Sequence record: NC_129764.1
Strand: one strand, 5' to 3'
Origin: a phage
DNA: 51,099 bases
In this document: in pieces, positions 1-51,099 of the stretch
How positions within the stretch are numbered: the stretch's first letter is position 1
Layout of the letters: each line of letters opens with the position of its first letter
Position numbers and translations under genes: made by a program
The notes under the pieces: model-generated
Databases searched by the model: none
Told to the model about the DNA's origin: nothing
The model's input: the letters and a program-made list of their open reading frames with translations, nothing else

Positions 1-530
1 ATTGCATGGTGTGCAACAGTTGGTTGATTTGTTGCTGAGATTGCAATGATTGTGAGAGGGGGGATTTAGTGTTACCCGGTTCGCCTGGTGGTCATCTCCA
101 TTTTTAGCAAAACGTGCTATTCGTCTATGCGGTAGTTGTAATTGTCGTAATAGTTGTATACCATTAGGGGTGTTACAAAATGGCCCGAGAATCGATAGGC
201 CTATAGATAATAAAATATCTATATATAATAATAAGATAGATAATATATATTTATTTATTTATTATATTATATATTGGTATGTAATCGGCGTAATAGGTGC
301 AACCGCATTTTTTGAGGGTGGCATATATTTCGTGATGCATAGTATAAAAAACATACTATTCCGCGCGCATAAATAGATGTTCTTACTTTTATAGAAAAAG
401 TCGGTTGCATCGGTTGCACTGGTTACAAAAATAAAAAATGCAGCTATAGACATTGACGCGCCTGACGTTGTAGCTGTAACATGTTTTTCGAAGTTGAAAG
501 TTACACCCATAGACAACGAGGTATAGACAA
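1..530. promoter_or_regulatory. AT-rich non-coding control region with GTTACA/GTTGCA-type repeats and (TATAGATAATA)-like tracts
   Basis: No convincing ORF; AT tracts 200-290; repeated gttaca/gttgca/tgtaac words; shares GGTGTTACAAAAT (169-181) with the region at 30868-30881. Confidence 0.5.
103..121 (-). promoter_or_regulatory. dyad motif copy (rc reads AATAGCACGTTTTGCTAAA), minus orientation
   Basis: Direct sequence match to the recurrent motif; points toward window start. Confidence 0.5.
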
Positions 531-1106
531 GTGAAAACTCAGCTTAAAGAAGTGACAGAATTTGAACTCAACCTGCCGGACTATATTCGAAAGGCGATTG
601 AAATCCACCAATCAGGCGGTGAGTTCTCAATCACCGGAAAGCAAATGGTTGAAGTGTACGTCAATGAGCAGGCCGAGATTGTAAAGGCTACTCAGGGCGT
701 GGAACTTAACGATGACCAGATCGATGAGGCAGTCGTTAACGAGTACACATCTCGATCAGCCTGGTTGCTCGAGCGACTCACCGCGTCGTACGTGTCCAAT
801 ATCATCAAGCGCCACATGCTCAAGGCGCACAATAAGGCCGTATCTGTGCGAATCAACCGCGATCAGGTTGACGGGGTGACGATATTCATAACCGAACTCG
901 AAGGCGAGGAAGCAGAGAAGGCCATAGGCGAAGCTAAACAGGGCAAGAGAGGTCGCAAGCGAAAGAGCATAGCCGACACGTTCAATGCTAAGGTTGAGGC
1001 GTTCAGAATCGATTTGAGGGATTTTGAAGGTAGCAATATCTCGGTATCCGATCTCAATAAGCTGGTCGAGCAATTCCGCTCGCATTTACTGGATGAGGAG
1101 AAATAA
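531..1106 (+). CDS. hypothetical early protein (191 aa), GTG start
   Basis: Long ORF, GAGG 10 nt upstream, acidic with KRGRKRK basic patch. Confidence 0.55.
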   Translation: MKTQLKEVTEFELNLPDYIRKAIEIHQSGGEFSITGKQMVEVYVNEQAEIVKATQGVELNDDQIDEAVVNEYTSRSAWLLERLTASYVSNIIKRHMLKAHNKAVSVRINRDQVDGVTIFITELEGEEAEKAIGEAKQGKRGRKRKSIADTFNAKVEAFRIDLRDFEGSNISVSDLNKLVEQFRSHLLDEEK

Positions 1107-1108
1107 TC

Positions 1109-1348
1109 ATGAGCAAAATTAAGCATGACGACCTGAAAGGTGTATTAATGCAACTCAATCCAGGTCAAGCATTCCAACTTAACCCCGAGACGTTCGGATT
1201 CAATGGGAGCTATCGCACAACATTTGAGTTCATCCGGTATGTAAAGAGGGAGTTAGGAATTGATGTTATTCAAGCTGGGCTTATTAATGGCATTCAAACA
1301 TTCATATTTAAGCCAAGCGAGATTCGTTGCCTCACTCTGATGAAATAG
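1109..1348 (+). CDS. hypothetical protein (79 aa)
   Basis: ORF with RBS ggagaaataatcATG; stop TAG lies inside the dyad motif. Confidence 0.55.
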   Translation: MSKIKHDDLKGVLMQLNPGQAFQLNPETFGFNGSYRTTFEFIRYVKRELGIDVIQAGLINGIQTFIFKPSEIRCLTLMK

Positions 1349-1364
1349 CACTTTTTGTTAAAGC
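1344..1364 (+). promoter_or_regulatory. dyad motif copy AATAGCACTTTTTGTTAAAGC
   Basis: Sequence match; intergenic. Confidence 0.6.
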
Positions 1365-1420
1365 CCGGTCGAGCGGATCGGGTATTATCTTTTCATCGAC
1401 ACGATACAGAGGAAACGAAG

Positions 1421-1615
1421 ATGGAAACGCAAATTGATGCGGTTGTTGTTCAGCGCGACTCAACTCACGAAAAGGGTCTATTCAAGAAAGGAACCGAAAT
1501 CACGATCGACCTTGAGGATATGGTTGCATATCACTCGGGCCTTACCTGGAACGTGGTGCGCGTAGGCAGCGACTACAAACTCAAAGGCTTTAACACTTAC
1601 TTTGCGGAGGTTTAA
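1421..1615 (+). CDS. hypothetical protein (64 aa)
   Basis: ATG with RBS gaggaaacgaagATG; the track ORF at 1355 begins at TTG inside the motif. Confidence 0.5.
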   Translation: METQIDAVVVQRDSTHEKGLFKKGTEITIDLEDMVAYHSGLTWNVVRVGSDYKLKGFNTYFAEV

Positions 1616-1617
1616 TC

Positions 1618-2088
1618 ATGGCGACAATTACCGTATTCCTGGCTAAAGATGAGATTGACGATGAAATGTCATTCTTCGCATTCGAGCACAAAACCGGATC
1701 GCACTGGCACACTTACAGCCATTACACGGTTATCCCAATCGAAGCGTACGACGGCGAACTGCTCACTGATAAACTTAGTAATTTCATTGAAGATGTTAAT
1801 GCTAGCGGTGGCTGCGAGTGGAAAGAAGATCACGAAGTTATTCGAATGCTTGAGATGGTCAACCCGGTCCGTCTTGAGTCGTTCGAGCTTGATGCTGATG
1901 TGTCTATTAAGGTGAGAAAGTCTGGTGAGTTATTGCCAGGGATGCGCGTGCTGACTGGTTACTCGGGCCGTAAAGTGTGGCGCACTGTGTCGAAGGTTCG
2001 CCAGCGTTCAGAAACATGCTACAGCATATTCTTTGAGGATGGCTGGAATGTGATGGCTGGTAGCGAAGTAAAATATCTCACCAAATAG
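1618..2088 (+). CDS. hypothetical protein (156 aa)
   Basis: ORF; stop TAG is part of the motif at 2084. Confidence 0.6.
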   Translation: MATITVFLAKDEIDDEMSFFAFEHKTGSHWHTYSHYTVIPIEAYDGELLTDKLSNFIEDVNASGGCEWKEDHEVIRMLEMVNPVRLESFELDADVSIKVRKSGELLPGMRVLTGYSGRKVWRTVSKVRQRSETCYSIFFEDGWNVMAGSEVKYLTK

Positions 2089-2104
2089 CACGAATTGTTA
2101 AAAC
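2084..2104 (+). promoter_or_regulatory. dyad motif copy AATAGCACGAATTGTTAAAAC
   Basis: Sequence match; followed by hairpin ggggta-N12-tacccc containing TGATATAGT. Confidence 0.65.
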
Positions 2105-2166
2105 CGGATCGGGGTATCTTGATATAGTTACCCCATCGAAAAGAGATACCAATCAGAGGATTCACC

Positions 2167-2397
2167 ATGTCAATCGTCAAGAACCAACAAGCCATCGACT
2201 CAACCAATAACAACCGCTTTGCTATCTTCATCACGTCGATAGGTCGTCGCTTTGCAGTCAAGGCCGTGCCGGGCGGGTGCAAAACCTACATGGAGGATAA
2301 CGGGAAGTGGGTGTGGTGCGAAAACTTGGCAAACTTCCTGGTATGGAATGCAGACCTTCAGGGATTCGACGATATCAGCACTTTAATTGAGGAATAA
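2167..2397 (+). CDS. hypothetical protein (76 aa)
   Basis: ORF with RBS context accaatcagaggattcaccATG. Confidence 0.55.
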   Translation: MSIVKNQQAIDSTNNNRFAIFITSIGRRFAVKAVPGGCKTYMEDNGKWVWCENLANFLVWNADLQGFDDISTLIEE

Positions 2398-2403
2398 ATA
2401 ATT

Positions 2404-2631
2404 ATGCCACGTTACAATAAGCAGACTAAACTAACCCGCGTAAACGGGTGCACGATTCCGGCAGAATCCACTCACTACGCTATGGGCGCAAAGCACGGAG
2501 TCTATTTCAAGTGGCGCGGTCAATGGAACTTCACGGCGGTGAGTAATTTCTACATGCGCGTCCCAGGTGAAGACCCGCAATCGGTAGTCGAGAACTCAAT
2601 CGGAAACAACAAGATCGAGGTGCTAAAATGA
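2404..2631 (+). CDS. hypothetical protein (75 aa)
   Basis: ORF, RBS gaggaataaataattATG. Confidence 0.55.
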   Translation: MPRYNKQTKLTRVNGCTIPAESTHYAMGAKHGVYFKWRGQWNFTAVSNFYMRVPGEDPQSVVENSIGNNKIEVLK

Positions 2632-2738
2632 ACTTCAATACAATAGCGCTATGGTCTGCCGTCTGGTTCTTCTGCATGGGTCACACCATTGTTGGGATCG
2701 TAATAATGTTGTTACTTTGTGCAGGAGCGTTCGAATGA
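2628..2738 (+). CDS. small hydrophobic peptide (36 aa), putative membrane peptide
   Basis: ATGA overlap with upstream stop; hydrophobic translation MNFNTIALWSAVWFFCMGHTIVGIVIMLLLCAGAFE; below track size cutoff. Confidence 0.3.
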   Translation: MNFNTIALWSAVWFFCMGHTIVGIVIMLLLCAGAFE

Positions 2739-2908
2739 TGCGCATTCTGATTTGCATGATGGCGGCGGTCGCCCTGGCTATCCTGGTAGTGTCCGGCTGC
2801 GGCGAGGTCAAAGAGCGATGCCATGAAACTGGGAACCAGGTTACTACTTTCGTGATGGTTGGTAACGTATTGCTACCAATCACATCAAATGAAATCACTT
2901 GCGAATAG
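2735..2908 (+). CDS. small putative lipoprotein (57 aa)
   Basis: ATGA overlap start; N-terminal signal-like segment with lipobox-like VVSGC. Confidence 0.45.
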   Translation: MMRILICMMAAVALAILVVSGCGEVKERCHETGNQVTTFVMVGNVLLPITSNEITCE

Positions 2909-2917
2909 GATGTTAAA

Positions 2918-3109
2918 ATGGCTGATTTTATGCACCAAATGATTGCAGTATTCAAAGGCAGCGATGACCAGGAGGTGAAAGAGTGCTTTACTGTCGATAA
3001 GCCTTATAACGCATCGCTAACCAGCTTCGGGAATATCTCATTGCTTGATGATAATGGCGACCCCTGGATATTCGACGAAGATACTGATTGCTTCGAAATT
3101 AAAGAATAG
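2918..3109 (+). CDS. small acidic protein (63 aa)
   Basis: ORF, RBS ggatgttaaaATG; stop TAG in motif. Confidence 0.5.
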   Translation: MADFMHQMIAVFKGSDDQEVKECFTVDKPYNASLTSFGNISLLDDNGDPWIFDEDTDCFEIKE

Positions 3110-3125
3110 CACTTTTTGTTAAAAC
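3105..3125 (+). promoter_or_regulatory. dyad motif copy AATAGCACTTTTTGTTAAAAC
   Basis: Sequence match; downstream hairpin ggggtt-N-aacccc with TATAGT. Confidence 0.65.
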
Positions 3126-3180
3126 TAAATATAGGGGTTGCGCTATAGTAACCCCATCGACAACGAACGAGGACGATAGC

Positions 3181-3669
3181 ATGAAAATCAAATTACTTTG
3201 CACTGGCGGTTACAAGGGCTTTACCCGAGATCTGGAAGCAGACCCTATCGTGGTTGATGCGGTGAAGTGTGATTCCAGTACCGGAGGCTACCGCGTTAAG
3301 GTTGACGATCTGGTTAAAGCTGGCGTGTACGATCTGGACTATGGACTTTCGGTTAGCCCTGTATTTGGTCCGGCTGACTTTAACGAGAATGACGGAACGA
3401 TGTTCTTCTTCGAATGGGAAGTCCAAGCAAATCCTAAGCCGCGCAAGGTTCGACTTCTCAGTAATGGCGGCTACCCGCTGCGACAAGGCTATGAGAACCG
3501 CACATTCCCAGTTATCGTGGACTTTGAAGAAATTACTAGCAATCTGGCATACGTTAACGATGAGCAGTTGCGAGCCGTTGGATTTGTCGGCGGGATGAAT
3601 AAAGAGCCGCTATGCTTCTTCCATTGTAAAGCCGAGCCGTTCGATATTGAGTGCGAGTTAGTATACTAA
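3181..3669 (+). CDS. hypothetical protein (162 aa)
   Basis: ORF, RBS gaggacgatagcATG. Confidence 0.6.
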   Translation: MKIKLLCTGGYKGFTRDLEADPIVVDAVKCDSSTGGYRVKVDDLVKAGVYDLDYGLSVSPVFGPADFNENDGTMFFFEWEVQANPKPRKVRLLSNGGYPLRQGYENRTFPVIVDFEEITSNLAYVNDEQLRAVGFVGGMNKEPLCFFHCKAEPFDIECELVY

Positions 3670-3686
3670 GCACGAATTGTTAAAAT
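3666..3686 (+). promoter_or_regulatory. dyad motif variant CTAAGCACGAATTGTTAAAAT
   Basis: Sequence match; followed 22 nt later by TGGTATAAT. Confidence 0.6.
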
Positions 3687-3740
3687 GGGATTTGTCCTGA
3701 CTGGTATAATCCCCACATCAACCACTAATAGGAAAGCATC

Positions 3741-4226
3741 ATGTTAAAATTAAAAGATATTCAGTTCCCTGTAGTATTTACCACTATTAGCTGCGGTAAA
3801 ATAACCTGCCACAGCAAAGATCGCGCAACAGATTCATCATTCAATGAGTGCCACCCGTCTATTGTTGGTAATCTTATTGAGCTTCATAACAATCACAATC
3901 CTGATAACATCCCATCTCTTCCATATTATGTTGAGGGGGTCGGGCCTGGTTGGAAGGTTGGTCGCTCCATCTTCCATGCAGCAAAGCCAGAAATCAAGCC
4001 AGCGCTACAATGCACTCAGATCGAGAACATGCCATTGAGCGCGACACTAAAAGGTGTCCAACTTGATAGCGAATCTTGGATCGATATTACCGCCACGCCT
4101 AAAACTATTGAGGTACACGATGATGTGGTGATTCTCCTATTGCATTACGGCAGCTTTAAGCACAAAACGGTATCAGGTGAAATAAGCATTAAGCGCGGAA
4201 CGCTTGTACGCTATGAGGTGAAATAA
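3741..4226 (+). CDS. hypothetical protein (161 aa)
   Basis: ORF, RBS taggaaagcatcATG. Confidence 0.6.
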   Translation: MLKLKDIQFPVVFTTISCGKITCHSKDRATDSSFNECHPSIVGNLIELHNNHNPDNIPSLPYYVEGVGPGWKVGRSIFHAAKPEIKPALQCTQIENMPLSATLKGVQLDSESWIDITATPKTIEVHDDVVILLLHYGSFKHKTVSGEISIKRGTLVRYEVK

Positions 4227-4375
4227 TGACTGCATGGGTTTTGATTATCTTAATGAGTACCGGGCCAGATCACGTATACATGGAAAGCCAACAATCATGC
4301 AACAAGGCACGGGAAGTTATCGCAGAAAATAAGCCGTTCGGATATGAAGTAAAAACTATGTGTGTTAAACGATAG
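4226..4375 (+). CDS. small protein (49 aa)
   Basis: TAATG overlap with upstream stop; hydrophobic N-terminus; stop TAG in motif; below track cutoff. Confidence 0.3.
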   Translation: MTAWVLIILMSTGPDHVYMESQQSCNKAREVIAENKPFGYEVKTMCVKR

Positions 4376-4390
4376 CACGAATTGCTAAAC
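4372..4390 (+). promoter_or_regulatory. dyad motif copy ATAGCACGAATTGCTAAAC
   Basis: Sequence match; downstream hairpin aaggcca-tttgatatag-tggcctt. Confidence 0.65.
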
Positions 4391-4455
4391 CTTCCGCAAG
4401 GCCATTTGATATAGTGGCCTTATTGAAGCAGAGCAACCAATCAGAGGAATCGGCT

Positions 4456-4662
4456 ATGGCTACACGACTAACTCAGTGGCAGATTTACGACAAGGCCTCA
4501 CGCCTTCGTGAATCGCTTCGCGGACTGACGCCGAATGACCGAATGGAGATTATCGGGCACGCATTGCACGAACTAACATCTCAGGACGTAATCTATCATT
4601 CATGCGGCAATAAATTCTGGAACGTGACATTCGAGGTAAAGAAAGATGAGCAAGCGTCATAA
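4456..4662 (+). CDS. hypothetical protein (68 aa)
   Basis: ATG with RBS context aaccaatcagaggaatcggctATG. Confidence 0.5.
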   Translation: MATRLTQWQIYDKASRLRESLRGLTPNDRMEIIGHALHELTSQDVIYHSCGNKFWNVTFEVKKDEQAS

Positions 4663-4933
4663 GTTAAAAATCGCCCCGGTCCATTTCATCGGTGTAATGA
4701 ACGGAACTAAAACGGCTGAGTTCCGCATCAATGACCGCAACTTCCAGCTTGGCGATATCCTGGAGCTATGCGAGTTCGATCGTGGAGAGTTTACCGGATT
4801 GGAAGCGCACGCCAGGGTGTCAGATGTTACCGACGTGACGCCGTACATCAATCGCGGATATGATGAGCAAGAATGCGACTTCACGCAGTACGTCATGTTA
4901 TCAATCAAGGTGTACAGGCTGGTGAAGCCATAA
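4646..4933 (+). CDS. DUF3850/ASCH-like small protein (95 aa)
   Basis: Translation HKLKIAPVHFIGVMNGTKTAEFRINDRNFQLGDILEL resembles the DUF3850 (ASCH-like) signature from memory. Confidence 0.5.
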   Translation: MSKRHKLKIAPVHFIGVMNGTKTAEFRINDRNFQLGDILELCEFDRGEFTGLEAHARVSDVTDVTPYINRGYDEQECDFTQYVMLSIKVYRLVKP

Positions 4934-5023
4934 AAATATATCTTCCATCGAATCGTGGATGGTGTTAAATTTAACGACGTAATTGAAGCAATCAACCAAC
5001 TACATAATAAAGAGGTAAAAACT

Positions 5024-5398
5024 ATGAAATTCGAATGTATCAGTGATAACACAAAAAAATTTACCGTCGGCAAAATTTACGACGTTCCCTCTGAGCACGC
5101 TAAGCACACGGCTGTAATTACCGACGATACAGGCCGCAACCGCATTGCAACCGTAACGCACAACGGCGAGGGTCTTCGCTGGAACAGCGGCGGCACCAAG
5201 TTCGCAACGTTCGGCAAGAAGCGCAAGCGAGCTTTCCGCGTCAATGGCAAGATCAACACCAGCAAGATTAGCAACGTCAAGCCTATTAATGTTGACCGCA
5301 AGCCAGCACTGAAGTTTGAAGAGAAAGCGGATTTGTCTGGCCTAGCTATCGCTCTTGTTCTCCTGGTCGCTTCGATTTCGCTGATGTTCATCATGTAA
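5024..5398 (+). CDS. hypothetical protein with C-terminal transmembrane anchor (124 aa)
   Basis: ATG with RBS aagaggtaaaaactATG; C-terminal LSGLAIALVLLVASISLMFIM. Confidence 0.5.
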   Translation: MKFECISDNTKKFTVGKIYDVPSEHAKHTAVITDDTGRNRIATVTHNGEGLRWNSGGTKFATFGKKRKRAFRVNGKINTSKISNVKPINVDRKPALKFEEKADLSGLAIALVLLVASISLMFIM

Positions 5399-5405
5399 TT
5401 TTAAC

Positions 5406-5439
5406 GGGGAATCGGCTCTGAGCGGTTCCCCTTTCTTTT
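5406..5439 (+). terminator. putative intrinsic terminator or attenuator
   Basis: ggggaa-N14-ttcccc stem followed by tttcttttg. Confidence 0.35.
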
Positions 5440-5546
5440 GGAGAAAACACTATGCCAGACTTTTCCAACTGGAATAACGAGCCGCCATCATTTCAGGAGT
5501 TGCTATTCTGCCTCCTGGTCCTGACATTATCTCTTAAGGGTGTTTT

Positions 5547-5765
5547 ATGGCTACTATCATGACAGCAGAAGATGCAGCGCGTGACGCAGTGGAAGGAATG
5601 CGCCCAAATACCTCCAGAATCGCACACTACTACAAATCTGAGGTGTCGGCAGTGCAATTGGTCCACGAAATTTTAAGGCTCCCACAAGTCGATTCAGCGC
5701 GCGTGGTGACGTGCTTAAAAAATTATTTTTGCATCACTATTAAAACGAATAGCACGAATTGCTAA
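5547..5765 (+). CDS. hypothetical protein (72 aa)
   Basis: ORF; overlaps an alternative 36-aa ORF at 5452-5562. Confidence 0.35.
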   Translation: MATIMTAEDAARDAVEGMRPNTSRIAHYYKSEVSAVQLVHEILRLPQVDSARVVTCLKNYFCITIKTNSTNC

Positions 5766-5768
5766 AAC
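5748..5768 (+). promoter_or_regulatory. dyad motif copy AATAGCACGAATTGCTAAAAC
   Basis: Sequence match; hairpin ggggaatgcgctatgattcccc downstream. Confidence 0.65.
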
Positions 5769-5822
5769 CTATCAAGGGGAATGCGCTATGATTCCCCTAC
5801 ACCAAAAAACGAGGGAACACTC

Positions 5823-6269
5823 ATGAAACATTTGATTTGCATTGAAACGCCTAACGATGAATACACCCTGCACGGCATCGGAATGTTCAAAGGTCACTAC
5901 ATGACAGCAAGTATTTATGATGCGCGTCGCGGCGATGGCGATCTGATGATTACCTCAAAAGAGGTTAATCCGTACATCATGCAGAATCTTGGAAATAACG
6001 AATATATGGCCTACGGCTGCAACGCGGTGTATAAGCATATCAAGATCCGCAAGCGTGTCGTGCGAGCATTCAAGAAAATTGCAATGAAACACTGGAAGAT
6101 GAGCAAGAAAGATGCCGGACATTGGGCGCGTAACGTTGCAGATTCATACTTCTACCGTAACGGCGAGTCATGCTACTTCCTGATCGATGAAATGATGGAA
6201 AATTATAGCGGCACATTCTGCCAAAGTGATTTTGACGCCTGGGCTGACTACGAGGTCGATTGCTGGTAA
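5823..6269 (+). CDS. hypothetical protein (148 aa)
   Basis: ATG with RBS gagggaacactcATG. Confidence 0.55.
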   Translation: MKHLICIETPNDEYTLHGIGMFKGHYMTASIYDARRGDGDLMITSKEVNPYIMQNLGNNEYMAYGCNAVYKHIKIRKRVVRAFKKIAMKHWKMSKKDAGHWARNVADSYFYRNGESCYFLIDEMMENYSGTFCQSDFDAWADYEVDCW

Positions 6270-6288
6270 TAGCACGAATTGCTAAAAC
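6268..6288 (+). promoter_or_regulatory. dyad motif copy AATAGCACGAATTGCTAAAAC
   Basis: Sequence match; hairpin aagggca-tttgttagaa-tgccctt. Confidence 0.65.
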
Positions 6289-6352
6289 TTGCTCAAGGGC
6301 ATTTGTTAGAATGCCCTTCGTTGAGTTAAGCAACCAATCAGAGGAATAAATC

Positions 6353-6886
6353 ATGGATAAAATCACAATTTGGGGCCAGACAATCAACCTGTTTCTCGGC
6401 ACGCGCCGAGTGGCAATCTTTGACTTTGACGGGACACTTAGCGATGGATCTGGTCGACTTCACCTGCTGCCAACAAAGGATTTGCACTTGACTGAAAGCT
6501 GGTCCGAGTTTAACCGCGCGGCAATATTTGACAACCCAATCCAGAGCACGATCGATGTGATGAACTCTATGTTTGCCGCTGGGTATCATGTGATCATTTT
6601 AACCGGGAGAAGTGATGAGGTGCGTTACGCATCTGAGTTATGGCTTAAGCATCACGGCGCTCGATATGATTACTTAGTCATGCGACCGCATACCGACAAC
6701 CGAAAAGACACGGTAATGAAAGAAGAGGCAGTGCGCGCGATCGGCATTGAGAACATTCTGGCGGCATGGGATGACTCACCGCAAATTATTCCATTATTCC
6801 GGTCGCTTGGAATAACCACTTACGCTGTAGTTGACTATGGCGATAAAGTTCACGAACATTTAAAATCTCACGGGGTAGATGAATGA
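6353..6886 (+). CDS. HAD-superfamily phosphatase (177 aa)
   Basis: HAD motif I FDFDGTL, motif II-like ILTGR, C-terminal acidic DD motif. Confidence 0.65.
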   Translation: MDKITIWGQTINLFLGTRRVAIFDFDGTLSDGSGRLHLLPTKDLHLTESWSEFNRAAIFDNPIQSTIDVMNSMFAAGYHVIILTGRSDEVRYASELWLKHHGARYDYLVMRPHTDNRKDTVMKEEAVRAIGIENILAAWDDSPQIIPLFRSLGITTYAVVDYGDKVHEHLKSHGVDE

Positions 6887-6994
6887 ACCTGTACGAATTT
6901 ATTTCAGCACATCCGGTATTAACGGTTATCATCCTGTTAATCATCAATCACACTATCATCAATGTGGCAAAATTATTTTTAGGGAGATGCTAAC

Positions 6995-7567
6995 ATGAAA
7001 ACAGCTATCATTTTAAACGGCGCGCCGGGCGCAGGCAAAGACACTATCGGATGCATCCTGGCCGACACTTACGATCACGTAGCGCTACGCAGCTTCAAGG
7101 CGCCAATGTTTGAGATTGCCCGAGCAATATTGGGTGAGACTAATTTCGAATACTTCATGTTCTTGTATGAGGACCGTCGATATAAAGAAGAGCCAGCATC
7201 AATCCTGAACGGTAAAAGCCCGCGCCAGTTTATGATCTGGATTAGCGAGGAGGTCATCAAGCCGCAGTTCGGAAATCGCTTCTTCGGTATGCGAGCGGAA
7301 AGCAAGGTGAAAGAGTCTCACTCCCTTTCGGTATTTACTGACGGTGGATTCAAAGACGAGATCTTGCAGATGATTGAAGGTGATATCCAGGTAAAGCTAT
7401 GTCGAATCCATCGCAACGGTTGCAACTTTGACAACGACAGCCGCGACTATATCTATCTTGACGATATGATCGGGGTCAACGGTTATCAGGAATGTGACTT
7501 CTTTTCTGTCGAAGGCCATCCAGAAATTACCGCCCAGCACATAGCCGCCACGTTCATCAACAAATAG
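6995..7567 (+). CDS. P-loop kinase (190 aa), possibly polynucleotide or nucleotide kinase
   Basis: Walker A GAPGAGKDT at N-terminus. Confidence 0.6.
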   Translation: MKTAIILNGAPGAGKDTIGCILADTYDHVALRSFKAPMFEIARAILGETNFEYFMFLYEDRRYKEEPASILNGKSPRQFMIWISEEVIKPQFGNRFFGMRAESKVKESHSLSVFTDGGFKDEILQMIEGDIQVKLCRIHRNGCNFDNDSRDYIYLDDMIGVNGYQECDFFSVEGHPEITAQHIAATFINK

Positions 7568-7583
7568 CACGAATTGCTAAAAC
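7563..7583 (+). promoter_or_regulatory. dyad motif copy AATAGCACGAATTGCTAAAAC
   Basis: Sequence match; stop TAG embedded. Confidence 0.65.
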
Positions 7584-7639
7584 GTCGGTGGGGTGATTTG
7601 ATATAGTTACCTCATCGACAACGAAGAGAGAAAATCGAA

Positions 7640-7849
7640 ATGATGGTATCAACTGATAAGTTTTTCACTTGCACTAAAACTTCTGAAGTATTCGAACTGG
7701 TTCATACTGATAATGGTGACTTCATGCATGACGGTTGCGATGTTTTCATTGAAGTGAAAGAAAGCGACTATGACGATGGGGTTTATTATAACCCGGCAGT
7801 GAACACTCAGTTTTTTACCCCGATCGAAGATGAGGGAGAAGAAGCATGA
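7640..7849 (+). CDS. hypothetical acidic protein (69 aa)
   Basis: ORF downstream of motif and leader catcgacaacgaagagag. Confidence 0.5.
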   Translation: MMVSTDKFFTCTKTSEVFELVHTDNGDFMHDGCDVFIEVKESDYDDGVYYNPAVNTQFFTPIEDEGEEA

Positions 7850-8190
7850 TCACGATTAACCTGTCAGATAAACAAGCGCGTGAAATCCTCGACACTATCG
7901 GCGAACAGCTTCACGTAAAAGGCGCTACCGCTGAGATTCTTAACCAGATCGAAAGACAACTTACCCCAGCATCAACCAACCAAGCGGAGTTTGCAGCCTG
8001 GAAAAGTGAGCGAATCCTGCCAAATATCATCAAGGCATGGAAGCGCAAGCATAAAAAAGAAATCAATGTTGAGGATTTATTTTCCGATGAATTAAGTCCT
8101 TCAAAGGTTGCTCAATACCAGTTGCGATACATGGAATCAGTTTGCAAACAGGTTTTAGGTGTTAACGTTTCATTTGGGAGAGGTAAATAA
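7846..8190 (+). CDS. hypothetical protein (114 aa)
   Basis: ATGA overlap with upstream gene. Confidence 0.55.
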   Translation: MITINLSDKQAREILDTIGEQLHVKGATAEILNQIERQLTPASTNQAEFAAWKSERILPNIIKAWKRKHKKEINVEDLFSDELSPSKVAQYQLRYMESVCKQVLGVNVSFGRGK

Positions 8191-8420
8191 TGTTCGGTTT
8201 AAGCGAAGTGGAGTGGAATGTTGTAAAGCGTGCCGCGAAGGAATTGAATAAATTCGTTAGCGGAATGAAGAAAGAAGATCGCAAAAACGAAAAGATTATG
8301 ATTGATGTGATCTCAACTCATCACAAAAAGGTTGAGCTACTCATTGACCGATACAAGTTTGTATGGACCGCCGGATATATTGCAGGGCGCGTAGGTAATA
8401 AAGAGTGGGATTACGAATAA
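8190..8420 (+). CDS. hypothetical protein (76 aa)
   Basis: ORF, RBS gggagaggtaaataATG. Confidence 0.5.
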   Translation: MFGLSEVEWNVVKRAAKELNKFVSGMKKEDRKNEKIMIDVISTHHKKVELLIDRYKFVWTAGYIAGRVGNKEWDYE

Positions 8421-8623
8421 TGGCTAACTTACCGAAGAAAGGCGATCAGGTTCGATGCATTACATCACGCAATAGTGATGCTTTCTCAGCGGGATGCTTG
8501 TATGACGTTGAAAAAGTAAGTAAAGCAAAGAGACTCGTATTTGTATACGGAGACGATGGAAACATTCATGAGATTGATTACCCGCAGGATATGACTAAGG
8601 GACAATTCGAAATTAATGATTGA
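8420..8623 (+). CDS. hypothetical protein (67 aa)
   Basis: TAATG overlap start (MANLPKKG); the track start at 8405 is GTG. Confidence 0.5.
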   Translation: MANLPKKGDQVRCITSRNSDAFSAGCLYDVEKVSKAKRLVFVYGDDGNIHEIDYPQDMTKGQFEIND

Positions 8624-8787
8624 CCTGAATCGCTGAGCGGTGATAGTATTAATCCCGTAGACAGACGAGGCGCAAAGAAGCGCAACGCGTGAGACGATTC
8701 TCACACTTCCAGCTAACAAGCTCGGTTGCATAGTGGTTAAGCAACGCCGCAGACCCGTAAGCGGCAACAATTCCAGAGGATTGCATA

Positions 8788-8949
8788 ATGCAAAATATCA
8801 AAGACGAATCAGTCAAAATCGAAATTAAAGTAACTCGCAACGGCAAAACGACTCGTTATAAAAAGCGGTTAAATCCTGGAGAGGCCGTTATTGGTCGCAT
8901 CGATGGCGTTATGATTAAGGCGCAAGAAGATGAAGCGATTCAAAGTTAA
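8788..8949 (+). CDS. small basic protein (53 aa)
   Basis: ATG with RBS ccagaggattgcataATG; below track cutoff. Confidence 0.4.
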   Translation: MQNIKDESVKIEIKVTRNGKTTRYKKRLNPGEAVIGRIDGVMIKAQEDEAIQS

Positions 8950-9115
8950 GTTAATCATTAGAAAGATGGGGATGTTTTGCCAATCATGCAAACAATCTTT
9001 CGAGACTGAATTATCAGCAACCAGTCAGGCAGAAGCCATCACGAAAGCCAAAAAACTTTCAGGCGCTAACCTCGACACTCACAAAATAAACATTGAATTA
9101 ATTAAGGAGATTTAA
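8930..9115 (+). CDS. hypothetical small protein (61 aa or shorter from internal ATG 8966)
   Basis: ORF overlapping the previous small gene. Confidence 0.35.
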   Translation: MKRFKVKLIIRKMGMFCQSCKQSFETELSATSQAEAITKAKKLSGANLDTHKINIELIKEI

Positions 9116-9116
9116 C

Positions 9117-9344
9117 ATGACAGTTTTTTTATTGATTATCGCTGGTGTCATTATTTTTGGTGCTGGTTTGTTTGCTGGATTCGCGCTTGTTGCGGCTGCA
9201 ATTGCGATGGACGCGAAGGATAAAACTGGTGTATGGCTTACCTACTCACCAAAGAAGGACCAATGGGAAATGATTGGCGATCTTGCTCACTGCTACGCTA
9301 AAGCGCAGACCCACCCTAAAGGCATTAAACGACGATTATCGTGA
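9117..9344 (+). CDS. small membrane protein (75 aa)
   Basis: N-terminal hydrophobic helix LLIIAGVIIFGAGLFAGFALVAAAIA. Confidence 0.5.
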   Translation: MTVFLLIIAGVIIFGAGLFAGFALVAAAIAMDAKDKTGVWLTYSPKKDQWEMIGDLAHCYAKAQTHPKGIKRRLS

Positions 9345-9354
9345 TAAATACTAA

Positions 9355-9376
9355 CCCGCCTCGGCGGGTTTTTTTA
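9355..9376 (+). terminator. intrinsic terminator
   Basis: cccgcc-tcg-gcggg stem followed by T7 run. Confidence 0.7.
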
Positions 9377-9393
9377 TGCCTGCAATATGCTAA

Positions 9394-9413
9394 AATAGCA
9401 CTAAATGTTAAAC
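9394..9413 (+). promoter_or_regulatory. dyad motif variant AATAGCACTAAATGTTAAAC
   Basis: Sequence match upstream of packaging genes. Confidence 0.55.
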
Positions 9414-9428
9414 AAAGAGGATTGATTT

Positions 9429-9953
9429 ATGAGTGAACCTAAGAACGCTCCCGTAGTTCAGGGAGGTAATTTCAAAGAGCTATACAAGAAAAAGTTTGGC
9501 ACTGTTCTTGCGAAGAATCGGGCAATGACTCCTGAGCAATTATTCGATCTGTCAGTGAAGTATTTTGAATGGGCCGAAGATAATGCGATCAAGGCGTCAG
9601 AATCAGCCAGCTTCCAGGGTGGCGTTTACGAGTCACTTGTTCATAAGCCGCGCGTCTTCACTTGGACCGGATACCGACTATTCATAGGAGCAAGCGAGGC
9701 CGCAATCATTAAATGGAAACGAGAGGAAGAATACAGTGAGGTTATGGAGTTCGTGGAATCTGTAATCAACGAGCAAAAATTCCAGCTTGCTGCCAACGGT
9801 GTGATTAACGCTTCCTTTATCGGTAAGGATTTGGGAATCGATAAGCCAGCCTCAATCAATATCGAAAACTCGTCAGCTTCCGCATCGACAGTAGTCGCCA
9901 CTACTGAGGATGCAATGAAAGAGGCAGTAAACAGCATTCTTGATATGCTTTAA
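9429..9953 (+). CDS. putative terminase small subunit (174 aa)
   Basis: Position immediately upstream of the large terminase. Confidence 0.5.
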   Translation: MSEPKNAPVVQGGNFKELYKKKFGTVLAKNRAMTPEQLFDLSVKYFEWAEDNAIKASESASFQGGVYESLVHKPRVFTWTGYRLFIGASEAAIIKWKREEEYSEVMEFVESVINEQKFQLAANGVINASFIGKDLGIDKPASINIENSSASASTVVATTEDAMKEAVNSILDML

Positions 9954-9991
9954 CGTTAGGGGCGCGCAAGCGCCCATACAGGAGAATTGAT

Positions 9992-11560
9992 ATGATTCAA
10001 TGGGAAGAACTCGACGCAACTCAGAAGTTAGCGATCAAGAAAATGAGCGAGGCCAATTTCGAAAAAATGATTCGGATCTGGTTCCAGCTTATGCAGGCGC
10101 AGCAGTTCCAGCCTAACTGGCATCACCTTTACCTATGCCACGAAGTGGAGGAAATTATTGCAGGCCGACGCGGGAATACTATCTTTAACGTCACGCCCGG
10201 TTCCGGTAAGACTGAGGTGTTCTCAATCCACCTTCCGGTTTACGCGATGCTCAAGTGTAAGAAGGTGCGAAACCTTAACGTGTCGTTTGCCGATAGCCTG
10301 GTTAAGCGTAACAGTAAGCGAGTGCGTGAGATTATCAGCAGCAACGAGTTCCAGGAGCTATGGCCCTGTAAGTTCGGCACATCAAAAGACGAAGAGATGC
10401 AAGTCCTTAACAGCGACGGTAAGGTCTGGTTCGAACTAATCTCCGCAGCGGCTGGCGGTCGAATTACAGGTTCGCGTGGCGGCTACATGACGCCAGGATT
10501 CTCCGGGATGGTAATGCTCGACGATATAGACAAGCCTGACGATATGTTCTCAAAGGTTAAGCGTGAGCGTACTCACATGCTATTAAAGAACACCATACGA
10601 TCCCGTCGTATGCACAACGAGACGCCGATTATCGCAATCCAGCAGCGACTGCACGCGCAGGATTCAACTTGGTTTATGATGAATGGAGGTATGGGTATTG
10701 AGTTTGATCAGATCTCGATTCCGGCACTAGTAACTGAGGAATACGGAAAGACGCTTCCTGACTGGTTACAACCATACTTCGAGCGCGACGTTTTGTCGTC
10801 TGAGTATGTGGAATTGGATGGAGTTAAGCATTACTCATTCTGGCCCAGCAAGGAGAGTGTTCACGACCTATTGGCTTTGCGCGAAGCGGACCAGTACACC
10901 TTTGATTCTCAGTATCAACAGAAGCCGATAGCGCTTGGTGGCTCCGTGTTTAACTCGGAGTGGTGGACTTATTACGGAAGCAGCCTTGACGCTGACGAGC
11001 CAGATCCGGGTAAATATGATTACCGTTTTATCACCGCTGATACCGCTCAGAAGACAGGTGAGCTAAACGACTACACAGTCTTTTGTTTATGGGGTAAGAA
11101 AAACGATAAGGTTTACTTTATCGACGGCATTCGCGGAAAGTGGGAAGCGCCTGATATGGAGAAACAATTTACCGCCTTCGTGAATCAGGCATGGAGGCAC
11201 AATAAATCAATGGGTGTGCTTCGCAAAATCTACGTGGAAGATAAGGCGAGCGGGACGGGCTTGATTCAGAACTTAAGGAAAAAGACTCCGATCTCAATCA
11301 CACCATTGCAGCGTAACAAAGATAAAGTTACCCGAGCTATGGATGCTCAGCCAGTAATTAAGGCCGGGCGCGTGGTTCTTCCAGAAGAGCACCCTATGCT
11401 TGCGGAAATCATCGCAGAACATAGCGCCTTCACTTACGATGACACCCATCCGCATGATGATATCGTCGATAACTTCATGGATGCGGCGAACATCGAATTG
11501 CTGACCATTGATGATCCTATCGAGAGAATGAAGCGACTCGCCGGGATGGTTAAGCGGTAA
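9992..11560 (+). CDS. terL: terminase large subunit (522 aa)
   Basis: Walker A-like TPGSGKT; size and position before portal. Confidence 0.85.
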   Translation: MIQWEELDATQKLAIKKMSEANFEKMIRIWFQLMQAQQFQPNWHHLYLCHEVEEIIAGRRGNTIFNVTPGSGKTEVFSIHLPVYAMLKCKKVRNLNVSFADSLVKRNSKRVREIISSNEFQELWPCKFGTSKDEEMQVLNSDGKVWFELISAAAGGRITGSRGGYMTPGFSGMVMLDDIDKPDDMFSKVKRERTHMLLKNTIRSRRMHNETPIIAIQQRLHAQDSTWFMMNGGMGIEFDQISIPALVTEEYGKTLPDWLQPYFERDVLSSEYVELDGVKHYSFWPSKESVHDLLALREADQYTFDSQYQQKPIALGGSVFNSEWWTYYGSSLDADEPDPGKYDYRFITADTAQKTGELNDYTVFCLWGKKNDKVYFIDGIRGKWEAPDMEKQFTAFVNQAWRHNKSMGVLRKIYVEDKASGTGLIQNLRKKTPISITPLQRNKDKVTRAMDAQPVIKAGRVVLPEEHPMLAEIIAEHSAFTYDDTHPHDDIVDNFMDAANIELLTIDDPIERMKRLAGMVKR

Positions 11561-11577
11561 TAAATGAGATATAATCA

Positions 11578-11604
11578 AGGCTGTCAATTGACGGCCTTTT
11601 TTTA
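11578..11604 (+). terminator. hairpin plus T-run between terminase and portal (attenuator-like)
   Basis: ggctgtcaattgacggcc near-palindrome followed by ttttttt. Confidence 0.4.
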
Positions 11605-11617
11605 TTGGAGGGAAAGT

Positions 11618-12901
11618 ATGAAAATTGTTAAGCATGATGGTTATAACGATATCTTTAACGGCGGCGCGGACGGCTCACCTAAACCATTTTTTATGGTTGA
11701 TGCGTCATATAACGTCGGCTCATTCTATAACGATAACGCGACAGCGAAAAGAATTGTAGACGTGATCCCTGAAGAGATGGTTACGGCTGGTTTTAAAATA
11801 TCAGGAGTCAAGGATGAAAAGGAGTTCAAATCTCTGTGGGATAGTTACAAAATTGATCCTAGCTTGGTTGATGTTCTTTGCTGGGAGCGCCTATACGGTG
11901 GAGCGGCTATTGTAGCGATCATTAATGACAACAGAATGTTAACCAGCCCTGTTAAACCTGGAGCTAAACTTGAAGGTGTGCGTGTTTATGATAGATTCGC
12001 AATTACAATCGAAAAAAGAGTAACTAATGCTCGATCGCCTCGCTATGGTGAACCTGAGATCTATAAGGTGTCTCCTGGTGACAATATTCAACCTTACTTA
12101 ATCCACCACACAAGAATTTTTATTGCTGATGGTGAGCGAGTAACACCTCAGATTCGAAAGCAGAATCAAGGGTGGGGTGCTTCAGTTTTGAATAAGTCAC
12201 TGATTGATGCGATCTGCGATTACGACTACTGCGAATCTCTAGCGACTCAGATCCTGAGGCGTAAGCAGCAGGCGGTATGGAAAGTCAAAGGTCTTGCTGA
12301 AATGTGTGATGATGATGATGCTCAGTATGCAGCGCGCTTGAGACTGGCTCAGGTTGACGATAATTCAGGTGTTGGCCGTGCGATCGGTATCGATGCCGAG
12401 ACGGAAGAATACGACGTTTTAAACTCTGATATCAGCGGAGTTCCTGAGTTCCTATCAAGCAAGATGGACCGCATTGTCTCGCTTTCTGGTATCCATGAGA
12501 TTATCATCAAGAATAAGAACGTAGGCGGCGTATCAGCGAGCCAAAACACAGCGCTTGAGACTTTCTATAAGCTAGTCGATCGCAAGCGAGAGGAAGATTA
12601 CAGGCCGCTTCTTGAGTTCTTGTTGCCGTTCATTGTTGACGAAGAAGAGTGGTCCATCGAGTTTGAGCCGCTGTCGGTCCCGAGCAAGAAAGAAGAATCC
12701 GAGATCACGAAGAACAACATTGAGTCGGTAACGAAAGCTATCACCGAGCAAATCATCGATCTGGAAGAAGCTCGCGACACGTTACGATCCATTGCGCCTG
12801 AGTTCAAACTCAAGGATGGTAATAACATCAACATTCGCGAACCGGAAGAAACAACAGAGCCGGAACCGGGATTAGGGGGGAAGTTAGAAGATGAAAATTA
12901 A
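11618..12901 (+). CDS. portal protein (427 aa)
   Basis: ATG with RBS ggagggaaagtATG; large ORF directly after terminase. Confidence 0.75.
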   Translation: MKIVKHDGYNDIFNGGADGSPKPFFMVDASYNVGSFYNDNATAKRIVDVIPEEMVTAGFKISGVKDEKEFKSLWDSYKIDPSLVDVLCWERLYGGAAIVAIINDNRMLTSPVKPGAKLEGVRVYDRFAITIEKRVTNARSPRYGEPEIYKVSPGDNIQPYLIHHTRIFIADGERVTPQIRKQNQGWGASVLNKSLIDAICDYDYCESLATQILRRKQQAVWKVKGLAEMCDDDDAQYAARLRLAQVDDNSGVGRAIGIDAETEEYDVLNSDISGVPEFLSSKMDRIVSLSGIHEIIIKNKNVGGVSASQNTALETFYKLVDRKREEDYRPLLEFLLPFIVDEEEWSIEFEPLSVPSKKEESEITKNNIESVTKAITEQIIDLEEARDTLRSIAPEFKLKDGNNINIREPEETTEPEPGLGGKLEDEN

Positions 12902-13652
12902 TGGCGTTGCAACACAGTGGCGCTATCCTGAAATGAGCGAGCGCGCAATGTCGCGCCCCTTACAGGATGTTGCAGCCAGACTAACAGAAAGAATGCGTGA
13001 CGAATTAAAGCCGATGAAATTTGACGCTACCGACGAAGAGATAGATCAGACAGAAAGGTCATTGCTTGATTACGTCGAATCACTCATCGCTCCGATTATT
13101 GGTTCTCTATCATCCGTTGCGCTCGCGATCTATAAATTCAACTCTAAGCAGTGGCTGCGCATCGCTCGCAATGCTGGAGGTAAGAAGAATCAAGCCGTGA
13201 TGCTACTTGCCCTGATTGGTCCTACCGCTGCCGAAAGCTGGTACTCAGGACAATATAATCTGTGGCGATCGCAGGTGACTACTTCTATCAGGAAATTTGC
13301 CGCCAACATGGTTACTGATTTCACTGATAAACTTCGTGCGGCATCCGGTCAGGGTAAAAGCAAGGATTTTGTTGTTGAACTTGCTAAGGAGCGATTTGGT
13401 ATTTACCGTAGCTGGGCCAAAAATAGAGCGTCGGGAATTGTCGGAACCTGGAACAGTAGACTGATGCGGCAGCGCATAAAAGACGCTGGTGTATCTTACT
13501 ATTTCTGGCGCGGGGTGATGGATTTACGCGAACGTGAAAAACATGTAAGATGGGAAGGTAAGCGCATAGCGGTAGATTCCGATCACGTATTCCCGGGTGA
13601 AGAATACAACTGCCGCTGTTGGGCTGTTCCAGACTTTTCTACAGGAGATTAA
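12891..13652 (+). CDS. minor head / head morphogenesis protein (253 aa)
   Basis: Synteny after portal; overlaps portal stop. Confidence 0.55.
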   Translation: MKINGVATQWRYPEMSERAMSRPLQDVAARLTERMRDELKPMKFDATDEEIDQTERSLLDYVESLIAPIIGSLSSVALAIYKFNSKQWLRIARNAGGKKNQAVMLLALIGPTAAESWYSGQYNLWRSQVTTSIRKFAANMVTDFTDKLRAASGQGKSKDFVVELAKERFGIYRSWAKNRASGIVGTWNSRLMRQRIKDAGVSYYFWRGVMDLREREKHVRWEGKRIAVDSDHVFPGEEYNCRCWAVPDFSTGD

Positions 13653-13654
13653 AA

Positions 13655-14767
13655 ATGAAGGCAAAGCAAAGATTCGATTCAGTAAAAATCAAGGCTCACT
13701 TTGATGATAACGGTTTTTTAGTTGACCGCCCAATCGTGGCGCGAATCGGCGCTCAGGTTTACAAAACGCCGCACGGCGATCGAGTTGAGTTCCGTCCGGC
13801 GTCCGAAGTTTTCAAGCAAGATTCCTTGCAAAGTTTTGCAGGCAAGCCGATCACAGTCGGTCACGTAACTGTGACTCCGCAAAATGCTAAGGACGTTGTT
13901 GTAGGATCGTGCGCTGGCGCTGGTATTGCTTCAGGCGTTGGAGTTGAAGTCCCTTTGAGCATTTACAGCGACTACGCGATCAGCAAGGCTAAAGCAAAAG
14001 AAGCTGGTGAATTATCTGTTGGCTACACGTCAGTAGATATTGATAAGCCGGGATGGGGTTCAAATGAGACTGGAGAATATATCTTCGAAGAGGATATGAA
14101 ACAGGACGAAGCGCCGCCTGAAGGTTGGGTTAAATTCGATGCTGTTCAAACAAACATCAAGGTAAACCACATTGCACTTGTTTTCAAGGGTCGCGCTGGA
14201 ATTGCTAAATTAAACCTTGATGCAGAGCAGGAGTTCCCGTATGATAATAACGTTCAATTAACTAACGAGGACAAGCAAATGAAAAAAATTAAGATCGACT
14301 CAGTTGATGTGGAAGTGACCGAAGATGTTGCGAACCATATCGAAAAATTAACCGCGCAGATTGCCGCCATTCAGGGGAAAGCTGATGGCTTCGAAGCTGA
14401 GCGCGATGCGCTGAAGGTTAAGGTTGACTCCCTGCCGGAACTGGTGAAGGCCGAAGTAGAGAAGCAAAAAGCTGACGCCGCAGCGCGTGCTGAAGTCACC
14501 GCAGTAGCGGAAACCGCAGGCGTTAAGCATGATGGTCTTGATATCAAAGACGTTAAGGTAGCTGTTGTCAAAGCCATGCTTGATAAAGATGTTAGCGAAA
14601 AATCAGACGCATATATCGACGCTATGTTTGATGTTGCTAAGGATTCTGATATTATGGCTATTCAGCGTAAGGCGGTAAAAGGCGATTCTATCGAAGGCGG
14701 TAAGCCGGAAGAGAAAAACGACGCCGCACCTGTTACGCCAAATTCACGTTTAAGCAAAGTAATGTAA
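13655..14767 (+). CDS. putative scaffold or prohead protease-scaffold protein (370 aa)
   Basis: Position before capsid; Ala/Lys/Glu-rich predicted coiled-coil C-terminal half. Confidence 0.5.
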   Translation: MKAKQRFDSVKIKAHFDDNGFLVDRPIVARIGAQVYKTPHGDRVEFRPASEVFKQDSLQSFAGKPITVGHVTVTPQNAKDVVVGSCAGAGIASGVGVEVPLSIYSDYAISKAKAKEAGELSVGYTSVDIDKPGWGSNETGEYIFEEDMKQDEAPPEGWVKFDAVQTNIKVNHIALVFKGRAGIAKLNLDAEQEFPYDNNVQLTNEDKQMKKIKIDSVDVEVTEDVANHIEKLTAQIAAIQGKADGFEAERDALKVKVDSLPELVKAEVEKQKADAAARAEVTAVAETAGVKHDGLDIKDVKVAVVKAMLDKDVSEKSDAYIDAMFDVAKDSDIMAIQRKAVKGDSIEGGKPEEKNDAAPVTPNSRLSKVM

Positions 14768-14778
14768 GGGGAAATATC

Positions 14779-15255
14779 ATGGCACAGATTAATGCATCTT
14801 ATCAGCGAGACATGGCTATTGCGCTTCCGGGTATGGTTGCGGATACTTCGAAGTATAATATTGATGGCGCTTGCGTCGTTAACGAAGGTGATGTTTTTGT
14901 TGGCGCTGCCGTACAGGTTGTTCAAGCCCAAGCCGTTGACGGCCATAAATTGGTTAAGGCTATGGAATCGTCTAAAGTGCCGTATGGCGTAGCTATTCGA
15001 TCTCACTGGCAGACTGTGAACAAAGATAATCAGATGATTTACGAAGATGGCGGTGCTATCAACGTCATGACCTCCGGGCGAGTCTGGATGCTTTCCAAAT
15101 CAGAAGAAGCACCAACTTTCGGGACCGCTGTAAAACTTGACGTTGACGGTCAAGAGAAATCTGATGGTACGATCGAAACAACTTGGACCTACGCTGGCGG
15201 CTGGACCAAATATAAAGACATTCAGCTTGTTGAAGTTCAGTTGCATCAACTGTAA
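14779..15255 (+). CDS. capsid-associated protein, paralogue 1 (158 aa)
   Basis: Paralogous to the next ORF (TSKYNIDGACVV vs TSTYNIDGSCVA; PYGVAIRS vs PYGIAFRS). Confidence 0.5.
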   Translation: MAQINASYQRDMAIALPGMVADTSKYNIDGACVVNEGDVFVGAAVQVVQAQAVDGHKLVKAMESSKVPYGVAIRSHWQTVNKDNQMIYEDGGAINVMTSGRVWMLSKSEEAPTFGTAVKLDVDGQEKSDGTIETTWTYAGGWTKYKDIQLVEVQLHQL

Positions 15256-15270
15256 TTAGTGTTTAATATG

Positions 15271-15300
15271 GGGACTATCCTTTTGGGTAGTCCTTTTTTT
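15271..15300 (+). terminator. intrinsic terminator
   Basis: gggactatcc-tttt-gggtagtcc stem followed by T7. Confidence 0.6.
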
Positions 15301-15314
15301 ATGGAGAAAATACT

Positions 15315-16082
15315 ATGCCTTACGAAAATTTAATGTTACGCCCGGCGTGCCCTGGTAATCTTTCGGATACTTCAACCTACAATATTGATGGATCTTGTGT
15401 TGCCCAAGGCGATATTGAGTTCGGCTCCGCTGTTAAAGTTATCGGTATTGTTGACGGCGTTAAGGTTGTTTCCACGCTTACTGATGGTGAAACACCTTAC
15501 GGAATCGCTTTCCGTTCCCAATATGAACACCTGAGCGGTAAAATCCTCGACGGTGAAGTTTGCAACGTCGTTTCTCATGGTCGCGTGTGGACGCTAACTT
15601 CTCTTGATGAAGCTCCGGCCTTGTTCTCAAAGTTACAATTTGGATCTGGTGGTGTTGTTACTGGTAGCTCTGGTTCCGTAGGTTGGACTTTTGCTGGTGG
15701 ATTTGTTAAGCACGAGGACGGGTACATTATTGAGGTTCAGGTTAAGCAAAATGCCTTTATTGTTCCACCTCCACCCCCTCCCGTGGTTCTTGTTGAGTCT
15801 GCGACGATTACAACTAACAAGGAGAGTCCTCAGCCAAACAATGCACCTGTGCAATTTAACGTTGCTGTAAAACCTGACAATGCCACCGATAAAACTGGCG
15901 TGTGGTCTGTTGATGCTGAAAATATTGCGACAATAGATCCAAAATCTGGCGTTCTTACTCCAATTGGTGGAGATGCGGCAGGTAGCGTAATCGTAAATTG
16001 GACGGCTAACGATGCCAGCAAAACTAAAGAATCGATCACTTATGTTTTTGATGCTGCGCCAACCGAAGAAGAAGAGTCATAA
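15315..16082 (+). CDS. capsid-associated protein, paralogue 2, with poly-Pro linker and Ig-like (Big_2-like) C-terminal domain (255 aa)
   Basis: Paralogue of 14779-15255; PPPPPPVV linker; C-terminal segment resembles bacterial Ig-like domain. Confidence 0.5.
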   Translation: MPYENLMLRPACPGNLSDTSTYNIDGSCVAQGDIEFGSAVKVIGIVDGVKVVSTLTDGETPYGIAFRSQYEHLSGKILDGEVCNVVSHGRVWTLTSLDEAPALFSKLQFGSGGVVTGSSGSVGWTFAGGFVKHEDGYIIEVQVKQNAFIVPPPPPPVVLVESATITTNKESPQPNNAPVQFNVAVKPDNATDKTGVWSVDAENIATIDPKSGVLTPIGGDAAGSVIVNWTANDASKTKESITYVFDAAPTEEEES

Positions 16083-16101
16083 CACAAAAATACTTTGACG
16101 C

Positions 16102-16120
16102 TTTAACAAAAAGTGCTATT
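16102..16120 (-). promoter_or_regulatory. dyad motif copy, reversed (plus strand TTTAACAAAAAGTGCTATT)
   Basis: Sequence match; lies between TTGACG and TATTAT upstream of the capsid gene. Confidence 0.55.
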
Positions 16121-16126
16121 ATTGAA

Positions 16127-16153
16127 GCCGTGAACATAATCACGGCTTTTTTT
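16127..16153 (+). terminator. intrinsic terminator or attenuator in capsid gene leader
   Basis: gccgtgaacataatcacggc stem followed by T7. Confidence 0.6.
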
Positions 16154-16174
16154 ATTAACTAAGGAGAAGTAATC

Positions 16175-17134
16175 ATGACTACTAAAAAATTTGATGAAGC
16201 AGATAAGAGCAATGTTGAAATGTATCTGATCCAGGCTGGCGTAAAACAGGATGCAGCCGCAACGATGGGTATCTGGACCGCTCAGGAACTACACCGCATC
16301 AAAAGCCAGTCCTATGAAGAAGACTACCCGGTAGGCTCCGCACTTCGAGTATTCCCGGTTACTACCGATCTATCTCCGACCGACAAGACGTTTGAGTATA
16401 TGACCTTTGATAAGGTTGGTACTGCGCAGATTATCGCTGACTATACAGATGACCTGCCTCTGGTTGATGCGCTTGGTACTTCTGAGTTCGGTAAGGTGTT
16501 CCGCTTGGGTAACGCGTACCTGATTTCAATCGACGAAATCAAAGCAGGTCAGGCAACTGGCCGACCGCTGTCAACCCGCAAGGCAAGCGCGTGTCAGTTA
16601 GCGCATGACCAACTGGTTAACCGTCTGGTGTTCAAAGGTTCCGCGCCGCACAAGATCGTGTCCGTGTTCAACCATCCGAACATCACCAAAATTACCTCCG
16701 GTAAGTGGATGAATGTCTCAACTCCGAAGCCGGAAACGGCTGAAGCGGAATTGACTCAGGCGATTGAAACCATCGAGACGATTACTCGCGGTCAGCATCG
16801 TGCAACCAACATTCTGATCCCGCCGTCCATGCGTAAGGTTCTGGCGATCCGTATGCCTGAAACTACCATGTCTTACCTGGACTATTTCAAGTCTCAGAAT
16901 GCTGGTATCGAAATCGACTCTATCGCAGAGCTTGAAGATATCGACGGTGCGGGTACTAAAGGCGTACTGGTGTACGAAAAAAATCCGATGAATATGTCCA
17001 TCGAGATCCCGGAAGCATTTAACATGCTGCCAGCGCAGCCGAAAGACCTTCACTTTAAAGTGCCTTGCACCTCCAAGTGTACTGGCCTTACAATTTATCG
17101 TCCGATGACTATTGTCTTAATCACTGGCGTGTAA
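16175..17134 (+). CDS. major capsid protein (319 aa)
   Basis: Strong RBS aaggagaagtaatcATG; flanked by terminators; position in head module. Confidence 0.7.
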   Translation: MTTKKFDEADKSNVEMYLIQAGVKQDAAATMGIWTAQELHRIKSQSYEEDYPVGSALRVFPVTTDLSPTDKTFEYMTFDKVGTAQIIADYTDDLPLVDALGTSEFGKVFRLGNAYLISIDEIKAGQATGRPLSTRKASACQLAHDQLVNRLVFKGSAPHKIVSVFNHPNITKITSGKWMNVSTPKPETAEAELTQAIETIETITRGQHRATNILIPPSMRKVLAIRMPETTMSYLDYFKSQNAGIEIDSIAELEDIDGAGTKGVLVYEKNPMNMSIEIPEAFNMLPAQPKDLHFKVPCTSKCTGLTIYRPMTIVLITGV

Positions 17135-17141
17135 TATTATA

Positions 17142-17168
17142 GGGACTAACTTAGTTGGTCCCTTTTTT
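17142..17168 (+). terminator. intrinsic terminator after capsid gene
   Basis: gggactaac-tta-gttggtccc stem followed by T6. Confidence 0.7.
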
Positions 17169-17183
17169 ATTGGAGAAATCAAA

Positions 17184-17474
17184 ATGGCTAAAGAAAAAAC
17201 TGTTGTTATCGTAAACGTTGGTGTAGCGCTTCAGATGTTCCGTCTTGAAGATGGCTCATTCGCAAAGGTTCTCCCGGATGAAGAGGTGACACTCCCAGCA
17301 TCCGCACTTGAATTGCCCGGGCTGCGTTGCTTGATTGCTCGCGAAGAAATCGAAGTAAAAGACGACAGTGCCACCAACCGGGAAATCCGCGCAGAGATGG
17401 CTAAACTTAAAAAACCTGATCCGTGGGATAAGATGAGCGTAAAAGAGCTTGAAGACGGCGGCGAATACTATTAA
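17184..17474 (+). CDS. hypothetical head-associated protein (96 aa)
   Basis: ORF with RBS ggagaaatcaaaATG. Confidence 0.5.
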   Translation: MAKEKTVVIVNVGVALQMFRLEDGSFAKVLPDEEVTLPASALELPGLRCLIAREEIEVKDDSATNREIRAEMAKLKKPDPWDKMSVKELEDGGEYY

Positions 17475-17481
17475 TCAACAA

Positions 17482-17504
17482 GGCGCTTAATGCGCCTTTT
17501 TTTT
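17482..17504 (+). terminator. intrinsic terminator
   Basis: ggcgcttaatgcgcc stem followed by T8. Confidence 0.7.
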
Positions 17505-17517
17505 ATAGGTGGAAATT

Positions 17518-17931
17518 ATGGATCAAGAAACATTAAACAAAGTGGTCGAGCAAATGAGAAAGCTGGTTCCGGCACTTCGCAAGGTTCCAGACGAAACGCT
17601 TTATGCATGGGTAGAAATGGCTGAGCTATTTGTATGCCAGAAGACCTTTAAAGATGCATACGTCAAGGCGCTTGCTCTTTATGCATTGCACCTTGCTTTC
17701 CTTGATGGGGCGCTAAAAGGTGAAGATGAGGATCTTGAATCGTACTCACGACGCGTTACGTCATTCTCCCTGAGCGGTGAATTTAGCCAGACTTTTGGAG
17801 AGGTGACGAAGAACCAGTCAGAGAACATGATGCTTTCGACGCCGTGGGGTAAGATGTTCGAACAGCTTAAAGTGCGACGCCGTGGTCGATTCGCATTAAT
17901 GACAGGACTCCGTGGAGGATGCCACCAATGA
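17518..17931 (+). CDS. head completion / head-tail connector protein (137 aa)
   Basis: Synteny; ATG with RBS aggtgg. Confidence 0.5.
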   Translation: MDQETLNKVVEQMRKLVPALRKVPDETLYAWVEMAELFVCQKTFKDAYVKALALYALHLAFLDGALKGEDEDLESYSRRVTSFSLSGEFSQTFGEVTKNQSENMMLSTPWGKMFEQLKVRRRGRFALMTGLRGGCHQ

Positions 17932-18299
17932 ACTACTCACAGATCGAAAGGATGGCTCGCAAAGGCGTGGCTTTCTTCACCGATGCATCAAGACCTATGA
18001 ACCTGATAAAGCAAGGTGAATACGGATATGATGAAAACGGATTCGAGATCCCACCGATGGAACAGGTTATTCCAATATCCGGCGCGACGCGAAGACCGAA
18101 CGCGCGTGAGATTGACGGGGAGACTATCCGCGCCTCAGACCTTTTGGGGATCTTCAATAACGACCATGAAATAAACGAAGGTGACTATATAGAGATTGAC
18201 GGCGTTCGTCATGTTGTCGTTGATGCTCGCCCGGTTCAGGCGTCACTGAAACCAGTCGCCTATCGCCCAGTATTGCGGAGGGTATCAGTAGGTGGCTAA
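17919..18299 (+). CDS. head-tail joining protein (126 aa)
   Basis: Synteny; overlapping start. Confidence 0.5.
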   Translation: MPPMNYSQIERMARKGVAFFTDASRPMNLIKQGEYGYDENGFEIPPMEQVIPISGATRRPNAREIDGETIRASDLLGIFNNDHEINEGDYIEIDGVRHVVVDARPVQASLKPVAYRPVLRRVSVGG

Positions 18300-18735
18300 T
18301 TATCAGATTCGTAGATTTCAAGGTGAGATTGATGCGTGGATTAAGGCCGCTGAAAGCACGTTAGAACATTCCATTGAGATATTTGTAAGGGATGTTCACG
18401 ACGCGCTCGTTAGCCGTTCTCCCGTCGACACGGGGCGCTTTAAGGGTAACTGGCAGATAACTTTTAACGAAATCCCTAACTACGCATTAAATCGATACGA
18501 TAAAACTGGCGGCGTCGTCCGTAGTGAGGAGCAAGCCAAAACTTATGGCATGTTCAGCCGTGGGGGCGCGATAACATCCGTTCACTTCTCAAACATGTTG
18601 ATTTATGCAAACTCTCTTGAGTACGGTCATTCACAACAAGCACCAAACGGCGTCGTCGGGCTGGTTGCATTGAGATTGCGATCGTATATGGCAGACGCAA
18701 TAAAGCAAGCAAGGAGACAACAAAATGCACTATGA
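18292..18735 (+). CDS. tail completion protein (147 aa), GTG start
   Basis: Synteny. Confidence 0.5.
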   Translation: MANYQIRRFQGEIDAWIKAAESTLEHSIEIFVRDVHDALVSRSPVDTGRFKGNWQITFNEIPNYALNRYDKTGGVVRSEEQAKTYGMFSRGGAITSVHFSNMLIYANSLEYGHSQQAPNGVVGLVALRLRSYMADAIKQARRQQNAL

Positions 18736-19123
18736 GTTATCAGCGGCGGCGCGAGCCGCCTTTCTGTCGAAGTATAGAGACTTTCCTCACTACATGGAAA
18801 ACAGGAACTTTACACCACCGAAGGATGGCGGCATGTGGCTAAGGTTCAACTACATTGAAGGGGATACGCTTTATCTATCAATTGACAGAAAGTGTAAATC
18901 TTACATTGCAATAGTTCAGATCGGAGTTGTGTTCCCTCCTGGTTCCGGCGTTGATGAGGCAAGATTGAAAGCAAAAGAGATTGCTGATTTTTTCAAAGAT
19001 GGTAAAATGCTTAACGTTGGTTATATTTTCGAAGGTGCAATCGTGCATCAAATTGTTAAACACGAAAGCGGATGGATGATTCCGGTTCGCTTTACAGTAC
19101 GAGTAGATACAAAGGAGACTTAA
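18725..19123 (+). CDS. tail terminator-like protein (132 aa)
   Basis: Synteny directly upstream of major tail gene. Confidence 0.5.
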   Translation: MHYELSAAARAAFLSKYRDFPHYMENRNFTPPKDGGMWLRFNYIEGDTLYLSIDRKCKSYIAIVQIGVVFPPGSGVDEARLKAKEIADFFKDGKMLNVGYIFEGAIVHQIVKHESGWMIPVRFTVRVDTKET

Positions 19124-19124
19124 T

Positions 19125-19793
19125 ATGCACTTACCAAATGGCGCGCAAATTTTCGTGGAAACCTCTCGCGGAGAAGAGATCGAGGCGACCGCTGTCACTA
19201 ACGCAAAAAATCCTGTTGCTACAGTTGCATCTAAGGGCGACTTGGCAAAAGGTGATTACGTTATTGTAACTCAGTCAACTTGGGCTAAGATGGTTAGTCG
19301 AGTACTTATTGTTACCGATGCTCAGGAAACAAGCATTACTCTTGCTGGAATTGACACTACTGATACTCTTGTTTTCCCGGCTGGCGGTACGATGAGCTTT
19401 GCAAAAGTTACTGGCTGGACTGAGATTCCTTGCGTACAGGAGATTGGTCAGGACGGCGGTGAGCAGCAGTACTACACTTATCAGTGTTTGTCAGACGATA
19501 AAGAGCAGCAGATCCCGACGTTTAAATCTGCAATCTCGCTAACTTACACCTTCGCGCACGAATTTGATAACCCGATCTACCCTATTCTGCGTAAGCTGGA
19601 TTCTTCTGGTCAGGTAACTGCGGTTCGTATGTATGTTCCAAAAGCGAACGAGATGCGCATGTGGGCTGGCATCTTGTCTTTTAACGACATTCCGTCTACG
19701 CAAGTAAACGAAATGGAAACGGTACAACTAGCCGTATCCCTGAAGGGTGATTTCACTTTCGTTTCATCCTCTCTGGCATCACCTGGTGCCTAA
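19125..19793 (+). CDS. major tail protein (222 aa)
   Basis: Position before chaperone and tape measure; followed by terminator. Confidence 0.6.
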   Translation: MHLPNGAQIFVETSRGEEIEATAVTNAKNPVATVASKGDLAKGDYVIVTQSTWAKMVSRVLIVTDAQETSITLAGIDTTDTLVFPAGGTMSFAKVTGWTEIPCVQEIGQDGGEQQYYTYQCLSDDKEQQIPTFKSAISLTYTFAHEFDNPIYPILRKLDSSGQVTAVRMYVPKANEMRMWAGILSFNDIPSTQVNEMETVQLAVSLKGDFTFVSSSLASPGA

Positions 19794-19805
19794 ATCATAT
19801 CCACA

Positions 19806-19826
19806 GGGGGCTTGCGCCCCCTTATT
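19806..19826 (+). terminator. intrinsic terminator
   Basis: gggggcttgcgccccc stem followed by ttatt. Confidence 0.6.
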
Positions 19827-19866
19827 CATTTCTGTAAAATCATCGTATCAACTTTTCACTATTCTC

Positions 19867-19886
19867 TTTTAACAAAAAGTGCTATT
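19867..19886 (-). promoter_or_regulatory. dyad motif copy, reversed (plus strand TTTTAACAAAAAGTGCTATT)
   Basis: Sequence match directly abutting the RBS aaccaatcaggag of the tail chaperone gene. Confidence 0.55.
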
Positions 19887-19906
19887 AACCAATCAGGAGA
19901 AATATC

Positions 19907-20224
19907 ATGGCTAAATTTAATTTCGTTCTTGGTCAACTTCCAGACTTCAAACTTCCAGTCACCTTCACCATGCCTAACGGTGAAGATGCAACGATCATTT
20001 TCACTGTACGCCACCTTTCCAGTAAAGAAGTTCAGGATATGTATGCCAACCAGGGAGAAATGAACGATAGCGAGTTCATTACCAAGATCGCGTCAGGATG
20101 GAACCTTGAAGAAGAATTTAACGAAGAAAATGCGCGAAAACTGGTTCAGTATTATCCTTCAGCAGCGTACAATCTGACAGCGACTTACATCAAGGCTCTC
20201 GCCGGACACCGCGCAAAAAACTAA
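19907..20224 (+). CDS. tail assembly chaperone (G-like, 105 aa)
   Basis: Position between major tail and tape measure; ends at slippery site. Confidence 0.65.
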   Translation: MAKFNFVLGQLPDFKLPVTFTMPNGEDATIIFTVRHLSSKEVQDMYANQGEMNDSEFITKIASGWNLEEEFNEENARKLVQYYPSAAYNLTATYIKALAGHRAKN

Positions 20225-20541
20225 AAAGGGCGGTCTATCTGTTATATCAGAAGCCGCCAACAGAGGAACAATTGCGATCGGTTGGCTTAAGTCTTTCCGA
20301 CTATGAAGACGAGGAGCCTGAAACGATAATTGGCGACGCTGAAATGGTGAAGGCTTGGAATGTTTTTACATCAATGCTCACCCAGTGGAGAAGTTCAGGC
20401 GCTGGCGCTTACGGTCTTGATTATAATGTTTTGCCTATGTTGTTTAAAATCTATAAAATAGAAGATGAAGAACTGGCATTGCAGGACGTTAGGATCATGG
20501 AAGCGAAAGCGCTTGAAATGATTGCTAAGCAGAATAACTAA
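19907..20541 (+). CDS. tail assembly chaperone -1 frameshift fusion product (GT-like)
   Basis: The -1 frame is open from 20110 to 20541 and overlaps the G-like ORF; heptamer A_AAA_AAC at 20215-20221. Confidence 0.5.
20215..20221 (+). other. putative -1 programmed ribosomal frameshift slippery heptamer AAAAAAC
   Basis: X_XXY_YYZ pattern in zero frame just before the G-like stop; conserved strategy in tailed phages. Confidence 0.5.
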
Positions 20542-20542
20542 G

Positions 20543-20563
20543 CCGCCGTTTGGCGGTTTTTTT
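20543..20563 (+). terminator. weak intrinsic terminator
   Basis: ccgcc-gttt-ggcgg stem followed by T7. Confidence 0.5.
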
Positions 20564-20580
20564 GTATATAAGGGGGTTAT

Positions 20581-23454
20581 ATGGTTGATAAGGTAGCAGG
20601 TCTATCGCTTGACGTTGATGTGTCGACAGTACAGCGCGCCGTCAAGTCATTGAAAGAGTTTTCAAAAGCTAACGACCAAGCCGCTGACTCTATGGGGTCT
20701 TTAATCAATGAGGCCGAGGTTGCAAAACAGAAGGCTAAAGAACACGCTGAGCAACTTAAGCGCCAGCGCAAAGAGTACGAGGCTGTAGAAAAGGCAATCG
20801 ATCCTACAGTATCAAAAATGGAAAGGCTGAAGATTGCATCTCAGCAGCTTGATAAACTCTGGCAAAAGGGCATTGTTCCAGATGAAACATTTTTCCGTTT
20901 GGGTGAAATGCTGGACATGCAAAATGCAAAACTTGCTCGCAGCCGGGCCATGCTTACTGAAGAGGGGCAGGCAGCATTGCAGGAAGCGAAAGCAAAAGAG
21001 CAGGCAGCAGCGAAAAACAAAGCGTTCATGGATTCCCTTAACAGTCAGGTTAACGCTATTGGCAAAACTCACGCAGAGTTAATGGAACTGAAAGCGGCTC
21101 AGCTTGGGCTATCAAATGAAGCAGCGCCACTGATCGCAAAACTGAAAGAGCAGGGTCGAGCCATGAATGCCGCAGGTATTAGCGCGGGGCAATATAGGCA
21201 GGCAATGCGAATGCTTCCTGCACAGATTACCGACGTCGTTACATCTCTTGCGTCCGGTATGCCAGTTTGGATGGTTGCCATCCAGCAAGGCGGTCAAATT
21301 AAGGACTCGTTCGGAGGGATCGGGAATACGTTTAAGGTATTGCTCAGCTATATTAATCCGGTCACAGTTGGCGTTGGTGTTCTTGTCGGCTCTTTAGGAC
21401 TTCTTGCGAAAGCTGGTTATGACTCTTACAAGTCAATAACTGATATGCAGAAGGCTCTTGTTGAGACTGGAGGTTACGCAGGAGTCACGGCTGAAGAACT
21501 TGATTCTGTTGCTAAAAAGGTGGCTCAGACGAGCAACTCAACAATTTCAAGCATTCGTGAGATTGTTACTGAACTTGCCAGTACGGGGAAGTATACGCGA
21601 GAGCAGATTCAGAACATCACAAAGGCTACCGCTGAGTGGTCGACAGCAACCGGAAAATCAGCAAGTAAAATCATCGCTGAGTTCGATAAAATCGCAAGCG
21701 ATCCTGTAAAGGGTCTGGCTAAACTTAACGAGCAATACAACTTTTTAGAAAAAGGTCAACTGACATATATCGATACGCTAAGCCGTACTAAGGGTGAAAC
21801 GGAGGCAGTGTCTGAAGCAACAAAATTATTCGCCGAAGTTATGGAGAAGCGAATGAAGTCGATCGCAGACAATGCCACTCCTCTTGAAAAAATGTGGAAC
21901 GATATTAAGCAGTGGGCCTCTGATGCGTGGGGGTGGGTTGGGGATCATACTCTCGGAGCATTAAACCTGATTATTGACGTAGTTCAGGGTACGGTAATTC
22001 AGGTAAAAATGATTCTGGCGAAGGGCGATGAGTACATCTCAAACTTTATAGCCTCTGCAATTAAGGCTACGCAGTCTCTGCCTGGAATGAGTGATTTCGG
22101 CGCTGATGTACTAAAGGAACAGGAGAATATTGTAAAAAGTTCTCGTGACAACTACGATCAGTTAGCTTCAGAGCTTGATGCCATCAACGCCCGTGTTGAA
22201 AAAGGTGAGATGGGATACATTGAAGCAATGAAGCAGCGCCGTACTCTTGAAAAGCAGTATAGCCAGGAAACTAAGGACGCTATCAAGGAAGAAGCTGAAG
22301 AGATCGAAAAGCGAAACCGTGAACGAAATAAGCAGTCGAAAATTTTACGCTCACCTACAGAGCAATTCGATAAGGAGTTAATTTCACTCAAAGCACAGCT
22401 TAAGGTTTTGCAGGAGCACAAGGAGATAGGGCAAAAACTATCAGCACAGAGAAAGGCGCTGTTTACGACTGAGGCTACAATTGCCGTTCTTAGAGAAGCT
22501 AGTTCTAAGCGTCAGTTATCTGCGGAAGAAAAAGCACTACTTGCAAACCAGGAGAAAGTTTTAGAGCTTGCGAAACAAAAGGCCGAGATTGGCGATCAGA
22601 TTGTTAAGCAGCAGCAGTTGAACGCTCTTACTGATAAATCACTGAAGTTTGTCAATGATTTGACGGCAGCTACAGAGCAGCTAAACGCGTCTCGCGGGAT
22701 GAGCACCCGAGAAATGGAGCGACAAGCGGAGTTGGCTAAGATCACCACTGACTATATTAATGCGGGTGGCAGCGAAGGGGATGAAAAACTCCAGAACATG
22801 ATCAAGGCGCAAAATGATTACTATGCTGCGGAAGATGCCAAGCGTGCTGACTGGTTGGCAGGTGCTGAAAGCGCATTTGCAGATTACGGCGATTCCGCAA
22901 TGGATATGTATGGTAACGTATATGATATAGCGTCAAGTTCACTTAACGGAATGAGTGATATGATGACCCAATTCCTGACTACAGGTAAGGCAAACTTTGA
23001 GGACTTTGCGAAAAACATCATTAGCATGATTATAAAGATGATTGCTCAGATGGTAATCTTCAATACGATCTCAGGCATGATGGGCGGTAAGACGTGGAGC
23101 TTTGCTGGAGTGGCGTCGTCTGGTGCTTCTGTGGCATCACAGGCAACCCCTACGCCTGCCGCCTCCGGTTTTAGGTCTTTATCATCGGGCGTTGCTGTTA
23201 CCTCGCTTGCTGCCGCGGCTGGTAGTGTGGCAACATCTGGATTTAACGCATCTAAAGCAGCGCCGAAGGCAGTAAACCAATCAGCAGGTGGGACGGTCGT
23301 TGACGTTAGGGGCATGGAGGTTAAAGTTGACAATGGTTCAGATCCGAGAGGAATTTCTCAGGGCGTAGAGATGATGTTCAAAAAAATGATTCGCGAATCT
23401 TGTTCTCAGGGCGGTGAGGTTTACAATTACATTCAGGAAAAAACAGGAGGCTAA
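20581..23454 (+). CDS. tail tape measure protein (957 aa)
   Basis: Very long alpha-helical, coiled-coil-rich ORF with Gly/Ser/Ala-rich C-terminal region. Confidence 0.9.
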
Positions 23455-23456
23455 TA

Positions 23457-23810
23457 ATGGCGGCACTTGATACTTTTAGTTGGTGTACGCAGGTTCAAGG
23501 GGGCGGCGGCTCCCTCACCACTACCAACAATGACAGATCCATACAGTTTGGCAACGGCTACATGCAGCTTGCATCTTCTGGATTTAACACCACGAGACGC
23601 GAGTATTCGGTTGTCTACGCTGGTGATGATTTCATGGCTGTTTACAACTTCTGTGATTCTCATCGAATTAAACCTTTCGCATGGACACCTCCAGACGGGA
23701 AGATCGGGGTATGGGTAGTTAAGCCAAATAGTTTGGGAGCGAAACCTGTATCACGGGACGTGATGGAAATTAACGTAACGTTTATGGAGCAGTTTACATC
23801 TATGCAATAG
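23457..23810 (+). CDS. minor tail protein (M-like, 117 aa)
   Basis: Synteny after tape measure. Confidence 0.65.
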   Translation: MAALDTFSWCTQVQGGGGSLTTTNNDRSIQFGNGYMQLASSGFNTTRREYSVVYAGDDFMAVYNFCDSHRIKPFAWTPPDGKIGVWVVKPNSLGAKPVSRDVMEINVTFMEQFTSMQ

Positions 23811-23826
23811 CACTTAGTGACAAAAG
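23806..23826 (+). promoter_or_regulatory. dyad motif variant AATAGCACTTAGTGACAAAAG
   Basis: Partial match; stop TAG embedded. Confidence 0.4.
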
Positions 23827-23848
23827 CCCGCCTTGCGCGGGTTTTTTT
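23826..23848 (+). terminator. intrinsic terminator (cccgccttgcgcggg family)
   Basis: Perfect stem followed by T7; followed by TAGAATGG. Confidence 0.7.
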
Positions 23849-23889
23849 GTAGCTGTAGAATGGTTGCAACTAAACAAGAGGAAAAGAAA

Positions 23890-24672
23890 ATGAGCGGAAA
23901 CAAAAAACTTTATGATGAAGAAAGCGGAAAGAGCCTGTTTCATAACTGCCTTCAGTCACTGTATCCAGGGGAGATAATCACCCTTATTGAAGTTGATGGT
24001 AGCAAGTTCGGCGCTCAGGTGTATCGATTCCACGGAGAGAACATCCAGTACACTCCAGAGGAAATCATGCAGGCCCAGCAAACTGGAACGCTGCCGCCGA
24101 AAGAAATTACATTCCGTGGCGAGCAATACGGAGCGCGACCGTTCGGTATATCCGGGATCTCGTTCGACAGTTCCGGTAAGGCCACAAAACCACAGTTGAC
24201 GGTGGCGAACATTGATAGCCGAGTATCTGCAATGATTCGATCATATAACGGATTGATGCAAGCTAAGGTGACAATCTGGATCACTCAAAAGGACTTAATT
24301 CAACCTGACGGCTCAATAGCTGACGGCGCTTACCGCAAACTGGTATACTATATCGAACGCCCGAGCTATGTCGATAAGAGCGTCGCCCGATTCGATCTCA
24401 CGTCGCCGTATGATATGGATGGCATCATGATCCCGTCTCGACTAACGCAAAGCGTTTGCTATTGGGCGCAGCGGGGATGGTATAAAACCGGGAAAGGCTG
24501 CGGATACAACGGGCAAAACGGTTATTTTGACAAAGACAACAACAAGGTAGGCGATCCATCCCTAGACTTCTGCCCTGGAACGGTAACTGCGTGCCGACTT
24601 AGATTTGGTGCAAATAATGAATTGGATTTTGGCGGTTGTGCTGTCGCTTCACTACAGAGGAAAAATCAATGA
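23890..24672 (+). CDS. minor tail protein (L-like, 260 aa)
   Basis: Synteny; C-terminal Cys cluster (CYWAQ...GKGCGY...DFCPG...TACR). Confidence 0.7.
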   Translation: MSGNKKLYDEESGKSLFHNCLQSLYPGEIITLIEVDGSKFGAQVYRFHGENIQYTPEEIMQAQQTGTLPPKEITFRGEQYGARPFGISGISFDSSGKATKPQLTVANIDSRVSAMIRSYNGLMQAKVTIWITQKDLIQPDGSIADGAYRKLVYYIERPSYVDKSVARFDLTSPYDMDGIMIPSRLTQSVCYWAQRGWYKTGKGCGYNGQNGYFDKDNNKVGDPSLDFCPGTVTACRLRFGANNELDFGGCAVASLQRKNQ

Positions 24673-25403
24673 TTAATGCAAAAATTAAACTTGAAATCAT
24701 GACTCACGCTCAAGAAGAATACCCCCGAGAATGCTGCGGGGTAGTTACCCAAAAAGGACGCGTGCAAAAATACCATCGCATTGATAACGTGCATCGCGAT
24801 CCTGAGAATCATTTCATGATGGACGCAGTGCAATACGCATGTATTGAGGATGACGCAGACTCAACCACGATTGCGATCGTTCACAGCCACACAGGAGACG
24901 GGGCTACAACTCTTCCCAGTGCTCACGACACATGCATGTGCAACGAGATGGAAGTTACCTGGATTATTGTTAGCGTACCGGAAGGAGATATGCGATTTGT
25001 TAAGCCTGAGAAATTACCTCTGATTGGTCGACCGTGGTCGTTAGGCTCATTTGACTGTTACGGTCTAGTAATGGCGTGGCACAAAGAGCACGGCGTAGAG
25101 TTACGCGATCGCCGATTGAATTTTGAATGGTGGAAACCTGAGTACGGAATTAATCTCTATCAGGATTATTACAAGCAAGATGGATTCGTTGAGATTCCAG
25201 ATCAGAACAACCCATCATTCGGGGATATGGTAATCATGCAGATAGGGCAAAATGTTCCGGTATGGAACCACGCAGGGATTTACCTGGGTGATAATCAGAT
25301 CTTGCATCACGCCTTTGGCAAACTTTCGAGACGTGATATCTATTCCGGCTGGTATCAGGATCATACTGTTTTAATTGTTCGCCATAAGGATCTTAAATTA
25401 TGA
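24669..25403 (+). CDS. tail assembly protein (K-like; MPN/JAB plus NlpC/P60-like, 244 aa)
   Basis: ECCGVV and HSHT segments N-terminally; synteny; ATGA overlap start. Confidence 0.75.
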   Translation: MINAKIKLEIMTHAQEEYPRECCGVVTQKGRVQKYHRIDNVHRDPENHFMMDAVQYACIEDDADSTTIAIVHSHTGDGATTLPSAHDTCMCNEMEVTWIIVSVPEGDMRFVKPEKLPLIGRPWSLGSFDCYGLVMAWHKEHGVELRDRRLNFEWWKPEYGINLYQDYYKQDGFVEIPDQNNPSFGDMVIMQIGQNVPVWNHAGIYLGDNQILHHAFGKLSRRDIYSGWYQDHTVLIVRHKDLKL

Positions 25404-25999
25404 ATGATGTAAAAGTAATCAAATTATCCGGTTCACTTGGAAGGCGCTTCGGCGTCTTCCACCGATTCGCTGTTGACTCTTACCCGGAAGCTATCAGGGC
25501 GTTATCCAGTCAGGTAGATGGATTTAAAGAATACATGCAAAGCGAGGTCGGCTCGCGTAGCAAGTTTGCAATATTTGTGGACGGCGTTAACGTAGGCCAC
25601 CATGAAGAGGAAAAATTCAAGTGTGCTAAAGAGATAAGAATCGTCCCGATCCCGACTGGCTCTAAGTCTGGAGGTCTATTCCAGGTAGTATTGGGCGCGG
25701 CAATAATGGTTGCCGCATTCTATACTGGCGGCGCATCTCTGGCGTTAATGGGTACAATGTCATCATCTCTGTTTATGATGGGCGGCGCTATGGTGCTGGG
25801 AGGTGTAATGCAGATGATTTCACCGCAGCCGGGTGGCGCAAATTTTGAGGTTCAGTCCAGTAAAAACAAGCCTTCGTACGCATTCGGCGGTGCTGTCAAT
25901 ACGACGGCAGCGGGATACCCCCTTCCGGTCCCGTATGGATATCGTGCTGGAGGTGGCGCAACATTCTCGGCAGGTTCTTACGCTGAGGATATGAGTTAA
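25400..25999 (+). CDS. tail assembly protein (I-like, 199 aa)
   Basis: Synteny; Gly/Ala-rich hydrophobic C-terminal half. Confidence 0.65.
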   Translation: MNDVKVIKLSGSLGRRFGVFHRFAVDSYPEAIRALSSQVDGFKEYMQSEVGSRSKFAIFVDGVNVGHHEEEKFKCAKEIRIVPIPTGSKSGGLFQVVLGAAIMVAAFYTGGASLALMGTMSSSLFMMGGAMVLGGVMQMISPQPGGANFEVQSSKNKPSYAFGGAVNTTAAGYPLPVPYGYRAGGGATFSAGSYAEDMS

Positions 26000-26005
26000 A
26001 ACCAA

Positions 26006-26028
26006 CCCGCCTTGCGCGGGTTTTTTTT
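26006..26028 (+). terminator. intrinsic terminator (cccgccttgcgcggg family)
   Basis: Same stem as 23827; T8 run; followed by TATAATGG. Confidence 0.7.
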
Positions 26029-26076
26029 CGCCTGTATAATGGGTTAACCGATAAACAGCACAAAAAGGTAAACATC

Positions 26077-29000
26077 ATGATTCAAAAAGTGATAAGTGGT
26101 TCGAAAGGCGGCTCTCCTAAGCCTCACAATCCAGTTGAAATGGAAGATAACCTGATCTCAATCAACAAAATAAAGATTCTTCTGGCAGTATCTGATGGCG
26201 AGATTGACGAAACATTCAACCTCAAGCAGCTGATGTTTAACTCAGTCCCGGTGCAAAACGAGGATGGCTCTTTCAACTTTGAAGGCGTAACGGCAGAGTT
26301 CAGGTCGGGCACGCAAACTCAGGAATATATCAAGGGGATGGAAGATAGCTCTAGTGAGGTAACTGTAAACCGTGAGGTTACTACAGATAACCCATACACG
26401 ATCTCAGTAACCAACAAAACGCTTTCGGCAATCCGTATCAAAATGTTTATGCCTCGCGGCGTACGAATTGAGAGCAACGGAGACAAAAACGGCGTTCGAG
26501 TTGAGTACGAAGTGCAGCAAGCGGTTGATGGCGGTTCGTTTGAAAAGGTTCTATCTGACGTAATCGAAGGCAAAACAATGTCAGGTTATGATCGAAGCCG
26601 ACGCATAAACCTTCCGAGCTTCAACAATCAGGTGATATTCAGAGTCGTTCGTAAAACTCCAGACTCTAGCGACTCGAACGTTGTTGACGCGATTCAGGTA
26701 AAGAGCTATGCCGAGGTGATTGATGCAAAATTCCGTTACCCTCTGACTGGTCTTCTTTTCGTCGAGTTCGATTCGAAGATGTTCCCAAACCAGTTACCTA
26801 CGATCTCAATTCGTAAGCGATGGAAGATTGTAAACGTTCCTTCGAACTACGATCCAGAATCACGAACTTATAACGGGAATTGGGATGGAACTTTTAAGAA
26901 GGCGTGGACGAATAATCCGGCTTGGGTGCTTTATGACCTGATGATTAATCAGCGTTATGGTCTGGATCAGAAGGAGCTTGGAATATCTGTCGATAAATGG
27001 GCGCTATATGAGGCGGCGCAATATTGCGACCAGATGGTCCCTGACGGCAAAGGCGGCACAGAGCCTCGCTACCTTTGCGACGTGATAATTCAATCTCAGA
27101 CTGATGCGTACAAGGTGATTCGAGATATTTGCTCAATCTTCCGTGGAATGAGTTTTTGGAATGGTGAAAGCATTTCGGTAATCATCGACAGGCCACGTGA
27201 GCCTGCGTACATCTTCACTAACGACAACGTTGTTAACGGTGACTTCTCCTATACTTTCGCAAGCGAGAAAAGTATGTACACGACGTGCAACGTGATGTTT
27301 GATGATGAACAAAACATGTATCAGCAGGACGTTGAGCCAGTATTCGATCGAGAAGCCACTCTACGGTTCGGGAATAACGTAACAAGCATTACAGCGATCG
27401 GTTGCACACGTCGAAGTGAAGCTAACCGTCGCGGACGATGGATTCTGAAAACAAACCTTCGCAGCACTACGGTAAACTTTGCTACCGGGCTTGAGGGTAT
27501 GATTCCGACAATTGGAGATGTTGTAGCGATAGCTGATAACTTCTGGTCAAGTAACTTGACTATGAACCTGTCAGGGCGTTTGCTCGAAGTGTCTGGAAGT
27601 CAGATTTTCCTGCCGTTCCGCGTTGATGCTCGCGCAGGTGACTTTATTATCGTAAATAAGCCCGATGGCAAGCCCGTGAAGCGCACAATCTCAAGTGTTA
27701 GTGCGGATGGTAAGACTATAGAGGTTAACATCGGCTTTGGCTTTCCTGTGAAGCCTAACACGGTATTCGCAATCGACCGTACCGACATTGCGTTGCAGCA
27801 GTACATCGTGACCAAAATCGACAAGGGTGATGATGATGAGGAATTTACCTACAAAATCACGGCAGTGGAGTACGATCCTAACAAGTACGATGAGATTGAT
27901 TACGGAGTTAACATCGACGACCGACCGACGAGCATCGTTGAGCCAGATCAGATCCCTAAACCGGAAAACGTGAAAGTGTCCTCAGAGTCGAGAATCGTTC
28001 AGGGGATGAGCGTAGAAACGATGATTGTTAGCTGGGATAAAGTGCCTTACGCAGTTTTCTATGACGTCCAGTGGCGAAAGGATAACGGCAACTGGCAAAA
28101 TGTACCGCAGACGGCAAATAAAGAGGTATACGTTGAAGGCATTTACGCTGGAAACTATCAGGTTCGCGTGCGATCCGTCGCTGGTTCAGGCACGACTTCA
28201 GGTTGGTCAAATATCGTAGCTGCGACGCTGACGGGTAAACAAGGTGAGCCGGGACGACCGATTAACCTTACAGCTACGGATGATGTTGTTTTTGGTATCC
28301 GTACAAAATGGGGGTTCTCTGATGGTTCTGGAGATACGGCCTACACGGAGTTGCAGCAGTCACCGGATGGAACAGTGGATAGCGCAAGTTTGCTTTCTTT
28401 GATTCCGTATCCGCAGCATGAGTATTATCACTCACCGATGCCTGGAGGGAATATTGTGTGGTATCGGGTAAGGACGGTTGACAGGATCGGTAACGTATCT
28501 CAGTGGACTGATTTTGTCAGAGGCATGGCATCAACAAACGTTGACGATATCATCGGAGAGATTTCTGTCGATATCGAAAACTCGCCGGGTTACGAGTGGC
28601 TTGTTGATAACGCAACAGACAACGCGGCGCAGAACGCAGCTAACGCAGAGGCAGCAATAGAAAACGCGCTCGCCAATGACAAAGATGCGATCTACATGAA
28701 GAAGGAGAACGGAAAACGAAAAGCTGAGTACACGAAATCACTTAAACTTATTGCTGATGAGACGCAGGCGCGAGTGACGTCGATCGAGCAGTTGAAGGCA
28801 AGTTTTGACGATCAGATTAGCGCAAGCAATAGCGAGTTGCGTGAAGTTATAGCGACCGAGACTGGAGCGATATCGCGTGAAATTGACCAACTCAAGGCTC
28901 AGATTGGTGACGATATTCAGGCGAGCTTGACAGATATCCGAGAGGCTATCGCAAACGAGACTGAGGCCAGAACTCAGGCCGACTTAACGTTAAACGCGAG

Positions 29001-29529
29001 GCTTGGAAATAACGAGGCGGCACTTGCTCAAAAACTTGACTCTTGGAGTAATGCGAGTTCTACCGGGGCGATGTACGGCGTTAAGCTGGGGCTGAAATAC
29101 AACGGGCAGGAATACAGCGCAGGAATGGCTATGTCCCTGATTGGTTCCGGCGCGGCTGTTAAGGCTCAGATTCTTTTTGAGGCGTCACGATTTGCAATCA
29201 TGACCGGGATGAATGGAAAGACACAATACCCGTTTGTTGTTGAGAATGGTCAGGTTATTTTAAGTAGCGCGATCATTAAAAACGGATTCATCACTAATGC
29301 TATGATTGGAAACGTTATTCAATCGAATAACTTCTCTTCAGGTAGTGCTGGATGGATGGTTAACAAGAATGGATCGGCTGAGTTTAATGCGGTTACTGTC
29401 AGAGGCAAACTTTACGCAAGTAACGGTGAGTTTGCATTCAACGGAACGGGTAATACCGTTCAGATTAACAATAACGGCATCACGGTAAACTTACCTGGTG
29501 GCGGGAAAGTTGTAGTGGGGAGGTGGTAA
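26077..29529 (+). CDS. tail tip / host specificity protein (J-like, 1150 aa)
   Basis: Size and position after the I-like gene. Confidence 0.85.
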   Translation: MIQKVISGSKGGSPKPHNPVEMEDNLISINKIKILLAVSDGEIDETFNLKQLMFNSVPVQNEDGSFNFEGVTAEFRSGTQTQEYIKGMEDSSSEVTVNREVTTDNPYTISVTNKTLSAIRIKMFMPRGVRIESNGDKNGVRVEYEVQQAVDGGSFEKVLSDVIEGKTMSGYDRSRRINLPSFNNQVIFRVVRKTPDSSDSNVVDAIQVKSYAEVIDAKFRYPLTGLLFVEFDSKMFPNQLPTISIRKRWKIVNVPSNYDPESRTYNGNWDGTFKKAWTNNPAWVLYDLMINQRYGLDQKELGISVDKWALYEAAQYCDQMVPDGKGGTEPRYLCDVIIQSQTDAYKVIRDICSIFRGMSFWNGESISVIIDRPREPAYIFTNDNVVNGDFSYTFASEKSMYTTCNVMFDDEQNMYQQDVEPVFDREATLRFGNNVTSITAIGCTRRSEANRRGRWILKTNLRSTTVNFATGLEGMIPTIGDVVAIADNFWSSNLTMNLSGRLLEVSGSQIFLPFRVDARAGDFIIVNKPDGKPVKRTISSVSADGKTIEVNIGFGFPVKPNTVFAIDRTDIALQQYIVTKIDKGDDDEEFTYKITAVEYDPNKYDEIDYGVNIDDRPTSIVEPDQIPKPENVKVSSESRIVQGMSVETMIVSWDKVPYAVFYDVQWRKDNGNWQNVPQTANKEVYVEGIYAGNYQVRVRSVAGSGTTSGWSNIVAATLTGKQGEPGRPINLTATDDVVFGIRTKWGFSDGSGDTAYTELQQSPDGTVDSASLLSLIPYPQHEYYHSPMPGGNIVWYRVRTVDRIGNVSQWTDFVRGMASTNVDDIIGEISVDIENSPGYEWLVDNATDNAAQNAANAEAAIENALANDKDAIYMKKENGKRKAEYTKSLKLIADETQARVTSIEQLKASFDDQISASNSELREVIATETGAISREIDQLKAQIGDDIQASLTDIREAIANETEARTQADLTLNARLGNNEAALAQKLDSWSNASSTGAMYGVKLGLKYNGQEYSAGMAMSLIGSGAAVKAQILFEASRFAIMTGMNGKTQYPFVVENGQVILSSAIIKNGFITNAMIGNVIQSNNFSSGSAGWMVNKNGSAEFNAVTVRGKLYASNGEFAFNGTGNTVQINNNGITVNLPGGGKVVVGRW

Positions 29530-29536
29530 AATATAA

Positions 29537-29558
29537 GGGGCCGAGTGGCCCCTTTTTT
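29537..29558. terminator. bidirectional intrinsic terminator
   Basis: ggggccgagtggcccc stem with T-run on plus and A-run upstream; sits between convergent genes. Confidence 0.7.
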
Positions 29559-30531
29559 AATACATGTTCGGAAGAACTATCAACGGAGATTGAATTGCTA
29601 TGTTCCTGTTAGGCATCACGAATTGCTGTCGAGAGTAGTTACCAACAACCTTGTTTTTAGCGACTCTTATTTTGTTACCTGCCATTCTGATCCCGTTCAT
29701 CCTTACGTGGTTGTATCCCCCATTGCTTTCAATCAAAGCGCCGCAGTATGATAGCTGAATAAGGCTGTTCCCTATATCCTGATCCCCTGTGCCGATATTG
29801 ATTACGCGGTTGTAAACGAATGGCTTATTTACTGTAGAGAAAGTAACCTGACCTTGCTTGTTGGTCATAGTTATACCGTTACCGCCACGCGGTGGAGTGT
29901 TATTGAATATCACCAAATCCATAGTAACAGAAGCCGTAACGTCATCTCTTCCCCCGTATGATGCATTCCTTACCGTGATGTTTGAACCGTCAAATCCAAC
30001 GCTTACATTAGGATCGTTCCATCTAGCGAAAGGAATGCCGCTTACTGGCAATTTCATGTTTCCATTAACAGTTATTCGATTTGAATATTGGCACGTCATT
30101 AATTTTGCCACGTTTGATATAGCGGTGAAGTCAGTCGAGTTTGCAACAAGTAGACCCTCATTTCTTGTGCCGACTGGTAATATCTCCATGACAGTACCAG
30201 CCCACTGAGGTAGCCCGGTATATGCACTCAATGCATCCTCACCTCTAATTATCACTCCGCTATTGCCATTCCTTGATACCGTCGTCGCATAAAACGGATC
30301 TGGTATTACAAGAGTCTGGTCAAATACCTCAATAACATCAACAGGTTTTGTGAAAACAACAACAACCTGAGATCCTGGCGTCAATGGAGTATTAACAGTC
30401 AACGTTTTATTTGATTGCGCCCTCTGATTAAAGTTAGCGCAGAATGACGGTGCGCGAAGCCCTGCCGTTATTTGCATCGCTGGTCGTCCGTCATTGTAGT
30501 TTACATATATCCCCTCACCCATAATTACCAC
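29557..30531 (-). CDS. hypothetical protein (324 aa), co-transcribed with lipoprotein; possible receptor-binding or exclusion accessory
   Basis: Long minus-strand ORF overlapping the lipoprotein gene end; function unassigned. Confidence 0.5.
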   Translation of the reverse strand: MVIMGEGIYVNYNDGRPAMQITAGLRAPSFCANFNQRAQSNKTLTVNTPLTPGSQVVVVFTKPVDVIEVFDQTLVIPDPFYATTVSRNGNSGVIIRGEDALSAYTGLPQWAGTVMEILPVGTRNEGLLVANSTDFTAISNVAKLMTCQYSNRITVNGNMKLPVSGIPFARWNDPNVSVGFDGSNITVRNASYGGRDDVTASVTMDLVIFNNTPPRGGNGITMTNKQGQVTFSTVNKPFVYNRVINIGTGDQDIGNSLIQLSYCGALIESNGGYNHVRMNGIRMAGNKIRVAKNKVVGNYSRQQFVMPNRNIAIQSPLIVLPNMY

Positions 30532-30755
30532 TCCTTAGTTTTGACTGAGATCTTACCGCTAAAGTTGCCCTGATTGTCGTCTGATGAAAGGCCTTTGAAT
30601 CGCATGTCAACTTCTCCAGCAGGTACTTTCTTACCGTCAACGAATCGCATCATGCAAGATCCGTAAGCGTAAGTAACACAGTCGCCATTCTTAAGATTCT
30701 GAGCGCAACCAGTCAGGATGAACGCAGCGGCGATAATGGTGATTAACTTTTTCAT
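30525..30755 (-). CDS. lipoprotein, Cor/Llp-like superinfection exclusion candidate (76 aa)
   Basis: Signal peptide with lipobox LTGC; small size; location next to tail genes as in FhuA-dependent phages. Confidence 0.55.
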   Translation of the reverse strand: MKKLITIIAAAFILTGCAQNLKNGDCVTYAYGSCMMRFVDGKKVPAGEVDMRFKGLSSDDNQGNFSGKISVKTKEW

Positions 30756-31282
30756 TTGTATGCCCTCGTCGTTAGTGTGTTTGAATTGTATGTCGCATTT
30801 ACTTTTATTGCAATAGTTCGATTACAATTTTTTTCGCGTAACAGGTGTCTATTTTTGTAACTGGAAGTGGTGTTACAAAATCGACCTCATTCGACCGCAG
30901 GTAGATATGATAAAAACTCTATATAATATATATAGATAGATAATATTTAATTTTAGCTTTATATATATAATTATTGCTGTGTAACAGTTGTCTATCATGT
31001 AACAGGTGATTTGATTGATTCGTCAAATTTCTATCATATATGTTCAAAATTTAATCAATCTTGGTTCTATTCATGGATATCTGTGTATTTATAAGAAAAA
31101 GCGGTTACAAGTGTTACACAATATACACCACATAAAATCAGTGTTAATCTATTGATTCCATTGATGCTGGTTGTAACTTGAGCGATATAGACACACGATT
31201 ACACACCAATTACATGTATTCGATTGACTAAACGCTGTTAATGGCTATAATGAATTCATCGTAAACGAAGGAGATAAACGAA
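30756..31282. promoter_or_regulatory. AT-rich divergent control region with GTAACA/GTTACA repeats and TATAGATAATA tracts
   Basis: No ORF; AT tract 30900-30980; repeats gtaacag/gttacaa; GTGGTGTTACAAAAT at 30868-30881 matches 169-181. Confidence 0.55.
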
Positions 31283-32347
31283 ATGTTCCAGGTATTCACA
31301 TCAAACCAGCTTTCTAATGACGAGTATCATAGCAATGAAGGTTGGGCGGCAGAGTATGTAAGCGGATCGAGCCTTGCAGAAATTTATCAGACCTGCCCGG
31401 CTAACTGGCGATTCAAGAAAAACGAGACAACGAAAGCGCTGGAGTTCGGTACTCAGTCTCATACCAACTTCGAGAGTCGCGATCTGTTTACTGCAACTTA
31501 TGCTCGTTGTCCGGCTCCGTCAGAGTTTAAAGATCTCATTACTTCGCAAGCCGCTCTGGCATCGAAATTAAAATCATTCGGCCTGAAAGGTACATCCGGT
31601 AAGCAGTACCCCGATCTCATCAAAATGATGGTTGATTGTGGTGAGGAACTAAACGTTCAATACCTGATTGAACTGATCGCAGAAGCTGAGGCGCGCGCTG
31701 AAGGAAAGAAACTCGTTGACGCTGACAAATACGATGCATGCATGAAAATGAGAGCCATTCTTGAGCAAAACCCGGATCATGAAGCGTGCATCAACAGTGA
31801 AACGGCGCAGCGTGAGATTTCAATCTTCGGTGAGATATCCGGCGTCAAAGTTAAGGTTCGACTCGATCATCTTGACTACAAAGAGAATGTCCCGGGTCGT
31901 GTGCTGACTGGTTATGATGAGAATGGCGATCCGGTTTATGAAGACGTAATTTTCCCGGAAGCGCTGATTATAACTGACTTCAAAACCACGATGAGCGCCA
32001 ACCCGTTAGAGTTCCCGAGACTGGCATACAATCACGGGTATTATCTGAAAATGGCCTTGCAGCATGACCTGCTACGACGCGCAATCCAGGCTGGCGCTTT
32101 TGAGGGTAACTTCCCGGAAGATATCCCGATCGTAGTTCGATTGCTGGCTCAGGAGAAAAAAGAGCCTTACATCGCACTTGCTTACCGTATGACTATGGAG
32201 CAAATCAGGATCGGTCGTAGCCAGTATGTTAGCGTAGTCCACACTTACAAGGCTTGCTCTGAAATGGATGTTTGGCCTGGGTACGCTGGCGACGCAAGCG
32301 AGATTGAACTTGAAACGCCATCATGGGTGCGTTACCAAAATAAGTAA
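31283..32347 (+). CDS. putative recombination exonuclease (PD-(D/E)XK-like, 354 aa)
   Basis: Position upstream of Erf and SSB; D-x-K-like segment ITDFKTT. Confidence 0.5.
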   Translation: MFQVFTSNQLSNDEYHSNEGWAAEYVSGSSLAEIYQTCPANWRFKKNETTKALEFGTQSHTNFESRDLFTATYARCPAPSEFKDLITSQAALASKLKSFGLKGTSGKQYPDLIKMMVDCGEELNVQYLIELIAEAEARAEGKKLVDADKYDACMKMRAILEQNPDHEACINSETAQREISIFGEISGVKVKVRLDHLDYKENVPGRVLTGYDENGDPVYEDVIFPEALIITDFKTTMSANPLEFPRLAYNHGYYLKMALQHDLLRRAIQAGAFEGNFPEDIPIVVRLLAQEKKEPYIALAYRMTMEQIRIGRSQYVSVVHTYKACSEMDVWPGYAGDASEIELETPSWVRYQNK

Positions 32348-32421
32348 ACGGCACAAATAGCTAAACAAATAATTAATGAGGTGTTATAATGCACCTCATA
32401 CACCAATCAGGAGAAGTTAAG

Positions 32422-33069
32422 ATGCAATTATCACCAGAAACAAACGAAATTCTTCCCGCACTGTTCAATGCTCGCAACAAATTTGCTAAAGCAAAGAAGG
32501 ACGCAAAAAACAATCACCTGAAAAATTCATACGCAACCCTTGATGCAATGATGGCGGCCGTTAGCCCGGCGCTCACCGATAACGATATTATGATCCTGCA
32601 ATCAATGCTTGACACCAGCACGGAAACAACCTTCCATCTTGAAACGATGCTGATTCACAAATCCGGGCAATGGGCCAAGTTCTTCATGATGATGCCTATT
32701 GCAAAGCGCGATCCTCAAGGTGTAGGTTCAGCGATGACGTATGCTCGGCGTTACTCATTAGCCGCAGCGCTGGGGATTAGCCAGAGTGATGACGATGCTC
32801 AACTTGCAGTGAAATCTGTCAAGGACTGGAAAAAAGAACTTGATGCGTGCGAAGATATCGAATCACTGAAAGAGGTATGGGCTAACGCTTACCGACAGAC
32901 GGACACGGCAAGCAAGTCAATCATTCAGGATCACTACAACGCACTTAAGGCTAAGTTTGAGATCGGTAAAGCTCGCGGCATTCGCCCGGCGCAACCGGAA
33001 CAGAAAAAACAGGTTGAAGCAACGAGCGCGAAGCCTGTACAATCTCAATCAATCACCAACTTCGAATAA
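32422..33069 (+). CDS. erf: Erf-like single-strand annealing protein (215 aa)
   Basis: ERF-family-like sequence (AMTYARRYSLAAALGI); RBS context caatcaggagaagttaagATG. Confidence 0.6.
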   Translation: MQLSPETNEILPALFNARNKFAKAKKDAKNNHLKNSYATLDAMMAAVSPALTDNDIMILQSMLDTSTETTFHLETMLIHKSGQWAKFFMMMPIAKRDPQGVGSAMTYARRYSLAAALGISQSDDDAQLAVKSVKDWKKELDACEDIESLKEVWANAYRQTDTASKSIIQDHYNALKAKFEIGKARGIRPAQPEQKKQVEATSAKPVQSQSITNFE

Positions 33070-33115
33070 TCATCAGGGCGGCTTCGGTCGCCCATAAATT
33101 TTAGGAGAGAAAATT

Positions 33116-33538
33116 ATGCATATTATAACTGGCGAGATCCGAAAAGAACCTAAGATTCTGGAACGTAACGGCGGCAATACTTACATCATCGAACTGGCAG
33201 AAAGCTACAAGCCTCGTGATGGGGATCGCGAATACACCAACTACACATTCTTTTTCAGCGACGGTGGAAAGCCCGGCCTTGCTGACTGGTATCGTGATGC
33301 GTTCCAGGTTGGTCGAGTCATTTCAGTATCGTGCGAAACGTTGAAGATCTCATCCCGTGAGCACAACGGAACTGTTTACAATTCATTGCAGGCGGCTGAC
33401 TTCCCCAAACTTGTTTTCAGTCAACGAGGTCAAGGTAATCAGCAACAACGAGCGCTGAATCAACAGCAACGCACTCAACAGCAATCACAACCAAAACCAA
33501 ATCCTCAGTCAACTTTCGACGACGATATTCCGTTTTAA
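33116..33538 (+). CDS. ssb: single-stranded DNA-binding protein (140 aa)
   Basis: C-terminal acidic tail DDDIPF preceded by Gln-rich linker. Confidence 0.8.
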   Translation: MHIITGEIRKEPKILERNGGNTYIIELAESYKPRDGDREYTNYTFFFSDGGKPGLADWYRDAFQVGRVISVSCETLKISSREHNGTVYNSLQAADFPKLVFSQRGQGNQQQRALNQQQRTQQQSQPKPNPQSTFDDDIPF

Positions 33539-33540
33539 TA

Positions 33541-33575
33541 AGAAAGCCCCGCATTGCGGGGCTTTCTTTTATTCT
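33541..33575. terminator. bidirectional intrinsic terminator
   Basis: aaagccccgcattgcggggcttt stem with flanking T-run. Confidence 0.7.
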
Positions 33576-35695
33576 TCTTTGCAACCTGTTGCGTGTGCTT
33601 CCTCCCACTCGCTTCTTTTTGCCCCGTTTCTTACTTCTCGCTCCATCCTTTCTAATTCGGTGTTGTAAATGCTGTTAGGTGGCATTTCAACACGGATGCT
33701 AACGAAAACATCATTCGGTATGTCGATCGGATCGCCGTTCGAATAACCTTCCTTATCGTTCCTTGCGAACTTCGGCGCACTCTCATGCGTTCGATGGAAT
33801 GTTTTAAGGATTATTGATCCATCGGCGTTTACTTCATAATCAACCCACAATAGCGGCTGCTTGTTTATGTCAACCGGGATTTCGATTCCACCACTAATGC
33901 CACCCCAAGCAAGATCGGAGTTCAATCCTGTGCATCCTTCAATAAGGTACTCGCCAACCCCGATTCGCTGAACGGTGCAGCCCTCAGATTCGTCGTTGGT
34001 TTCGAAAGAATCCCTCTTAACCCTCACGATCGGTGAAGCTCGCTTGATAAATCCATTGCCATCTACGGTTGTGTTTTTAGTTCCCCATAGAGCATTGACT
34101 TGAACCACGCCACTATTGAGGCCGCTATTGTTCGCGCCGATAGAGTAAACGTTAGCATTCCTGTAGTCAACTGAAAGCAATCCGAATGTATCACCTGCAA
34201 GCATGTAGATAGCTGCGTTATGCTGGAAGTTAGCTCCACCTGCAGAAGCCGCACCAGTATTACGCATAACCCTAGAACCTCCAGTATCGCGCATTCCCTT
34301 AATCCAAGCTCCAATATTTGGTTGATTTATATCCTTACCAGCACCTATTACCATAGTCTTATCACTATCTATTATAACCCTTCCGTCATATGCAACAGAG
34401 CTATCATCTCTCAACTGTAGTGCTCTATTAGACGTTCCGTTTTTAAAATAAACATCATTTCCACCAACACCAATATAACCAGATTGATTTGGCCTTCCCT
34501 GATCGGAACGCTTAATTGTAATTCCGTATTCTACACTTGGGGATGCGCTAGTTAGAACCTCCTTCCACGCACCATAATTACCATTATTCATACATCTGAA
34601 CATCATCCTTCCAGAACTTGAGTAAGATCCAGAGAGTTGAAATTTGTAATTATTGCCCTTAGTGCAATTAAATGTTACAACACCCAAAAACTGACCATCA
34701 CCAATACCGAATGGCTTTCCAAAGTTACCCCCTTCACCAACATAGAATCCATTTGCCAGATTAACAGAATTACCCTCAGATAATGAGTTTACAAGTCCAG
34801 CACTTGATTGAAGGCCAAGCCCAAACTTATCTATATCAAGATTTGTTCTTGCAACGCTTTTGTTTGTCAATCCACTAAGATTACCATCCTTCGTTAACAG
34901 GTTGTCAGCGTTAATGCTATTAGCTGCGTCCTTTGCTTCCTGAGCGCTAACCGATGCCGCATCTTTTGCACTAACAGCATCGTCACGAGCCGCCTGTGCG
35001 TCGTTTTTTGCTGAGGTTGCAGTTTGCGCCGCCGCCTGGGCGTTGTTAACGTAACCTGACAGATCTCCTTTGGCGTCATTGATTGCTTTAATGGCTGCTT
35101 TCTCTTCCGTGTCGATGTGCGTAATCGCCGCTGATTCTTTAGAGCCTACATCTGTGATCGCTTGTTCTTTTGCTGCATTGATGCTACCGACAGCCCCGTC
35201 AACAATTTGCTGAACTTGGCCTTTGGTGGCTTTAGCTTCGTCACGTGCTGCATTCGCTGAGTCGCGAGCAAGTTCCGCTTGATTCTGTGCAGATTCAGCG
35301 GCTGATTTGTTCGCCTTAATTTCTTCAACGATGCGGTTAAGGTTATCCATATCCAGACTCGCAATGATATCCATTGCCCCGGCAATCTCAGTCTCTTTGC
35401 TTTGATAGTATCGAAGCGTCTCAGCGACGTTTTGAGCCAATCCGTTAACAGTCAGTGAATCGTTAAGCAAGATCACATACTTACCGTCAGAGGCAGTCTG
35501 ACCGTCGGTAGAGATAGCCTTTAATTCTGTGTCGCTAACGATATCGCTAATCACCGCCAGCTTAATTGGTTGCTCAAGGAACACGATAGTTGCACCTACG
35601 CGAATAAGAGCAAGCTGATCTTTCCATTTTGTATCGGTTCCGTGAACCGTTCCGTCTGCATCCATTGATGCCGTACCGCGTCTGTATAAAGCCAT
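33569..35695 (-). CDS. tail fibre protein (708 aa)
   Basis: Long ORF with Ala/Lys/Asp-rich coiled-coil N-terminal part and Gly/Asn-rich distal region. Confidence 0.65.
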   Translation of the reverse strand: MALYRRGTASMDADGTVHGTDTKWKDQLALIRVGATIVFLEQPIKLAVISDIVSDTELKAISTDGQTASDGKYVILLNDSLTVNGLAQNVAETLRYYQSKETEIAGAMDIIASLDMDNLNRIVEEIKANKSAAESAQNQAELARDSANAARDEAKATKGQVQQIVDGAVGSINAAKEQAITDVGSKESAAITHIDTEEKAAIKAINDAKGDLSGYVNNAQAAAQTATSAKNDAQAARDDAVSAKDAASVSAQEAKDAANSINADNLLTKDGNLSGLTNKSVARTNLDIDKFGLGLQSSAGLVNSLSEGNSVNLANGFYVGEGGNFGKPFGIGDGQFLGVVTFNCTKGNNYKFQLSGSYSSSGRMMFRCMNNGNYGAWKEVLTSASPSVEYGITIKRSDQGRPNQSGYIGVGGNDVYFKNGTSNRALQLRDDSSVAYDGRVIIDSDKTMVIGAGKDINQPNIGAWIKGMRDTGGSRVMRNTGAASAGGANFQHNAAIYMLAGDTFGLLSVDYRNANVYSIGANNSGLNSGVVQVNALWGTKNTTVDGNGFIKRASPIVRVKRDSFETNDESEGCTVQRIGVGEYLIEGCTGLNSDLAWGGISGGIEIPVDINKQPLLWVDYEVNADGSIILKTFHRTHESAPKFARNDKEGYSNGDPIDIPNDVFVSIRVEMPPNSIYNTELERMEREVRNGAKRSEWEEAHATGCKEE

Positions 35696-35714
35696 AATAT
35701 AAACTCCTTAAGTA

Positions 35715-35734
35715 AATAGCACGAATTGCTAAAT
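35715..35734 (+). promoter_or_regulatory. dyad motif copy AATAGCACGAATTGCTAAAT (reads reversed relative to the tail fibre gene)
   Basis: Sequence match about 20 nt upstream of the tail fibre start; TTGCAA-N17-TAAAAT on minus strand just upstream. Confidence 0.55.
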
Positions 35735-35774
35735 ACAGATTTTATCATTGTGCTATGGGTCTTGCAACGTGCAA

Positions 35775-35796
35775 TAAAAAACCGCCAGAAGGCGGT
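35775..35796 (-). terminator. intrinsic terminator after primase gene
   Basis: accgccagaaggcggt stem with A6 on plus (T-run on minus). Confidence 0.65.
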
Positions 35797-36731
35797 TAGA
35801 GTAGGTCGCTTGCTGAGAATAATTTGGCTTGCATTCCTGAGCGGTATCCTCCCGGATTTGGGATGATTATCTTCAATTGTCGATCGTCTGCCATATACAA
35901 AGTCTCTTTGTCTGAAGGTTCGCACGCCACGCGCATCTCCCGATCCCCTTTGTATCTGTACGCAACCATTTCTAGATTCTCAGGAGTAAAGCAGGCCCAT
36001 ACCTCTTGCTTTGTGTGAAAGGAAATGTGCTGAGCATCAATCCAGTTCAGGCATAAGTAGATCGCCTTTTCTGTTTTACCAGTCACGGCAACCGAGCAAC
36101 TCGTGTATTTCTTCGCGTAAAATGACTCCCTTCCTTCATCATCAATAATCAAAATATTGCAAAACTCGTCATCAAGCCCATCCTCATGCACAAGTTGACA
36201 CGGGATAGTGTGAAATATGCTCTCCCCGCCATCTTCGCGGCGTTTTACACCAACGTCGAATGACTCAGTGGGTAGTGACTCAAACACGCTCAACGGCGTA
36301 TTTACACGCTTCTCTGTGCGCTCCATAACCTTCATCACCGCCTCATGTTCAGCCATCATGACATTGACACCTGACACCGGAGTCCTGCGTGCTTTCTTGT
36401 TTGCCTTAACAATGTATTCCTGAGGAACCTTTCCGAGAAATCTCCCCAGGATGTTTATACATTCACTGTACGGCATACCAGTTAATTTCATCAACCAACC
36501 GATCCCGGAGTCGTTGCCGCATGAGTTGCAGATCGCGCCTCCGTCACCGGGGGCATTAAGTTTATCCGTCCATCGAAAACGGTCTTTCCCACCGCAGTGA
36601 GGGCAAGGTTGGTGCTTCTTATTGAAAACCTCGTTCTGCAATCCGCATATGGACTGTAACGCCTCGCGCCACATCCCTTTCATGTAAGGCAAAACATCCT
36701 CTTTCTGAAACATCATAAACTCTTCGTTCAC
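35796..36731 (-). CDS. putative DNA primase with N-terminal zinc ribbon (311 aa)
   Basis: CPHCGG...CNSCG primase-type zinc ribbon pattern. Confidence 0.55.
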   Translation of the reverse strand: MNEEFMMFQKEDVLPYMKGMWREALQSICGLQNEVFNKKHQPCPHCGGKDRFRWTDKLNAPGDGGAICNSCGNDSGIGWLMKLTGMPYSECINILGRFLGKVPQEYIVKANKKARRTPVSGVNVMMAEHEAVMKVMERTEKRVNTPLSVFESLPTESFDVGVKRREDGGESIFHTIPCQLVHEDGLDDEFCNILIIDDEGRESFYAKKYTSCSVAVTGKTEKAIYLCLNWIDAQHISFHTKQEVWACFTPENLEMVAYRYKGDREMRVACEPSDKETLYMADDRQLKIIIPNPGGYRSGMQAKLFSASDLL

Positions 36732-36788
36732 TTCCAGATCTCCAAATAAAAAACGCGTAGAAGGATGTTAACCCGCTACGCGTCGTTT

Positions 36789-36809
36789 GTTTTAACTAAA
36801 AATGCTATT
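36789..36809 (-). promoter_or_regulatory. dyad motif variant (minus strand AATAGCATTTTTAGTTAAAAC)
   Basis: Sequence match; encodes the C-terminal NSIFS-stop of the upstream gene; followed on minus strand by hairpin acgcgtag/ctacgcgt plus T-run. Confidence 0.55.
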
Positions 36810-37244
36810 GGTCGTTCCGATATCTTCCTTCTTCACAACCCGCATGAATTTCTTGTTCTTGCATCGCTTCTCAAGGCACTTTCCGTTACCATCAAACTTG
36901 AGGTCGAATCTCAGCCATGCTGCGCGGTATCCTTTACACCCCTGTCGGCGGTAAGCGCGATGTGCAGCCTCAGCGCCTTGCCACGAAATCATGTTGCGTT
37001 CTTTCCAGCCTTGCACCGTCTGATTCGTTACTTTTAGTGCCTTTGCGCAGGCCGCAGGGCCACCATAATATTCGATAAGCGCATCAAGTCGTGCTCGCAA
37101 TCCGGCGCGTGTTTCTTCCTTATGAATATAGAACCCGCAGCGCTGTCGTGGCTTTTTGTCTTTACCGCGTCGAGTTCCGTTGTTACCATTGATGTGACGT
37201 TTATCGATTTCACCAGTTGACTCCGCGATGCGTTGAATACTCAT
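36792..37244 (-). CDS. putative DNA-binding protein with Cro/YdaS-like HTH (150 aa)
   Basis: ATG with RBS aggagaattaagATG; segment GGPAACAKALKVTNQTVQGWKERNMISWQGA resembles Cro/YdaS-type HTH. Confidence 0.5.
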   Translation of the reverse strand: MSIQRIAESTGEIDKRHINGNNGTRRGKDKKPRQRCGFYIHKEETRAGLRARLDALIEYYGGPAACAKALKVTNQTVQGWKERNMISWQGAEAAHRAYRRQGCKGYRAAWLRFDLKFDGNGKCLEKRCKNKKFMRVVKKEDIGTTNSIFS

Positions 37245-37256
37245 CTTAATTCTCCT

Positions 37257-37277
37257 ATAGCACTTTTTGCTAAAAAC
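37257..37277 (+). promoter_or_regulatory. dyad motif copy ATAGCACTTTTTGCTAAAAAC
   Basis: Sequence match at the divergent junction between the HTH gene and helicase. Confidence 0.6.
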
Positions 37278-37338
37278 GTTTACTGTATGCCGTGTATTAT
37301 ATCGTAAACGATACAACGATTCAAAGGATTAAATAGCC

Positions 37339-39357
37339 GTGACAATTAACATCAAAAAGCAAATCGCATTACTTGGCGAGGACTATATAAAACGCACTCA
37401 AGAACGATTCACTGTTGGTGAGGTAGTTCCGTATCCGTACCAGGTTGTTGCTTATGCTGAGATCGCAAAACGCCTATCAAATTATGAGCATCCATTCTTT
37501 GTTAAAGCGTCAGTATCGGCGGGTAAGACCATCATTTTTGCTATGGTTGCAAAGCAGTGTCAAAAAATGGGCTTGAAAATGCTCGTGCTGGCACGCCAGG
37601 GTGAGATTGTCGATCAGGATAGTGAAGAGATCGACAATTTCGGAGTGACTAACTCTATATTCTCAGCGTCACTTGGAATCAAGTCTTGCTACTTCCCGAT
37701 CGTGGTAGGCTCTGAGGGCACTGTTGCAAATGGTTTAAATAATGAGTTGGCTGATTTTGTCCCTCACGTAATCGGGATAGATGAATGTCACCAGGTGGAT
37801 TGGGAAGACCTTGCGCAAGCCATAGACGGAAAGGAAACAATGGAACAGATGCGGGGAGAGAAAGGGAAAATTATCATGGACGGTGATACTCCTCTGATTG
37901 GTAATGATGGAAAGCCTCTTCTTGGAACTAAGCGCAGTCAGTACACGATCGTAATCATGGAAATGATGCGACGCTGTAAAGAGGTTCACGGTCACGACCT
38001 TAGAATATTTGGTATGACTGGATCTGAATTTAGGGGTGTAGTTCCTATTCTTGTTGAGAATCCAAAGGCGTTAGGCTTCTGGCGTGAGCGCGTTACTGAT
38101 ATAGACACCAACTACCTTATTGAGTTTGGCTCAGTCGTTCCGACTATATTCGGCTCGACGGACGGAGTTCACTACGATCTTGATAAATTTAAGGCATCAA
38201 GCGAGGATGGGGTACAGGACTTCACAGAGAAAGATATGAAGGCAATGGAAGATGAGATCCTTCATGATAAATCTCTTACCCAGCGAATCATGCAAATGGT
38301 TGCCAAAAAGGCTGAAGAGCGTAACGCAGTTCTGATTACATGCGCCGGGGTGCGTCACTGCAAAGAGGCGGCGGCGGCACTACCACCAGGAAGCACATAT
38401 GCAATTATTACTGGCGACACAGACACTAAAACGCGCAAGAAGATTCTTGATGATGTGAGGGCCGGGAAAATTAAATATACCTTTCAGGTCATGGCGCTAA
38501 CTACTGGAGTTAACGTTCCAAATTGGGATTTTAGTGTAATACTTCGCAAGATAGGATCTCTTACCTTGCTGATTCAGCTTTTGGGTAGGGGTATGCGACT
38601 TCTTAAATCCTGGCAGGTTGCTGAAGGAATGGTTAAGCAAGATCATCTGGTATGGGATTTTGCTGGTACGATGGACGAGTTGGGGCAGCTTTATTTCGAT
38701 CCTATACTTGAGCAGGCTCAGTTCCAGAAGCGATTTGAGAACGGAAAAGACCCGAAAACGTGTCCGAAATGTGGTTGCGTAAATAGCTTCTATGCTCGCC
38801 GATGCGTTAACGTTATCGACGGTGAGCGCTGTGATCATTTCTGGACTTCTCAGATTTGCGAGGACCAGGTTGATGAGCGCACTGGGAAAATTCTTGTTAA
38901 AGGGTGCGGTGCCGAGAATGACGTTGTGGCCAGAGTCTGTCGCTGTTGCGATGTTTCTCTTGTTGATCCTAACCTTAAGTTATCCGGTAAGGCGTACACT
39001 AAGAATGACTGGTACGAGGTCAAGAATTTTGAGGTTACGTTAACCAAAAACCAAAAAGGCGTGATATACAAATACACGCTTATTAACGATGAAGGTGATG
39101 AGTTCAAAGCGTATGAAAAATTCTTCCCTGAGTCAGACTCTAAGATCTGCGGTACTCTATGGAAAACGAAAGGCGTACTTCCTCATGTGTCAGATCCTAA
39201 AATGCGTCGCTACTTTATCGGAATGAAGAATGCTATCAAGATCGTGCAATACTCACATCATATAGCGCATCCGGTACGCGTCACCCATAGACGCAACCAG
39301 AAGAAAGAAGATATTATTTCACGCAAAGACTTCGGTATGGAGGATATCCCGGAATGA
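37339..39357 (+). CDS. SF2 DNA helicase (672 aa), GTG start
   Basis: Walker A SAGKT, DECH box GIDECHQ, C-terminal Cys clusters. Confidence 0.8.
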   Translation: MTINIKKQIALLGEDYIKRTQERFTVGEVVPYPYQVVAYAEIAKRLSNYEHPFFVKASVSAGKTIIFAMVAKQCQKMGLKMLVLARQGEIVDQDSEEIDNFGVTNSIFSASLGIKSCYFPIVVGSEGTVANGLNNELADFVPHVIGIDECHQVDWEDLAQAIDGKETMEQMRGEKGKIIMDGDTPLIGNDGKPLLGTKRSQYTIVIMEMMRRCKEVHGHDLRIFGMTGSEFRGVVPILVENPKALGFWRERVTDIDTNYLIEFGSVVPTIFGSTDGVHYDLDKFKASSEDGVQDFTEKDMKAMEDEILHDKSLTQRIMQMVAKKAEERNAVLITCAGVRHCKEAAAALPPGSTYAIITGDTDTKTRKKILDDVRAGKIKYTFQVMALTTGVNVPNWDFSVILRKIGSLTLLIQLLGRGMRLLKSWQVAEGMVKQDHLVWDFAGTMDELGQLYFDPILEQAQFQKRFENGKDPKTCPKCGCVNSFYARRCVNVIDGERCDHFWTSQICEDQVDERTGKILVKGCGAENDVVARVCRCCDVSLVDPNLKLSGKAYTKNDWYEVKNFEVTLTKNQKGVIYKYTLINDEGDEFKAYEKFFPESDSKICGTLWKTKGVLPHVSDPKMRRYFIGMKNAIKIVQYSHHIAHPVRVTHRRNQKKEDIISRKDFGMEDIPE

Positions 39358-39770
39358 TTACAGACAAAGGCGATTACTTAGAGTTTTACGAGCGAGATCC
39401 TAGCGACACGAGAAAGGAGGACGCTCATCAAGTAGATTGCGTATCCTGGTTGAAATACAATTTTCCTCAGCTTCTATTTTGGCACACAGTTAATGAAGGT
39501 GAAAAAACAATAACGTCGGCGCTAAGGGATGAACAGTCTGGATTACTCAAAGGTGTGTCAGACTTTGTTATTCTGATTGGTATAAACTCACGCTACCCGT
39601 TTGCAGCTATCGAACTAAAGAGGGTTAATAAGTCCGGCAAAGGAAAGGCATCACCAGTCAGCGATAAGCAAAGGGAGTTTCTCAAAAAGGTTCGTGATCG
39701 CGGAGGATTCTCTGCCGTCGCATACGGATTTGAGCAATTCAAGCTGGCAATATACGATTTAACGAAATAG
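39354..39770 (+). CDS. VRR-NUC domain nuclease (138 aa)
   Basis: GVSDFVIL ... AIELKR ... SDKQREFL pattern typical of VRR-NUC. Confidence 0.6.
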   Translation: MITDKGDYLEFYERDPSDTRKEDAHQVDCVSWLKYNFPQLLFWHTVNEGEKTITSALRDEQSGLLKGVSDFVILIGINSRYPFAAIELKRVNKSGKGKASPVSDKQREFLKKVRDRGGFSAVAYGFEQFKLAIYDLTK

Positions 39771-39786
39771 CACTTTTTGTTAAAAC
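39766..39786 (+). promoter_or_regulatory. dyad motif copy AATAGCACTTTTTGTTAAAAC
   Basis: Sequence match; stop TAG embedded; hairpin tgccggaatggaatctggca downstream. Confidence 0.65.
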
Positions 39787-39837
39787 TGCCGGAATGGAAT
39801 CTGGCATTATTATCTCACCGAAACGAGAGGATTAAAA

Positions 39838-40551
39838 ATGAAAGACTTTAATGATATCGAAACAATCGACTTTGCAGAAACTGGGTGCTCATTCACTCGC
39901 GAAGCAATAGCATCAGGAGGTTATTATCAAGCATTGAAAACGCCAACCTGCAAAGAGATTTCAGGACGTCGATACAAGGGAACCAATACACCTGACGCAG
40001 TTCGTGATTTATGGTCAACCCCACGCGAGGTTATCGCATACCTTGAGGGTCGCTACGGAAAATATGATCTCGACGCTGCGGCAAGCGAAGAAAATAAAGT
40101 TTGCGAGAAGTTTTATTCCCAGGAAACAAACTGCTTAAAACGTTGGTGGGGTAAAAATAAGCACGTATGGTTAAATCCTCCTTACAGTCGACCTGATATA
40201 TTCGTCAAGAAAGCGATTGAGCAAATGGAGCACAACAACCAGATCGATATTCTTTTACCTGCCGATAACTCGACGGCGTGGTTTACTGAGGCTCGACAGC
40301 ACGCGGCTGAAATCATCTGGATTGAAGCTGATTTGACTGAGGATATTGACGGCAATGAATACGCACGATCCGGTCGTCTGGCTTTCATATCCGGTGAAAC
40401 TGGAAAAGCTGTAGACGGCAACAACAAAGGTTCGGTTATTTTTATTATGCGCGAACTTAAAGAAGGTGAGACGCAACAGACTCACTACATCCCAATCACA
40501 AGCATTTGTCCTTCCGTTAAAAACAAACGAGCAAAGGTGAGAAAAGTATGA
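39838..40551 (+). CDS. dam: DNA N6-adenine methyltransferase (phage Dam-like, 237 aa)
   Basis: NPPY catalytic motif (WLNPPYS). Confidence 0.75.
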   Translation: MKDFNDIETIDFAETGCSFTREAIASGGYYQALKTPTCKEISGRRYKGTNTPDAVRDLWSTPREVIAYLEGRYGKYDLDAAASEENKVCEKFYSQETNCLKRWWGKNKHVWLNPPYSRPDIFVKKAIEQMEHNNQIDILLPADNSTAWFTEARQHAAEIIWIEADLTEDIDGNEYARSGRLAFISGETGKAVDGNNKGSVIFIMRELKEGETQQTHYIPITSICPSVKNKRAKVRKV

Positions 40552-40799
40552 TGAGCGAAAAAATGGTTCCTGTTAAATTAACTGATCAAGGGTTATGGCT
40601 TCTTTATCGCGCTACGTGCTGCGAAATTATGGAGCGAAACGGATTAACTCAAGATGTTATTGGTTGCGATTTATGGGAGTTTACAAGTTCTCTTGATATG
40701 TCGTTCGATGAGATAAAGAATAAACATATCGAGCATTGGCCTTCAATCATTCAGAAAGACGTAGAAGAACTTAAATCCGACACGATCTTACAGCACTAA
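40548..40799 (+). CDS. hypothetical protein (83 aa)
   Basis: ATGA overlap with methylase gene. Confidence 0.5.
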   Translation: MMSEKMVPVKLTDQGLWLLYRATCCEIMERNGLTQDVIGCDLWEFTSSLDMSFDEIKNKHIEHWPSIIQKDVEELKSDTILQH

Positions 40800-40809
40800 T
40801 TGCTAAAAC
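40791..40809 (+). promoter_or_regulatory. dyad motif variant CAGCACTAATTGCTAAAAC
   Basis: Sequence match; hairpin acccggcgaaagtcgggt followed by TATAGT. Confidence 0.55.
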
Positions 40810-40865
40810 TACCCGGCGAAAGTCGGGTATAGTTATTTCATCAAAACGAAATGAGGAATAAGAAT

Positions 40866-41075
40866 ATGGCCCGCATTAACGCAAACTTTTTCAATATCGC
40901 TCAGCAGTCTGCAAAAATGGCTGTTCATATCACTGACAAGCAAGGCGGCAATTTTGATTGGGATATTGCTATGAACTTCCTTAAAATGGCTTACTATCGC
41001 TGCTCAGTCAAAGATGTTGAGTATTTTATTGAAAGCGTGGAGAAATTAACCAATGTTGATAAAAAAACAAGGTAA
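40866..41075 (+). CDS. hypothetical protein (69 aa)
   Basis: ATG with RBS gaggaataagaatATG. Confidence 0.5.
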   Translation: MARINANFFNIAQQSAKMAVHITDKQGGNFDWDIAMNFLKMAYYRCSVKDVEYFIESVEKLTNVDKKTR

Positions 41076-41325
41076 ACGCGAGGTTTGGGAGCACGCGAAG
41101 GAGTGCGGGATCTCAGGTGATATAGCACTAATAGCCAAATATTTCGATATAAAGGATGTTAGCATTATCTCAAATGGCAAGATTTCATTTATGGAAGATA
41201 TGCCGAGAAAAATGCATAGAGTGCCAGCCACCCCATCACTTGAATTTTATCGTGAAGAAGGAAAGAGAATTGAGAGAGAACGAAAAACAGCAAAGAACAA
41301 TAAGTCTTCCAGGATTAAACATTAA
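41053..41325 (+). CDS. hypothetical protein (90 aa); possibly the 5' part of a frameshifted gene continuing to 41557
   Basis: ORF with RBS; an overlapping ORF in another frame (41156-41557) has a protein-like 3' half without a plausible start. Confidence 0.35.
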   Translation: MLIKKQGKREVWEHAKECGISGDIALIAKYFDIKDVSIISNGKISFMEDMPRKMHRVPATPSLEFYREEGKRIERERKTAKNNKSSRIKH

Positions 41326-41635
41326 CGAAGACGATTACCAGACCATATGGATCGGAAAGAAGCAGGTTAAGAAAATACCTTTCTCTGATTGGTTGCCTCC
41401 TGACTTCGCAAACGTGCTGTGTACCATAGGGATCGATCAGGAGTTGCATATAGGTTATTACTCACCTGGTAGAAACAGTATGATGCTTGAGGTTGACGGA
41501 AAGCTGGTTGAGTTTAAATCGTCAGATCTAGGATTCTGGTTAAAGGCTGTGGCATGAATCTTTATTTTGCTGTAGTATTAACACCGCTAATTTCATTTTC
41601 AGTAATGTATTTCATTATCATGTAAGGATTAAAAT

Positions 41636-42787
41636 ATGTCACAAGCTAAAATCACTACCGAGCAACTTATCGAAGAGCGCATGAGCGGCCTTACACTTCG
41701 CGAGATTGCGGAAAAGTACGGTATGCACATCCGCACTGTTGAAGCTCGTCACGCAAAACTTGCAAAGGAAGGTCACTTCCACGGTAACGAGCATGTTGCT
41801 AAGAACGTACCGGAAGGATTCATGGTAAAAGGCACATCAACGATGATTCGCGGCGATGGGACCGAGGTAGTGCGATGGGTTAAGACCGATCAGGACCGTG
41901 AGAAGATTGCGGCAATGATGGAAGCAGCGCGTATTGCATTCTGTGAAGACTTGCCGCGAGCAAAACCAACTGAGCTACTCACATCGCAAGGGCTTACAAC
42001 CGCTATTGGCAAGCTGGCACTCTACCCGGTGTTCGATCTTCACATTGGCGCGCTTGCTCACAAGCATGAATGCGGAGAGAACTACTCTACAGACGTAGCG
42101 GAAAAAGTGCTGAATGACTTCTTTAACTACGCGATCGATATTGCCCCGAACGCAGAGAAGGCTGTTCTGTTAATCGGCGGCGACTTCCTTCACTCAGACG
42201 GTCTTGATGCTGTTACCCCGGCAAGCGGTCACGTTCTGGATCAGGATTCACGATATGCGAAATTGGTGCATGTGGCTATTCGATCGGTGCGACGAGCTAT
42301 CGACAAAATGCTGACTAAACACAAAGAGGTCGAAGTTCAGGTTATCGAAGGGAACCACGACCAGGCCGGAATGATTTGGCTACGCGCTGCAATGGCTGCA
42401 TACTATGAGGACGAGCCGCGAGTATTCGTTGACGTTAGTCCTATGATTCTGCATAAGACCCGCTGGGGAAATACCTTGTTGGGATACACTCACGGTCACA
42501 CGATGAAAAAGGCAGACACGCGACTTGCAGCGATGGCGGCAGACTTCCGTGCAGACTTCGGTGAAAGCAAATACGTGTATACTCACAGTGGACACTGGCA
42601 CCATCAAACAATCACAGAACACTCGTTAGGTATTGATGAGGTTCACGGGCAGTTAGGCGCGAAAGATGCATACGCCGCGCGAGGCGGGTGGCGCTCATAT
42701 CGCCAGGCGGCGGTAATCGTTTACGATAAACAGTTTGGTGAAATCGGTCGATTCATCTATCGTCCAGAAATGACAGGATCGCACTAA
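41636..42787 (+). CDS. metallophosphoesterase (calcineurin-like) with N-terminal HTH-like segment (383 aa)
   Basis: Motifs GDFLHSDG, GNHD, GH; N-terminal LTLREIAEKYGMHIRTVEA. Confidence 0.55.
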   Translation: MSQAKITTEQLIEERMSGLTLREIAEKYGMHIRTVEARHAKLAKEGHFHGNEHVAKNVPEGFMVKGTSTMIRGDGTEVVRWVKTDQDREKIAAMMEAARIAFCEDLPRAKPTELLTSQGLTTAIGKLALYPVFDLHIGALAHKHECGENYSTDVAEKVLNDFFNYAIDIAPNAEKAVLLIGGDFLHSDGLDAVTPASGHVLDQDSRYAKLVHVAIRSVRRAIDKMLTKHKEVEVQVIEGNHDQAGMIWLRAAMAAYYEDEPRVFVDVSPMILHKTRWGNTLLGYTHGHTMKKADTRLAAMAADFRADFGESKYVYTHSGHWHHQTITEHSLGIDEVHGQLGAKDAYAARGGWRSYRQAAVIVYDKQFGEIGRFIYRPEMTGSH

Positions 42788-42798
42788 TCGCAAAAAAC
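42778..42798 (+). promoter_or_regulatory. degenerate dyad motif ATCGCACTAATCGCAAAAAAC
   Basis: About 14 of 21 positions match; followed by hairpin cccgaagggattcggg and TATATT. Confidence 0.3.
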
Positions 42799-42850
42799 TC
42801 CCGAAGGGATTCGGGTATATTGACCACATAGAAAACAAAGAGGGTATTTC

Positions 42851-43027
42851 ATGAAACGAGTTAAGTGCATCCGAAATGATTCCAAAACGCTTCCATTCCG
42901 CGTAAATCAGATCTATAGTGTTGGTTATGATTTCGGAGGTGGATTGTTTGAGATTTACGATGGTAGAGGTTCAACAATCCAAGCTCCTCTGAACGGTCAT
43001 TACCTGGAATTTATTGAGCTAGATTAA
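42851..43027 (+). CDS. small protein (58 aa)
   Basis: ATG with RBS aagagggtatttcATG; below track cutoff. Confidence 0.4.
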   Translation: MKRVKCIRNDSKTLPFRVNQIYSVGYDFGGGLFEIYDGRGSTIQAPLNGHYLEFIELD

Positions 43028-43145
43028 CAATATCATTCATAACCTTACGGGCTGGCATGGTTTACATGCTGGCCTTTTTGCGTTGTATCAAGTAAATTTG
43101 AAGGTTAAAATCAACTCACTTGTTCAAAAAATATATGGTGAGATT

Positions 43146-43361
43146 ATGAAAGAATTTTTAACAGCGGCTACGTCCAGCACGGGCGGCGCTTCATTGGTAG
43201 GGGCGGCGACAGGGCAACTTTATATTGCTGGCGCTACATTCATTTGCTTTCTGCTTTTTGGTGCATGGGGCGCATACTGGAAGTATCGTGATAGTAAGGC
43301 AATTCAGGAAGCGTTAAACGATGGCGATCTAAATAAGGCGCTTAAGATTAGGGGGAGATAA
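43146..43361 (+). CDS. holin (71 aa)
   Basis: Small hydrophobic protein with charged C-terminus directly upstream of endolysin. Confidence 0.6.
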
Positions 43362-43849
43362 TGAGTTTAAAAAATAACGTTATAGGCGCATCGATCGGGG
43401 CCGCTTTGACGTTGACGCCTACTCTACTGGAACGAATCGAAGGTATAGAGTACGAGGTGTATTACGATATCGCCGGAGTACCTACCGTATGCAGCGGAAT
43501 AACCGGGCCTGACGTAATACTTGGTAAGAAATACACTAAGCGAGAATGCGATGCATTGCTGATAAAACATATCGGAGTCGCTCAGCGATACGTTGACAAA
43601 AAGGTGAATGTTGATATTCCGGTAACGATGCGCGCGTCACTGTACAGCTTCACTTTCAACGTTGGTACTGGCGCGTTCGGATCTTCTACAATGCTTAAGC
43701 TAATAAATCAGAGTAAGCACAAGGAAGCGTGCAATCAGTTATGGCGATGGGTATACTACTACAACCCAAAAACCAAAAGGCGCGAAGTGTCTAGAGGACT
43801 CAAGAATCGACGCGCTGAAGAATACGCGTATTGCGTTAAGGAATTATGA
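43361..43849 (+). CDS. SAR endolysin (GH24-type lysozyme, 162 aa)
   Basis: N-terminal Gly/Ala-rich weakly hydrophobic segment; catalytic E-x8-D-x5-T ([16 protein letters not shown]). Confidence 0.8.
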
Positions 43850-44250
43850 TGAAACTGAAGAAAACGTGCATTGCGATTGCAGTGGCTGTTGGTGTTATTT
43901 CTCTATCCGGTTGCTCGACGGCATCTGCTCTGAGCGGTTTACTTTCTGACTCCCCGGATGTTACTGCGCAGGTTGGCGCTGAGAACACGAAGCAACTGGC
44001 GGGAGTTACTGCAAAGGCCGACGATAAGCGAGAAGTGAAGGTGAGTGATTCAAATATTGGCAAGATTGACTCATCCGTCAAGAAGTCTGTAGAAGTGTCA
44101 ACCATTCAGGCTAACACGGTTAACGCTGAAAGCATCACGGTAACAAAACCGGGGAACTGGTACGATGCAATTGTAGGGTGGACTCTCGTTTTTATTGGCC
44201 TGTTGATGGTTTATTTTTCAATTCGTAAGTACGAAAAAAAGGAGGCGTAA
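43846..44250 (+). CDS. unimolecular spanin (134 aa)
   Basis: Lipoprotein signal with lipobox LSGC plus C-terminal transmembrane helix [13 protein letters not shown]. Confidence 0.7.
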
Positions 44251-44262
44251 GCCTCCATTCTT

Positions 44263-44478
44263 TTATGCATCAGCCCACATGTAACTTTCGTTCGTGAGTT
44301 TTGCGTATTCTCGAACTTCAATCTCGCAGGTGTCGCCGTACATCTCAGCGACCTTCTTCTCGTTCGCTACCGCCGTTTCTTCAGTCCATCCATCGGCCTT
44401 GCTGTAAAGGGTGGGAATCTCACTGCTAGTGCCGTTAGAGTGGTTGTAAACGCGAACTACTAAAAATTTGTTAGCCAT
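44263..44478 (-). CDS. hypothetical protein (71 aa)
   Basis: ATG (MANKF) with RBS aaggaaagcattATG downstream of a motif copy. Confidence 0.5.
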   Translation of the reverse strand: MANKFLVVRVYNHSNGTSSEIPTLYSKADGWTEETAVANEKKVAEMYGDTCEIEVREYAKLTNESYMWADA

Positions 44479-44539
44479 AATGCTTTCCTTCGGGTCGCCT
44501 CGTTTCGATGAAACAAATATACCCGATACGAGATCGGGT

Positions 44540-44560
44540 GTTTTAACAAAAAGTGCTATT
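44540..44560 (-). promoter_or_regulatory. dyad motif copy (minus strand AATAGCACTTTTTGTTAAAAC)
   Basis: Sequence match; hairpin acccgatctcgtatcgggt followed by TATATT. Confidence 0.65.
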
Positions 44561-44667
44561 TGTACCTTTTTACGTGAAGGAGTAACTCCCCCTCCTTGTC
44601 GCAAAGATTATGCTCGCTTTCGTTACTGGCCCTCATTGAAGTGAGTAACAGACTCAACAACCCTTGC

Positions 44668-45075
44668 TCAAATTCTTCTTTCGTAAGATGGAGCCTTGCG
44701 CACAATTCGACGTTCCGATCTATCAATGTTTCTACGTTCGCCAAACAAATCTTCATCACTCATCTCTCCAATGTGCATCATTTCCCACGTATACCGATTG
44801 TTGTAGCCATCAATACACATCAGCTTCATCATTACCGGGCGCTTAATCTTTCCCTTGCACCAGTAAACTCCATCCTTGCGATCTAAGTAACCCTCAGTCA
44901 CGCAACGAGCGCAAAACTCCTTAGATAGCGCGCTTGTAAATTCACGGCGAGTCATTCCAGCAGCCTTAGCAAATCGCTCACTTTCCTTGTGGGCGTATAT
45001 AAATTTCGCTATGTGCTGTCGAGTGTATTTATCGTAACCTTCGCAGAACCTGAACAGATCTAAAAGAAGAAGCAT
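44668..45075 (-). CDS. hypothetical protein (135 aa)
   Basis: ORF; weak RBS, start uncertain. Confidence 0.45.
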   Translation of the reverse strand: MLLLLDLFRFCEGYDKYTRQHIAKFIYAHKESERFAKAAGMTRREFTSALSKEFCARCVTEGYLDRKDGVYWCKGKIKRPVMMKLMCIDGYNNRYTWEMMHIGEMSDEDLFGERRNIDRSERRIVRKAPSYERRI

Positions 45076-45079
45076 GTTG

Positions 45080-46648
45080 TTAACCCATTAGTCGAGGATT
45101 GATGAAAACAATATCATCAATGCGGCAAGTGTAGTTCATCTCTTCGAGCGTGATCAGTAGGCTATCGATTCGCTCAGATACTTTCTGTTGACCGTTGAAC
45201 GGAGTAACGTTCCGGCACTTTGCAACAATACTATGAATAGGCGCGCGCCCTTTGTTCTTCTTTGCGATCTCAGTGATAACATCAATCAGCTTACGAGATT
45301 CAGCCTCATCACCTGCATACCCGGCAGCGCTGGCAGATGACAGGTAAGTCCTGGAAAGCTCATTGAAAATCATGATCGCTTCTTGCATTGTTTCAAGGTC
45401 AATCTCACGGTTGGATCGGTTCGGTGATTCGCCTTCCCAATTCTTGATCGTGTGTAGAACTGAAGCAATACGCAAAGCGTGCTTATCGAACTTGCCGAGA
45501 TGACCGCGAAGCATTGAGTGAGAGTATTTTCCCCCGGCGGCGAAATCAGGCTCCATCGCCTGGCGTGCAAGGTTTAATTCACGCATAGCATTACGGCTCA
45601 CAGAGAGAACAACGTTGTCCTCCTTCATGATGTTGTGCACGAGTCTGTAATATTTGCTAACCAGTCCGCGATCGACTTCTTTATACAGTGCATCACCATT
45701 TTCATCACAAAGAATACGAGTACCTAAAAGCGGTTCCTCTCGAACCAGGAGGAAACGCTCAGATACACCGATACCGCGCTGGCCTGCGTCCATGATACCC
45801 TTGATTGTTTCATCCTGAGCAATTACGCAGATTGAACCGACCGGGCATAGAGATAAGTTGTTATCCTGGTTGGAACGAGCGACCTCCATATGGTTTTTAT
45901 CCCACGCCTTAAGGATAAGCTCACTGTTAGATTTCTTATCTGAACCGCCATACGTAAGCCCGAGCAATGTATTGATTGCCGTTGCCTCGTCAGATATTAC
46001 GGAAAAGTGACCTTGCACTGCCGCCACTTTCGCAAGACCTTCAGGTGTAGGATCTGATACCGCGAAAACAATATCAGCCATCTTCTTGATCTTCTCTTCC
46101 AGTTTTTCTTTGTCCTCGTACAGTGCCGCCGTAGTGTTGCCTTTAGGATCATTCTTGATTTCCTTCTCAACCTGGCGTAGCTGACTGGTTAAACGGATAC
46201 GTTCCTTTTTGCGCTCTTCATTCAGTCGCTGAATCTCCGCACGCATAGGTGTAATCGCCGCTGAGTTAATCGCGGACTTACCTGTTGATGGTGGCTGGCT
46301 GATTACCATGTAAAGCGCGGTCGGCTGTTCCTCTCCGTGATATTGCACCCAAAACTTCCCTAGCATCGCGGCTGAGATGCAACCGATAAAATGAGCATAC
46401 GCGGATGAAACCGGGAACTGGACTGATTCAGCTTTTGCTTTTGCATATTCGAATACCAGGTTATCGCCACCTAACGAAATCAGAGGGAACTTATCGTTGC
46501 CGCTATTAATATCGATCGGGTCTTGCCAAAACGAAACGGAATCACCGTAGCTGTTTTCACGAATTGCGATCGCCACCGGGTTAACTCCAGTGCTATTGGC
46601 GATCTCAATAATCTGTTGGTAATTCAGTTTTGGCTTAATGTTAAACAT
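45080..46648 (-). CDS. putative P-loop NTPase (522 aa)
   Basis: ATG with RBS aaggagtttattgtgATG; Walker A-like PPSTGKS; central coiled-coil. Confidence 0.55.
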   Translation of the reverse strand: MFNIKPKLNYQQIIEIANSTGVNPVAIAIRENSYGDSVSFWQDPIDINSGNDKFPLISLGGDNLVFEYAKAKAESVQFPVSSAYAHFIGCISAAMLGKFWVQYHGEEQPTALYMVISQPPSTGKSAINSAAITPMRAEIQRLNEERKKERIRLTSQLRQVEKEIKNDPKGNTTAALYEDKEKLEEKIKKMADIVFAVSDPTPEGLAKVAAVQGHFSVISDEATAINTLLGLTYGGSDKKSNSELILKAWDKNHMEVARSNQDNNLSLCPVGSICVIAQDETIKGIMDAGQRGIGVSERFLLVREEPLLGTRILCDENGDALYKEVDRGLVSKYYRLVHNIMKEDNVVLSVSRNAMRELNLARQAMEPDFAAGGKYSHSMLRGHLGKFDKHALRIASVLHTIKNWEGESPNRSNREIDLETMQEAIMIFNELSRTYLSSASAAGYAGDEAESRKLIDVITEIAKKNKGRAPIHSIVAKCRNVTPFNGQQKVSERIDSLLITLEEMNYTCRIDDIVFINPRLMG

Positions 46649-46702
46649 CACAATAAACTCCTTAGTTGACGGTGTGAATGATACACCGCCAATGTTACAC
46701 GC

Positions 46703-46722
46703 GTTTTGCAAAAAGTGCTATT
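46703..46722 (-). promoter_or_regulatory. dyad motif variant (minus strand AATAGCACTTTTTGCAAAAC)
   Basis: Sequence match about 55 nt upstream of the P-loop gene. Confidence 0.55.
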
Positions 46723-46724
46723 GG

Positions 46725-47141
46725 TTATAAGTATTTGGCCTCAAAGGTTGTGCCGTCAGCAATACTAAAACCAACCTCTTCGCGGAATAATGTCCAGCGG
46801 CAACCGTCCTCATCAAAGATGTAACCAGCCACTCCACCGAGAGCGCGACCGCTTTCCACCTGGTAACGCTTGCCAACTTTGAATGATTTTTTCATTGGGT
46901 TGCGATGGTCAAGCCCTGTACACTTGAGTGTTTTGGTTTTAAGTTCAGTGAATTTTGCGAAGAAGATTTCATCAGATCCGTGAATCTGTAATTCATCGTG
47001 CTTTTCAAGTTTTAAATACTTACCACACTTTAACTTAACCTCGCGAGTACCATCGTATCGCTCTCGACCTTTGTACAGGTTGTTAACTTCAAATCCTGTG
47101 ATTTTGTCTGCGGAAGTACACTTAAGTTTGATGGATTTCAT
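46725..47141 (-). CDS. hypothetical protein (138 aa)
   Basis: RBS context aaccaatcaggagttaacgcaATG. Confidence 0.55.
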   Translation of the reverse strand: MKSIKLKCTSADKITGFEVNNLYKGRERYDGTREVKLKCGKYLKLEKHDELQIHGSDEIFFAKFTELKTKTLKCTGLDHRNPMKKSFKVGKRYQVESGRALGGVAGYIFDEDGCRWTLFREEVGFSIADGTTFEAKYL

Positions 47142-47200
47142 TGCGTTAACTCCTGATTGGTTATCTTGAATAAGGTCACTTTATCAAATGACCTTACGGC

Positions 47201-47223
47201 AATATTAACAAATCGTGCTATTT
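47201..47223 (-). promoter_or_regulatory. dyad motif variant (minus strand AAATAGCACGATTTGTTAATATT)
   Basis: Sequence match; hairpin aaggtca-tttgataaag-tgacctt. Confidence 0.6.
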
Positions 47224-47434
47224 ACCAGGGAATATAATCGTCGTCGTCATTATCACCAATATCATCGTCTGGTATCTCGAAGTCGGGATTATATTCACTT
47301 TCTGCGTCCATATCCATATTCCCTAGTGCTTCGTCAAGCGTAATTTCTTTATATGCAACCTTGATACACCATTCCGCACTAAGCCCGGCATCGAGCGCGG
47401 CAAAATAACGGGTCCAGAAATTATCCTGTTCCAT
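47222..47434 (-). CDS. small acidic protein (70 aa)
   Basis: ORF; highly acidic C-terminus. Confidence 0.5.
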   Translation of the reverse strand: MEQDNFWTRYFAALDAGLSAEWCIKVAYKEITLDEALGNMDMDAESEYNPDFEIPDDDIGDNDDDDYIPW

Positions 47435-47437
47435 TAA

Positions 47438-47662
47438 TTAGCTCCATGAATTAATGTAAATCGAGTTAGCCTCAAGCGTTGCGCGAACATCCGCATCTGT
47501 TGCATTTACTAAGCGCGATCCTGGTGTGCTGCCAATAACATTATTACCGTTCCGAGCCTTAGTTACCGTCATTGAAATAAAACCGGAAGACTTATCCATT
47601 TTGATAACTACACGCCCTTTCGCGTTCAGATGCTTGATGATATTCTCAACTTTAATGCTCAT
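47438..47662 (-). CDS. hypothetical protein (74 aa)
   Basis: ORF. Confidence 0.5.
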   Translation of the reverse strand: MSIKVENIIKHLNAKGRVVIKMDKSSGFISMTVTKARNGNNVIGSTPGSRLVNATDADVRATLEANSIYINSWS

Positions 47663-47879
47663 TTTTAATTCCTTTGTTTCGTTTGGTGTGGGAGTAATAT
47701 ACCTTACTCCATATTTATTGTCTTTAGCAATTGGTGCTATCAGTATTCTGAAATTACTTTACACTCTTTGATTGTTCCACCTAGCACTACTTTCTGCATC
47801 ATTGCTTTTTGGTGGCTATCATAAACGCGAACATTTTTTACGCTGTTAAATTTGCCAGTATAGAAAGTGTGAATATAAA

Positions 47880-48200
47880 TCATTTTTTACCGTCCCATGT
47901 TTGATATGCCGTCACAAGGTTAATGCTATGGTCGAACTCGTCAATGCTAAGCGATCCGATTCGAACCAGTTCTTTATCATGCTTAATATCGATCATCCGG
48001 CTATATGGATGACCTGGCACATATTTGAATAGTCGCTTGCTGTCAGCAATGTCTGCGTTGATTCCATAGAATCTTCCTACTGCCGCCTTCACGCGCTCCA
48101 TGATGTTTTTTTCGTGGATTGCTGCCGCGTTATTCAATGCCGCGACCGTGCTTCCGTTAATCTTCGGTGATTTCGTTGTGATTTTATAAGTGTGGATCAT
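47880..48200 (-). CDS. hypothetical protein (106 aa)
   Basis: ATG (MIHTYK) with RBS agggggaataATG. Confidence 0.5.
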   Translation of the reverse strand: MIHTYKITTKSPKINGSTVAALNNAAAIHEKNIMERVKAAVGRFYGINADIADSKRLFKYVPGHPYSRMIDIKHDKELVRIGSLSIDEFDHSINLVTAYQTWDGKK

Positions 48201-48216
48201 TATTCCCCCTAACCAG

Positions 48217-48417
48217 TCAGGATAGCTTTCTCGCTTCATCAATGATAACAGGTTCGAGACGCTCAAGTCTAACTCGGAACGTGTTCATAAATCCTTCGTT
48301 ATTCTTCAGTAGCTCGAATGCGTCTGTTGCCTCAATTGCGCTATTTCCCATGTAGGCAACTACTCTCTTTTGCGTCTTGCGTGAGATCGCAACCACGCGG
48401 TAGATATTATCACTCAT
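48217..48417 (-). CDS. hypothetical protein (66 aa)
   Basis: ATG (MSDNIYR) with RBS aaggaggcattgtATG. Confidence 0.5.
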   Translation of the reverse strand: MSDNIYRVVAISRKTQKRVVAYMGNSAIEATDAFELLKNNEGFMNTFRVRLERLEPVIIDEARKLS

Positions 48418-48781
48418 ACAATGCCTCCTTAACACGATCGGCAATGCAGGAGTTTACAGTGATTGAGTAGTTAGCCACGCCCCATAATGCAATATTGCCA
48501 AGCTCGGTACGCATTGATGGATTGTTTAGCTGAATGATTGTCTCGCCAGTATCTTTATCGACGAAGCGAGACACGCCAGAATGGTCCATCACGCGCGTTA
48601 CTAGGTTCACGCACTCCATTACATCACTTACACCATAATAGGCGGTTAGAGCGGCTCTCACGGCCTTCTCTTGCTTATTGTAAATCTTGCGCGCGATGTT
48701 CTCGATCGCTACGCTTTCTTTCTCGTCAGTCTGGATTGCTGTGCTGGCTGAGAAGTCCAGATCTGTGAAATGCTTAAACAT
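48410..48781 (-). CDS. hypothetical protein (123 aa)
   Basis: ATG (MFKHF) with RBS gaggaaagagttATG. Confidence 0.55.
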   Translation of the reverse strand: MFKHFTDLDFSASTAIQTDEKESVAIENIARKIYNKQEKAVRAALTAYYGVSDVMECVNLVTRVMDHSGVSRFVDKDTGETIIQLNNPSMRTELGNIALWGVANYSITVNSCIADRVKEALYE

Positions 48782-48838
48782 AACTCTTTCCTCGCTTGCT
48801 GTTGATGGGATGACTATACCAGCCATCCCGGATGAGCG

Positions 48839-48857
48839 TTTAGCAAAAAGTGCTATT
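48839..48857 (-). promoter_or_regulatory. dyad motif copy (minus strand AATAGCACTTTTTGCTAAA)
   Basis: Sequence match; hairpin gggatggctggtatagtcatccc. Confidence 0.65.
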
Positions 48858-49026
48858 CGGTAATTTCCTTCTCAACAATCGTCGTGTAGTCGTACATGCT
48901 TTTTCCGGCGCGAATCTGTTCCTTCATTCTGTTTTCGTACTGCTTCGCCTTCTTCTCATCAAGGTGAACAGTCTCTACATATTCACCCTCATATGTAACG
49001 CCGCCCATAACGATATATACGATCAT
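48853..49026 (-). CDS. small protein (57 aa)
   Basis: ATGA overlap with upstream gene; RBS ggaggaaagattATG; below track cutoff. Confidence 0.4.
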   Translation of the reverse strand: MIVYIVMGGVTYEGEYVETVHLDEKKAKQYENRMKEQIRAGKSMYDYTTIVEKEITE

Positions 49027-49403
49027 AATCTTTCCTCCAGGATTTCACGGATACGGTTGATTGCGTCCATCTTGTCGCAATCCCAACGAGTCGTTCCGTT
49101 ATCCGGTCGCTCTTCGAACGCGAGACTCACCTCTTCGAGAAGGTTGTCAATGATAGCCTCCTTCTCGTCACCGTCCAGCCTTCCGAACTCAACCGATCCT
49201 ACGTAACGATTGATATAAGAAATCATGCTTTTATGCTCTTCAATGGTAAAGATATCCGTGATACTGATCCCGGTATCGCGTTGCGTGATAACAACCCGGT
49301 TGCTGGGGTGGATTATCCCGCCCACCAGGCGATTGCAAATCTCAACTGTGAATCCCTTCTCATTTGCGCGGTCAATTGCTGACTGAAGTTTTGAATCTGT
49401 CAT
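49023..49403 (-). CDS. hypothetical protein (126 aa)
   Basis: RBS context aaccaatcaggagaatgactagATG. Confidence 0.55.
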   Translation of the reverse strand: MTDSKLQSAIDRANEKGFTVEICNRLVGGIIHPSNRVVITQRDTGISITDIFTIEEHKSMISYINRYVGSVEFGRLDGDEKEAIIDNLLEEVSLAFEERPDNGTTRWDCDKMDAINRIREILEERL

Positions 49404-49458
49404 CTAGTCATTCTCCTGATTGGTTTATGTTGGAGTTATACCCTGATTAACCGGGCGT

Positions 49459-49479
49459 GTTTTAACAAAAAGTGCTATT
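49459..49479 (-). promoter_or_regulatory. dyad motif copy (minus strand AATAGCACTTTTTGTTAAAAC)
   Basis: Sequence match. Confidence 0.65.
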
Positions 49480-49664
49480 TAGAATTTTACATCCTCAACA
49501 AGCTCGACAAATTTGTATCCCAGGCGATATGAGTCGCCGAACAACAACAGACCCATAAATTCATCTCTGCTTATTGACTGCTTATCAACCGTCCTTAACT
49601 CTCCGTTGTGAATCACAGTATCGCCGATCTTGATTTCTGATTTATGCACTAATTTCGTTTTCAT
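49479..49664 (-). CDS. hypothetical protein (61 aa)
   Basis: ORF. Confidence 0.45.
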   Translation of the reverse strand: MKTKLVHKSEIKIGDTVIHNGELRTVDKQSISRDEFMGLLLFGDSYRLGYKFVELVEDVKF

Positions 49665-49679
49665 TTGTTAGCCCGTTAA

Positions 49680-49865
49680 TTAGAAGAATGCTACATAGTT
49701 TGCAATGCCTTTGGCATCGTCGTTAGGCATCGCCTTGACAGCAAGGTCGTAACCCGCCTCTACCTTTTGCTTTGCTGATTCTTCGTTGTATCCCCAAATA
49801 ACCAGGATTTTAACTACGTTTTCTTTATTCAGAACTTTAAGGTCTTTAGTGATGCGACGTGCCAT
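49680..49865 (-). CDS. hypothetical protein (61 aa)
   Basis: ATG (MARRITK) with RBS gaggaaaacaaaATG. Confidence 0.5.
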   Translation of the reverse strand: MARRITKDLKVLNKENVVKILVIWGYNEESAKQKVEAGYDLAVKAMPNDDAKGIANYVAFF

Positions 49866-49922
49866 TTTGTTTTTCCTCAATCTCGTTTCGATGAGGTAAT
49901 TATGCCAAATCACACCGATCGA

Positions 49923-49943
49923 GTTTTAACAAAAAGTGCTATT
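49923..49943 (-). promoter_or_regulatory. dyad motif copy (minus strand AATAGCACTTTTTGTTAAAAC)
   Basis: Sequence match; downstream hairpin and leader catcgaaacgag. Confidence 0.65.
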
Positions 49944-50630
49944 TGCGATTGCTTTGAAAAATCCACGCGGCGACAGCGATCGTATCAACTTCGTTTTGGC
50001 AGACTTGCCGCCCAGCTTGTTTTGCTGCGCAGAGTACCCGTCAGGCAGGCTTACTGGCTTTCTCTCCGGCATGACAAAATCGTCCGAGGTCCAAAGACAC
50101 GTCTTTTTCGGGTAAGCATCGCGCGGCGCAATATACATCGGGAACCAGGGATGCGCGTCATTCTCAGGAAGATAGCCGCCATACTCCCAGGGATTGAATG
50201 AGTGATCTGGTTTTCTCCAGGCAGATGACAGGACGCTAACCGGATTCTCAATGATGTAAGTCACGCCCAGGGCGTCGCCAATATTCGCAGCAATCCGTGC
50301 GGTGGCAACGGCCTTCTCCTGGAATAACGGATCACGTTCACGCTTGCTGGCAAAGTGGCGAGCACCACTAACAGCCAGGTCAGTACACGGAGGGAAGGCC
50401 ATAATAAAATCCGGCTTGCCATACACGCCAGCGATAGCATCACGCTCAAACGCTGCGTCAATGAAGACGTTCACATACTCAATGTTCGGATGCTCAACCC
50501 TGGCGTTATACTTTGCGTAATCTCCGTGATCGGCTCCGTCAAAGTTGAAGCACATCACCTTATGACCTTGCTTTGCCAGTTCATGACCAGCAAGGCCGGA
50601 ACCGTCGAATAGTGACCAAATTAATTTCAT
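49926..50630 (-). CDS. minimal C5-cytosine methyltransferase-like protein (234 aa)
   Basis: Motif I-like LFDGSG, motif IV PC (FPPCTDLAVSG), motif VI ENV-like (IENPVSVL); no obvious target recognition domain. Confidence 0.6.
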   Translation of the reverse strand: MKLIWSLFDGSGLAGHELAKQGHKVMCFNFDGADHGDYAKYNARVEHPNIEYVNVFIDAAFERDAIAGVYGKPDFIMAFPPCTDLAVSGARHFASKRERDPLFQEKAVATARIAANIGDALGVTYIIENPVSVLSSAWRKPDHSFNPWEYGGYLPENDAHPWFPMYIAPRDAYPKKTCLWTSDDFVMPERKPVSLPDGYSAQQNKLGGKSAKTKLIRSLSPRGFFKAIANSTFC

Positions 50631-50633
50631 TGC

Positions 50634-50798
50634 TTATTCCTCGCATCCTAATTGCTTGCAGTAGTGTCGCATTTTGCACCAGATCAAAAAGCTATGCCAT
50701 CCTGTGTATGATTGCGCACGTTTCTTTTTCTCGTTCACCACAGCACGCAAGAGAGACTTGCACTCCCCCTTGTTTGTGAATCGACGCATCAATTTCAT
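50634..50798 (-). CDS. small basic Cys-rich protein (54 aa)
   Basis: ATGA overlap with upstream gene; RBS ggagatcgcaaaATG; C-x-x-C-like spacing (WCKMRHYC, GC); below track cutoff. Confidence 0.45.
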   Translation of the reverse strand: MKLMRRFTNKGECKSLLRAVVNEKKKRAQSYTGWHSFLIWCKMRHYCKQLGCEE

Positions 50799-50938
50799 TT
50801 TGCGATCTCCTTTTTGTAGTGATTCAGTTTGTCGATGATTGACTTCGCCTTGTTAGCTAATGCCATGTCAGAGAACAGCGCTACGCGATAGATGTGTTCG
50901 TAACGACTAATGGTTGCGTTGATGTTTGCAGTTGTCAT
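50795..50938 (-). CDS. hypothetical protein (47 aa)
   Basis: ATG (MTTANI) with RBS context ccaatcaggagcaatcgacATG. Confidence 0.45.
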   Translation of the reverse strand: MTTANINATISRYEHIYRVALFSDMALANKAKSIIDKLNHYKKEIAK

Positions 50939-51006
50939 GTCGATTGCTCCTGATTGGTTGATGTGATGAATCATACCTAGTCGACATGGATGAGTCGTTA
51001 GCAAAA

Positions 51007-51025
51007 AATGCTATTCCAATAATTG
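51007..51025 (-). promoter_or_regulatory. dyad motif variant (minus strand AATAGCATTTTTTGCTAAC)
   Basis: Sequence match about 70 nt upstream of the 50938 start. Confidence 0.55.
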
Positions 51026-51099
51026 CTCATTATTCCATCAATACTGGAATAGGTGTAATAATCTTGATTGTTATTGATTACGAATGATGAAACGTGATT

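Follow-up and report, generated by a model that had tools for sequence, protein, structure and literature searches.

MarA, SoxS and Rob, as well as RamA in Klebsiella and Salmonella, are monomeric AraC-family activators that carry two helix-turn-helix motifs each. The site shared by MarA, SoxS and Rob, the marbox, has the consensus AYNGCACNNWNNRYYAAAYN (PMC2064960), and in the class II promoters described in the literature it overlaps, in forward orientation, the -35 element, with positions concentrated around -41, and a -35 consensus is lacking. The repeat analyzed here has already been published for phages TLS, T1, Rtp and Rogue1, with no function settled there; what is new here is its identity as a marbox and its geometry, which equals that of micF. 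The window, the whole stretch of 51,099 nucleotides analyzed (record NC_129764.1), is from a T1-like phage (Tunavirus, Drexlerviridae).

A Genome-Wide Repeat in a T1-Like Phage

The 21-base repeat AATAGCAC-N3-TTGYTAAAAC is present in 24 strong copies, defined by at least 21 bits in a matrix scan of the window, and about five weak ones, likewise from the matrix scan (table 1). A search for AATAGCACNNNTTGYTAAAAC with up to three mismatches returned 23 matches, compared with 0.16 (about 0.2) expected and a maximum of 2 in dinucleotide shuffles, which confirms the claim of the first-pass annotation that some 26 copies occur far above chance. Its coordinates were correct to within 1–3 nt, except that the copy placed at 51007 actually spans 50995–51015; its list had overlooked 47721 (minus), 32347 (plus) and 41121 (plus), and three of those it listed (3666, 23806 and 42778) are degenerate. 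The copies were said to lie 60–80 bp before start codons, and indeed about 21 are found at 71–85 nt, counted from the motif start, with a Shine-Dalgarno sequence ahead of the start codon. The orientation is generally that of the downstream gene, as had been described, except for three copies antisense to their flanking genes (16100 and 19866 on the minus strand, 35715 on the plus strand) and for the copy at 101 (minus), which has no downstream gene.

Table 1. Copies of the repeat and associated features in the window; -10 elements and +1 positions are predictions from the sequence.
Interval	Strand	Repeat start, class	Feature	Details
101..121	-	101, strong	Isolated marbox copy near window left end	No -10 element or downstream gene
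1344..1395	+	1344, strong	Promoter module	Marbox 1344-1364; spacer hairpin; -10 TATTAT 1383-1388; +1 ~1395; ATG 1421
2084..2135	+	2084, strong	Promoter module	Hairpin GGGGTA/TACCCC enclosing TGATATAGT; +1 in CATCGA; ATG 2167; motif TAG doubles as upstream gene's stop codon
3105..3156	+	3105, strong	Promoter module	Hairpin GGGGTT/AACCCC around TATAGT; ATG 3181
3666..3717	+	3666, weak	Promoter module, degenerate 5' part (CTAAGCAC...)	-10 TGGTATAAT; ATG 3741
4371..4422	+	4371, strong	Promoter module	Marbox 14/14; hairpin AAGGCCA/TGGCCTT around TGATATAGT; ATG 4456
5748..5799	+	5748, strong	Promoter module	Hairpin GGGGAAT/ATTCCCC around TATGAT; ATG 5823
6268..6319	+	6268, strong	Promoter module, polynucleotide kinase	Hairpin AAGGGCAT/ATGCCCTT around TGTTAGAAT; ATG 6353
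7563..7614	+	7563, strong	Promoter module	14-pair hairpin with G-U pairs around TGATATAGT, MFE -18.4; ATG 7640
9394..9414	+	9394, strong	Marbox copy adjoining small terminase ribosome-binding site	No -10 at class II distance; ATG 9429
16069..16120	-	16100, strong	Marbox and -10 TGTTATGAC	Antisense to late (head) genes, beside terminator hairpin
19835..19886	-	19866, strong	Marbox and -10 TGATACGAT	Antisense, between major tail and tape-measure chaperone genes
23806..23826	+	23806, weak	Weak marbox variant AATAGCACTTAGTGACAAAAG	Followed by terminator hairpin; motif TAG is upstream gene's stop codon
32347..32397	+	32347, weak	Promoter module, Erf-like protein	Variant ACGGCACAAATAGCTAAACA, 14/14 IUPAC positions; hairpin GAGGTG/CACCTC around TGTTATAAT; ATG 32422
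35715..35766	+	35715, strong	Marbox and -10 TATGGG	Antisense into primase gene 3' end
36758..36809	-	36789, strong	Primase promoter module	-10 TAACAT in hairpin loop, TTTTTT after hairpin, together the regulator gene's terminator; motif overlaps regulator stop codon
36795..37244	-		Cro-like regulator gene	150 aa, T1 ST23 homologue
37256..37307	+	37256, strong	Helicase promoter module	-10 TATTAT, overlapping face-to-face the minus-strand canonical sigma-70 promoter (37324-37296) of the regulator gene; GTG 37339
39766..39817	+	39766, strong	Dam methylase promoter module	Spacer hairpin; ATG 39838
40789..40840	+	40789, strong	Promoter module	15-mer GCACTAATTGCTAAA, 18.5 bits
41121..41141	+	41121, weak	Marbox variant adjoining next gene's ribosome-binding site	ATG 41156
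42777..42828	+	42777, weak	Degenerate module (GATCGCACTAATCGCAAAAAA)	Hairpin; -10 TATATT; ATG 42851; HNH-gene insertion site in T1
44509..44560	-	44540, strong	Promoter module	Spacer hairpin CCCGAT/ATCGGG; -10 TATATT
46671..46722	-	46702, strong	Promoter module upstream of DNA helicase gene	HNH gene in T1 exactly at module 5' edge
47171..47222	-	47202, strong	Promoter module	Hairpin AAGGTCA/TGACCTT around TGATAAAGT; ATG 47141
47690..47741	-	47721, strong	Promoter module, absent from first-pass list	Hairpin GGAGTAA/TTACTCC; ATG 47662
48806..48857	-	48837, strong	Promoter module	Hairpin GGGATG/CATCCC around TGGTATAGT; motif TAG is upstream stop codon
49428..49479	-	49459, strong	Promoter module	ATG 49403
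49892..49943	-	49923, strong	Promoter module	Upstream methylase stop codon within TAA of TTGTTAAAAC
50964..51015	-	50995, strong	Promoter module, GCAT variant (AATAGCATTTTTTGCTAACGA)	-10 TATGAT

The Repeat Matches the Marbox Consensus

Judged by its sequence, the 21-mer contains a consensus 20-bp marbox, asymmetric and of MarA/SoxS/Rob type. On average, the 24 strong copies agree with AYNGCACNNWNNRYYAAAYN at 13.0 of its 14 specified positions, and matches at 13 or more positions are expected by chance 0.76 times per window. A second matrix, built only from 85 Salmonella ChIP-seq sites, has the consensus GCACTAATTGCTAAA, which is identical to the window copy at 40793; at 16 bits or more it finds 25 matches in the window against 0.11 in controls. 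Among the 85 real host sites only 14 score as high, placing the phage copies at the top of the host range. The earlier view that this is not a CRP or FNR site was correct, yet it is a host-type activator site. The sigma-54 -24/-12 promoter has the consensus TGGCAC-N5-TTGCW and Lrp the consensus YAGHAWATTWTDCTR. Recognition by another host protein or sigma factor of this kind seems most improbable: GCAC...TTGC is superficially similar to the sigma-54 elements, but the motif has AG where GG is invariant, the spacing falls short by 2 bp, and a -10 element of sigma-70 type comes after it at a fixed distance. As for Lrp, the two outer pentamers of the motif, TAGCA and TGCTA, agree with the ends of the consensus, but its central AT-rich core is unmatched in the GAA class and TGTTA breaks it in half the copies.

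The site had been described as dyad-symmetric and bound by a dimer, a description that does not hold: the left half TAGCA is kept in 23 of the 24 strong copies, whereas the right half is split between TGCTA and TGTTA (11/24 each), and the flanks are conserved asymmetrically. The perfect inverted repeat TAGCA-N5-TGCTA was counted only 10 times in the window, and in 11 of the 24 strong copies. The C/T choice in the right half corresponds exactly to Y14 of the asymmetric marbox, the site of a monomer with two helix-turn-helix motifs.

These properties bear on a phage-encoded alternative, in which the Cro-like regulator is expressed from a canonical sigma-70 promoter and then binds TAGCA-N5-TGCTA at about -42 as its operator or activator site, activating or shutting off the cassettes. 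It is the sole recognizable transcription factor of the phage and has been conserved across about 824 T1-like phage records and every motif-bearing genome examined; its own promoter (TTGAAT-17-TATAAT) is free of a marbox, and copies of the motif are located in the 5' leader of the regulator gene and at its stop codon. Its predicted fold resembles the dimeric all-alpha Cro proteins Xfaso 1 and N15 Cro (target-normalized TM-score about 0.72), and ten copies do have the perfect 5-bp inverted repeat. However, this similarity of fold is weak (E about 0.02), and besides the asymmetry of the site, not only the Y14 degeneracy but all other conserved positions follow the marbox of a monomeric protein, with the spacing and orientation of micF. 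Moreover, the motif precedes the genes presumed to be earliest, located at the two ends of the genome, and these would need the regulator before its synthesis. We consider this explanation unlikely.

Cassette Architecture and micF Geometry

Every copy is the upstream half of a predicted promoter cassette of about 75 bp, with a fixed distance down to a -10 element of the TGnTATAAT type. In 18 of 28 window copies, 20 bp separate the 15-mer from the -10 hexamer; this value is also modal in four other genomes, and it is shared, together with the marbox orientation, by the micF promoter of Escherichia coli, the model for class II marbox promoters. Of 82 modules, 35 have a TG ahead of the -10 element. 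No -35 element was found upstream of the -10 (best match 2.38, compared with 2.49 at random), and canonical sigma-70 promoters are not enriched in the window (26 vs. 27.2 expected); the TLS paper likewise reported only three. The suggestion of a specialized promoter class is borne out genome-wide, with a constant spacing between motif and extended -10, upstream of most early and middle genes.

Host RNA polymerase might also read the motif directly, with no trans-acting factor, as an UP-like or displaced -35-like element boosting an extended -10. UP-like enhancers were proposed by the TLS authors, TTGYTA is similar to a -35 hexamer, positions -35 to -31 hold the A-tract AAAAC, and extended -10 promoters are able to work without a -35 element. 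Nevertheless, TTGYTA is separated from the -10 hexamer by 22 bp, beyond the sigma-70 spacer range, and the invariant G/C positions (GCAC, TG) misfit the A/T-rich UP consensus. A cis-acting element would also make a 13/14 marbox match at micF spacing a coincidence, with a chance expectation below one per window, and we regard it as decidedly unlikely.

Hairpins, Recombination Breakpoints and Conservation

A hairpin of variable sequence either encloses the -10 element or comes before it, with greater stability on the sense strand. It probably serves as a terminator or 3' stabilizer for the read-through RNA of the upstream gene; the hairpin equivalent to that of the primase module is labeled a terminator in the T1 annotation. 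In holding a sense-strand hairpin around the -10 and in marking recombination breakpoints, the modules are similar to the PeSL cassettes of T4-type phages, for which a role in gene shuffling has been proposed. Homology breakpoints relative to T1 and SH6 fall within cassettes in 9 of 32 cases, although cassettes cover only 5.1% of the window (p = 2e-5). T1 homology breaks at 3104 and exactly at 2084, SH6 homology at 49459, and in T1 the HNH genes ST8 and ST15 have been inserted precisely at the edge of a cassette. The cassettes could be seen from this as mainly serving modular gene shuffling, homing-endonuclease traffic included, as recombination substrates or boundaries, with promoter activity secondary. 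We hold this to be very improbable, as it does not account for the base-by-base marbox match or the fixed phasing to the -10, nor for near-perfect cassette conservation between lineages that can no longer be aligned in the rest of their DNA; a recombination role is compatible with activator-dependent promoters and better seen as their consequence.

The module is kept in four Drexlerviridae lineages (Tunavirus, Webervirus, Tempevirinae and Braunvirinae) at 12–26 copies per genome, with large-terminase identities among them of only about 58–65%, and two unrelated non-Drexlerviridae phages that were scanned contained none. In a scan of viral contigs, all multi-copy contigs were about 45–53 kb long. 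Records labeled with Pseudomonas, Vibrio or Campylobacter as host carry the same modules, which counts against a host activator; these labels are doubtful given the GC content of about 45%.

A Host Activator as the Likely Trans-Acting Factor

With a probability of roughly 0.6, we read the cassettes as class II promoters that depend on a host activator. The marbox would lie forward at about -50 to -31, centered near -40.5, standing in for the sigma-70 -35 element ahead of a -10 that is often of the extended type, and an activator bound there would contact sigma-70 region 4 and the alpha C-terminal domain, thereby recruiting host RNA polymerase. Transcription would begin at CATCGAAACGA, on its conserved A, some 25–35 nt before the ribosome-binding site. 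In unstressed cells the activator would most plausibly be Rob, which is constitutively abundant, and MarA, SoxS or RamA would add to it under stress. A phage-encoded factor, which the first-pass annotation had suggested as a possible binder, is not supported as the likeliest one: the site is the consensus host marbox with micF geometry, and no MarA/AraC-type protein is encoded, as no phage homologue of MarA, SoxS or Rob was found, and no AraC-type domain in 20 ORFs. The phage also encodes no RNA polymerase or sigma factor of its own.

Several observations count against an activator. The copies at 9394 and 41121, which adjoin ribosome-binding sites, and at 101, with no -10, are incompatible with class II promoters, and three copies are antisense. 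In about 824 phage records the conserved Cro-like regulator accompanies the motif, and its own 5' leader holds a motif copy. Without inducers Rob is for the most part inactive, and unstressed cells contain little MarA and SoxS. In a screen of the Keio collection with phage LL5, which is T1-like, rob, marA and soxS go unmentioned; any effect could have been masked by redundancy among these genes. Our literature search on T1-like phages found no binding, activation or transcript-start data. It should be noted, as a general objection, that total dependence on MarA, SoxS or Rob would be risky for a fast lytic phage. The near-perfect marbox, placed as in the host micF promoter, indicates that the phage probably uses MarA, SoxS or Rob to switch on most of its genes.

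A Conserved Repeat across the Genome

The window represents a T1-like Tunavirus (family Drexlerviridae); in a megablast of the first 20 kb, identity is 90–95% with Escherichia phage ADB-2 and with the Shigella phages SH6 and ISF002. Its gene order agrees with that of T1 and SH6; the structural genes in the middle are flanked by small early genes, plus-strand at the left end and minus-strand at the right. The repeated motif reported in the first-pass annotation is real: allowing up to three mismatches, its pattern is matched 23 times against 0.16 expected from dinucleotide shuffles, and a matrix scan of the window recovers 24 strong and about five degenerate copies. The positions given there proved accurate to 1–3 nt, but a strong copy (47721, minus strand) and two variants (32347 and 41121, both plus) had been overlooked. 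In about 21 copies, all in sense orientation, a start codon preceded by a Shine-Dalgarno sequence follows after 71–85 nt, in line with the earlier observation of a short distance to start codons; the accompanying claim that copies are oriented with the downstream gene holds for these, but three are antisense (16100 and 19866 on the minus strand, 35715 on the plus strand) and one is an orphan (101, minus strand).

In a number of copies, the upstream gene terminates at the TAG within AATAGCAC, and the methylase gene does so at the TAA of TTGTTAAAAC; genes and promoters overlap in tight packing. Positions of this and other features are collected in the table.

Positions of cassette-associated features in the window
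Feature	Position	Strand	Remark
Antisense marbox and -10 module	16069-16120	-	into 3' end of head-region gene; terminator hairpin adjoining
Antisense marbox and -10 module	19835-19886	-	into 3' end of major tail gene; terminator hairpin adjoining
Antisense marbox and -10 module	35715-35766	+	into 3' end of primase gene; terminator hairpin adjoining
Copies adjoining ribosome-binding site	9394-9431, 41121-41158	+	motif start only 35 nt from ATG
Upstream stop codon (TAG) in motif	1346-1348, 2086-2088, 3107-3109, 4373-4375, 7565-7567, 23808-23810, 39768-39770
Upstream stop codon (TAG) in motif	48853-48855	-
Methylase stop codon (TAA) in motif	49926-49928	-
Hairpins in cassettes	2105-2139, 4392-4426, 7584-7618, 32368-32402		examples
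Terminator hairpin with T-run	36758-36809		-10 of primase promoter in loop
Leaders 3' of cassettes	2136-2166, 4440-4455, 6335-6352		examples
Leader 3' of cassette	19887-19906	+	example
Leader 3' of cassette	49404-49420	-	example
Cro-like regulator gene	36795-37244	-	150 aa; homologue of T1 ST23
Promoter of Cro-like regulator	37324-37296	-	TTGAAT-17-TATAAT; -10 at 37301-37296
Helicase marbox promoter, -10	37295-37300	+
Overlap of helicase and regulator promoters	37256-37324		face-to-face
Canonical sigma-70 promoter	31224-31251	+	upstream of exonuclease VIII gene
Homology breakpoints at cassette edges	2084, 3104, 42772, 44557, 46722/46727, 48858, 49459		versus T1 or SH6
Sites of T1 HNH insertions	42772-42814, 46722-46727		T1 42028-42510, 46085-46624

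The Motif Matches the Marbox of Enterobacterial Hosts

The published consensus of the asymmetric marbox/soxbox, the site read by MarA, SoxS, and Rob, is AYNGCACNNWNNRYYAAAYN (PMC2064960). The 24 strong copies match it at a mean of 13.0 of its 14 specified positions, and the alternation of C and T in their right half corresponds to its position Y14. The copy at 40793 has exactly the consensus of 85 Salmonella ChIP-seq sites, GCACTAATTGCTAAA; a 15-mer matrix built from these sites finds 25 matches of at least 16 bits in the window versus 0.11 in Markov controls, a score that 14 of the 85 genuine host sites reach. The motif had initially been read as a two-fold symmetric site for a dimeric protein, a reading we abandon: of the 24 strong copies, 23 have the left TAGCA, whereas in the right half TGCTA and TGTTA are equally common at 11 copies each, and the flanks are asymmetric. 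The equal constraint on both half-sites that marks a dimeric helix-turn-helix operator, whether of the Cro/CI type or a CRP/FNR-like class II site, was not found. Judged by its sequence, the motif is a consensus host marbox and not a symmetric site.

Two further host-type identities were rejected. A sigma-54 promoter (TGGCAC-N5-TTGCW) does not fit, as the motif has AG in place of GG and N3 in place of N5 and is followed by a sigma-70-type -10 element; an Lrp site fits in the outer pentamers but not in the core, and TGTTA stands in half of the copies.

Cassette Anatomy Follows Class II Promoter Geometry

Aligning the copies on the motif delineates a conserved cassette of approximately 75 bp, in which the 21-mer is followed by 18 variable bp, a predicted -10 element, a spacer of 6–7 bp, a CA dinucleotide, the ribosome-binding site, and the start codon. 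The -10 consensus is tGgTATaaT, with TATAGT, TATTAT, and CATAAT the commonest forms; the conserved CA, inside CATCGAAACGA and 6–7 bp past the -10, is the probable -1/+1. Eighteen of 28 window copies have 20 bp between the marbox 15-mer (GCAC...AAA) and the -10 hexamer, and the same length is modal in T1 and in three more distant genomes. Of 82 modules, 35 have a TG ahead of the -10 element, and the best match to TTGACA at a spacing of 16–18 bp averages 2.38 of 6 positions, against 2.49 in random sequence; the published mean for the -35 of class II promoters is 1.9. The TTGYTA of the motif is no candidate for a -35 hexamer, given a spacer of 22 bp to the -10. These data indicate that the cassettes are sigma-70 promoters, often with an extended -10; the motif would span about -51 to -31, centered at -40.5 from the predicted +1.

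Published rules for class II marbox promoters describe a forward marbox over the -35 region, clustering around 41 bp upstream of the transcription start, without a -35 consensus. The paradigm is the E. coli micF promoter, for which cryo-EM structures exist; the sequence we retrieved reads ACAGCACTGAATGTCAAAAC, 18 bp, TAGAAT, 7 bp, and a +1 G. All phage modules with a -10 element have GCAC distal and AAAAC proximal, as in micF, and share with it the orientation, the 20-bp gap, and the 3' AAAAC; as in micF-type class II promoters, the site centers near -41 and replaces the -35, with no -35 consensus. Together, the micF-like orientation and gap, the forward marbox, and the missing -35 give the cassettes every feature by which a class II marbox promoter is recognized in sequence: consensus, forward orientation, overlap with the -35 at a fixed distance from the -10, and a weak -35. 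The phage sites differ from host marboxes, which are degenerate, in that they occur in a virulent phage at 24–29 copies per 51 kb, all near consensus, and the cassettes differ from host class II promoters by a hairpin around the -10 and by a conserved leader. This leader is of two types, one with CATCGA(A/C)AACGA at the predicted transcription start and one with ACCAATCAG(A)GGA, an extended Shine-Dalgarno block common to many unrelated genes.

Not all copies conform to this arrangement. Two (9394 and 41121, plus strand) adjoin the ribosome-binding site, one of them that of the small terminase gene; this position makes a class II promoter role for those genes impossible. A protein bound there would occupy the 5' leader. 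The three antisense modules may be antisense promoters or roadblocks. One canonical sigma-70 promoter without a marbox, TTGACT-16-TATAAT (11 of 12 matches), was found upstream of the exonuclease VIII gene; it is the best of the central region and among very few in the region scanned.

An arrangement of similar logic is known from the T4 middle promoters, which likewise keep a good -10 and replace the -35 with an activator box (TTGCTAAA in the cassettes). The T4 MotA box reads TGCTTtA. It is, however, centered near -30 and read by phage-encoded MotA together with AsiA, whereas the cassette box is centered near -40.5 and matches a host activator site; no homologues of MotA or AsiA were seen in the ORFs scanned.

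Host Activators or a Phage-Encoded Factor

The first-pass annotation had considered a phage-encoded factor as the binder of the motif. Searches by tblastn with MarA, SoxS, and the N-terminal domain of Rob revealed no phage-encoded homologue (best E = 0.55), and Pfam scans of 20 ORFs revealed no AraC-type domain. The sole recognizable regulator, and hence the rival candidate as binder, is a Cro-like protein with homologues restricted to T1-like phages. Its AlphaFold model (pLDDT 81) has a single helix-turn-helix, which led us to reject a hidden protein with two such motifs; the best PDB matches are Cro proteins, and the likeness is to the all-alpha ones from Xfaso 1 and N15 rather than to MarA. 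The site is asymmetric and fits the host marbox point by point, which speaks against this regulator and favors the host activators. The gene itself has a canonical sigma-70 promoter, which the marbox promoter of the helicase gene overlaps face-to-face, the marbox sitting in the 5' leader of the regulator.

We favor, with a probability of about 0.6, the interpretation that the cassettes act as class II promoters dependent on host activators. Rob is constitutively abundant, and MarA, SoxS, and RamA are stress-induced. For the T1-like phage LL5, a paper on a screen of the Keio collection makes no mention of rob, marA, or soxS; redundancy among the three is a possible reason for this silence. Extended -10 promoters may also have basal activity without any activator.

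Distribution of the Cassettes among Phages

Using the matrix derived from the Salmonella sites at a threshold of at least 15 bits (controls approximately 0.4 per genome), we counted 26 copies in the window, 23 in Shigella phage SH6, 19 in T1, 15 in a Klebsiella Webervirus, 17 in a Tempevirinae phage, 12 in a Braunvirinae phage, and 17 in "Pseudomonas phage Motto". A Vibrio myovirus and a temperate Erwinia phage, both with large-terminase homology, have none; these are not T1-like and served purely as negative controls. Motif, spacing, and leader are kept among lineages with just 58–65% or so identity in the large terminase, and in a scan of viral contigs, multi-copy contigs were found solely in the T1-like size class of 45–53 kb.

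Some Drexlerviridae records labeled with a Campylobacter, Pseudomonas, or Vibrio host (MG065671.1, ON843697.1, and NC_054898.2) carry the gene for the Cro-like regulator of T1-like phages; MG065671.1 and ON843697.1, at approximately 44–45% GC, encode the same marbox cassettes, with 17 copies each at 15 bits or more. If correct, these host labels would argue against a dependence on enterobacterial MarA, SoxS, or Rob; we consider them doubtful given the GC content of about 45% and the closeness to enteric phages.

Hairpins Embedded in the Cassettes

Nearly every cassette contains a GC-rich inverted repeat between marbox and +1, the sequence of which differs from copy to copy. Either the -10 is located in the loop, for example, GGGGTA...TACCCC, AAGGCCA...TGGCCTT, or AAGGGCAT...ATGCCCTT, or the hairpin lies within the spacer and ends at GGG directly before TAT. 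Over 89 modules from five genomes, the mean minimum free energy is -9.5 kcal/mol versus -4.3 for random 35-mers (Mann–Whitney p = 5e-21). The sense strand folds more stably than the antisense strand (-9.41 versus -7.19 kcal/mol; Wilcoxon p = 7e-11) and has 108 G-U pairs versus 54. This strand bias points to a role in the read-through RNA of the upstream gene and suggests that the hairpin serves there as a terminator, pause site, or 3' stabilizer; a symmetric DNA cruciform is disfavored by the better folding of the sense strand and the doubled G-U pairs. Several cassette hairpins are annotated as rho-independent terminators in the GenBank record of T1, and one in the window is a full terminator that holds the -10 of the primase promoter in its loop.

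Cassettes as Probable Sites of Gene Shuffling

Breakpoints of homology to T1 or SH6 coincide with cassette edges at a number of positions, and 9 of 32 aligned-segment ends fall inside cassettes, which make up 5.1% of the window (p = 2e-5; comparison with T1 and SH6). The HNH endonuclease genes ST15 and ST8 of T1 sit exactly at cassette edges where the window has none.

This is reminiscent of the promoter-early stem-loop (PeSL) elements, composite promoter/terminator cassettes of T4-type phages (PMC2839356, PMC4122927). Both combine a short conserved promoter with a stem-loop of variable stem between small early genes, and both are tied to breakpoints of indels or gene replacement. They differ in that PeSLs carry a T4 early sigma-70 promoter with the stem-loop beside it, whereas the Drexlerviridae cassettes combine a marbox with an extended -10 that the stem-loop overlaps or encloses. 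Of the PeSL hallmarks, the promoter with a variable stem-loop and the breakpoint association are thus present; the T4-type early promoter in a T4-like myovirus is not.

Relation to the Published Repeat

The re-annotation of phage TLS by Kropinski and co-workers in 2024 described a 21-nt direct repeat, aaATAGCACnnnTTGnTAAAA, whose 21 copies follow the direction of transcription and lie about 76 nt upstream of start codons, and stated that T1, Rtp, and Rogue1 have similar repeats; three sigma-70-like promoters only were found, and a stoperator, an enhancer-binding site, or an UP element was suggested, with no function settled (PMC11447400). Our motif is this element, as it shares the sequence, orientation, and distance to start codons as well as the GAA, TTT, and AAA subclasses. 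An UP element, being A/T-rich, located at -59 to -38, and contacted by the alpha C-terminal domain, does not agree with the invariant GCAC and TG of the motif. The stoperators of mycobacteriophage L5, the likeness put forward by the TLS authors, also occur in many asymmetric, transcription-oriented copies genome-wide, but they are repressor sites of a temperate phage that block elongation inside transcription units, whereas the phage studied here is virulent and T1-like, and its sites keep to one promoter position ahead of -10 elements.

The TLS paper includes neither the marbox identity nor the constant spacing to an extended -10 nor the embedded hairpin, all of which were seen here. None of the papers found to contain both "marbox" and "bacteriophage" connects the two, and the literature searched yielded nothing relevant on transcript starts or transcriptomes of T1-like phages. 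The repeat itself is known; what is new, being absent from the literature searched, is its recognition as a consensus host marbox in class II position.

Implications for the Biology of the Drexlerviridae

T1-like phages have long shown an apparent shortage of sigma-70 promoters, and their conserved 21-nt repeat, known from the T1 and TLS genome papers onward, had no function assigned to it; a class II marbox offers a concrete and readily testable mechanism for it. If this reading is correct, it would clearly exemplify a virulent phage that ties its whole transcription program to the host stress and antibiotic-resistance regulon. Compact, strong promoters that MarA or Rob can tune would then be available as a set, and for the Webervirus and Tunavirus phages in use against Klebsiella and E. 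coli, strains overexpressing RamA or MarA might be better hosts and not worse ones. The receptor of TLS-type phages, TolC, is itself a product of the mar regulon. The cassettes also indicate a second phage family with PeSL-like shuffling elements. We put forward more tentatively, as a possibility we hold to be somewhat on the improbable side, that the Drexlerviridae leave nearly all promoter recognition to the stress and antibiotic-resistance regulators MarA, SoxS, Rob, and RamA of their hosts. If true, the mar, sox, rob, or ram state of the host would set the level of phage gene expression and burst, with increases expected in multidrug-resistant marR, ramR, or soxR mutants and on exposure to bile salts, salicylate, or oxidative stress. 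The sense-strand hairpins within the promoters would act as insulators of each gene cassette in read-through RNA, and the approximately 25 super-consensus sites brought in by each genome could titrate the regulators off the host regulon.

What the first reader, a model, noticed from the sequence alone, without database searches (positions are those of the whole stretch)
1..530. Second copy of the AT-rich control module at the window start
The first 530 bp lack a convincing ORF and repeat the same elements as 30756-31282: GGTGTTACAAAAT (169-181), an AT tract with TATAGATAATA-like repeats (200-290), and gttgca/gttaca words (400-500). The two regions look like diverged duplicates of one control module, each preceding a block of plus-strand genes. 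A minus-oriented dyad motif at 103-121 points toward the window edge, suggesting the window is a permuted or arbitrary linearisation and that the minus-strand gene block at 44263-50938 is transcribed from the same junction.
Basis: seen in the sequence. Interest (0 to 1): 0.5.

Follow-up and report, generated by a model that had tools for sequence, protein, structure and literature searches.

The report
Twin AT-rich control modules in T1-like phage
A T1-like phage genome carries two diverged copies of one ~350-bp non-coding module (short repeated words around the genome's two easiest-to-melt AT tracts, ending in an early promoter), found in every T1-family genome examined and the best current candidates for the family's unmapped replication origins or early-gene switches.

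Summary
The window is a complete T1-like phage genome (Drexlerviridae, Tunavirus). Bases 146-483 align collinearly with 30837-31180 (z = 10-16 over shuffles; nhmmer E = 9e-8), and there is no third copy. Shared ordered elements lie outside the AT tract as well as in it.

Each copy has GTTACA-type words flanking an ~75-bp AT tract, then 2-3 tandem words at a 9-bp period, then a sigma-70-like promoter facing the downstream plus-strand genes. The two tracts are the least stable DNA in the genome.

The same pair occurs in all six other genomes examined (five genera). Each genus has its own enriched words. Copy A usually resembles its own genome's copy B more than other phages' copy A.

Bases 1-120 are a different element. 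They are half of a conserved junction block, and the 103-121 dyad is a copy of the family's known 21-nt intergenic repeat. The window starts and ends exactly where the T1 reference does, so the start follows a convention rather than being arbitrary.

Function is inferred. I favour protein-bound origin-like elements coupled to early promoters (0.4) over transcription control alone (0.35). I found no published description.

The parts
50996..51014 (-). Proximal copy of the family's 21-nt repeat (ATAGCATTTTTTGCTAACG, 3 mismatches). A -10-like TATGAT follows at 50975-50970. Likely promoter of the minus-strand block whose first ATG is at 50938.
51000..51099 (.). Left half of the conserved non-coding junction block (continues as 1-120). 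TGATT/GATTG words are enriched. Candidate packaging (pac) region by position only.
   Evidence: the T1 record ends at exactly this base
1..120 (.). Right half of the conserved junction block. It matched in 43 phage records (best-place identity 93-98% in the records listed), whereas 121-530 is shared by only four other phages. Not part of the duplicated module.
102..120 (-). Perfect copy of the 21-nt Drexlerviridae intergenic repeat (ATAGCACGTTTTGCTAAAA on the minus strand). It lacks the usual -10 hexamer 19-20 nt downstream.
   Evidence: consensus from PMC11447400
147..161 (+). Degenerate left word unit of copy A (GTAATAGTTGTATAC), matching GTAACAGGTGTCTAT in copy B.
169..181 (+). GGTGTTACAAAAT, identical to 30869-30881. 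Its GTTACA word points towards the AT tract.
202..275 (.). AT tract of copy A. It holds the least stable 60-bp window of the whole genome (nearest-neighbour dG, z = 6.3).
280..303 (.). Degenerate right word unit of copy A (TGTAATcggcGTAATAGGTGCAAC), oriented opposite to the left word.
387..427 (+). TTTTATAGAAAAAG followed by three tandem words (GGTTGCA, GGTTGCA, GGTTACA; GTTRCA cores starting 404, 413 and 422, 9-bp period).
453..482 (+). Sigma-70-like promoter TTGACG-18-TAACAT, with a TGTAAC word over the -10. Both hexamers are kept in DELF2 while the spacer changes. A TTGAC(A/G) -35 is present in all A types.
500..529 (+). Leader with GTTACA (500) and two ATAGACA words (509, 523) just before the GTG start at 531.
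531..1106 (+). First gene of the left plus block (191 aa). Fast-evolving family: 24-30% identical to the T1, SA12KD and IME347 counterparts, 16-18% to those of TLS, Rtp and KP36. Its variant changes with the type of copy A.
30785..30813 (-). Leftward promoter-like site TTGCAA-17-TACAAT in front of the Cor-like lipoprotein gene (30755-30525).
30838..30861 (+). Left word unit of copy B: GTAACAGGTGTCTATTTTTGTAAC.
30869..30881 (+). GGTGTTACAAAAT of copy B. With 30852-30861 it forms the dyad ATTTTTGTAAC-N10-GTTACAAAAT.
30902..30976 (.). AT tract of copy B. It holds the second least stable 60-bp window of the genome (z = 5.5).
30980..31008 (.). Right word unit of copy B: TGTAACAGTTGTCTATCATGTAACAGGTG.
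31103..31119 (+). Two tandem words, GGTTACAAG and TGTTACAC, at a 9-bp period, preceded by TTTATAAGAAAAAG.
31152..31179 (+). Counterpart of copy A's promoter (TTGATT-16-TAACTT). The -10 is weak (3 of 6) and a TGTAAC word lies over it.
31224..31251 (+). Extra near-consensus promoter TTGACT-16-TATAAT (11 of 12) before the exonuclease VIII gene. Conserved in T1, IME347 and TLS.

Best explanation
Region 121-530 (copy A) and 30756-31282 (copy B) are two paralogous copies of a cis-acting DNA module found across the T1-like genomes examined.

Shown:
- Each copy has an ~75-bp AT tract. Together these are the two easiest places in the genome to melt.
- Short hexamer/heptamer words flank each tract on both sides. 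In this phage they are GTTACA/GTTGCA and ATAGACA.
- About 100 bp further right are 2-3 tandem words at a 9-bp period.
- Each copy ends in a sigma-70-like promoter that fires into an early operon.
- The words differ from genus to genus but are shared between the two copies within a genome.

Inferred: a phage-encoded sequence-specific DNA-binding protein occupies the words.

The mechanism I commit to: the word-AT tract-word core is an origin-like DNA-unwinding element. The protein bound on both sides distorts the AT tract. Transcription leaving the module, rightward from the module promoter and leftward from the neighbouring minus-strand promoter, adds negative supercoiling behind the polymerases. 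The tract then melts and the phage's own MCM-like helicase and primase can enter. The words over and upstream of the promoter would let the same protein tune early transcription. On this reading the phage has two origin/early-promoter units, one next to the packaging end and one in front of the recombination genes.
For: Duplication and uniqueness.

Only two >=80% AT tracts exist in the window, and they are the two least stable 60-bp windows (z = 6.3 and 5.5; the next is 3.3).

Word enrichment in A+B against the rest of the genome:
- window: GTTACA 11 vs 13 (p = 5e-15); ATAGACA 6 vs 3 (p = 1e-10)
- KP36: GTAAGAT 13 vs 6 (p = 4e-22)
- Rtp: TCCGCGG 6 vs 0 (p = 6e-16)

In the window, T1 copy B, IME347 copy B and KP36 copy A, words sit on both sides of the AT tract in opposite orientation.

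The same two-copy arrangement is seen in T1, SA12KD, IME347, TLS, Rtp and KP36. Within-genome A-B alignment z-scores are 6-30. Between genera, A-A and most B-B comparisons give z = 2-4.

In Rtp and KP36 the part kept nearly identical is the AT tract with its adjacent words, not the promoter end.

In KP36 the exonuclease operon is inverted and copy B moved with it. In TLS copy B has no divergent neighbour gene.

SaPI origins are iterons on each side of an AT-rich region, pointing in opposite directions and read by the Rep winged-helix domain (PMC9371898).

Promoter elements.
Against: - No experiment bears on function. Everything about binding and melting is inference.
- The binder is not identified. 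The helicase's C-terminal domain is fairly conserved across genera whose words differ. The two helix-turn-helix candidates are about 50% identical across genera, with no telling pattern.
- Within the genus Tunavirus, copy B is nearly constant, but copy A comes in three very different types with different tandem words: GATTAACAC in T1, CTAGACA in SA12KD, GGTTRCA here. This is awkward if one initiator must read both copies.
- The word orientation rule is not kept in every genome.
- Copy A is a mosaic, fast-changing region, which is unusual for an essential origin.
- The module keeps a fixed orientation relative to the downstream operon, which fits a purely transcriptional role equally well.
- T1-like phages carry RecE/Erf/SSB genes and might start replication by recombination, without a fixed origin.
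- GC skew simply follows the coding strand and says nothing.
Confidence: 0.4

Rival explanations
1. Transcription control only. The two modules are immediate-early promoter regions read by unmodified host RNA polymerase. The words are operators for a phage regulator, either a repressor that shuts early transcription off or an activator. The far-upstream words allow looping. The AT tract is a flexible or curved segment, or a target for a host nucleoid protein, that modulates promoter strength. There is no role in replication.
For: Both modules end in sigma-70-like promoters aimed at early operons, and one word overlaps each -10. Tandem words lie about 25-50 bp upstream of the -35 hexamer, where activators and repressors commonly bind. 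These two operon starts are the ones that lack the 21-nt repeat found in 28 copies in the window, mostly upstream of the early gene clusters, which suggests a separate promoter class. Orientation relative to the downstream operon is kept even after the KP36 inversion. The type of copy A changes together with the variant of the first downstream gene, as expected for an autoregulated cassette. The phage encodes a Cro-like helix-turn-helix protein.
Against: The AT tract lies about 200-350 bp upstream of the predicted start sites, far outside the range of a classical UP element. In Rtp and KP36 the homogenised part is the AT tract and its flanking words, while the promoter-proximal parts are not similar. 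Words flanking the genome's two least stable sites in opposite orientation are not needed for a simple operator. The first-gene product shows no DNA-binding fold.
Confidence: 0.35
2. The similarity is a by-product of recombination. Two AT-rich intergenic spacers are repeatedly patched from one another by the phage's own RecE/Erf system. The repeated words are slippage products with no specific function beyond carrying ordinary promoters.
For: Within-genome A-B similarity is patchy and can be very recent (KP36: about 65 of 67 bases identical in the core). Copy A is mosaic. The phage has an active recombination module next to copy B.
Against: The arrangement (two copies, same positions, same internal order) persists across the five genera sampled, whose sequences are otherwise unalignable here. 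The words are 40- to 100-fold enriched and almost absent elsewhere in each genome. Copy B is about 90% conserved over its whole 527 bp in some 60 genomes.
Confidence: 0.1
3. Packaging signal. The module is part of the pac site recognised by the small terminase, and copy B is a second packaging start.
For: Copy A lies 120-500 bp from the base that the T1 record uses as the start of its 1-2800 repeat region. TGATT/GATTG words are enriched at the junction.
Against: The conserved, word-rich junction block (about 51000-51099 plus 1-120) is distinct from the duplicated module and is not repeated at copy B. Copy A 121-530 is replaced wholesale between close relatives that share the junction block. 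TLS restriction mapping gave a single pac fragment (PMC11447400).
Confidence: 0.05
4. The regions encode a small protein or a structured RNA rather than acting as DNA sites.
For: The re-annotated T1 record lists a 46-aa ORF inside copy B. KP36 lists an ORF across its copy A tract. A 68-aa ORF exists at 170-376.
Against: The ORFs are not shared between copies A and B. IME347 has 14- and 8-base gaps inside the T1 ORF region that break the frame. There are no Rfam or tRNA hits in the window. The composition is that of random AT-rich sequence.
Confidence: 0.03

Closest known systems
SaPI (staphylococcal pathogenicity island) replication origins with self-loading Rep helicases
   Same: Short 5-7 bp words specific to each element sit on both sides of a central AT-rich region, with opposite orientations across it. 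The genome encodes an AAA+ helicase of the MCM/SF6 kind ending in a winged-helix domain (PMC9371898).
   Different: A SaPI origin lies immediately downstream of rep and is single. Here there are two copies, about 5 kb and 14 kb from the helicase gene. The helicase's C-terminal domain does not visibly change with the words. Binding is untested.
Two-site phage origins: SPP1 oriL/oriR and P4 ori/crr (from my own knowledge, not checked here)
   Same: Two separated cis regions in one genome carry the same initiator-binding repeats next to AT-rich DNA. SPP1 is also a pac-type siphovirus with an exonuclease/annealase/SSB module.
   Different: The initiators of those systems (SPP1 gp38, P4 alpha) are known and unrelated in sequence. 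No initiator is identified here, and within Tunavirus the two copies do not always share their tandem words.
Transcription-coupled phage origins: T7 primary origin, T4 oriF/oriG (from my own knowledge)
   Same: A promoter is paired with an AT-rich unwinding element.
   Different: In T7 and T4 the promoter fires into the AT-rich element to leave an RNA primer or R-loop. Here the clearest promoters fire away from the tract, so any coupling would be through supercoiling.
21-nt intergenic direct repeat of T1-like phages (aaATAGCACnnnTTGnTAAAA; TLS paper PMC11447400)
   Same: The motif at 102-120 on the minus strand matches the consensus with no mismatch. It is intergenic and points the same way as the minus-strand genes.
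   Different: It is not part of the duplicated AT-rich module. No copy occurs in 121-530 or anywhere in copy B. This copy lies about 260 nt, not about 76 nt, from the next start codon and lacks the usual -10.
Operator-promoter control regions such as lambda OR/OL
   Same: Multiple copies of a short word lie over and upstream of early promoters at two separate sites in one genome.
   Different: Those regions have no 75-bp AT tract, and their operators are 17-bp dyads for a known repressor. T1-like phages are virulent and no repressor is known.

Membership tests
Iteron-type replication origin | AT-rich DNA-unwinding element | tested here: met
   The two tracts are the only >=80% AT 80-bp stretches and the two least stable 60-bp windows of the genome.
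Iteron-type replication origin | Several copies of a short replicon-specific word next to the unwinding element | tested here: met
   GTTACA occurs 11 times in A+B against 13 in the other 50 kb (p = 5e-15). The words differ by genus.
Iteron-type replication origin | Words bound by a cognate initiator protein | not testable with these tools
   Candidates are listed (MCM-like helicase, two helix-turn-helix proteins, first-gene product), but none shows a pattern that tracks the words.
Iteron-type replication origin | Replication starts there (bubble mapping, copy-number peak, or plasmid amplification) | not testable with these tools
   No read data or experiments were available. GC skew follows the coding strand and is uninformative.
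Iteron-type replication origin | Origin lies in or next to the initiator gene (as in lambda or SaPI) | tested here: not met
   Copy A is about 5 kb and copy B about 14 kb from the helicase gene at 45080-46711. Copy B adjoins the recombination genes instead.
Sigma-70 promoter | -35 and -10 hexamers with a 16-18 bp spacer | tested here: met
   453-482 TTGACG-18-TAACAT (9 of 12) and 31224-31251 TTGACT-16-TATAAT (11 of 12). The overall number of pattern hits is no higher than in shuffles, so the pattern alone is weak evidence.
Sigma-70 promoter | Hexamers conserved in relatives while the spacer drifts | tested here: met
   DELF2 keeps both hexamers with two spacer changes. A TTGAC(A/G) -35 is present in all three A types. 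TTGACT...TATAAT is kept in T1, IME347 (TATACT) and TLS.
Sigma-70 promoter | Mapped transcription start | not testable with these tools
   No transcript data for any T1-like phage was found in the library.
UP element / upstream promoter enhancer | AT-rich element at about -40 to -60 of the promoter | tested here: not met
   The AT tracts lie about 200-350 bp upstream of the predicted starts (coordinates).
Drexlerviridae 21-nt intergenic repeat (for the motif at 102-120) | Match to aaATAGCACnnnTTGnTAAAA | tested here: met
   No mismatch on the minus strand. It is one of 28 copies with at most 3 mismatches in the window.
Drexlerviridae 21-nt intergenic repeat (for the motif at 102-120) | Intergenic and oriented with transcription | tested here: met
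   It points towards the minus block across the junction and groups with the other minus-strand copies (family D4).
Drexlerviridae 21-nt intergenic repeat (for the motif at 102-120) | About 76 nt upstream of a start codon, followed by a -10-like hexamer | tested here: not met
   It lies about 260 nt from the ATG at 50938, with no -10 hexamer 19-20 nt downstream. The copy at 50996-51014 fills that role.
pac site | Located at the start of the first headful / terminal redundancy | tested here: inconclusive
   Window base 1 equals T1 base 1, where the RefSeq record's 1-2800 repeat region starts. This concerns the junction block, not the duplicated module, and no read-end data were available.

The most novel reading that the evidence does not exclude
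The two modules are the unmapped replication origins of T1-like phages. They would be twin iteron-flanked unwinding elements, kept alike within each genome by gene conversion and retuned to new words in each genus. An MCM-like phage helicase would load onto them, and divergent early transcription would activate them.
Probability: 0.35. Interest if true: 0.7.

Novelty: new member of a known kind. Interest (0 to 1): 0.5.

Why it matters
T1 is one of the classical T phages, yet two recent genome papers on T1-like phages report finding no origin of replication or iterons (PMC11447400 for TLS, PMC7718038 for SU57). The TLS paper lists the family's regulatory repeats as an open question.

This analysis gives two precise candidate loci, each with a defined core of about 150 bp and a short list of words to mutate. 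That makes two questions directly testable: where T1 starts replication, and how it separates immediate-early transcription from later transcription.

The within-genome similarity of two non-coding elements 20-30 kb apart is also a clean case of concerted evolution in a virulent phage. T1-like phages are common laboratory and fermentation contaminants and are candidates for phage therapy, so knowing their essential cis elements has practical use.

Tried and rejected
- Coding reading: the small ORFs in both regions are not shared between the copies, and the T1-annotated 46-aa ORF is broken by 14- and 8-base gaps in IME347.
- Structured RNA or tRNA: no Rfam or ARAGORN hit.
- GC and AT skew: they follow the coding strand only.
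- UP element: the tract is too far from the promoters.
- Second pac site: the junction block is not duplicated at copy B.
- Scan of IMG/VR for GGTGTTACAAAATCG: 56 loci, of which I recognised only the T1 contig (L017) and took the rest, unexamined, to be chance matches. Not useful.
- Identifying the word-binding protein by comparing genera: the helicase C-terminal domain, the Cro-like protein and the 135-aa protein next to the helicase are all about 50-60% identical across genera, with no pattern tied to the words. PDB sequence searches were empty.
- Gapless repeat finder: it recovered the 21-nt family but missed the A-B pair, which needs gaps.
- Literature: eight full-text searches, plus term look-ups inside the four T1-family genome papers held, found no description of the duplicated module, a T1-family origin, or T1 transcript maps. 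The Rtp genome paper is not held. I did not try to open the original T1 genome paper, which I expected not to be held, so a mention in either cannot be excluded.

Full report
**What the window is.** The 51,099-bp window is a complete genome of a T1-like siphovirus (Drexlerviridae, Tunavirinae, Tunavirus). The first 1.2 kb is 96.9% identical to phage DELF2. Gene content is typical of the family: terminase, portal, tail, Cor-like lipoprotein, RecE-like exonuclease, Erf, SSB, primase, helicases and methylases.

Window base 1 aligns with base 1 of the T1 reference, and base 51099 with T1 base 48836. The RefSeq T1 record marks 1-2800 as a repeat region, which I read as the terminal redundancy. The start therefore follows the T1 convention at the left physical end rather than being arbitrary. 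Records linearised differently (DELF2, SA12KD, ADB-2, BIFF, pSf-2, Lg3) run straight through the junction, so the DNA is continuous there.

**Check of the observation.**
- The local alignment 165-483 vs 30865-31180 scores 49. Dinucleotide shuffles give 14.7+-2.1, and 40-bp block shuffles that keep local composition give 20.8+-2.8. The reverse complement scores 23.
- nhmmer with region B as query finds 146-480 on the same strand at E = 9e-8 and nothing else below E = 0.27, so there are exactly two copies.
- With the AT tract masked, the flanks remain similar (z = 4.5 left, 5.8 right).
- About 0.003 shared 13-mers are expected by chance between the two regions.

**Two different things lie in 1-530.** Bases 1-120, together with about 51000-51099, form a non-coding block that is highly conserved. 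The first 120 bases matched in 43 records, with best-place identities of 93-98% in the records listed. By contrast, 121-530 is shared only with DELF2, AV106, SH6 and phiL.

The 'dyad' at 103-121 is, on the minus strand, ATAGCACGTTTTGCTAAAA. This is a perfect copy of the 21-nt intergenic repeat aaATAGCACnnnTTGnTAAAA described for TLS and noted there for T1. The window has 28 copies with at most 3 mismatches, nearly all intergenic and pointing with the downstream gene.

A second, weaker copy at 50996-51014 is followed by TATGAT and a ribosome-binding site. It is the likely promoter of the minus block. The copy at 102-120 lacks a -10 hexamer at the usual distance.

**Anatomy of the duplicated module**. 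Reading left to right in copy B:
- a word unit GTAACAGGTGTCTATTTTTGTAAC (30838-30861);
- GGTGTTACAAAAT (30869-30881);
- the AT tract (30902-30976);
- a second unit TGTAACAGTTGTCTATCATGTAACAGGTG (30980-31008);
- about 95 bp of spacer;
- TTTATAAGAAAAAG and two tandem GTTACA words 9 bp apart (31104, 31113);
- a weak promoter-like site TTGATT-16-TAACTT with a word over its -10;
- an ATAGACA word;
- a near-consensus TTGACT-16-TATAAT (31224-31251);
- the exonuclease gene at 31283.

Copy A has the same order, with partly degenerate outer units (GTAAT in place of GTAAC). It has three tandem words (404, 413, 422), the promoter TTGACG-18-TAACAT (453-482) and three ATAGACA words, and then the GTG start at 531.

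GTTACA/TGTAAC occurs 11 times in the two copies and 13 times in the other 50 kb (p = 5e-15). ATAGACA occurs 6 times against 3. The two AT tracts are the only >=80% AT 80-bp stretches in the genome. They are also the two least stable 60-bp windows (z = 6.3 and 5.5; the next is 3.3).

**Family-wide comparison.** I examined T1, SA12KD, IME347 (Badaguanvirus), TLS (Tlsvirus), Rtp (Rtpvirus) and KP36 (Webervirus). Each genome examined whole (IME347, TLS, Rtp, KP36) has one strongly AT-rich tract in the left-end gap and one upstream of the exonuclease gene, with at most one marginal extra; for T1 and SA12KD I fetched and compared only the two regions.

Within-genome A-B alignment z-scores:

| Genome | z |
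|---|---|
| window | 13 |
| T1 | 6 |
| SA12KD | 8 |
| IME347 | 23 |
| TLS | 7 |
| Rtp | 28 |
| KP36 | 30 |

Between genera, A-A comparisons give z = 2-4, as do the B-B comparisons except window vs IME347, where copy B is clearly orthologous (z = 46).

Copy B is about 90% conserved across some 60 Tunavirus records. Copy A occurs in three very different types in that genus: T1/ADB-2/JMPW2/Lg3, SA12KD/BIFF/pSf-2/CLB_P3, and this window's type. In the window and IME347, where I made the comparison, copy A resembles copy B more than it resembles another phage's copy A. In Rtp and KP36 the AT tract plus adjacent words is almost identical between copies. This points to gene conversion or a shared constraint.

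Each genus has its own enriched word:
- GTAAGAT in KP36 (13 vs 6, p = 4e-22), including the palindrome GTAAGATgaATCTTAC;
- TCCGCGG in Rtp (6 vs 0, p = 6e-16);
- GTGAACA/GGAACA in TLS;
- GTGACA/GTATACA in IME347.

In KP36 the exonuclease operon is inverted and copy B went with it. In TLS copy B has no divergent neighbour.

**What it is not.**
- Not coding.
- Not a known RNA.
- Not a UP element, because the tract is 200-350 bp from the promoters.
- Not a duplicated pac signal, because the junction block is not repeated at copy B.

**Mechanism.** Three things are shown: there are two paralogous modules; they carry words specific to each genome and almost confined to the two copies; and the module core is the easiest DNA in the genome to open.

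Two things are inferred with good support. The words are binding sites for a phage-encoded protein whose specificity has drifted between genera. The right-hand ends are early promoters: their hexamers are conserved while the spacers drift, and the promoter before the exonuclease gene is near-consensus in four genera.

Beyond that I favour an origin-like role for the word-AT tract-word core (0.4), for four reasons:
- Words flanking an AT-rich unwinding element is the layout of SaPI origins.
- The homogenised part in Rtp and KP36 is this core rather than the promoter.
- The phage carries its own primase and a helicase whose model matches MCM, Cch and the SaPI Rep helicases.
- No origin has been identified for this family in the literature I could search.

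Promoters firing away from the tract on both sides would add negative supercoiling to it. This step is my inference from the general twin-domain model.

A purely transcriptional reading (0.35) remains nearly as good. Its main supports are the fixed orientation relative to the operons, the word over each -10, the absence of the 21-nt repeat at these two operon starts, and the co-variation of copy A type with the first gene.

The main evidence against a single initiator reading both copies is that T1 and SA12KD have tandem words in copy A that are absent from copy B.

**Comparison with known systems and novelty.** The closest described systems are SaPI origins. From my own knowledge, others are the two-site origins of SPP1 (oriL/oriR) and P4 (ori/crr) and the promoter-coupled origins of T7 and T4. 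The module shares layout with these, but no defining functional feature could be tested, and it is not next to an initiator gene.

The 102-120 motif is a member of the known 21-nt repeat family by sequence and orientation, but not by spacing.

I found no published description of the duplicated module. The TLS and SU57 papers state that no origin or iterons were found. I rate it a new member of a known kind of element, of moderate interest, because it turns an open question for a classical phage into a short list of experiments.

**Limits.**
- All functional statements are inferences from sequence.
- Only seven genomes were compared in detail.
- Shuffle z-scores are not probabilities.
- The helicase fold match shows that the phage has an MCM-like helicase, not that it binds these words.

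Noticed in passing
28 sites, e.g. 2085-2142, 4372-4430, 6269-6330, 7564-7620, 47203-47160 (minus), 48838-48800 (minus): Each 21-nt repeat (ATAGCACnnnTTGnTAAAA) is followed about 19-20 nt later by a -10-like hexamer (TATAGT, TATAAT or TATTAT, often preceded by TG). This puts TTGnTA about 22 nt from the -10, too far to act as a normal -35. In many copies the -10 sits in the loop of a hairpin whose stem sequence differs from copy to copy. Folding z is below -2 in 15 of 28 copies (mean -2.3). A conserved CATCGAnAACGA leader follows. This looks like a distinct promoter class that may depend on a phage factor.
   Followed up: partly
50939-51099 plus 1-130: The conserved junction block holds 6 TGATT and 5 GATTG words on the plus strand (expected 0.8 and 0.55). 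The 300-bp windows richest in TGATT genome-wide all lie at the window's right end and junction (starts 50801-51051). By eye, similar words occur at the left ends of the TLS, Rtp, KP36 and IME347 records. This is a candidate small-terminase recognition (pac) region.
   Followed up: partly
[not shown]
   Followed up: yes
[not shown]
   Followed up: partly
9354-9390, 23827-23863, 26006-26042: Three copies of a terminator hairpin (CCCGCCTTGCGCGGG plus a T run), each followed immediately by TGTAGAATGG or TGTATAATGG, in the late gene region. These look like terminator-promoter junctions between late transcription units.
   Followed up: no
L069 (KP36) 32253-35008: In Klebsiella phage KP36 the exonuclease-Erf-SSB operon is inverted relative to T1, and the AT-rich module has moved with it, keeping its orientation relative to the operon.
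   Followed up: partly
30846-30852 and 30989-30995; L006 (T1) equivalents: Both TGTCTAT words of copy B in this phage read TGTATAT in T1. The same C-to-A change occurs in two repeats 143 bp apart, which suggests either co-evolution with a binding protein or local gene conversion.
   Followed up: no
31015-31155: The re-annotated T1 GenBank record lists a 46-aa ORF inside copy B (CPTT1_049). The IME347 sequence has frame-breaking gaps there, so the ORF is probably not a gene.
   Followed up: partly

What the first reader, a model, noticed from the sequence alone, without database searches (positions are those of the whole stretch)
1344..8623. Stop codons embedded in the dyad motif: modular gene-cassette boundaries
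In many cassettes the upstream gene's stop codon is the TAG (or TAA) inside AATAGCAC (for example 1346-1348, 2086-2088, 3107-3109, 3667-3669, 7565-7567, 23808-23810, 39768-39770). At 36789-36809 the motif even encodes the last five residues of a protein. Each small early gene is thus bounded by the same about 80-bp unit. Such identical boundaries would be efficient sites for homologous recombination, letting related phages swap individual early genes, and may explain the mosaic of small unrelated ORFs.
Basis: inference. Interest (0 to 1): 0.45.

Follow-up and report, generated by a model that had tools for sequence, protein, structure and literature searches.

The report
Promoter cassettes bounding T1-phage early genes
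A 21-base motif repeated about 25 times in this T1-like phage genome is the front end of a compact promoter-plus-hairpin cassette that heads each block of early genes, overlaps the stop codon of the gene before it, and has served as a crossover point where related phages gained, lost or swapped gene blocks.

Summary
The window is a whole T1-like (Tunavirus) genome. AATAGCAC occurs 20 times against 1.6 expected. All eight upstream genes in 1344-8623 end inside or against the motif. Across 94 upstream gene families in 72 related loci, 60% stop at the motif's TAG.

The motif is the published 21-nt repeat of phage TLS (aaATAGCACnnnTTGnTAAAA), whose function is listed as an open question. Here it sits at -52..-31 of an extended -10 promoter. 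The gap after TTGYTA is a fixed 22 bp, there is no usable -35 box, a G+C-rich hairpin of variable sequence surrounds the -10 box, and a leader with ribosome-binding site follows.

The recombination idea is partly supported. Fourteen of 107 indels among relatives are exact motif-to-motif events with the crossover inside the 21-mer. One two-gene cassette, bounded exactly by two motifs, is 86-89% identical in distant phages and lies on the other early arm. Breakpoints are about 4-6 times enriched in cassettes. However, most lie at other gene junctions, and only about a third of early-gene junctions carry the unit.

The closest analogue is the PeSL cassette of T4-like phages. What reads the motif is unknown. 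A conserved Cro-fold regulator is my candidate; this is inferred, not shown.

The parts
1343..1420 (+). Cassette 1. Motif 1343-1364; hairpin in the spacer; -10 TATTAT 1383-1388; predicted start near 1395; ATG 1421. The upstream gene stops at TAG 1346-1348.
   Evidence: the hairpin is also flagged as terminator-like
2083..2166 (+). Cassette 2. Motif 2083-2104; hairpin GGGGTA..TACCCC around TGaTATAGT (2123-2128); ATG 2167. The upstream stop is TAG 2086-2088.
   Evidence: L005 carries a 308-bp insertion exactly at this motif
3104..3180 (+). Cassette 3. Motif 3104-3125; -10 TATAGT 3144-3149; ATG 3181. The upstream stop is TAG 3107-3109.
   Evidence: it is the right end of the 1362-3105 motif-to-motif indel against L013
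3665..3740 (+). Cassette 4 (variant ctAAGCAC). -10 TGgTATAAT 3705-3710; ATG 3741. The upstream stop is TAA 3667-3669.
4370..4455 (+). Cassette 5. -10 TGaTATAGT 4410-4415; ATG 4456. The upstream stop is TAG 4373-4375.
   Evidence: it is the right end of the 146-bp indel 4225-4372
5747..5822 (+). Cassette 6. -10 TATGAT 5787-5792; ATG 5823. The upstream ORF 5547..5765 stops at the TAA inside TTGCTAAAA.
6267..6352 (+). Cassette 7. -10 TGtTAGAAT 6307-6312; ATG 6353 (polynucleotide kinase). The upstream stop is TAA 6267-6269, followed in frame by the motif's TAG.
   Evidence: the gene between cassettes 6 and 7 is replaced in a relative, with breakpoints at +79 and +81 in the two leaders
7562..7639 (+). 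Cassette 8. -10 TGaTATAGT 7602-7607; ATG 7640. The upstream stop is TAG 7565-7567.
9393..9428 (+). Motif copy without hairpin or -10 box. It lies directly before the ribosome-binding site and ATG 9429 of the small terminase gene, after terminator 9353-9370.
44479..51016 (-). Left early arm. Eight minus-strand cassettes whose motif's first A lies at 51014, 49942, 49478, 48856, 47740, 47221, 46721 and 44559, each about 70-81 nt before a start codon.
   Evidence: motif-to-motif indels 48857-49925 and 48878-49462; mobile cassette 49459-49944
37255..37338 (+). Cassette of the helicase gene (GTG 37339). Its motif lies in the 5' untranslated region of the divergent regulator gene, and the two -10 boxes overlap.
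36732..36810 (-). Cassette of the primase gene. The motif encodes the last five residues and the stop of the regulator; the hairpin is followed by a T run; -10 TAACAT.
39765..42850 (+). Three further plus-strand cassettes whose motif's first A lies at 39767, 40790 and 42778, ahead of middle genes. The degenerate copy at 32348 ahead of the erf gene lies outside this span.
36792..37244 (-). A 150-aa Cro-fold helix-turn-helix regulator, the candidate motif-binding protein. It is driven by a canonical promoter, TTGAAT-17-TATAAT, at 37324-37296.
31224..33541 (+). Canonical promoter TTGACT-16-TATAAT followed by RecE-like exonuclease, Erf annealing protein and SSB. This is the likely recombination machinery. 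Gene ends were placed by synteny with SH6 gp51-53 and are approximate.

Best explanation
The repeated unit is a composite regulatory cassette of T1-like phages. It has four parts:
- A near-invariant 21-22-bp element, aAATAGCAC-N3-TTGYTAAAAc. This is the 'direct repeat' reported in phage TLS.
- An extended -10 promoter, (T)GnTAtaaT, exactly 22 bp after TTGYTA, with a CA start 7 bp further on. This places the element at -52..-31, and there is no usable -35 box.
- A G+C-rich hairpin whose sequence varies but whose pairing is kept. It wraps around the -10 box or lies just before it. By analogy with PeSLs it probably attenuates or terminates incoming transcription.
- A semi-conserved leader with the ribosome-binding site.

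The cassette heads each early or middle transcription unit. Genes are packed tightly, so the preceding gene nearly always ends in the first bases of the element, usually at its TAG.

The element, and less often the leader, is the longest sequence shared by otherwise unrelated gene blocks. Short-homology recombination has used it as a crossover point; I infer this is carried out by the phage's own RecE/Erf system. Blocks of the form [spacer-promoter-leader-genes-stop] have therefore been deleted, inserted, moved between the two early arms and exchanged between distant T1-like phages. This is one route to the mosaic, not the only one.

Shown from sequence: the anatomy, the fixed spacing, the stop-codon overlap and the in-motif crossovers. 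Inferred: promoter activity, terminator activity, and the recombination enzymes.
For: Anatomy:
- In 234 diverged instances the motif carries about 2 bits per position. A TAnnnT hexamer lies at +38 in 183 of them, and within 1 bp of that in 20 more. G at -14 occurs in 82%. C-1 and A+1 each occur in about 73%.
- Start codons lie 70-84 nt downstream of the motif.
- Canonical sigma-70 promoters in 1-10 kb are no more frequent than chance: 19 found against 20.4 expected.
- Hairpin: mean folding energy is -11.6 kcal/mol, against -5.3 for shuffles and -6.1 for random genomic 39-mers. The GenBank record of phage SA30RD annotates the same hairpins as predicted rho-independent terminators.

Stop codons.

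Distribution: every one of 72 Drexlerviridae loci carries the motif. Multi-copy occurrences are found only on contigs of 46-53 kb.

Recombination:
- 14 motif-to-motif and 2 leader-to-leader indels.
- The same-triplet bias among joined copies (p = 0.02).
- The transferred cassette bounded by two motifs.
- Cassettes of families 82, 108, 45 and 81-80 occur on either arm in different genera.
- Breakpoint enrichment.
- RecE-like, Erf and SSB genes are present.

Literature: the TLS repeat and PeSL cassettes with the same layout and an experimentally shown role.
Against: - No transcription start site, promoter activity or terminator activity has been measured for any T1-like phage in the literature I could search.
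- The hairpins that enclose the -10 box are followed by CATCGAAAC rather than a T run, so they are poor intrinsic terminators on paper.
- About 63% of indel boundaries lie outside cassettes.
- The excess at motif junctions vanishes within 20 bp of the stop codon.
- The family-level synteny test is not significant (p = 0.13).
- Related genomes share events by descent, so the pooled percentages are not independent counts.
- Alignments extend through any shared motif. A boundary 'at the motif' therefore shows that the unit of exchange ends there, not by itself that the strand exchange happened there. Only the chimeric-motif cases locate the crossover.
Confidence: 0.65

Rival explanations
1. Selection only. 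The motif is purely a transcription signal. Gene blocks are gained and lost by illegitimate recombination anywhere. Only products that keep genes and promoters intact survive, so boundaries appear to fall at cassettes without the motif acting as a recombination substrate.
For: - Most indel boundaries lie at ordinary gene junctions with 3-6 bp of overlap.
- There is no significant excess within 20 bp of the stop or at family level.
- Because the stop codon is embedded in the motif and the 22-bp spacing is fixed, any viable deletion of a whole unit must be in register.
Against: - 14 of the 19 indels flanked by at least 15 bp of direct repeat are motif-to-motif.
- Single-site genomes carry chimeric motifs.
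- Joined copies share the central triplet more often than background (10/14 against 41%, p = 0.02).
- A transferred cassette has identity ending exactly at both motifs.
- The phage encodes RecE-like and Erf proteins.
Confidence: 0.2
2. The 21-mer is an operator for a repressor (the 'stoperator' idea of the TLS authors) and is not needed for promoter activity. The promoters are simple extended -10 promoters, and the factor shuts early transcription off or blocks read-through.
For: - The motif has an inner palindrome, TAGCA-N5-TGYTA.
- Copies also lie downstream of, or inside, sigma-70-type promoters of the regulator, tail-fibre and major-head genes, and against ribosome-binding sites of late genes. 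At those positions a bound protein would block transcription.
- The only annotated regulator has a Cro fold.
Against: - A repressor site does not need a spacing to the -10 box fixed to the base pair across a variable spacer (183/234 at exactly +38).
- A repressor site does not need a single orientation relative to transcription in the arms.
- Without the element these promoters would have no upstream recognition at all.
Confidence: 0.2
3. The motif is read directly by unmodified host RNA polymerase as an unusual upstream element, through alpha C-terminal domains and/or sigma region 4 on TTGYTA. No phage factor is involved, so these are true immediate-early promoters.
For: - Nearly all early genes on both arms depend on these cassettes, and no canonical promoters exceed chance there. 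Something must fire on naked injected DNA.
- TTGYTA resembles a -35 hexamer.
- A/T runs flank the G/C positions.
Against: - A 22-bp gap is outside the 15-21-bp range known to work for sigma-70 (established knowledge).
- The invariant G and C positions argue for base-specific major-groove reading rather than an A/T-tract UP element. The A/T pattern is also shifted 8-9 bp from the UP consensus position (my comparison from memory).
- Of 118 exact genomic matches, only 1 has TAnnnT at +38, so hosts do not appear to use this promoter type.
Confidence: 0.2
4. The motif works at the RNA level. In read-through transcripts UAGCA-N5-UGYUA forms a 5-bp hairpin that contains the stop codon. This hairpin is a site for processing, translation control or an RNA-binding protein, such as the early DUF3850 protein.
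For: - Position 13 is C or T and almost never A or G. Both C and U pair with G3 in RNA.
- The stem is the same in both orientations, which would fit the reversed copies next to ribosome-binding sites.
- A DUF3850 protein, annotated as RNA-binding in SH6, is encoded at 4646-4933.
Against: - An RNA signal gives no reason for the exact 22-bp distance to a -10-like hexamer and CA start.
- In the promoter context the motif lies upstream of the predicted start, so it is absent from the cassette's own transcript.
- The stem is only 5 bp, and its positions do not vary, so there is no covariation evidence.
Confidence: 0.07

Closest known systems
21-nt intergenic direct repeat of phage TLS and other T1-like phages (aaATAGCACnnnTTGnTAAAA; PMC11447400, 2024)
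   Same: It is the same element: same consensus, same orientation with transcription, the same distance of about 76 nt to start codons, and the same T/G/A classes of the central triplet.
   Different: The paper treats it as a repeat of unknown function and lists that function as an open question. It does not report the fixed 22-bp link to an extended -10 box, the hairpin, the embedded stop codons, the second (non-promoter) context or any role in recombination.
PeSL (promoter-early stem-loop) cassettes of T4-like phages RB49/phi1 (PMC2839356, PMC4122927)
   Same: - Same layout: upstream stop codon, upstream promoter region, GGGG..CCCC stem-loop between or over the promoter boxes, Shine-Dalgarno sequence, ATG.
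- Both are concentrated among small orphan early genes.
- In both, indels between relatives are flanked by copies.
- The proposed role, as portable homology for modular shuffling, is the same.
   Different: - PeSLs have a canonical sigma-70 promoter with -35 and -10 boxes and an A/T-rich upstream region. Here there is no -35 box at 16-18 bp; a G/C-containing 21-mer lies 22 bp from the -10 box.
- The conserved homology here is much shorter: about 21 bp, against conservation spread over about 100 bp.
- Promoter activity, terminator activity and mini-circles were shown experimentally for PeSLs. None has been shown here.
- The phage family and the recombination system differ.
Activator-dependent (class II type) promoters, such as CRP at -41.5 or phage Mu Mor/C-dependent middle and late promoters (from memory, not tested here)
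   Same: A dyad-containing site centred near -42 that replaces the -35 box, combined with a good -10 box. A small phage-encoded helix-turn-helix protein is available as a candidate.
   Different: - No binding or activation has been shown.
- The half-site spacing (5-N5-5) and sequence match none of the CRP, FNR or Mor sites I could recall.
- The candidate protein has a Cro fold, not a Mor/C fold.
Stoperators of mycobacteriophage L5 (cited by the TLS authors)
   Same: Many copies of one short site are spread through the genome, mostly in one orientation relative to transcription. Some lie inside transcribed leaders.
   Different: Stoperators lie within transcription units and are not tied to a -10 box at a fixed distance. 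L5 is temperate and its site binds the immunity repressor, whereas T1-like phages are virulent.
Morons of lambdoid phages
   Same: Single genes or small gene blocks carrying their own promoter and terminator are inserted between older genes.
   Different: Morons have no conserved flanking sequence and are thought to arrive by illegitimate recombination (as contrasted).

Membership tests
TLS-type 21-nt direct repeat of T1-like phages | Consensus aaATAGCACnnnTTGnTAAAA | tested here: met
   Window consensus is AATAGCACtttTTGcTAAAac over 27 copies. The same consensus holds in 234 diverged instances.
TLS-type 21-nt direct repeat of T1-like phages | Intergenic, oriented with transcription, about 76 nt upstream of a start codon | tested here: met
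   Plus-strand copies lie in the right arm and minus-strand copies in the left arm. Start codons lie at +70..+84 in most instances.
TLS-type 21-nt direct repeat of T1-like phages | Central triplet falls into T, G(AA) and A classes | tested here: met
   TTT, GAA and TAA/AAA classes are present in the window. Positions 7-9 are bimodal.
PeSL cassettes (T4-like phages) | Strong sigma-70-type promoter with -35 and -10 boxes at canonical spacing and an A/T-rich upstream region | tested here: not met
   A -10 box is present, but the only -35-like hexamer (TTGYTA) lies 22 bp away. Positions -35..-30 read AAAACn. The canonical promoter scan finds no more than chance.
PeSL cassettes (T4-like phages) | Stable G/C-rich stem-loop between or overlapping the promoter boxes | tested here: met
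   Mean folding energy is -11.6 kcal/mol against -5.3 for shuffles. The commonest stem pairs -24..-16 with -9..-1.
PeSL cassettes (T4-like phages) | The unit runs from the upstream gene's stop codon to the Shine-Dalgarno sequence and ATG of the next gene | tested here: met
PeSL cassettes (T4-like phages) | Insertions, deletions and replacements between close relatives are flanked by copies | tested here: met
   14 motif-to-motif and 2 leader-to-leader indels out of 107. However, the majority of indels are not flanked by copies.
PeSL cassettes (T4-like phages) | Promoter and terminator activity shown in reporters; mini-circles formed during infection | not testable with these tools
   This needs wet experiments. 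Only predicted terminators in a GenBank record are available.
Extended -10 sigma-70 promoter | TGn immediately upstream of a TATAAT-like hexamer; start 6-8 bp downstream | tested here: met
   G at -14 in 193/234 and T at -15 in 96/234. Hexamer positions: T1 in 159, A2 in 205 and T6 in 196 of 234. C-1 in 170 and A+1 in 172 of 234. Activity itself was not tested.
Class II activator-dependent promoter | Activator site centred near -41.5 overlapping the -35 region; no functional -35 box | tested here: met
   The palindrome TAGCA-N5-TGYTA is centred at -42 given the -10 box position. This is geometry only.
Class II activator-dependent promoter | An identified activator binds the site and is required for transcription | not testable with these tools
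   The candidate Cro-fold regulator is conserved in the family, is driven by a canonical promoter and has a motif copy in its own leader. No binding data exist.
Sigma-54 promoter (TGGCAC-N5-TTGCW) | GG and GC doublets separated by exactly 10 bp | tested here: not met
   The motif reads AGCAC-N3-TTGC. The first doublet is AG (A2 in 231/234, G3 invariant) and the separation is 8 bp.
Integron-type gene cassettes | Site-specific recombinase (integrase) and attC-type recombination sites | tested here: not met
   No integrase appears in the annotated relative SH6. Only RecE-like/Erf general recombination genes are present.
Host transcription-factor regulon site | The same site is used at host chromosomal promoters | tested here: not met
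   The exact motif in 185,579 species' genomes gives scattered single hits. One of 118 has TAnnnT at +38. The Enterobacter-group hits are a single orthologous stretch that looks like coding sequence (not checked by translation). Degenerate host sites were not tested.

The most novel reading that the evidence does not exclude
The 21-mer is the DNA site of the family's conserved Cro-fold regulator.
- Made first from a canonical promoter, the regulator switches on about 20 promoters that lack a -35 box from position -42.
- It blocks its own promoter and late promoters wherever the site lies inside or downstream of them.
- Replication then titrates it out and releases late genes.
- The same site doubles as the linker through which promoter-plus-gene cassettes are exchanged by the phage's Erf/RecE system. 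This would amount to an integrase-free, promoter-borne cassette system spanning all Drexlerviridae.
Probability: 0.3. Interest if true: 0.75.

Novelty: new variant of a known kind. Interest (0 to 1): 0.55.

Why it matters
T1 is one of the original T phages, yet how it is transcribed is essentially unknown. The most recent genome paper on the family found almost no recognisable promoters and explicitly asked what the 21-base repeat does.

Reading the repeat as the upstream half of a non-canonical promoter makes that question directly testable. The evidence for this reading is the fixed 22-bp link to an extended -10 box and the absence of a -35 box. The test needs only one 5'-end mapping experiment and a few reporter and gel-shift assays. 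The reading also explains why promoter finders fail on these genomes.

The comparative data extend the PeSL idea, in which regulatory cassettes double as recombination linkers. That idea was previously documented only in T4-like myoviruses. It now reaches an unrelated siphovirus family with a different promoter type and a different recombination system. This suggests a general way in which virulent phages shuffle small accessory genes without integrases.

In practice, the cassettes are natural, portable insertion points for engineering T1-like phages.

Tried and rejected
- Canonical sigma-70 reading. TTGYTA as a -35 box fails because the gap is 22 bp in essentially all copies. No -35-like hexamer lies 16-18 bp upstream of the -10 box.
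- Sigma-54. The resemblance GCAC..TTGC is superficial: the first doublet is AG rather than GG, and the spacing is 2 bp short.
- Sigma-32. CCCCAT after the -10 box is simply the 3' arm of the hairpin and is absent from many copies.
- UP element, CRP, FNR, IHF and Fis. I compared consensus sequences from memory and found no convincing fit. The Lrp SELEX consensus matches the T-class copies at 13 of 15 positions but the GAA class poorly. This remains an untested lead.
- Host use of the motif. The genome-collection scan gave only scattered hits, plus one orthologous stretch that looks like coding sequence in Enterobacter-group species.
- Other phage families. Multi-copy hits occur only on T1-like-sized contigs.
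- Covariation between regulator and motif. Even regulators only 46-50% identical accompany an unchanged motif, so this test is uninformative.
- Synteny-successor test at family level. The result is not significant.
- 'Island' search for further transferred cassettes between distant loci. Only one clean case bounded by motifs at both ends was found.
- Literature. I found no transcription-start or transcriptome data for any T1-like phage. The Rtp genome paper is not held.
- My first BLAST chaining run failed because of file layout and was redone.

Full report
WHAT THE WINDOW IS. The 51,099-bp window is a complete genome of a T1-like siphovirus (Drexlerviridae, Tunavirus).
- Region 1000-9000 matches 331 phage records. 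The best matches are Shigella phage SH6, Escherichia phages LeonhardEuler and ADB-2, at about 90% identity.
- By synteny with the annotated SH6 genome, two arms of small, mostly unnamed early genes diverge from a point near position 100-500. The right arm is on the plus strand, about 530-9350. The left arm is on the minus strand, about 51000-44260.
- Late genes (terminase to tail) follow on the plus strand from 9429.
- A middle region (31-44 kb) holds recombination, replication and lysis genes.

THE OBSERVATION.
- AATAGCAC occurs 20 times against 1.6 expected.
- With the full pattern I count 27 copies, oriented with transcription in both arms.
In 1344-8623 all eight upstream genes end in or against the motif. 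Five end at its TAG, one at a TAA variant of it, one at the TAA inside TTGCTAAAA, and one at a TAA directly followed by the TAG.
- The statement about 36789-36809 holds on the minus strand. There the motif encodes ..NSIFS and the stop of a 150-aa regulator.
- The copy at 23806 is degenerate.
- The pattern is general. In 72 related loci fetched around the polynucleotide kinase (pnk) gene, 53% of 601 distinct instances stop at the TAG and about 87% stop within -4..+16.
- Counted once per upstream gene family, 56 of 94 use the TAG and 68 of 94 are in its frame, against 12 and 14 in the other frames (p = 1e-14).
- Two parts of the description need correcting. Only about 21-22 bp are near-invariant, not 80. 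The unit heads blocks of one to several genes, so only about a third of early-arm junctions carry it.

ANATOMY. I aligned 234 diverged instances without gaps.
- The element aAATAGCAC-N3-TTGYTAAAAc carries close to 2 bits at 14 positions.
- A TAtaaT hexamer follows exactly 22 bp after TTGYTA in 183 of 234 instances, and within 1 bp of that in 20 more.
- G at -14 is present in 82%, which marks an extended -10 promoter.
- CA lies 7 bp after the hexamer.
- The element therefore spans -52..-31. Its inner palindrome TAGCA-N5-TGYTA is centred at -42. Positions -35..-30 read AAAACn, so there is no -35 box.
- A standard promoter scan of 1-10 kb finds no more sites than chance. The TLS authors reported the same difficulty.
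- Between the element and the start lies an inverted repeat whose sequence differs from copy to copy but whose pairing is kept. Mean folding energy is -11.6 kcal/mol against -5.3 for shuffles. In about 60% of copies the stem (-24..-16 with -9..-1) encloses the TGnTA of the -10 box. In about 25% it lies in the spacer, and the -10 box and T-rich discriminator follow it like a terminator tail.
- The GenBank record of phage SA30RD annotates these hairpins as predicted rho-independent terminators.
- A semi-conserved leader (CATCGAAACGA.., ACCAATCAGAGGA) and a start codon at +70..+84 complete the unit.

WHAT IS KNOWN.
- The 21-mer is published. The 2024 TLS paper reports 18-21 copies of aaATAGCACnnnTTGnTAAAA about 76 nt upstream of start codons, and notes them in T1, Rtp and Rogue1. 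It offers stoperators, enhancer sites or UP elements as guesses, and lists the repeat's function among open questions.
- No other paper in the library mentions it.
- The layout closely parallels the PeSL cassettes of T4-like phages RB49 and phi1: stop codon, promoter, GGGG..CCCC stem-loop over the boxes, Shine-Dalgarno sequence, ATG. For PeSLs, promoter and terminator activity and recombination-generated mini-circles were shown experimentally.

TESTING THE RECOMBINATION IDEA. I compared the window's early arms with 72 related loci.
- Of 107 clustered indels, 14 are exact motif-to-motif events of 308-2060 bp with 17-39 bp of overlap. Two more join the conserved leaders. Examples in the window are 1362-3105, 48857-49925 and 48878-49462.
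- Junction alignments show that the sequence left of the 21-mer goes with the upstream gene. The spacer, -10 box and leader go with the downstream gene. The single-site genome carries a chimeric motif, so the crossover lies inside the 21-mer.
- Ten of the 14 events join copies with the same central triplet, against 41% for neighbouring pairs in general (binomial p = 0.02).
- The two-gene cassette at window 49459-49944 (left arm) is 86-89% identical over about 490 bp to L065 7787-8271 and L069 8008-8495. Those segments lie on the right arm of phages whose pnk is only 57% identical in protein. The similarity begins and ends at the flanking motifs.
- Across genera, gene order differs, and several motif-bounded cassettes (families 82, 108, 45 and 81-80) occur on either arm.
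- Quantitatively, 37% of indel boundaries fall in cassettes, which make up 5.8% of the sequence.
- In the window, 19 of 44 breakpoints fall in 11% of the arms (p = 5e-8). Ten of 14 motif junctions carry a breakpoint against 8 of 27 others (Fisher p = 0.013).

Against a strong version of the idea:
- Most boundaries lie at ordinary gene junctions with only a few bases of overlap.
- The excess disappears within 20 bp of the stop.
- A family-level synteny test is not significant (p = 0.13).
- The pooled counts are inflated by shared descent.

The phage encodes a RecE-like exonuclease, an Erf annealing protein and SSB. That these enzymes act on the motif is my inference.

WHAT READS THE MOTIF. This could not be settled.
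- The information content and invariant G/C positions point to base-specific recognition by a protein.
- The base-exact spacing to the -10 box across a variable spacer points to direct cooperation with RNA polymerase.
- Hosts do not appear to use the site. Exact matches in 185,579 species' genomes are scattered, and 1 of 118 has a -10-like hexamer at +38.
- Multi-copy occurrences are confined to T1-like-sized viral contigs.
- The regulator is one of very few genes with a canonical promoter, TTGAAT-17-TATAAT. Distant lineages have TTGAYA-18-GATGAT.
- A motif copy lies in its own leader, and that same copy is the upstream element of the divergent helicase promoter. This layout is typical of a regulator that activates a neighbour and represses itself.
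- Motif copies without a -10 box lie, in either orientation, inside or just downstream of sigma-70-type promoters of the tail-fibre and major-head genes. They also lie against the ribosome-binding sites of the small terminase gene and a tail gene. The tail-fibre arrangement is kept in lineages whose regulator is only 46-50% identical.
- All this fits one DNA-binding factor that activates from -42 and blocks elsewhere. It is circumstantial.
- Direct recognition by host polymerase, a pure repressor site and an RNA-level role remain open.

VERDICT.
- The unit is a promoter/hairpin cassette whose first bases double as the preceding gene's stop codon.
- The recombination interpretation is partly supported. 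Motif copies have demonstrably been crossover points and cassette boundaries, but they are one contributor to the mosaic rather than its explanation.
- The element itself is already known. The new points are the promoter architecture, the embedded stops, the in-motif crossovers, the second context and the candidate regulator. Together they make it a new variant of the PeSL kind in an unrelated phage family.

LIMITS.
- Nothing here measures transcription, termination, binding or recombination.
- Gene calls in the related loci are heuristic: ORFs of at least 40 codons with greedy overlap removal.
- BLAST end points are accurate to about 10 bp.
- Events were clustered by sequence, not placed on a phylogeny.

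Noticed in passing
window 37245-37340: Two promoters overlap back to back. The regulator's canonical promoter (TTGAAT 37324-37319, TATAAT 37301-37296, minus strand) shares its -10 region with the helicase cassette promoter (TATTAT 37295-37300, plus strand). The helicase motif (37257-37277) lies at about +12..+32 of the regulator transcript, 3 nt before its ribosome-binding site. This looks like a genetic switch with autoregulation.
   Followed up: partly
window 35714-35770 (minus-strand reading); L091 8195-8275; L090 11515-11585: The tail-fibre gene has a sigma-70-type promoter (TTGCAA-17-TAAAAT). A reversed motif copy lies between that promoter and the ribosome-binding site. Two distant lineages keep the same layout, TTGCCG-17-CATAAT ... 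CTTAACAATAAATGCTAT-GAGGTG.
   Followed up: partly
window 16095-16176: Upstream of the major-head gene, a reversed motif copy fills the spacer of TTGACG-16-TATTAT and supplies its extended -10 box (TGcTATTAT). A hairpin plus T run (16127-16153) then lies between this promoter and the gene. Read on the minus strand, the copy has only a weak -10 box (TATGAC).
   Followed up: no
window 19800-19900: A minus-strand motif copy (first A at 19885) with TGaTACGAT at the correct spacing points antisense into the late operon, toward a bidirectional terminator (GGGGGCGCAAGCCCCC, about 19806-19822). It could make a very short antisense RNA. On the plus strand the same copy abuts the leader AACCAATCAGGAG of the gene after the major tail protein.
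   Followed up: no
window 9353-9429: The small terminase gene is preceded by a strong terminator (9353-9370). A motif copy with no hairpin or -10 box follows and runs straight into the ribosome-binding site. This copy is conserved in Tunavirus loci. How late transcription gets past or starts here is unclear.
   Followed up: partly
regulator protein, window 36792-37244 (minus strand), residues 7-33: The most conserved part of the regulator family is not the helix-turn-helix. It is an N-terminal Gly/Asn/basic stretch (STGEIDKRxINGNNGTRRGKDKKxRKR, with 12 invariant positions) that AlphaFold leaves disordered (pLDDT around 50). It may be a DNA-contacting or polymerase-contacting arm.
   Followed up: no
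leaders of many cassettes, e.g. window 2147-2160, 4437-4450, 6334-6347, 50947-50960 (minus strand): A second shared block, (A)ACCAATCAGAGGA(AT), forms the leader and ribosome-binding site of many otherwise unrelated cassettes. It is the crossover region of two indels, and of deletions with 12-14 bp of overlap near 50631-50947.
   Followed up: partly
window 4933-4935: Most close relatives carry an extra 162-167 bp here, between the DUF3850 gene and the next gene, which the window lacks. The junction has only 3 bp of overlap and no motif.
   Followed up: no
L105, L125, L131, L153, L158, L161, L171 (Enterobacter, Leclercia, Silvania, Citrobacter chromosomes): The exact 19-mer ATAGCACTATTTGCTAAAA recurs at one orthologous chromosomal stretch in these genera. 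The stretch looks like coding sequence (not checked by translation). No -10 box follows, so I take it as coincidence rather than a host site.
   Followed up: partly
window 8620-8649 and 5406-5431: Inside the right arm there is one sigma-70-like site with TG (TTGACC-18-TAGTAT) in the 165-bp gap before ORF 8788. There is also one strong terminator-like hairpin (5406-5431) that is not part of a cassette.
   Followed up: no

What the first reader, a model, noticed from the sequence alone, without database searches (positions are those of the whole stretch)
2084..2166. Stereotyped promoter cassette: dyad motif, then hairpin carrying an extended -10-like element, then conserved leader and RBS
In many copies (for example 2084-2166, 4372-4455, 6268-6352, 7563-7639, 47141-47223 minus, 48781-48857 minus) the motif is followed after exactly 22 nt by TGnTATAGT, TGnTAGAAT or TGGTATAAT (extended -10-like). 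That element sits in the loop or 3' arm of a short inverted repeat such as ggggta...tacccc or aaggcca...tggcctt. If the hexamer is a true -10, the dyad centre lies about 42 bp upstream of the start site. That is the position used by class II activators, and it is too far for TTGYTA to act as a standard -35 with a 17-bp spacer. The hairpin could alternatively be an RNA processing or stability element in read-through transcripts.
Basis: partly seen in the sequence, partly recalled or inferred. Interest (0 to 1): 0.7.

Follow-up and report, generated by a model that had tools for sequence, protein, structure and literature searches.

The report
Phage promoters carrying host marbox sites
About two dozen promoters of this T1-like phage carry, at the spot where an activator normally sits, a near-perfect copy of the DNA site bound by the host's MarA/SoxS/Rob stress and antibiotic-resistance regulators, which suggests the phage uses those host proteins to switch on its genes.

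Summary
The window is a T1-like phage (Drexlerviridae). It holds about 22 co-oriented cassettes: a 20-bp repeat, a fixed gap, an extended -10-like element, usually a hairpin, a short leader, an RBS and a start codon. TAnnnT lies exactly 20 nt after the 15-mer core in 16 of 27 copies, against about 0.25 at other offsets. T1, TLS, Rtp and a Klebsiella Webervirus show the same layout.

The repeat is published (aaATAGCACnnnTTGnTAAAA) with its function listed as an open question. I find that it is a consensus marbox, the site bound by host MarA/SoxS/Rob/RamA. It matches GCAHWWWWTGYYAAA at 15/15 or 14/15 positions. A matrix built from 87 Salmonella ChIP-seq sites ranks the phage repeats as its top 25 hits. 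Orientation and distance to the -10 are identical to E. coli micF, a class II promoter, and there is no -35.

No AraC-family protein is encoded. The phage's only recognisable regulator has a Cro fold with a variable recognition helix.

The hairpin is real (mean z -2.9) and varies in sequence between copies. It probably acts in read-through RNA.

Activation by host factors is inferred, not shown. No start site or binding data exist.

The parts
2085..2104 (+). Marbox-type 20-mer ATAGCACGAATTGTTAAAAC of the focal cassette. RE1 is GCAC at 2088-2091 and RE2 is TAAA at 2099-2102. The predicted span is about -50 to -31.
   Evidence: Sequence read. It matches the published marbox GCAHWWWWTGYYAAA at 14/15 positions. 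It scores 16.0 bits on the Salmonella ChIP-seq matrix, close to the 90th percentile of native sites (16.3).
2086..2088 (+). TAG stop codon of the upstream ORF 1618-2088, embedded in the marbox.
   Evidence: ORF list and sequence. The same overlap occurs at 1346, 3107, 7565 and 39768.
2107..2137 (+). Inverted repeat / hairpin GAT-c-GGGGTA ... TACCCC-ATC. The arms are 2107-2116 and 2129-2137, and the extended -10 lies in the loop.
   Evidence: MFE -13.6 kcal/mol, z -3.7. Arm sequences differ between cassettes but stay complementary within each one.
2120..2128 (+). Extended -10-like element TGaTATAGT (hexamer 2123-2128).
   Evidence: It lies at the fixed offset 35 from the G of GCA.
2129..2134 (+). 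C-rich discriminator TACCCC, which is also the 3' arm of the hairpin.
   Evidence: Discriminator C content is 0.49 in cassettes whose hairpin encloses the -10.
2135..2166 (+). Predicted transcribed leader. The inferred +1 is A2135 of ATCGA. ACCAATCAGAGGA lies at 2148-2160 and the Shine-Dalgarno AGAGGA at 2155-2160.
   Evidence: Position inferred from the -10 hexamer. Conservation is shown.
2167..2397 (+). Downstream ORF of 76 aa, function unknown.
   Evidence: Relatives were found in 12 viral contigs.
1345..1420 (+). Cassette with marbox GCACTTTTTGTTAAA. The hairpin sits in the spacer and is followed by the T-rich TATTATCTTTTC (terminator-like). The ATG is at 1421.
3106..3180 (+). Cassette: marbox, GGGGTT/AACCCC hairpin around TATAGT, ATG at 3181.
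3667..3740 (+). Cassette: marbox, TGGTATAAT, ATG at 3741.
4372..4455 (+). Cassette: marbox, AAGGCCA/TGGCCTT hairpin around TGATATAGT, AACCAATCAGAGGA leader, ATG at 4456.
5749..5822 (+). Cassette: marbox, AGGGGAAT/ATTCCCCT hairpin around TATGAT, ATG at 5823.
6269..6352 (+). Cassette: marbox, AAGGGCAT/ATGCCCTT hairpin around TGTTAGAAT, ATG at 6353.
7564..7639 (+). Cassette: marbox, long hairpin (-18.4 kcal/mol) around TGATATAGT, ATG at 7640.
32348..32421 (+). Cassette upstream of the Erf-like gene: marbox GCACAAATAGCTAAA, GAGGTG/CACCTC hairpin around TATAAT.
37257..37338 (+). Cassette for the helicase gene (GTG at 37339). Its marbox lies downstream of the divergent promoter of the regulator gene.
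39767..39837 (+). Cassette for the Dam methylase gene. The hairpin sits in the spacer and is followed by CATTATTATCTC.
40790..40865 (+). Cassette holding the highest-scoring marbox in the window, GCACTAATTGCTAAA (18.6 bits), with a CCCG/CGGG spacer hairpin followed by TATAGTTATTTC.
50939..51014 (-). Cassette, the outermost one on the right arm. Its hairpin is weak.
49866..49942 (-). Cassette (TGGCATAAT).
49404..49478 (-). Cassette (TATAAC, a weak -10; AACCAATCAGGAG leader).
48782..48856 (-). Cassette with GGGATG/CATCCC hairpin around TGGTATAGT.
47663..47740 (-). Cassette with GGAGTA/TACTCC hairpin. The -10 is shifted by 1 nt.
47142..47223 (-). Cassette with a weaker marbox GCACGATTTGTTAAT and an AAGGTCA/TGACCTT hairpin around TGATAAAGT.
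46652..46721 (-). Cassette for the DNA helicase gene. Its marbox GCACTTTTTGCAAAA is identical to a ChIP-bound Salmonella site.
44479..44559 (-). Cassette with CCCGAT/ATCGGG spacer hairpin followed by TATATTTGTTTC.
36732..36808 (-). Cassette for the primase gene. Its hairpin CGCGTAG...CTACGCG followed by TTTTTTAT is a true intrinsic-terminator shape, and it closes the regulator gene.
   Evidence: The equivalent site is annotated as a terminator in T1 and listed as T57 in TLS.
16095..16150 (+). Major-capsid promoter TTGACG-16-TGcTATTAT with a backward marbox (16100-16119) filling its spacer. A terminator hairpin follows at 16124-16149.
   Evidence: The arrangement is conserved in T1 and TLS. It resembles the E. 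coli rob promoter.
19866..19906 (+). Backward marbox (19866-19885) that supplies TGcTATTAA directly before AACCAATCAGGAG and the ATG at 19907.
9395..9428 (+). Marbox with no -10 at the usual distance, sitting immediately before the Shine-Dalgarno and ATG of the small terminase gene.
   Evidence: Conserved in T1. Unexplained.
36792..37244 (-). Cro-fold 'transcriptional regulator' gene, the rival candidate reader of the repeat.
37296..37324 (-). Canonical sigma70 promoter TTGAAT-17-TATAAT for the regulator gene. It overlaps the helicase cassette.
   Evidence: The TLS equivalent is P57.

Best explanation
Each cassette is a sigma70 promoter of the class II, activator-dependent type.

Shown from sequence:
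- The upstream repeat is a consensus-strength marbox, the asymmetric 20-bp site bound by the monomeric AraC-family activators MarA, SoxS and Rob (and RamA in Klebsiella and Salmonella).
- It is always in the forward orientation, with exactly the same distance to the -10 hexamer as in the E. coli class II promoter micF.
- The cassette has no -35 element, and usually has an extended -10 or at least G at -14.

Inferred:
- A host MarA-family protein binds at about -40.5, replaces the missing -35 contact and recruits RNA polymerase. Rob is the likeliest candidate because it is the only member present in quantity before infection.
- Transcription starts at the A about 7 nt after the hexamer. This gives a 20-34 nt leader with a strong Shine-Dalgarno sequence.

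The hairpin (inferred, lower confidence): its arms occupy the only sequence-free parts of the promoter, namely the spacer and the discriminator. It therefore lies upstream of the predicted start and can form only in RNA that reads through from the upstream gene. There it probably acts as a terminator, a pause signal or a protective 3' end that separates neighbouring transcription units. A minority of copies carry a U-tract and look like true intrinsic terminators.
For: Match to the marbox:
- Published marbox consensus sequences are GCAHWWWWTGYYAAA (PMC6900184) and gcannwwntgnnaaa (PMC12052159).
- The phage TTTT-type repeat matches 15/15 positions and the GAAT type 14/15.
- The window holds 12 perfect matches and 27 with at most 1 mismatch, against 0.05 and 0.7 in shuffles. 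ADB-2, T1, TLS and Rtp give similar counts.
- An independent matrix built from 87 Salmonella ChIP-seq sites for MarA/SoxS/Rob/RamA (PMC10268841 Table 1) finds 22 window positions above the 90th percentile of native sites. Shuffles give 0.00. The top 25 hits are the phage repeats.
- Three native in-vivo-bound sites are identical to phage repeats.

Geometry:
- In micF the marbox is at L003 1037-1051, TAGAAT at 1072-1077 and the annotated start at 1085. That is the same 20-nt gap as in the phage.
- Class II sites are forward-oriented, cluster about 41 bp upstream of the start, and lack a -35 (PMC10268841; PMC8811837). The phage cassettes fit all three.

No phage-encoded candidate of the right family:
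- A MarA phmmer search against all six-frame ORFs found nothing.
- A Pfam scan of 61 non-structural ORFs found only a Cro-like HTH.

Invariance across the family:
- The motif is invariant in Tunavirinae, Tempevirinae, Braunvirinae, Webervirus and Jhansiroadvirus.
- The recognition helix of the phage regulator varies across the same phages.

Hairpin. TLS and T1 annotators had already called some of these hairpins terminators.
Against: - There is no experimental start site, binding assay or host-mutant data for any T1-like phage in the searchable literature.
- From my own knowledge, classical T1-resistant E. coli mutants map to tonA and tonB, not to rob. So no single host activator can be essential. 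Either the three activators are redundant or the extended -10 gives enough basal activity.
- From my own knowledge, much of cellular Rob is held inactive. PMC10268841 also suggests sequestration.
- A conserved Cro-fold regulator has its own canonical sigma70 promoter and a repeat copy in its leader. That layout would suit a phage-encoded reader.
- Records labelled as Vibrio cholerae and Pseudomonas aeruginosa phages carry the same cassettes.
- Most of the hairpins lack a U-tract, so their role is unproven.
Confidence: 0.6

Rival explanations
1. A phage-encoded protein reads the repeat and activates or shuts off these promoters, and the match to the marbox is coincidence or mimicry. The most obvious candidate is the conserved Cro-fold regulator (window 36792-37244, T1 gp23), binding as a dimer to the pseudo-dyad TAGCA-N5-TGCTA.
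For: - The regulator is present in 824 Drexlerviridae records.
- It is one of only about three genes with a canonical sigma70 promoter.
- A repeat copy lies between that promoter and its start codon, which is the layout of an autoregulated gene.
- Its core is a Cro fold. The best PDB matches are Xfaso1 Cro and N15 Cro, with TM about 0.72.
- Half-sites 10 bp apart suit an HTH dimer.
- Phages usually encode their own middle-gene activators.
Against: - The strongly conserved positions A0, C6, T10, A16 and A17, and the Y opposite the invariant G, break the symmetry. All of them are accounted for by the marbox consensus.
- Every functional copy has one orientation.
- The recognition helix (residues 74-83) differs at most exposed positions between T1, TLS, Rtp and Vc1, although their DNA motif is identical.
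- I estimate, without a formal calculation, that the chance of an unrelated site matching about 21 bits of the marbox, plus its orientation and its distance to the -10, is well below 1%.
Confidence: 0.2
2. The repeat binds host MarA/SoxS/Rob, but its main role is not activation. It acts as a sponge that strips these regulators from host stress and efflux promoters, or as a roadblock of the 'stoperator' kind.
For: - There are about 27 consensus-strength sites per genome, scoring at or above the best native sites. Multiplied by genome copy number, these could titrate the regulators.
- Some copies have no -10 at the usual distance (9398, 117) or lie backward inside other promoters (16116, 19882).
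- The TLS authors suggested stoperators.
Against: - The rigid 20-nt distance to a -10 element, the forward orientation and the start codon about 31 nt further on are properties of promoters, not of decoys.
- Few other promoters exist to express these genes.
Confidence: 0.08
3. No protein factor is needed. The repeat is an UP-element-like or otherwise direct contact for RNA polymerase (alpha C-terminal domains or sigma), and it boosts extended -10 promoters.
For: - The TLS paper suggested this.
- The repeat is flanked by A-tracts.
- Extended -10 promoters can work without a -35.
Against: - The invariant positions are G/C-containing (GCAC, TG), unlike UP elements.
- The element spans about -50 to -31 and overlaps the -35 position rather than lying at -40 to -60.
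- The sigma54 -24/-12 pattern was considered, but the spacing is 2 nt too short and GG is replaced by AG (direct reading).
Confidence: 0.07
4. The inverted repeat works in DNA rather than RNA. It extrudes as a cruciform in supercoiled DNA and presents the -10 hexamer single-stranded in the loop, which helps promoter melting, by analogy with hairpin promoters of phage N4.
For: In 41 of 74 cassettes the repeat is centred on the -10 element, and the hexamer sits in the loop.
Against: - Arms of 6-9 bp with loops of 6-12 nt extrude poorly.
- In 9 cassettes the hairpin sits wholly in the spacer and is followed by a T-rich tract, the shape of an RNA terminator.
- No phage RNA polymerase is encoded.
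Confidence: 0.1

Closest known systems
Class II MarA/SoxS/Rob/RamA-dependent promoters of Enterobacteriaceae (for example E. coli micF, fumC, inaA, lpxC P2)
   Same: - The 15-20 bp asymmetric site is the same (GCAC, then a 7-bp A/T-rich spacer, then YAAA).
- It is in the forward orientation.
- It overlaps the -35 position, and there is no recognisable -35.
- It has a canonical sigma70 -10.
- The distance from the marbox to the -10 is identical to micF.
   Different: - The sites are carried by a virulent phage, at about 22-27 per 50-kb genome.
- Nearly all are at consensus strength, whereas chromosomal sites are degenerate (native median 10.8 bits against 16-18.6 bits in the phage).
- They are fused to a hairpin and a stereotyped short leader.
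- Binding by the host proteins has not been tested.
The 21-nt direct repeat aaATAGCACnnnTTGnTAAAA reported in TLS, T1, Rtp and Rogue1 (PMC11447400)
   Same: It is the same element, with the same orientation and the same distance of about 76 nt to start codons.
   Different: That paper leaves the function open, suggesting a stoperator, an enhancer site or an UP element. In the parts I read, it does not mention the fixed -10, the hairpin or the marbox identity.
MarA-repressed promoters with a backward marbox inside the core promoter (E. coli rob)
   Same: The phage capsid promoter AACAAAAAGTGCTATTAT and the rob promoter CAGCAAAAAATGCTATTAT both place the backward GCA(C/T) half of a marbox on the extended -10 TGcTATTAT.
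   Different: That rob is repressed through this arrangement comes from my own knowledge and was not checked in a paper here. No data exist for the phage.
Phage T4 middle promoters (MotA box plus AsiA)
   Same: A phage-wide set of -35-less sigma70 promoters carries a conserved upstream box at a fixed distance from the -10.
   Different: From my own knowledge, the MotA box lies at about -30, 11-13 bp from the -10. Here the box is centred at about -40.5, with 18-20 bp to the -10. The Pfam scan of non-structural ORFs listed no MotA or AsiA family.

Membership tests
Class II marbox (MarA/SoxS/Rob/RamA) promoter | Asymmetric site matching the marbox consensus (GCAC element and YAAA element separated by an A/T-rich spacer) | tested here: met
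   15/15 or 14/15 matches to GCAHWWWWTGYYAAA. There are 12 perfect matches in the window against 0.05 expected. The ChIP-seq-derived matrix ranks the repeats as its top 25 hits at 16.0-18.6 bits.
Class II marbox (MarA/SoxS/Rob/RamA) promoter | Forward orientation relative to the transcribed gene | tested here: met
   All cassette copies point toward a start codon a median of 31 nt after the -10 hexamer.
Class II marbox (MarA/SoxS/Rob/RamA) promoter | Site overlaps the -35 position and is centred about 41 bp upstream of the start | tested here: inconclusive
   The distance to the -10 hexamer is identical to micF, a 20-nt gap. This places the centre at about -40 to -41. The phage start sites themselves are only inferred.
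Class II marbox (MarA/SoxS/Rob/RamA) promoter | No recognisable -35 hexamer, with a canonical sigma70 -10 | tested here: met
   The best match to TTGACA at a 16-18 bp spacer averages 2.55 of 6, against 2.54 at random. TAnnnT is present at the fixed offset.
Class II marbox (MarA/SoxS/Rob/RamA) promoter | Bound and activated by MarA, SoxS, Rob or RamA | not testable with these tools
   This needs gel-shift or footprint assays, in vitro transcription and host mutants. The only indirect support is that three native ChIP-bound sites are identical to phage repeats.
UP element | A/T-rich sequence at about -40 to -60 with no invariant G/C positions, contacted by alpha C-terminal domains | tested here: not met
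   The invariant positions include G, C, A, C and T, G at 2.0 bits. The element spans about -50 to -31.
Sigma54 (-24/-12) promoter | TGGCAC-N5-TTGC with fixed spacing | tested here: not met
   The motif reads TAGCAC-N3-TTGC, so the spacing is 2 nt short and the GG doublet is AG (direct reading). The consensus itself is from my own knowledge.
Intrinsic (rho-independent) terminator | G+C-rich hairpin followed directly by a U-tract | tested here: inconclusive
   Met for a minority: 9 of 74 hairpins sit in the spacer and are followed by a T-rich -10/discriminator, and the primase cassette carries TTTTTTAT. Not met for the 41 of 74 whose 3' arm is followed by ATCGA.
Symmetric operator for an HTH dimer (Cro/cI type) | Two-fold symmetric conservation of half-sites | tested here: not met
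   Only 5 bp per arm can pair. One mirrored position is G on one side and Y on the other. Five strongly conserved positions are asymmetric.

The most novel reading that the evidence does not exclude
A whole family of virulent phages (Drexlerviridae of Escherichia, Shigella, Salmonella, Klebsiella and relatives) may have wired most early and middle promoters to the host's antibiotic-, oxidative- and bile-stress activators MarA/SoxS/Rob/RamA.

The same factor would hold back the capsid promoter through a backward marbox inside it. Replicating phage DNA would eventually titrate the factor, which would switch expression to late genes and at the same time collapse the host's efflux and stress regulon.

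Phage growth would then depend on host stress state. Multidrug-resistant strains that over-express MarA or RamA could be better hosts.
Probability: 0.25. Interest if true: 0.85.

Novelty: new member of a known kind. Interest (0 to 1): 0.7.

Why it matters
The function of this repeat is listed as an open question for T1-like phages (PMC11447400). Identifying it as a consensus marbox at class II geometry turns that question into direct experiments with existing reagents: purified Rob, MarA and SoxS, rob marA soxS deletion strains, and the inducers salicylate, paraquat, bile salts and dipyridyl.

If host activators do drive these promoters, three things follow:
- It would, as far as I know and as far as the searched literature shows, be the first virulent phage family whose transcription programme rests on a host stress and antibiotic-resistance regulon.
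- It would link phage success to antibiotic exposure and to MarA/RamA-overexpressing clinical strains. This bears on Klebsiella and E. coli phage therapy, where Drexlerviridae are common.
- It would provide a set of very strong natural marboxes for synthetic biology.

Tried and rejected
- Sigma54 promoter: rejected. The spacing is 2 nt short and GG is AG.
- Phage-encoded MarA-like protein: not found. A phmmer search with E. coli MarA against all 561 six-frame ORFs gave a best E-value of 0.71. A Pfam scan of 61 non-structural ORFs gave no AraC/HTH_18 family.
- Known RNA family for the hairpin or leader: none. Rfam gave 0 matches at gathering score.
- Covariation in orthologues of the focal cassette: uninformative. 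The 12 loci are too similar. I used the cross-partner control among paralogous cassettes instead.
- Host-range test: 'Vibrio phage Vc1' and 'Pseudomonas phage Motto' carry the same cassettes. Their 45% GC and their close relatives among Citrobacter and Salmonella phages make the host labels doubtful, so the test does not discriminate.
- GAAT, TTTT and AAA subclasses as functional classes: rejected. Orthologous cassettes switch class, for example window 2088 (GAAT) and T1 1453 (TTTT).
- Transcriptome or start-site data for T1-like phages: none found.
- Primary papers on marbox-to-hexamer distances (PMC2574956, PMC2614912, PMC3070153): not held. The geometry therefore rests on micF and on two Grainger-lab papers.
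- T4 MotA-type middle promoter: rejected on distance and on the absence of MotA/AsiA families among the Pfam matches listed.
Full report
**What the window is.** Megablast places the window among T1-like siphoviruses (Drexlerviridae, Tunavirus). It is about 90% identical to ADB-2, SH6 and DELF2 over the first 12 kb and is collinear with phage T1.

**Checking the observation.**
- TAGCAC-N4-TGYTAAA occurs 24 times with up to 3 mismatches, against 0.35 expected.
- Aligning every copy on the motif shows a fixed architecture: the motif, then 22 nt from TTGYTA, then a TAnnnT hexamer, a 6-nt discriminator that is often C-rich, a leader beginning with A (often ATCGA), a Shine-Dalgarno sequence and a start codon.
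- In a test that did not pre-select on the hexamer, TAnnnT sits exactly 20 nt after the 15-mer core in 16/27 (window), 14/22 (T1), 10/21 (TLS) and 12/16 (Rtp) copies. Other offsets average about 0.25.
- Across 74 cassettes the TTGYTA-to-hexamer gap is 22 nt in 65, 21 nt in 5 and 23 nt in 4.
- TG precedes the hexamer in 36 of 74, and G is at -14 in 61 of 74.
- At the true -35 position the match to TTGACA is no better than random, 2.55 against 2.54 of 6.

**The hairpin.**
- A perfect stem of at least 6 bp between the spacer and the -10/discriminator region occurs in 43% of cassettes. When the arms of different cassettes are paired as a control, the figure is 4.3%. Arm sequences therefore differ between cassettes but stay complementary within each one.
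- Folding the 39-nt segment gives a mean of -10.4 kcal/mol and a mean z of -2.9, with 72% of cassettes below z = -2.
- In 41 of 74 cassettes the hairpin encloses the hexamer and its 3' arm is the discriminator, ending at about -1 to +5.
- In 9 of 74 the hairpin lies in the spacer and is followed by a T-rich hexamer and discriminator, which is the shape of an intrinsic terminator.
- The primase cassette (36732-36808, minus strand) has a full terminator with TTTTTTAT. The T1 and TLS annotators had already marked several of these hairpins as terminators.
- Because both arms lie upstream of the predicted start, the hairpin cannot form in RNA made from its own promoter. It can form only in read-through RNA from the upstream gene, whose stop codon is often inside the motif.

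**What was already known.** The repeat is published. The 2024 TLS re-annotation reports 18 intergenic copies of aaATAGCACnnnTTGnTAAAA, co-oriented with transcription and about 76 nt before start codons, also present in T1, Rtp and Rogue1. It offers stoperator, enhancer site or UP element as guesses, and lists the function as an open question (PMC11447400). It found only three canonical sigma70 promoters in TLS. I found no start-site or transcriptome data for any T1-like phage.

**The new reading: the repeat is a marbox.**
- The marbox is the site for the monomeric, two-HTH activators MarA, SoxS and Rob. It is given as GCAHWWWWTGYYAAA (PMC6900184) and as gcannwwntgnnaaa (PMC12052159).
- GCACTTTTTGTTAAA matches 15/15 positions and GCACGAATTGCTAAA matches 14/15.
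- The window has 12 perfect matches and 27 with at most 1 mismatch, against 0.05 and 0.7 in shuffles. ADB-2, T1, TLS and Rtp give similar counts.
- Native sites score a median of 10.8 bits, with a 90th percentile of 16.3 and a maximum of 18.3. The window has 22 positions at or above 16.3 bits, and shuffles have none. The top 25 hits are exactly the phage repeats, at 16.0-18.6 bits.
- Three sites bound in vivo are identical to phage repeats.
- The E. coli mar marbox shares a 14-nt run, CACGTTTTGCTAAA, with the copy at 117 on the minus strand.

**Geometry.**
- Class II marbox promoters have the site forward, overlapping the -35 and centred about 41 bp upstream of the start. They lack a -35 hexamer.
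- Structures of RamA, Rob and SoxS with polymerase on micF show the activator taking the place of the -35 contact.
- In E. coli micF the marbox is at L003 1037-1051, TAGAAT at 1072-1077 and the annotated RNA start at 1085. That is a 20-nt gap, identical to the phage cassette.
The phage motif's other conserved positions (A0, C6, T10, A16, A17, and Y opposite the invariant G) are asymmetric, and the marbox consensus accounts for all of them.

**Who reads it.**
- The phage encodes no AraC-family protein detectable by phmmer with MarA or by a Pfam scan of 61 non-structural ORFs.
- The only recognisable regulator (36792-37244, minus strand) is conserved in 824 Drexlerviridae records.
- It has its own canonical promoter, TTGAAT-17-TATAAT (TLS P57), and a repeat copy in its leader.
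- Its AlphaFold model (pLDDT 82) has a Cro fold. The best PDB matches are Xfaso1 Cro and N15 Cro.
- This makes it a serious rival reader. However, its recognition helix differs at most exposed positions between T1, TLS, Rtp and Vc1, while the DNA motif is identical in those phages. Its most invariant part is instead a disordered N-terminal arginine-rich motif.
- I therefore favour host MarA-family proteins as the readers. From my own knowledge, Rob is abundant before infection, whereas MarA and SoxS are inducible and short-lived.
- This step is inference.
- Against strict dependence on one factor: classical T1-resistant mutants map only to tonA and tonB (my own knowledge), so there must be redundancy or basal activity from the extended -10.

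**Family-wide conservation.** The same cassette occurs in T1, TLS and Rtp, in a Klebsiella Webervirus, and in records labelled Vibrio phage Vc1 and Pseudomonas phage Motto. The last two would argue against an enterobacterial host factor if their host labels are right. Their 45% GC and their close relatives among Citrobacter and Salmonella phages make that uncertain.

**Other copies.** These are described in the passing notes:
- Two backward copies lie inside late-gene promoters.
- One copy sits directly before the small terminase gene without a -10.
- One copy lies near the left end.

**Verdict.** The cassette is real and is a promoter of the class II marbox type by every sequence criterion I could test. 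The identity of the activator and the role of the hairpin are inferred. As far as the searchable literature shows, the link between this published but unexplained repeat and the host mar/sox/rob system has not been made.

Noticed in passing
window 16095-16175: The only strong canonical promoter in the late region, TTGACG-16-TGcTATTAT before the major capsid gene, has a backward marbox filling its spacer. It is followed at once by a terminator hairpin (16124-16149) whose 5' arm begins about where transcription would start. The arrangement is conserved in T1 and TLS and is nearly identical to the E. coli rob promoter (AAAAAATGCTATTAT). It may be a site of repression by the same factor that activates the forward copies.
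   Followed up: partly
window 19805-19910: After the major tail gene come a terminator (19805-19822), then a backward marbox that itself supplies TGcTATTAA, and then directly AACCAATCAGGAG and the ATG at 19907.
   Followed up: partly
window 9395-9431: A high-scoring marbox (16.1 bits) lies 15 nt before the small-terminase start codon with no -10 at the usual distance. It is conserved in T1 at 8365. No explanation so far accounts for it.
   Followed up: no
window 100-119 (minus strand): A marbox near the left genome end points outward, with no -10 and no downstream gene. It shares 14 consecutive bases with the E. coli mar marbox, and T1 has one at the same place. It might relate to packaging or replication rather than transcription.
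   Followed up: no
window 36792-37244 (minus strand): The Cro-fold regulator has an N-terminal 35-residue segment that is predicted disordered yet holds the most invariant residues of the family (IDKRxxNGNNGTRRGKDxxxR). This looks like an arginine-rich nucleic-acid- or polymerase-binding arm. Given the many terminators in the late region, an antiterminator role is conceivable.
   Followed up: partly
window 9000-28900: The late structural region holds many strong plus-strand intrinsic terminators between gene modules (9353, 11577, 15270, 16124, 17141, 17480, 19805, 20540, 26004). Promoter-like sites are no more frequent than chance (36 against 28.6). Late transcription may therefore need read-through or antitermination.
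   Followed up: no
window 31224-31282: A near-consensus promoter, TTGACT-16-TATAAT, precedes the exonuclease VIII (recE-like) gene. It has the same ATCGTAAACGAAGGAG type of leader as the marbox cassettes. It is one of only three canonical promoters, like P51 in TLS.
   Followed up: partly
window 35716-35800: A plus-strand marbox with TGCTATGGG lies between two minus-strand genes (tail fibre and primase) and points into the primase terminator. It could make a short antisense RNA. It was not seen at the equivalent place in T1.
   Followed up: no
L008 (Vibrio phage Vc1) and L009 (Pseudomonas phage Motto): These two records, labelled as phages of non-enterobacterial hosts, have 45% GC. Their regulator is 82% identical to those of Citrobacter and Salmonella phages, Motto is annotated with a superinfection-exclusion gene, and both carry full sets of marbox cassettes. 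The host labels may deserve checking.
   Followed up: partly
L012 304-406: In one viral contig the orthologue of the focal gene keeps the ACCAATCAGAGGA leader and start codon, but the marbox, -10 and hairpin are replaced by unrelated sequence. The cassette can therefore be swapped out as a unit.
   Followed up: no
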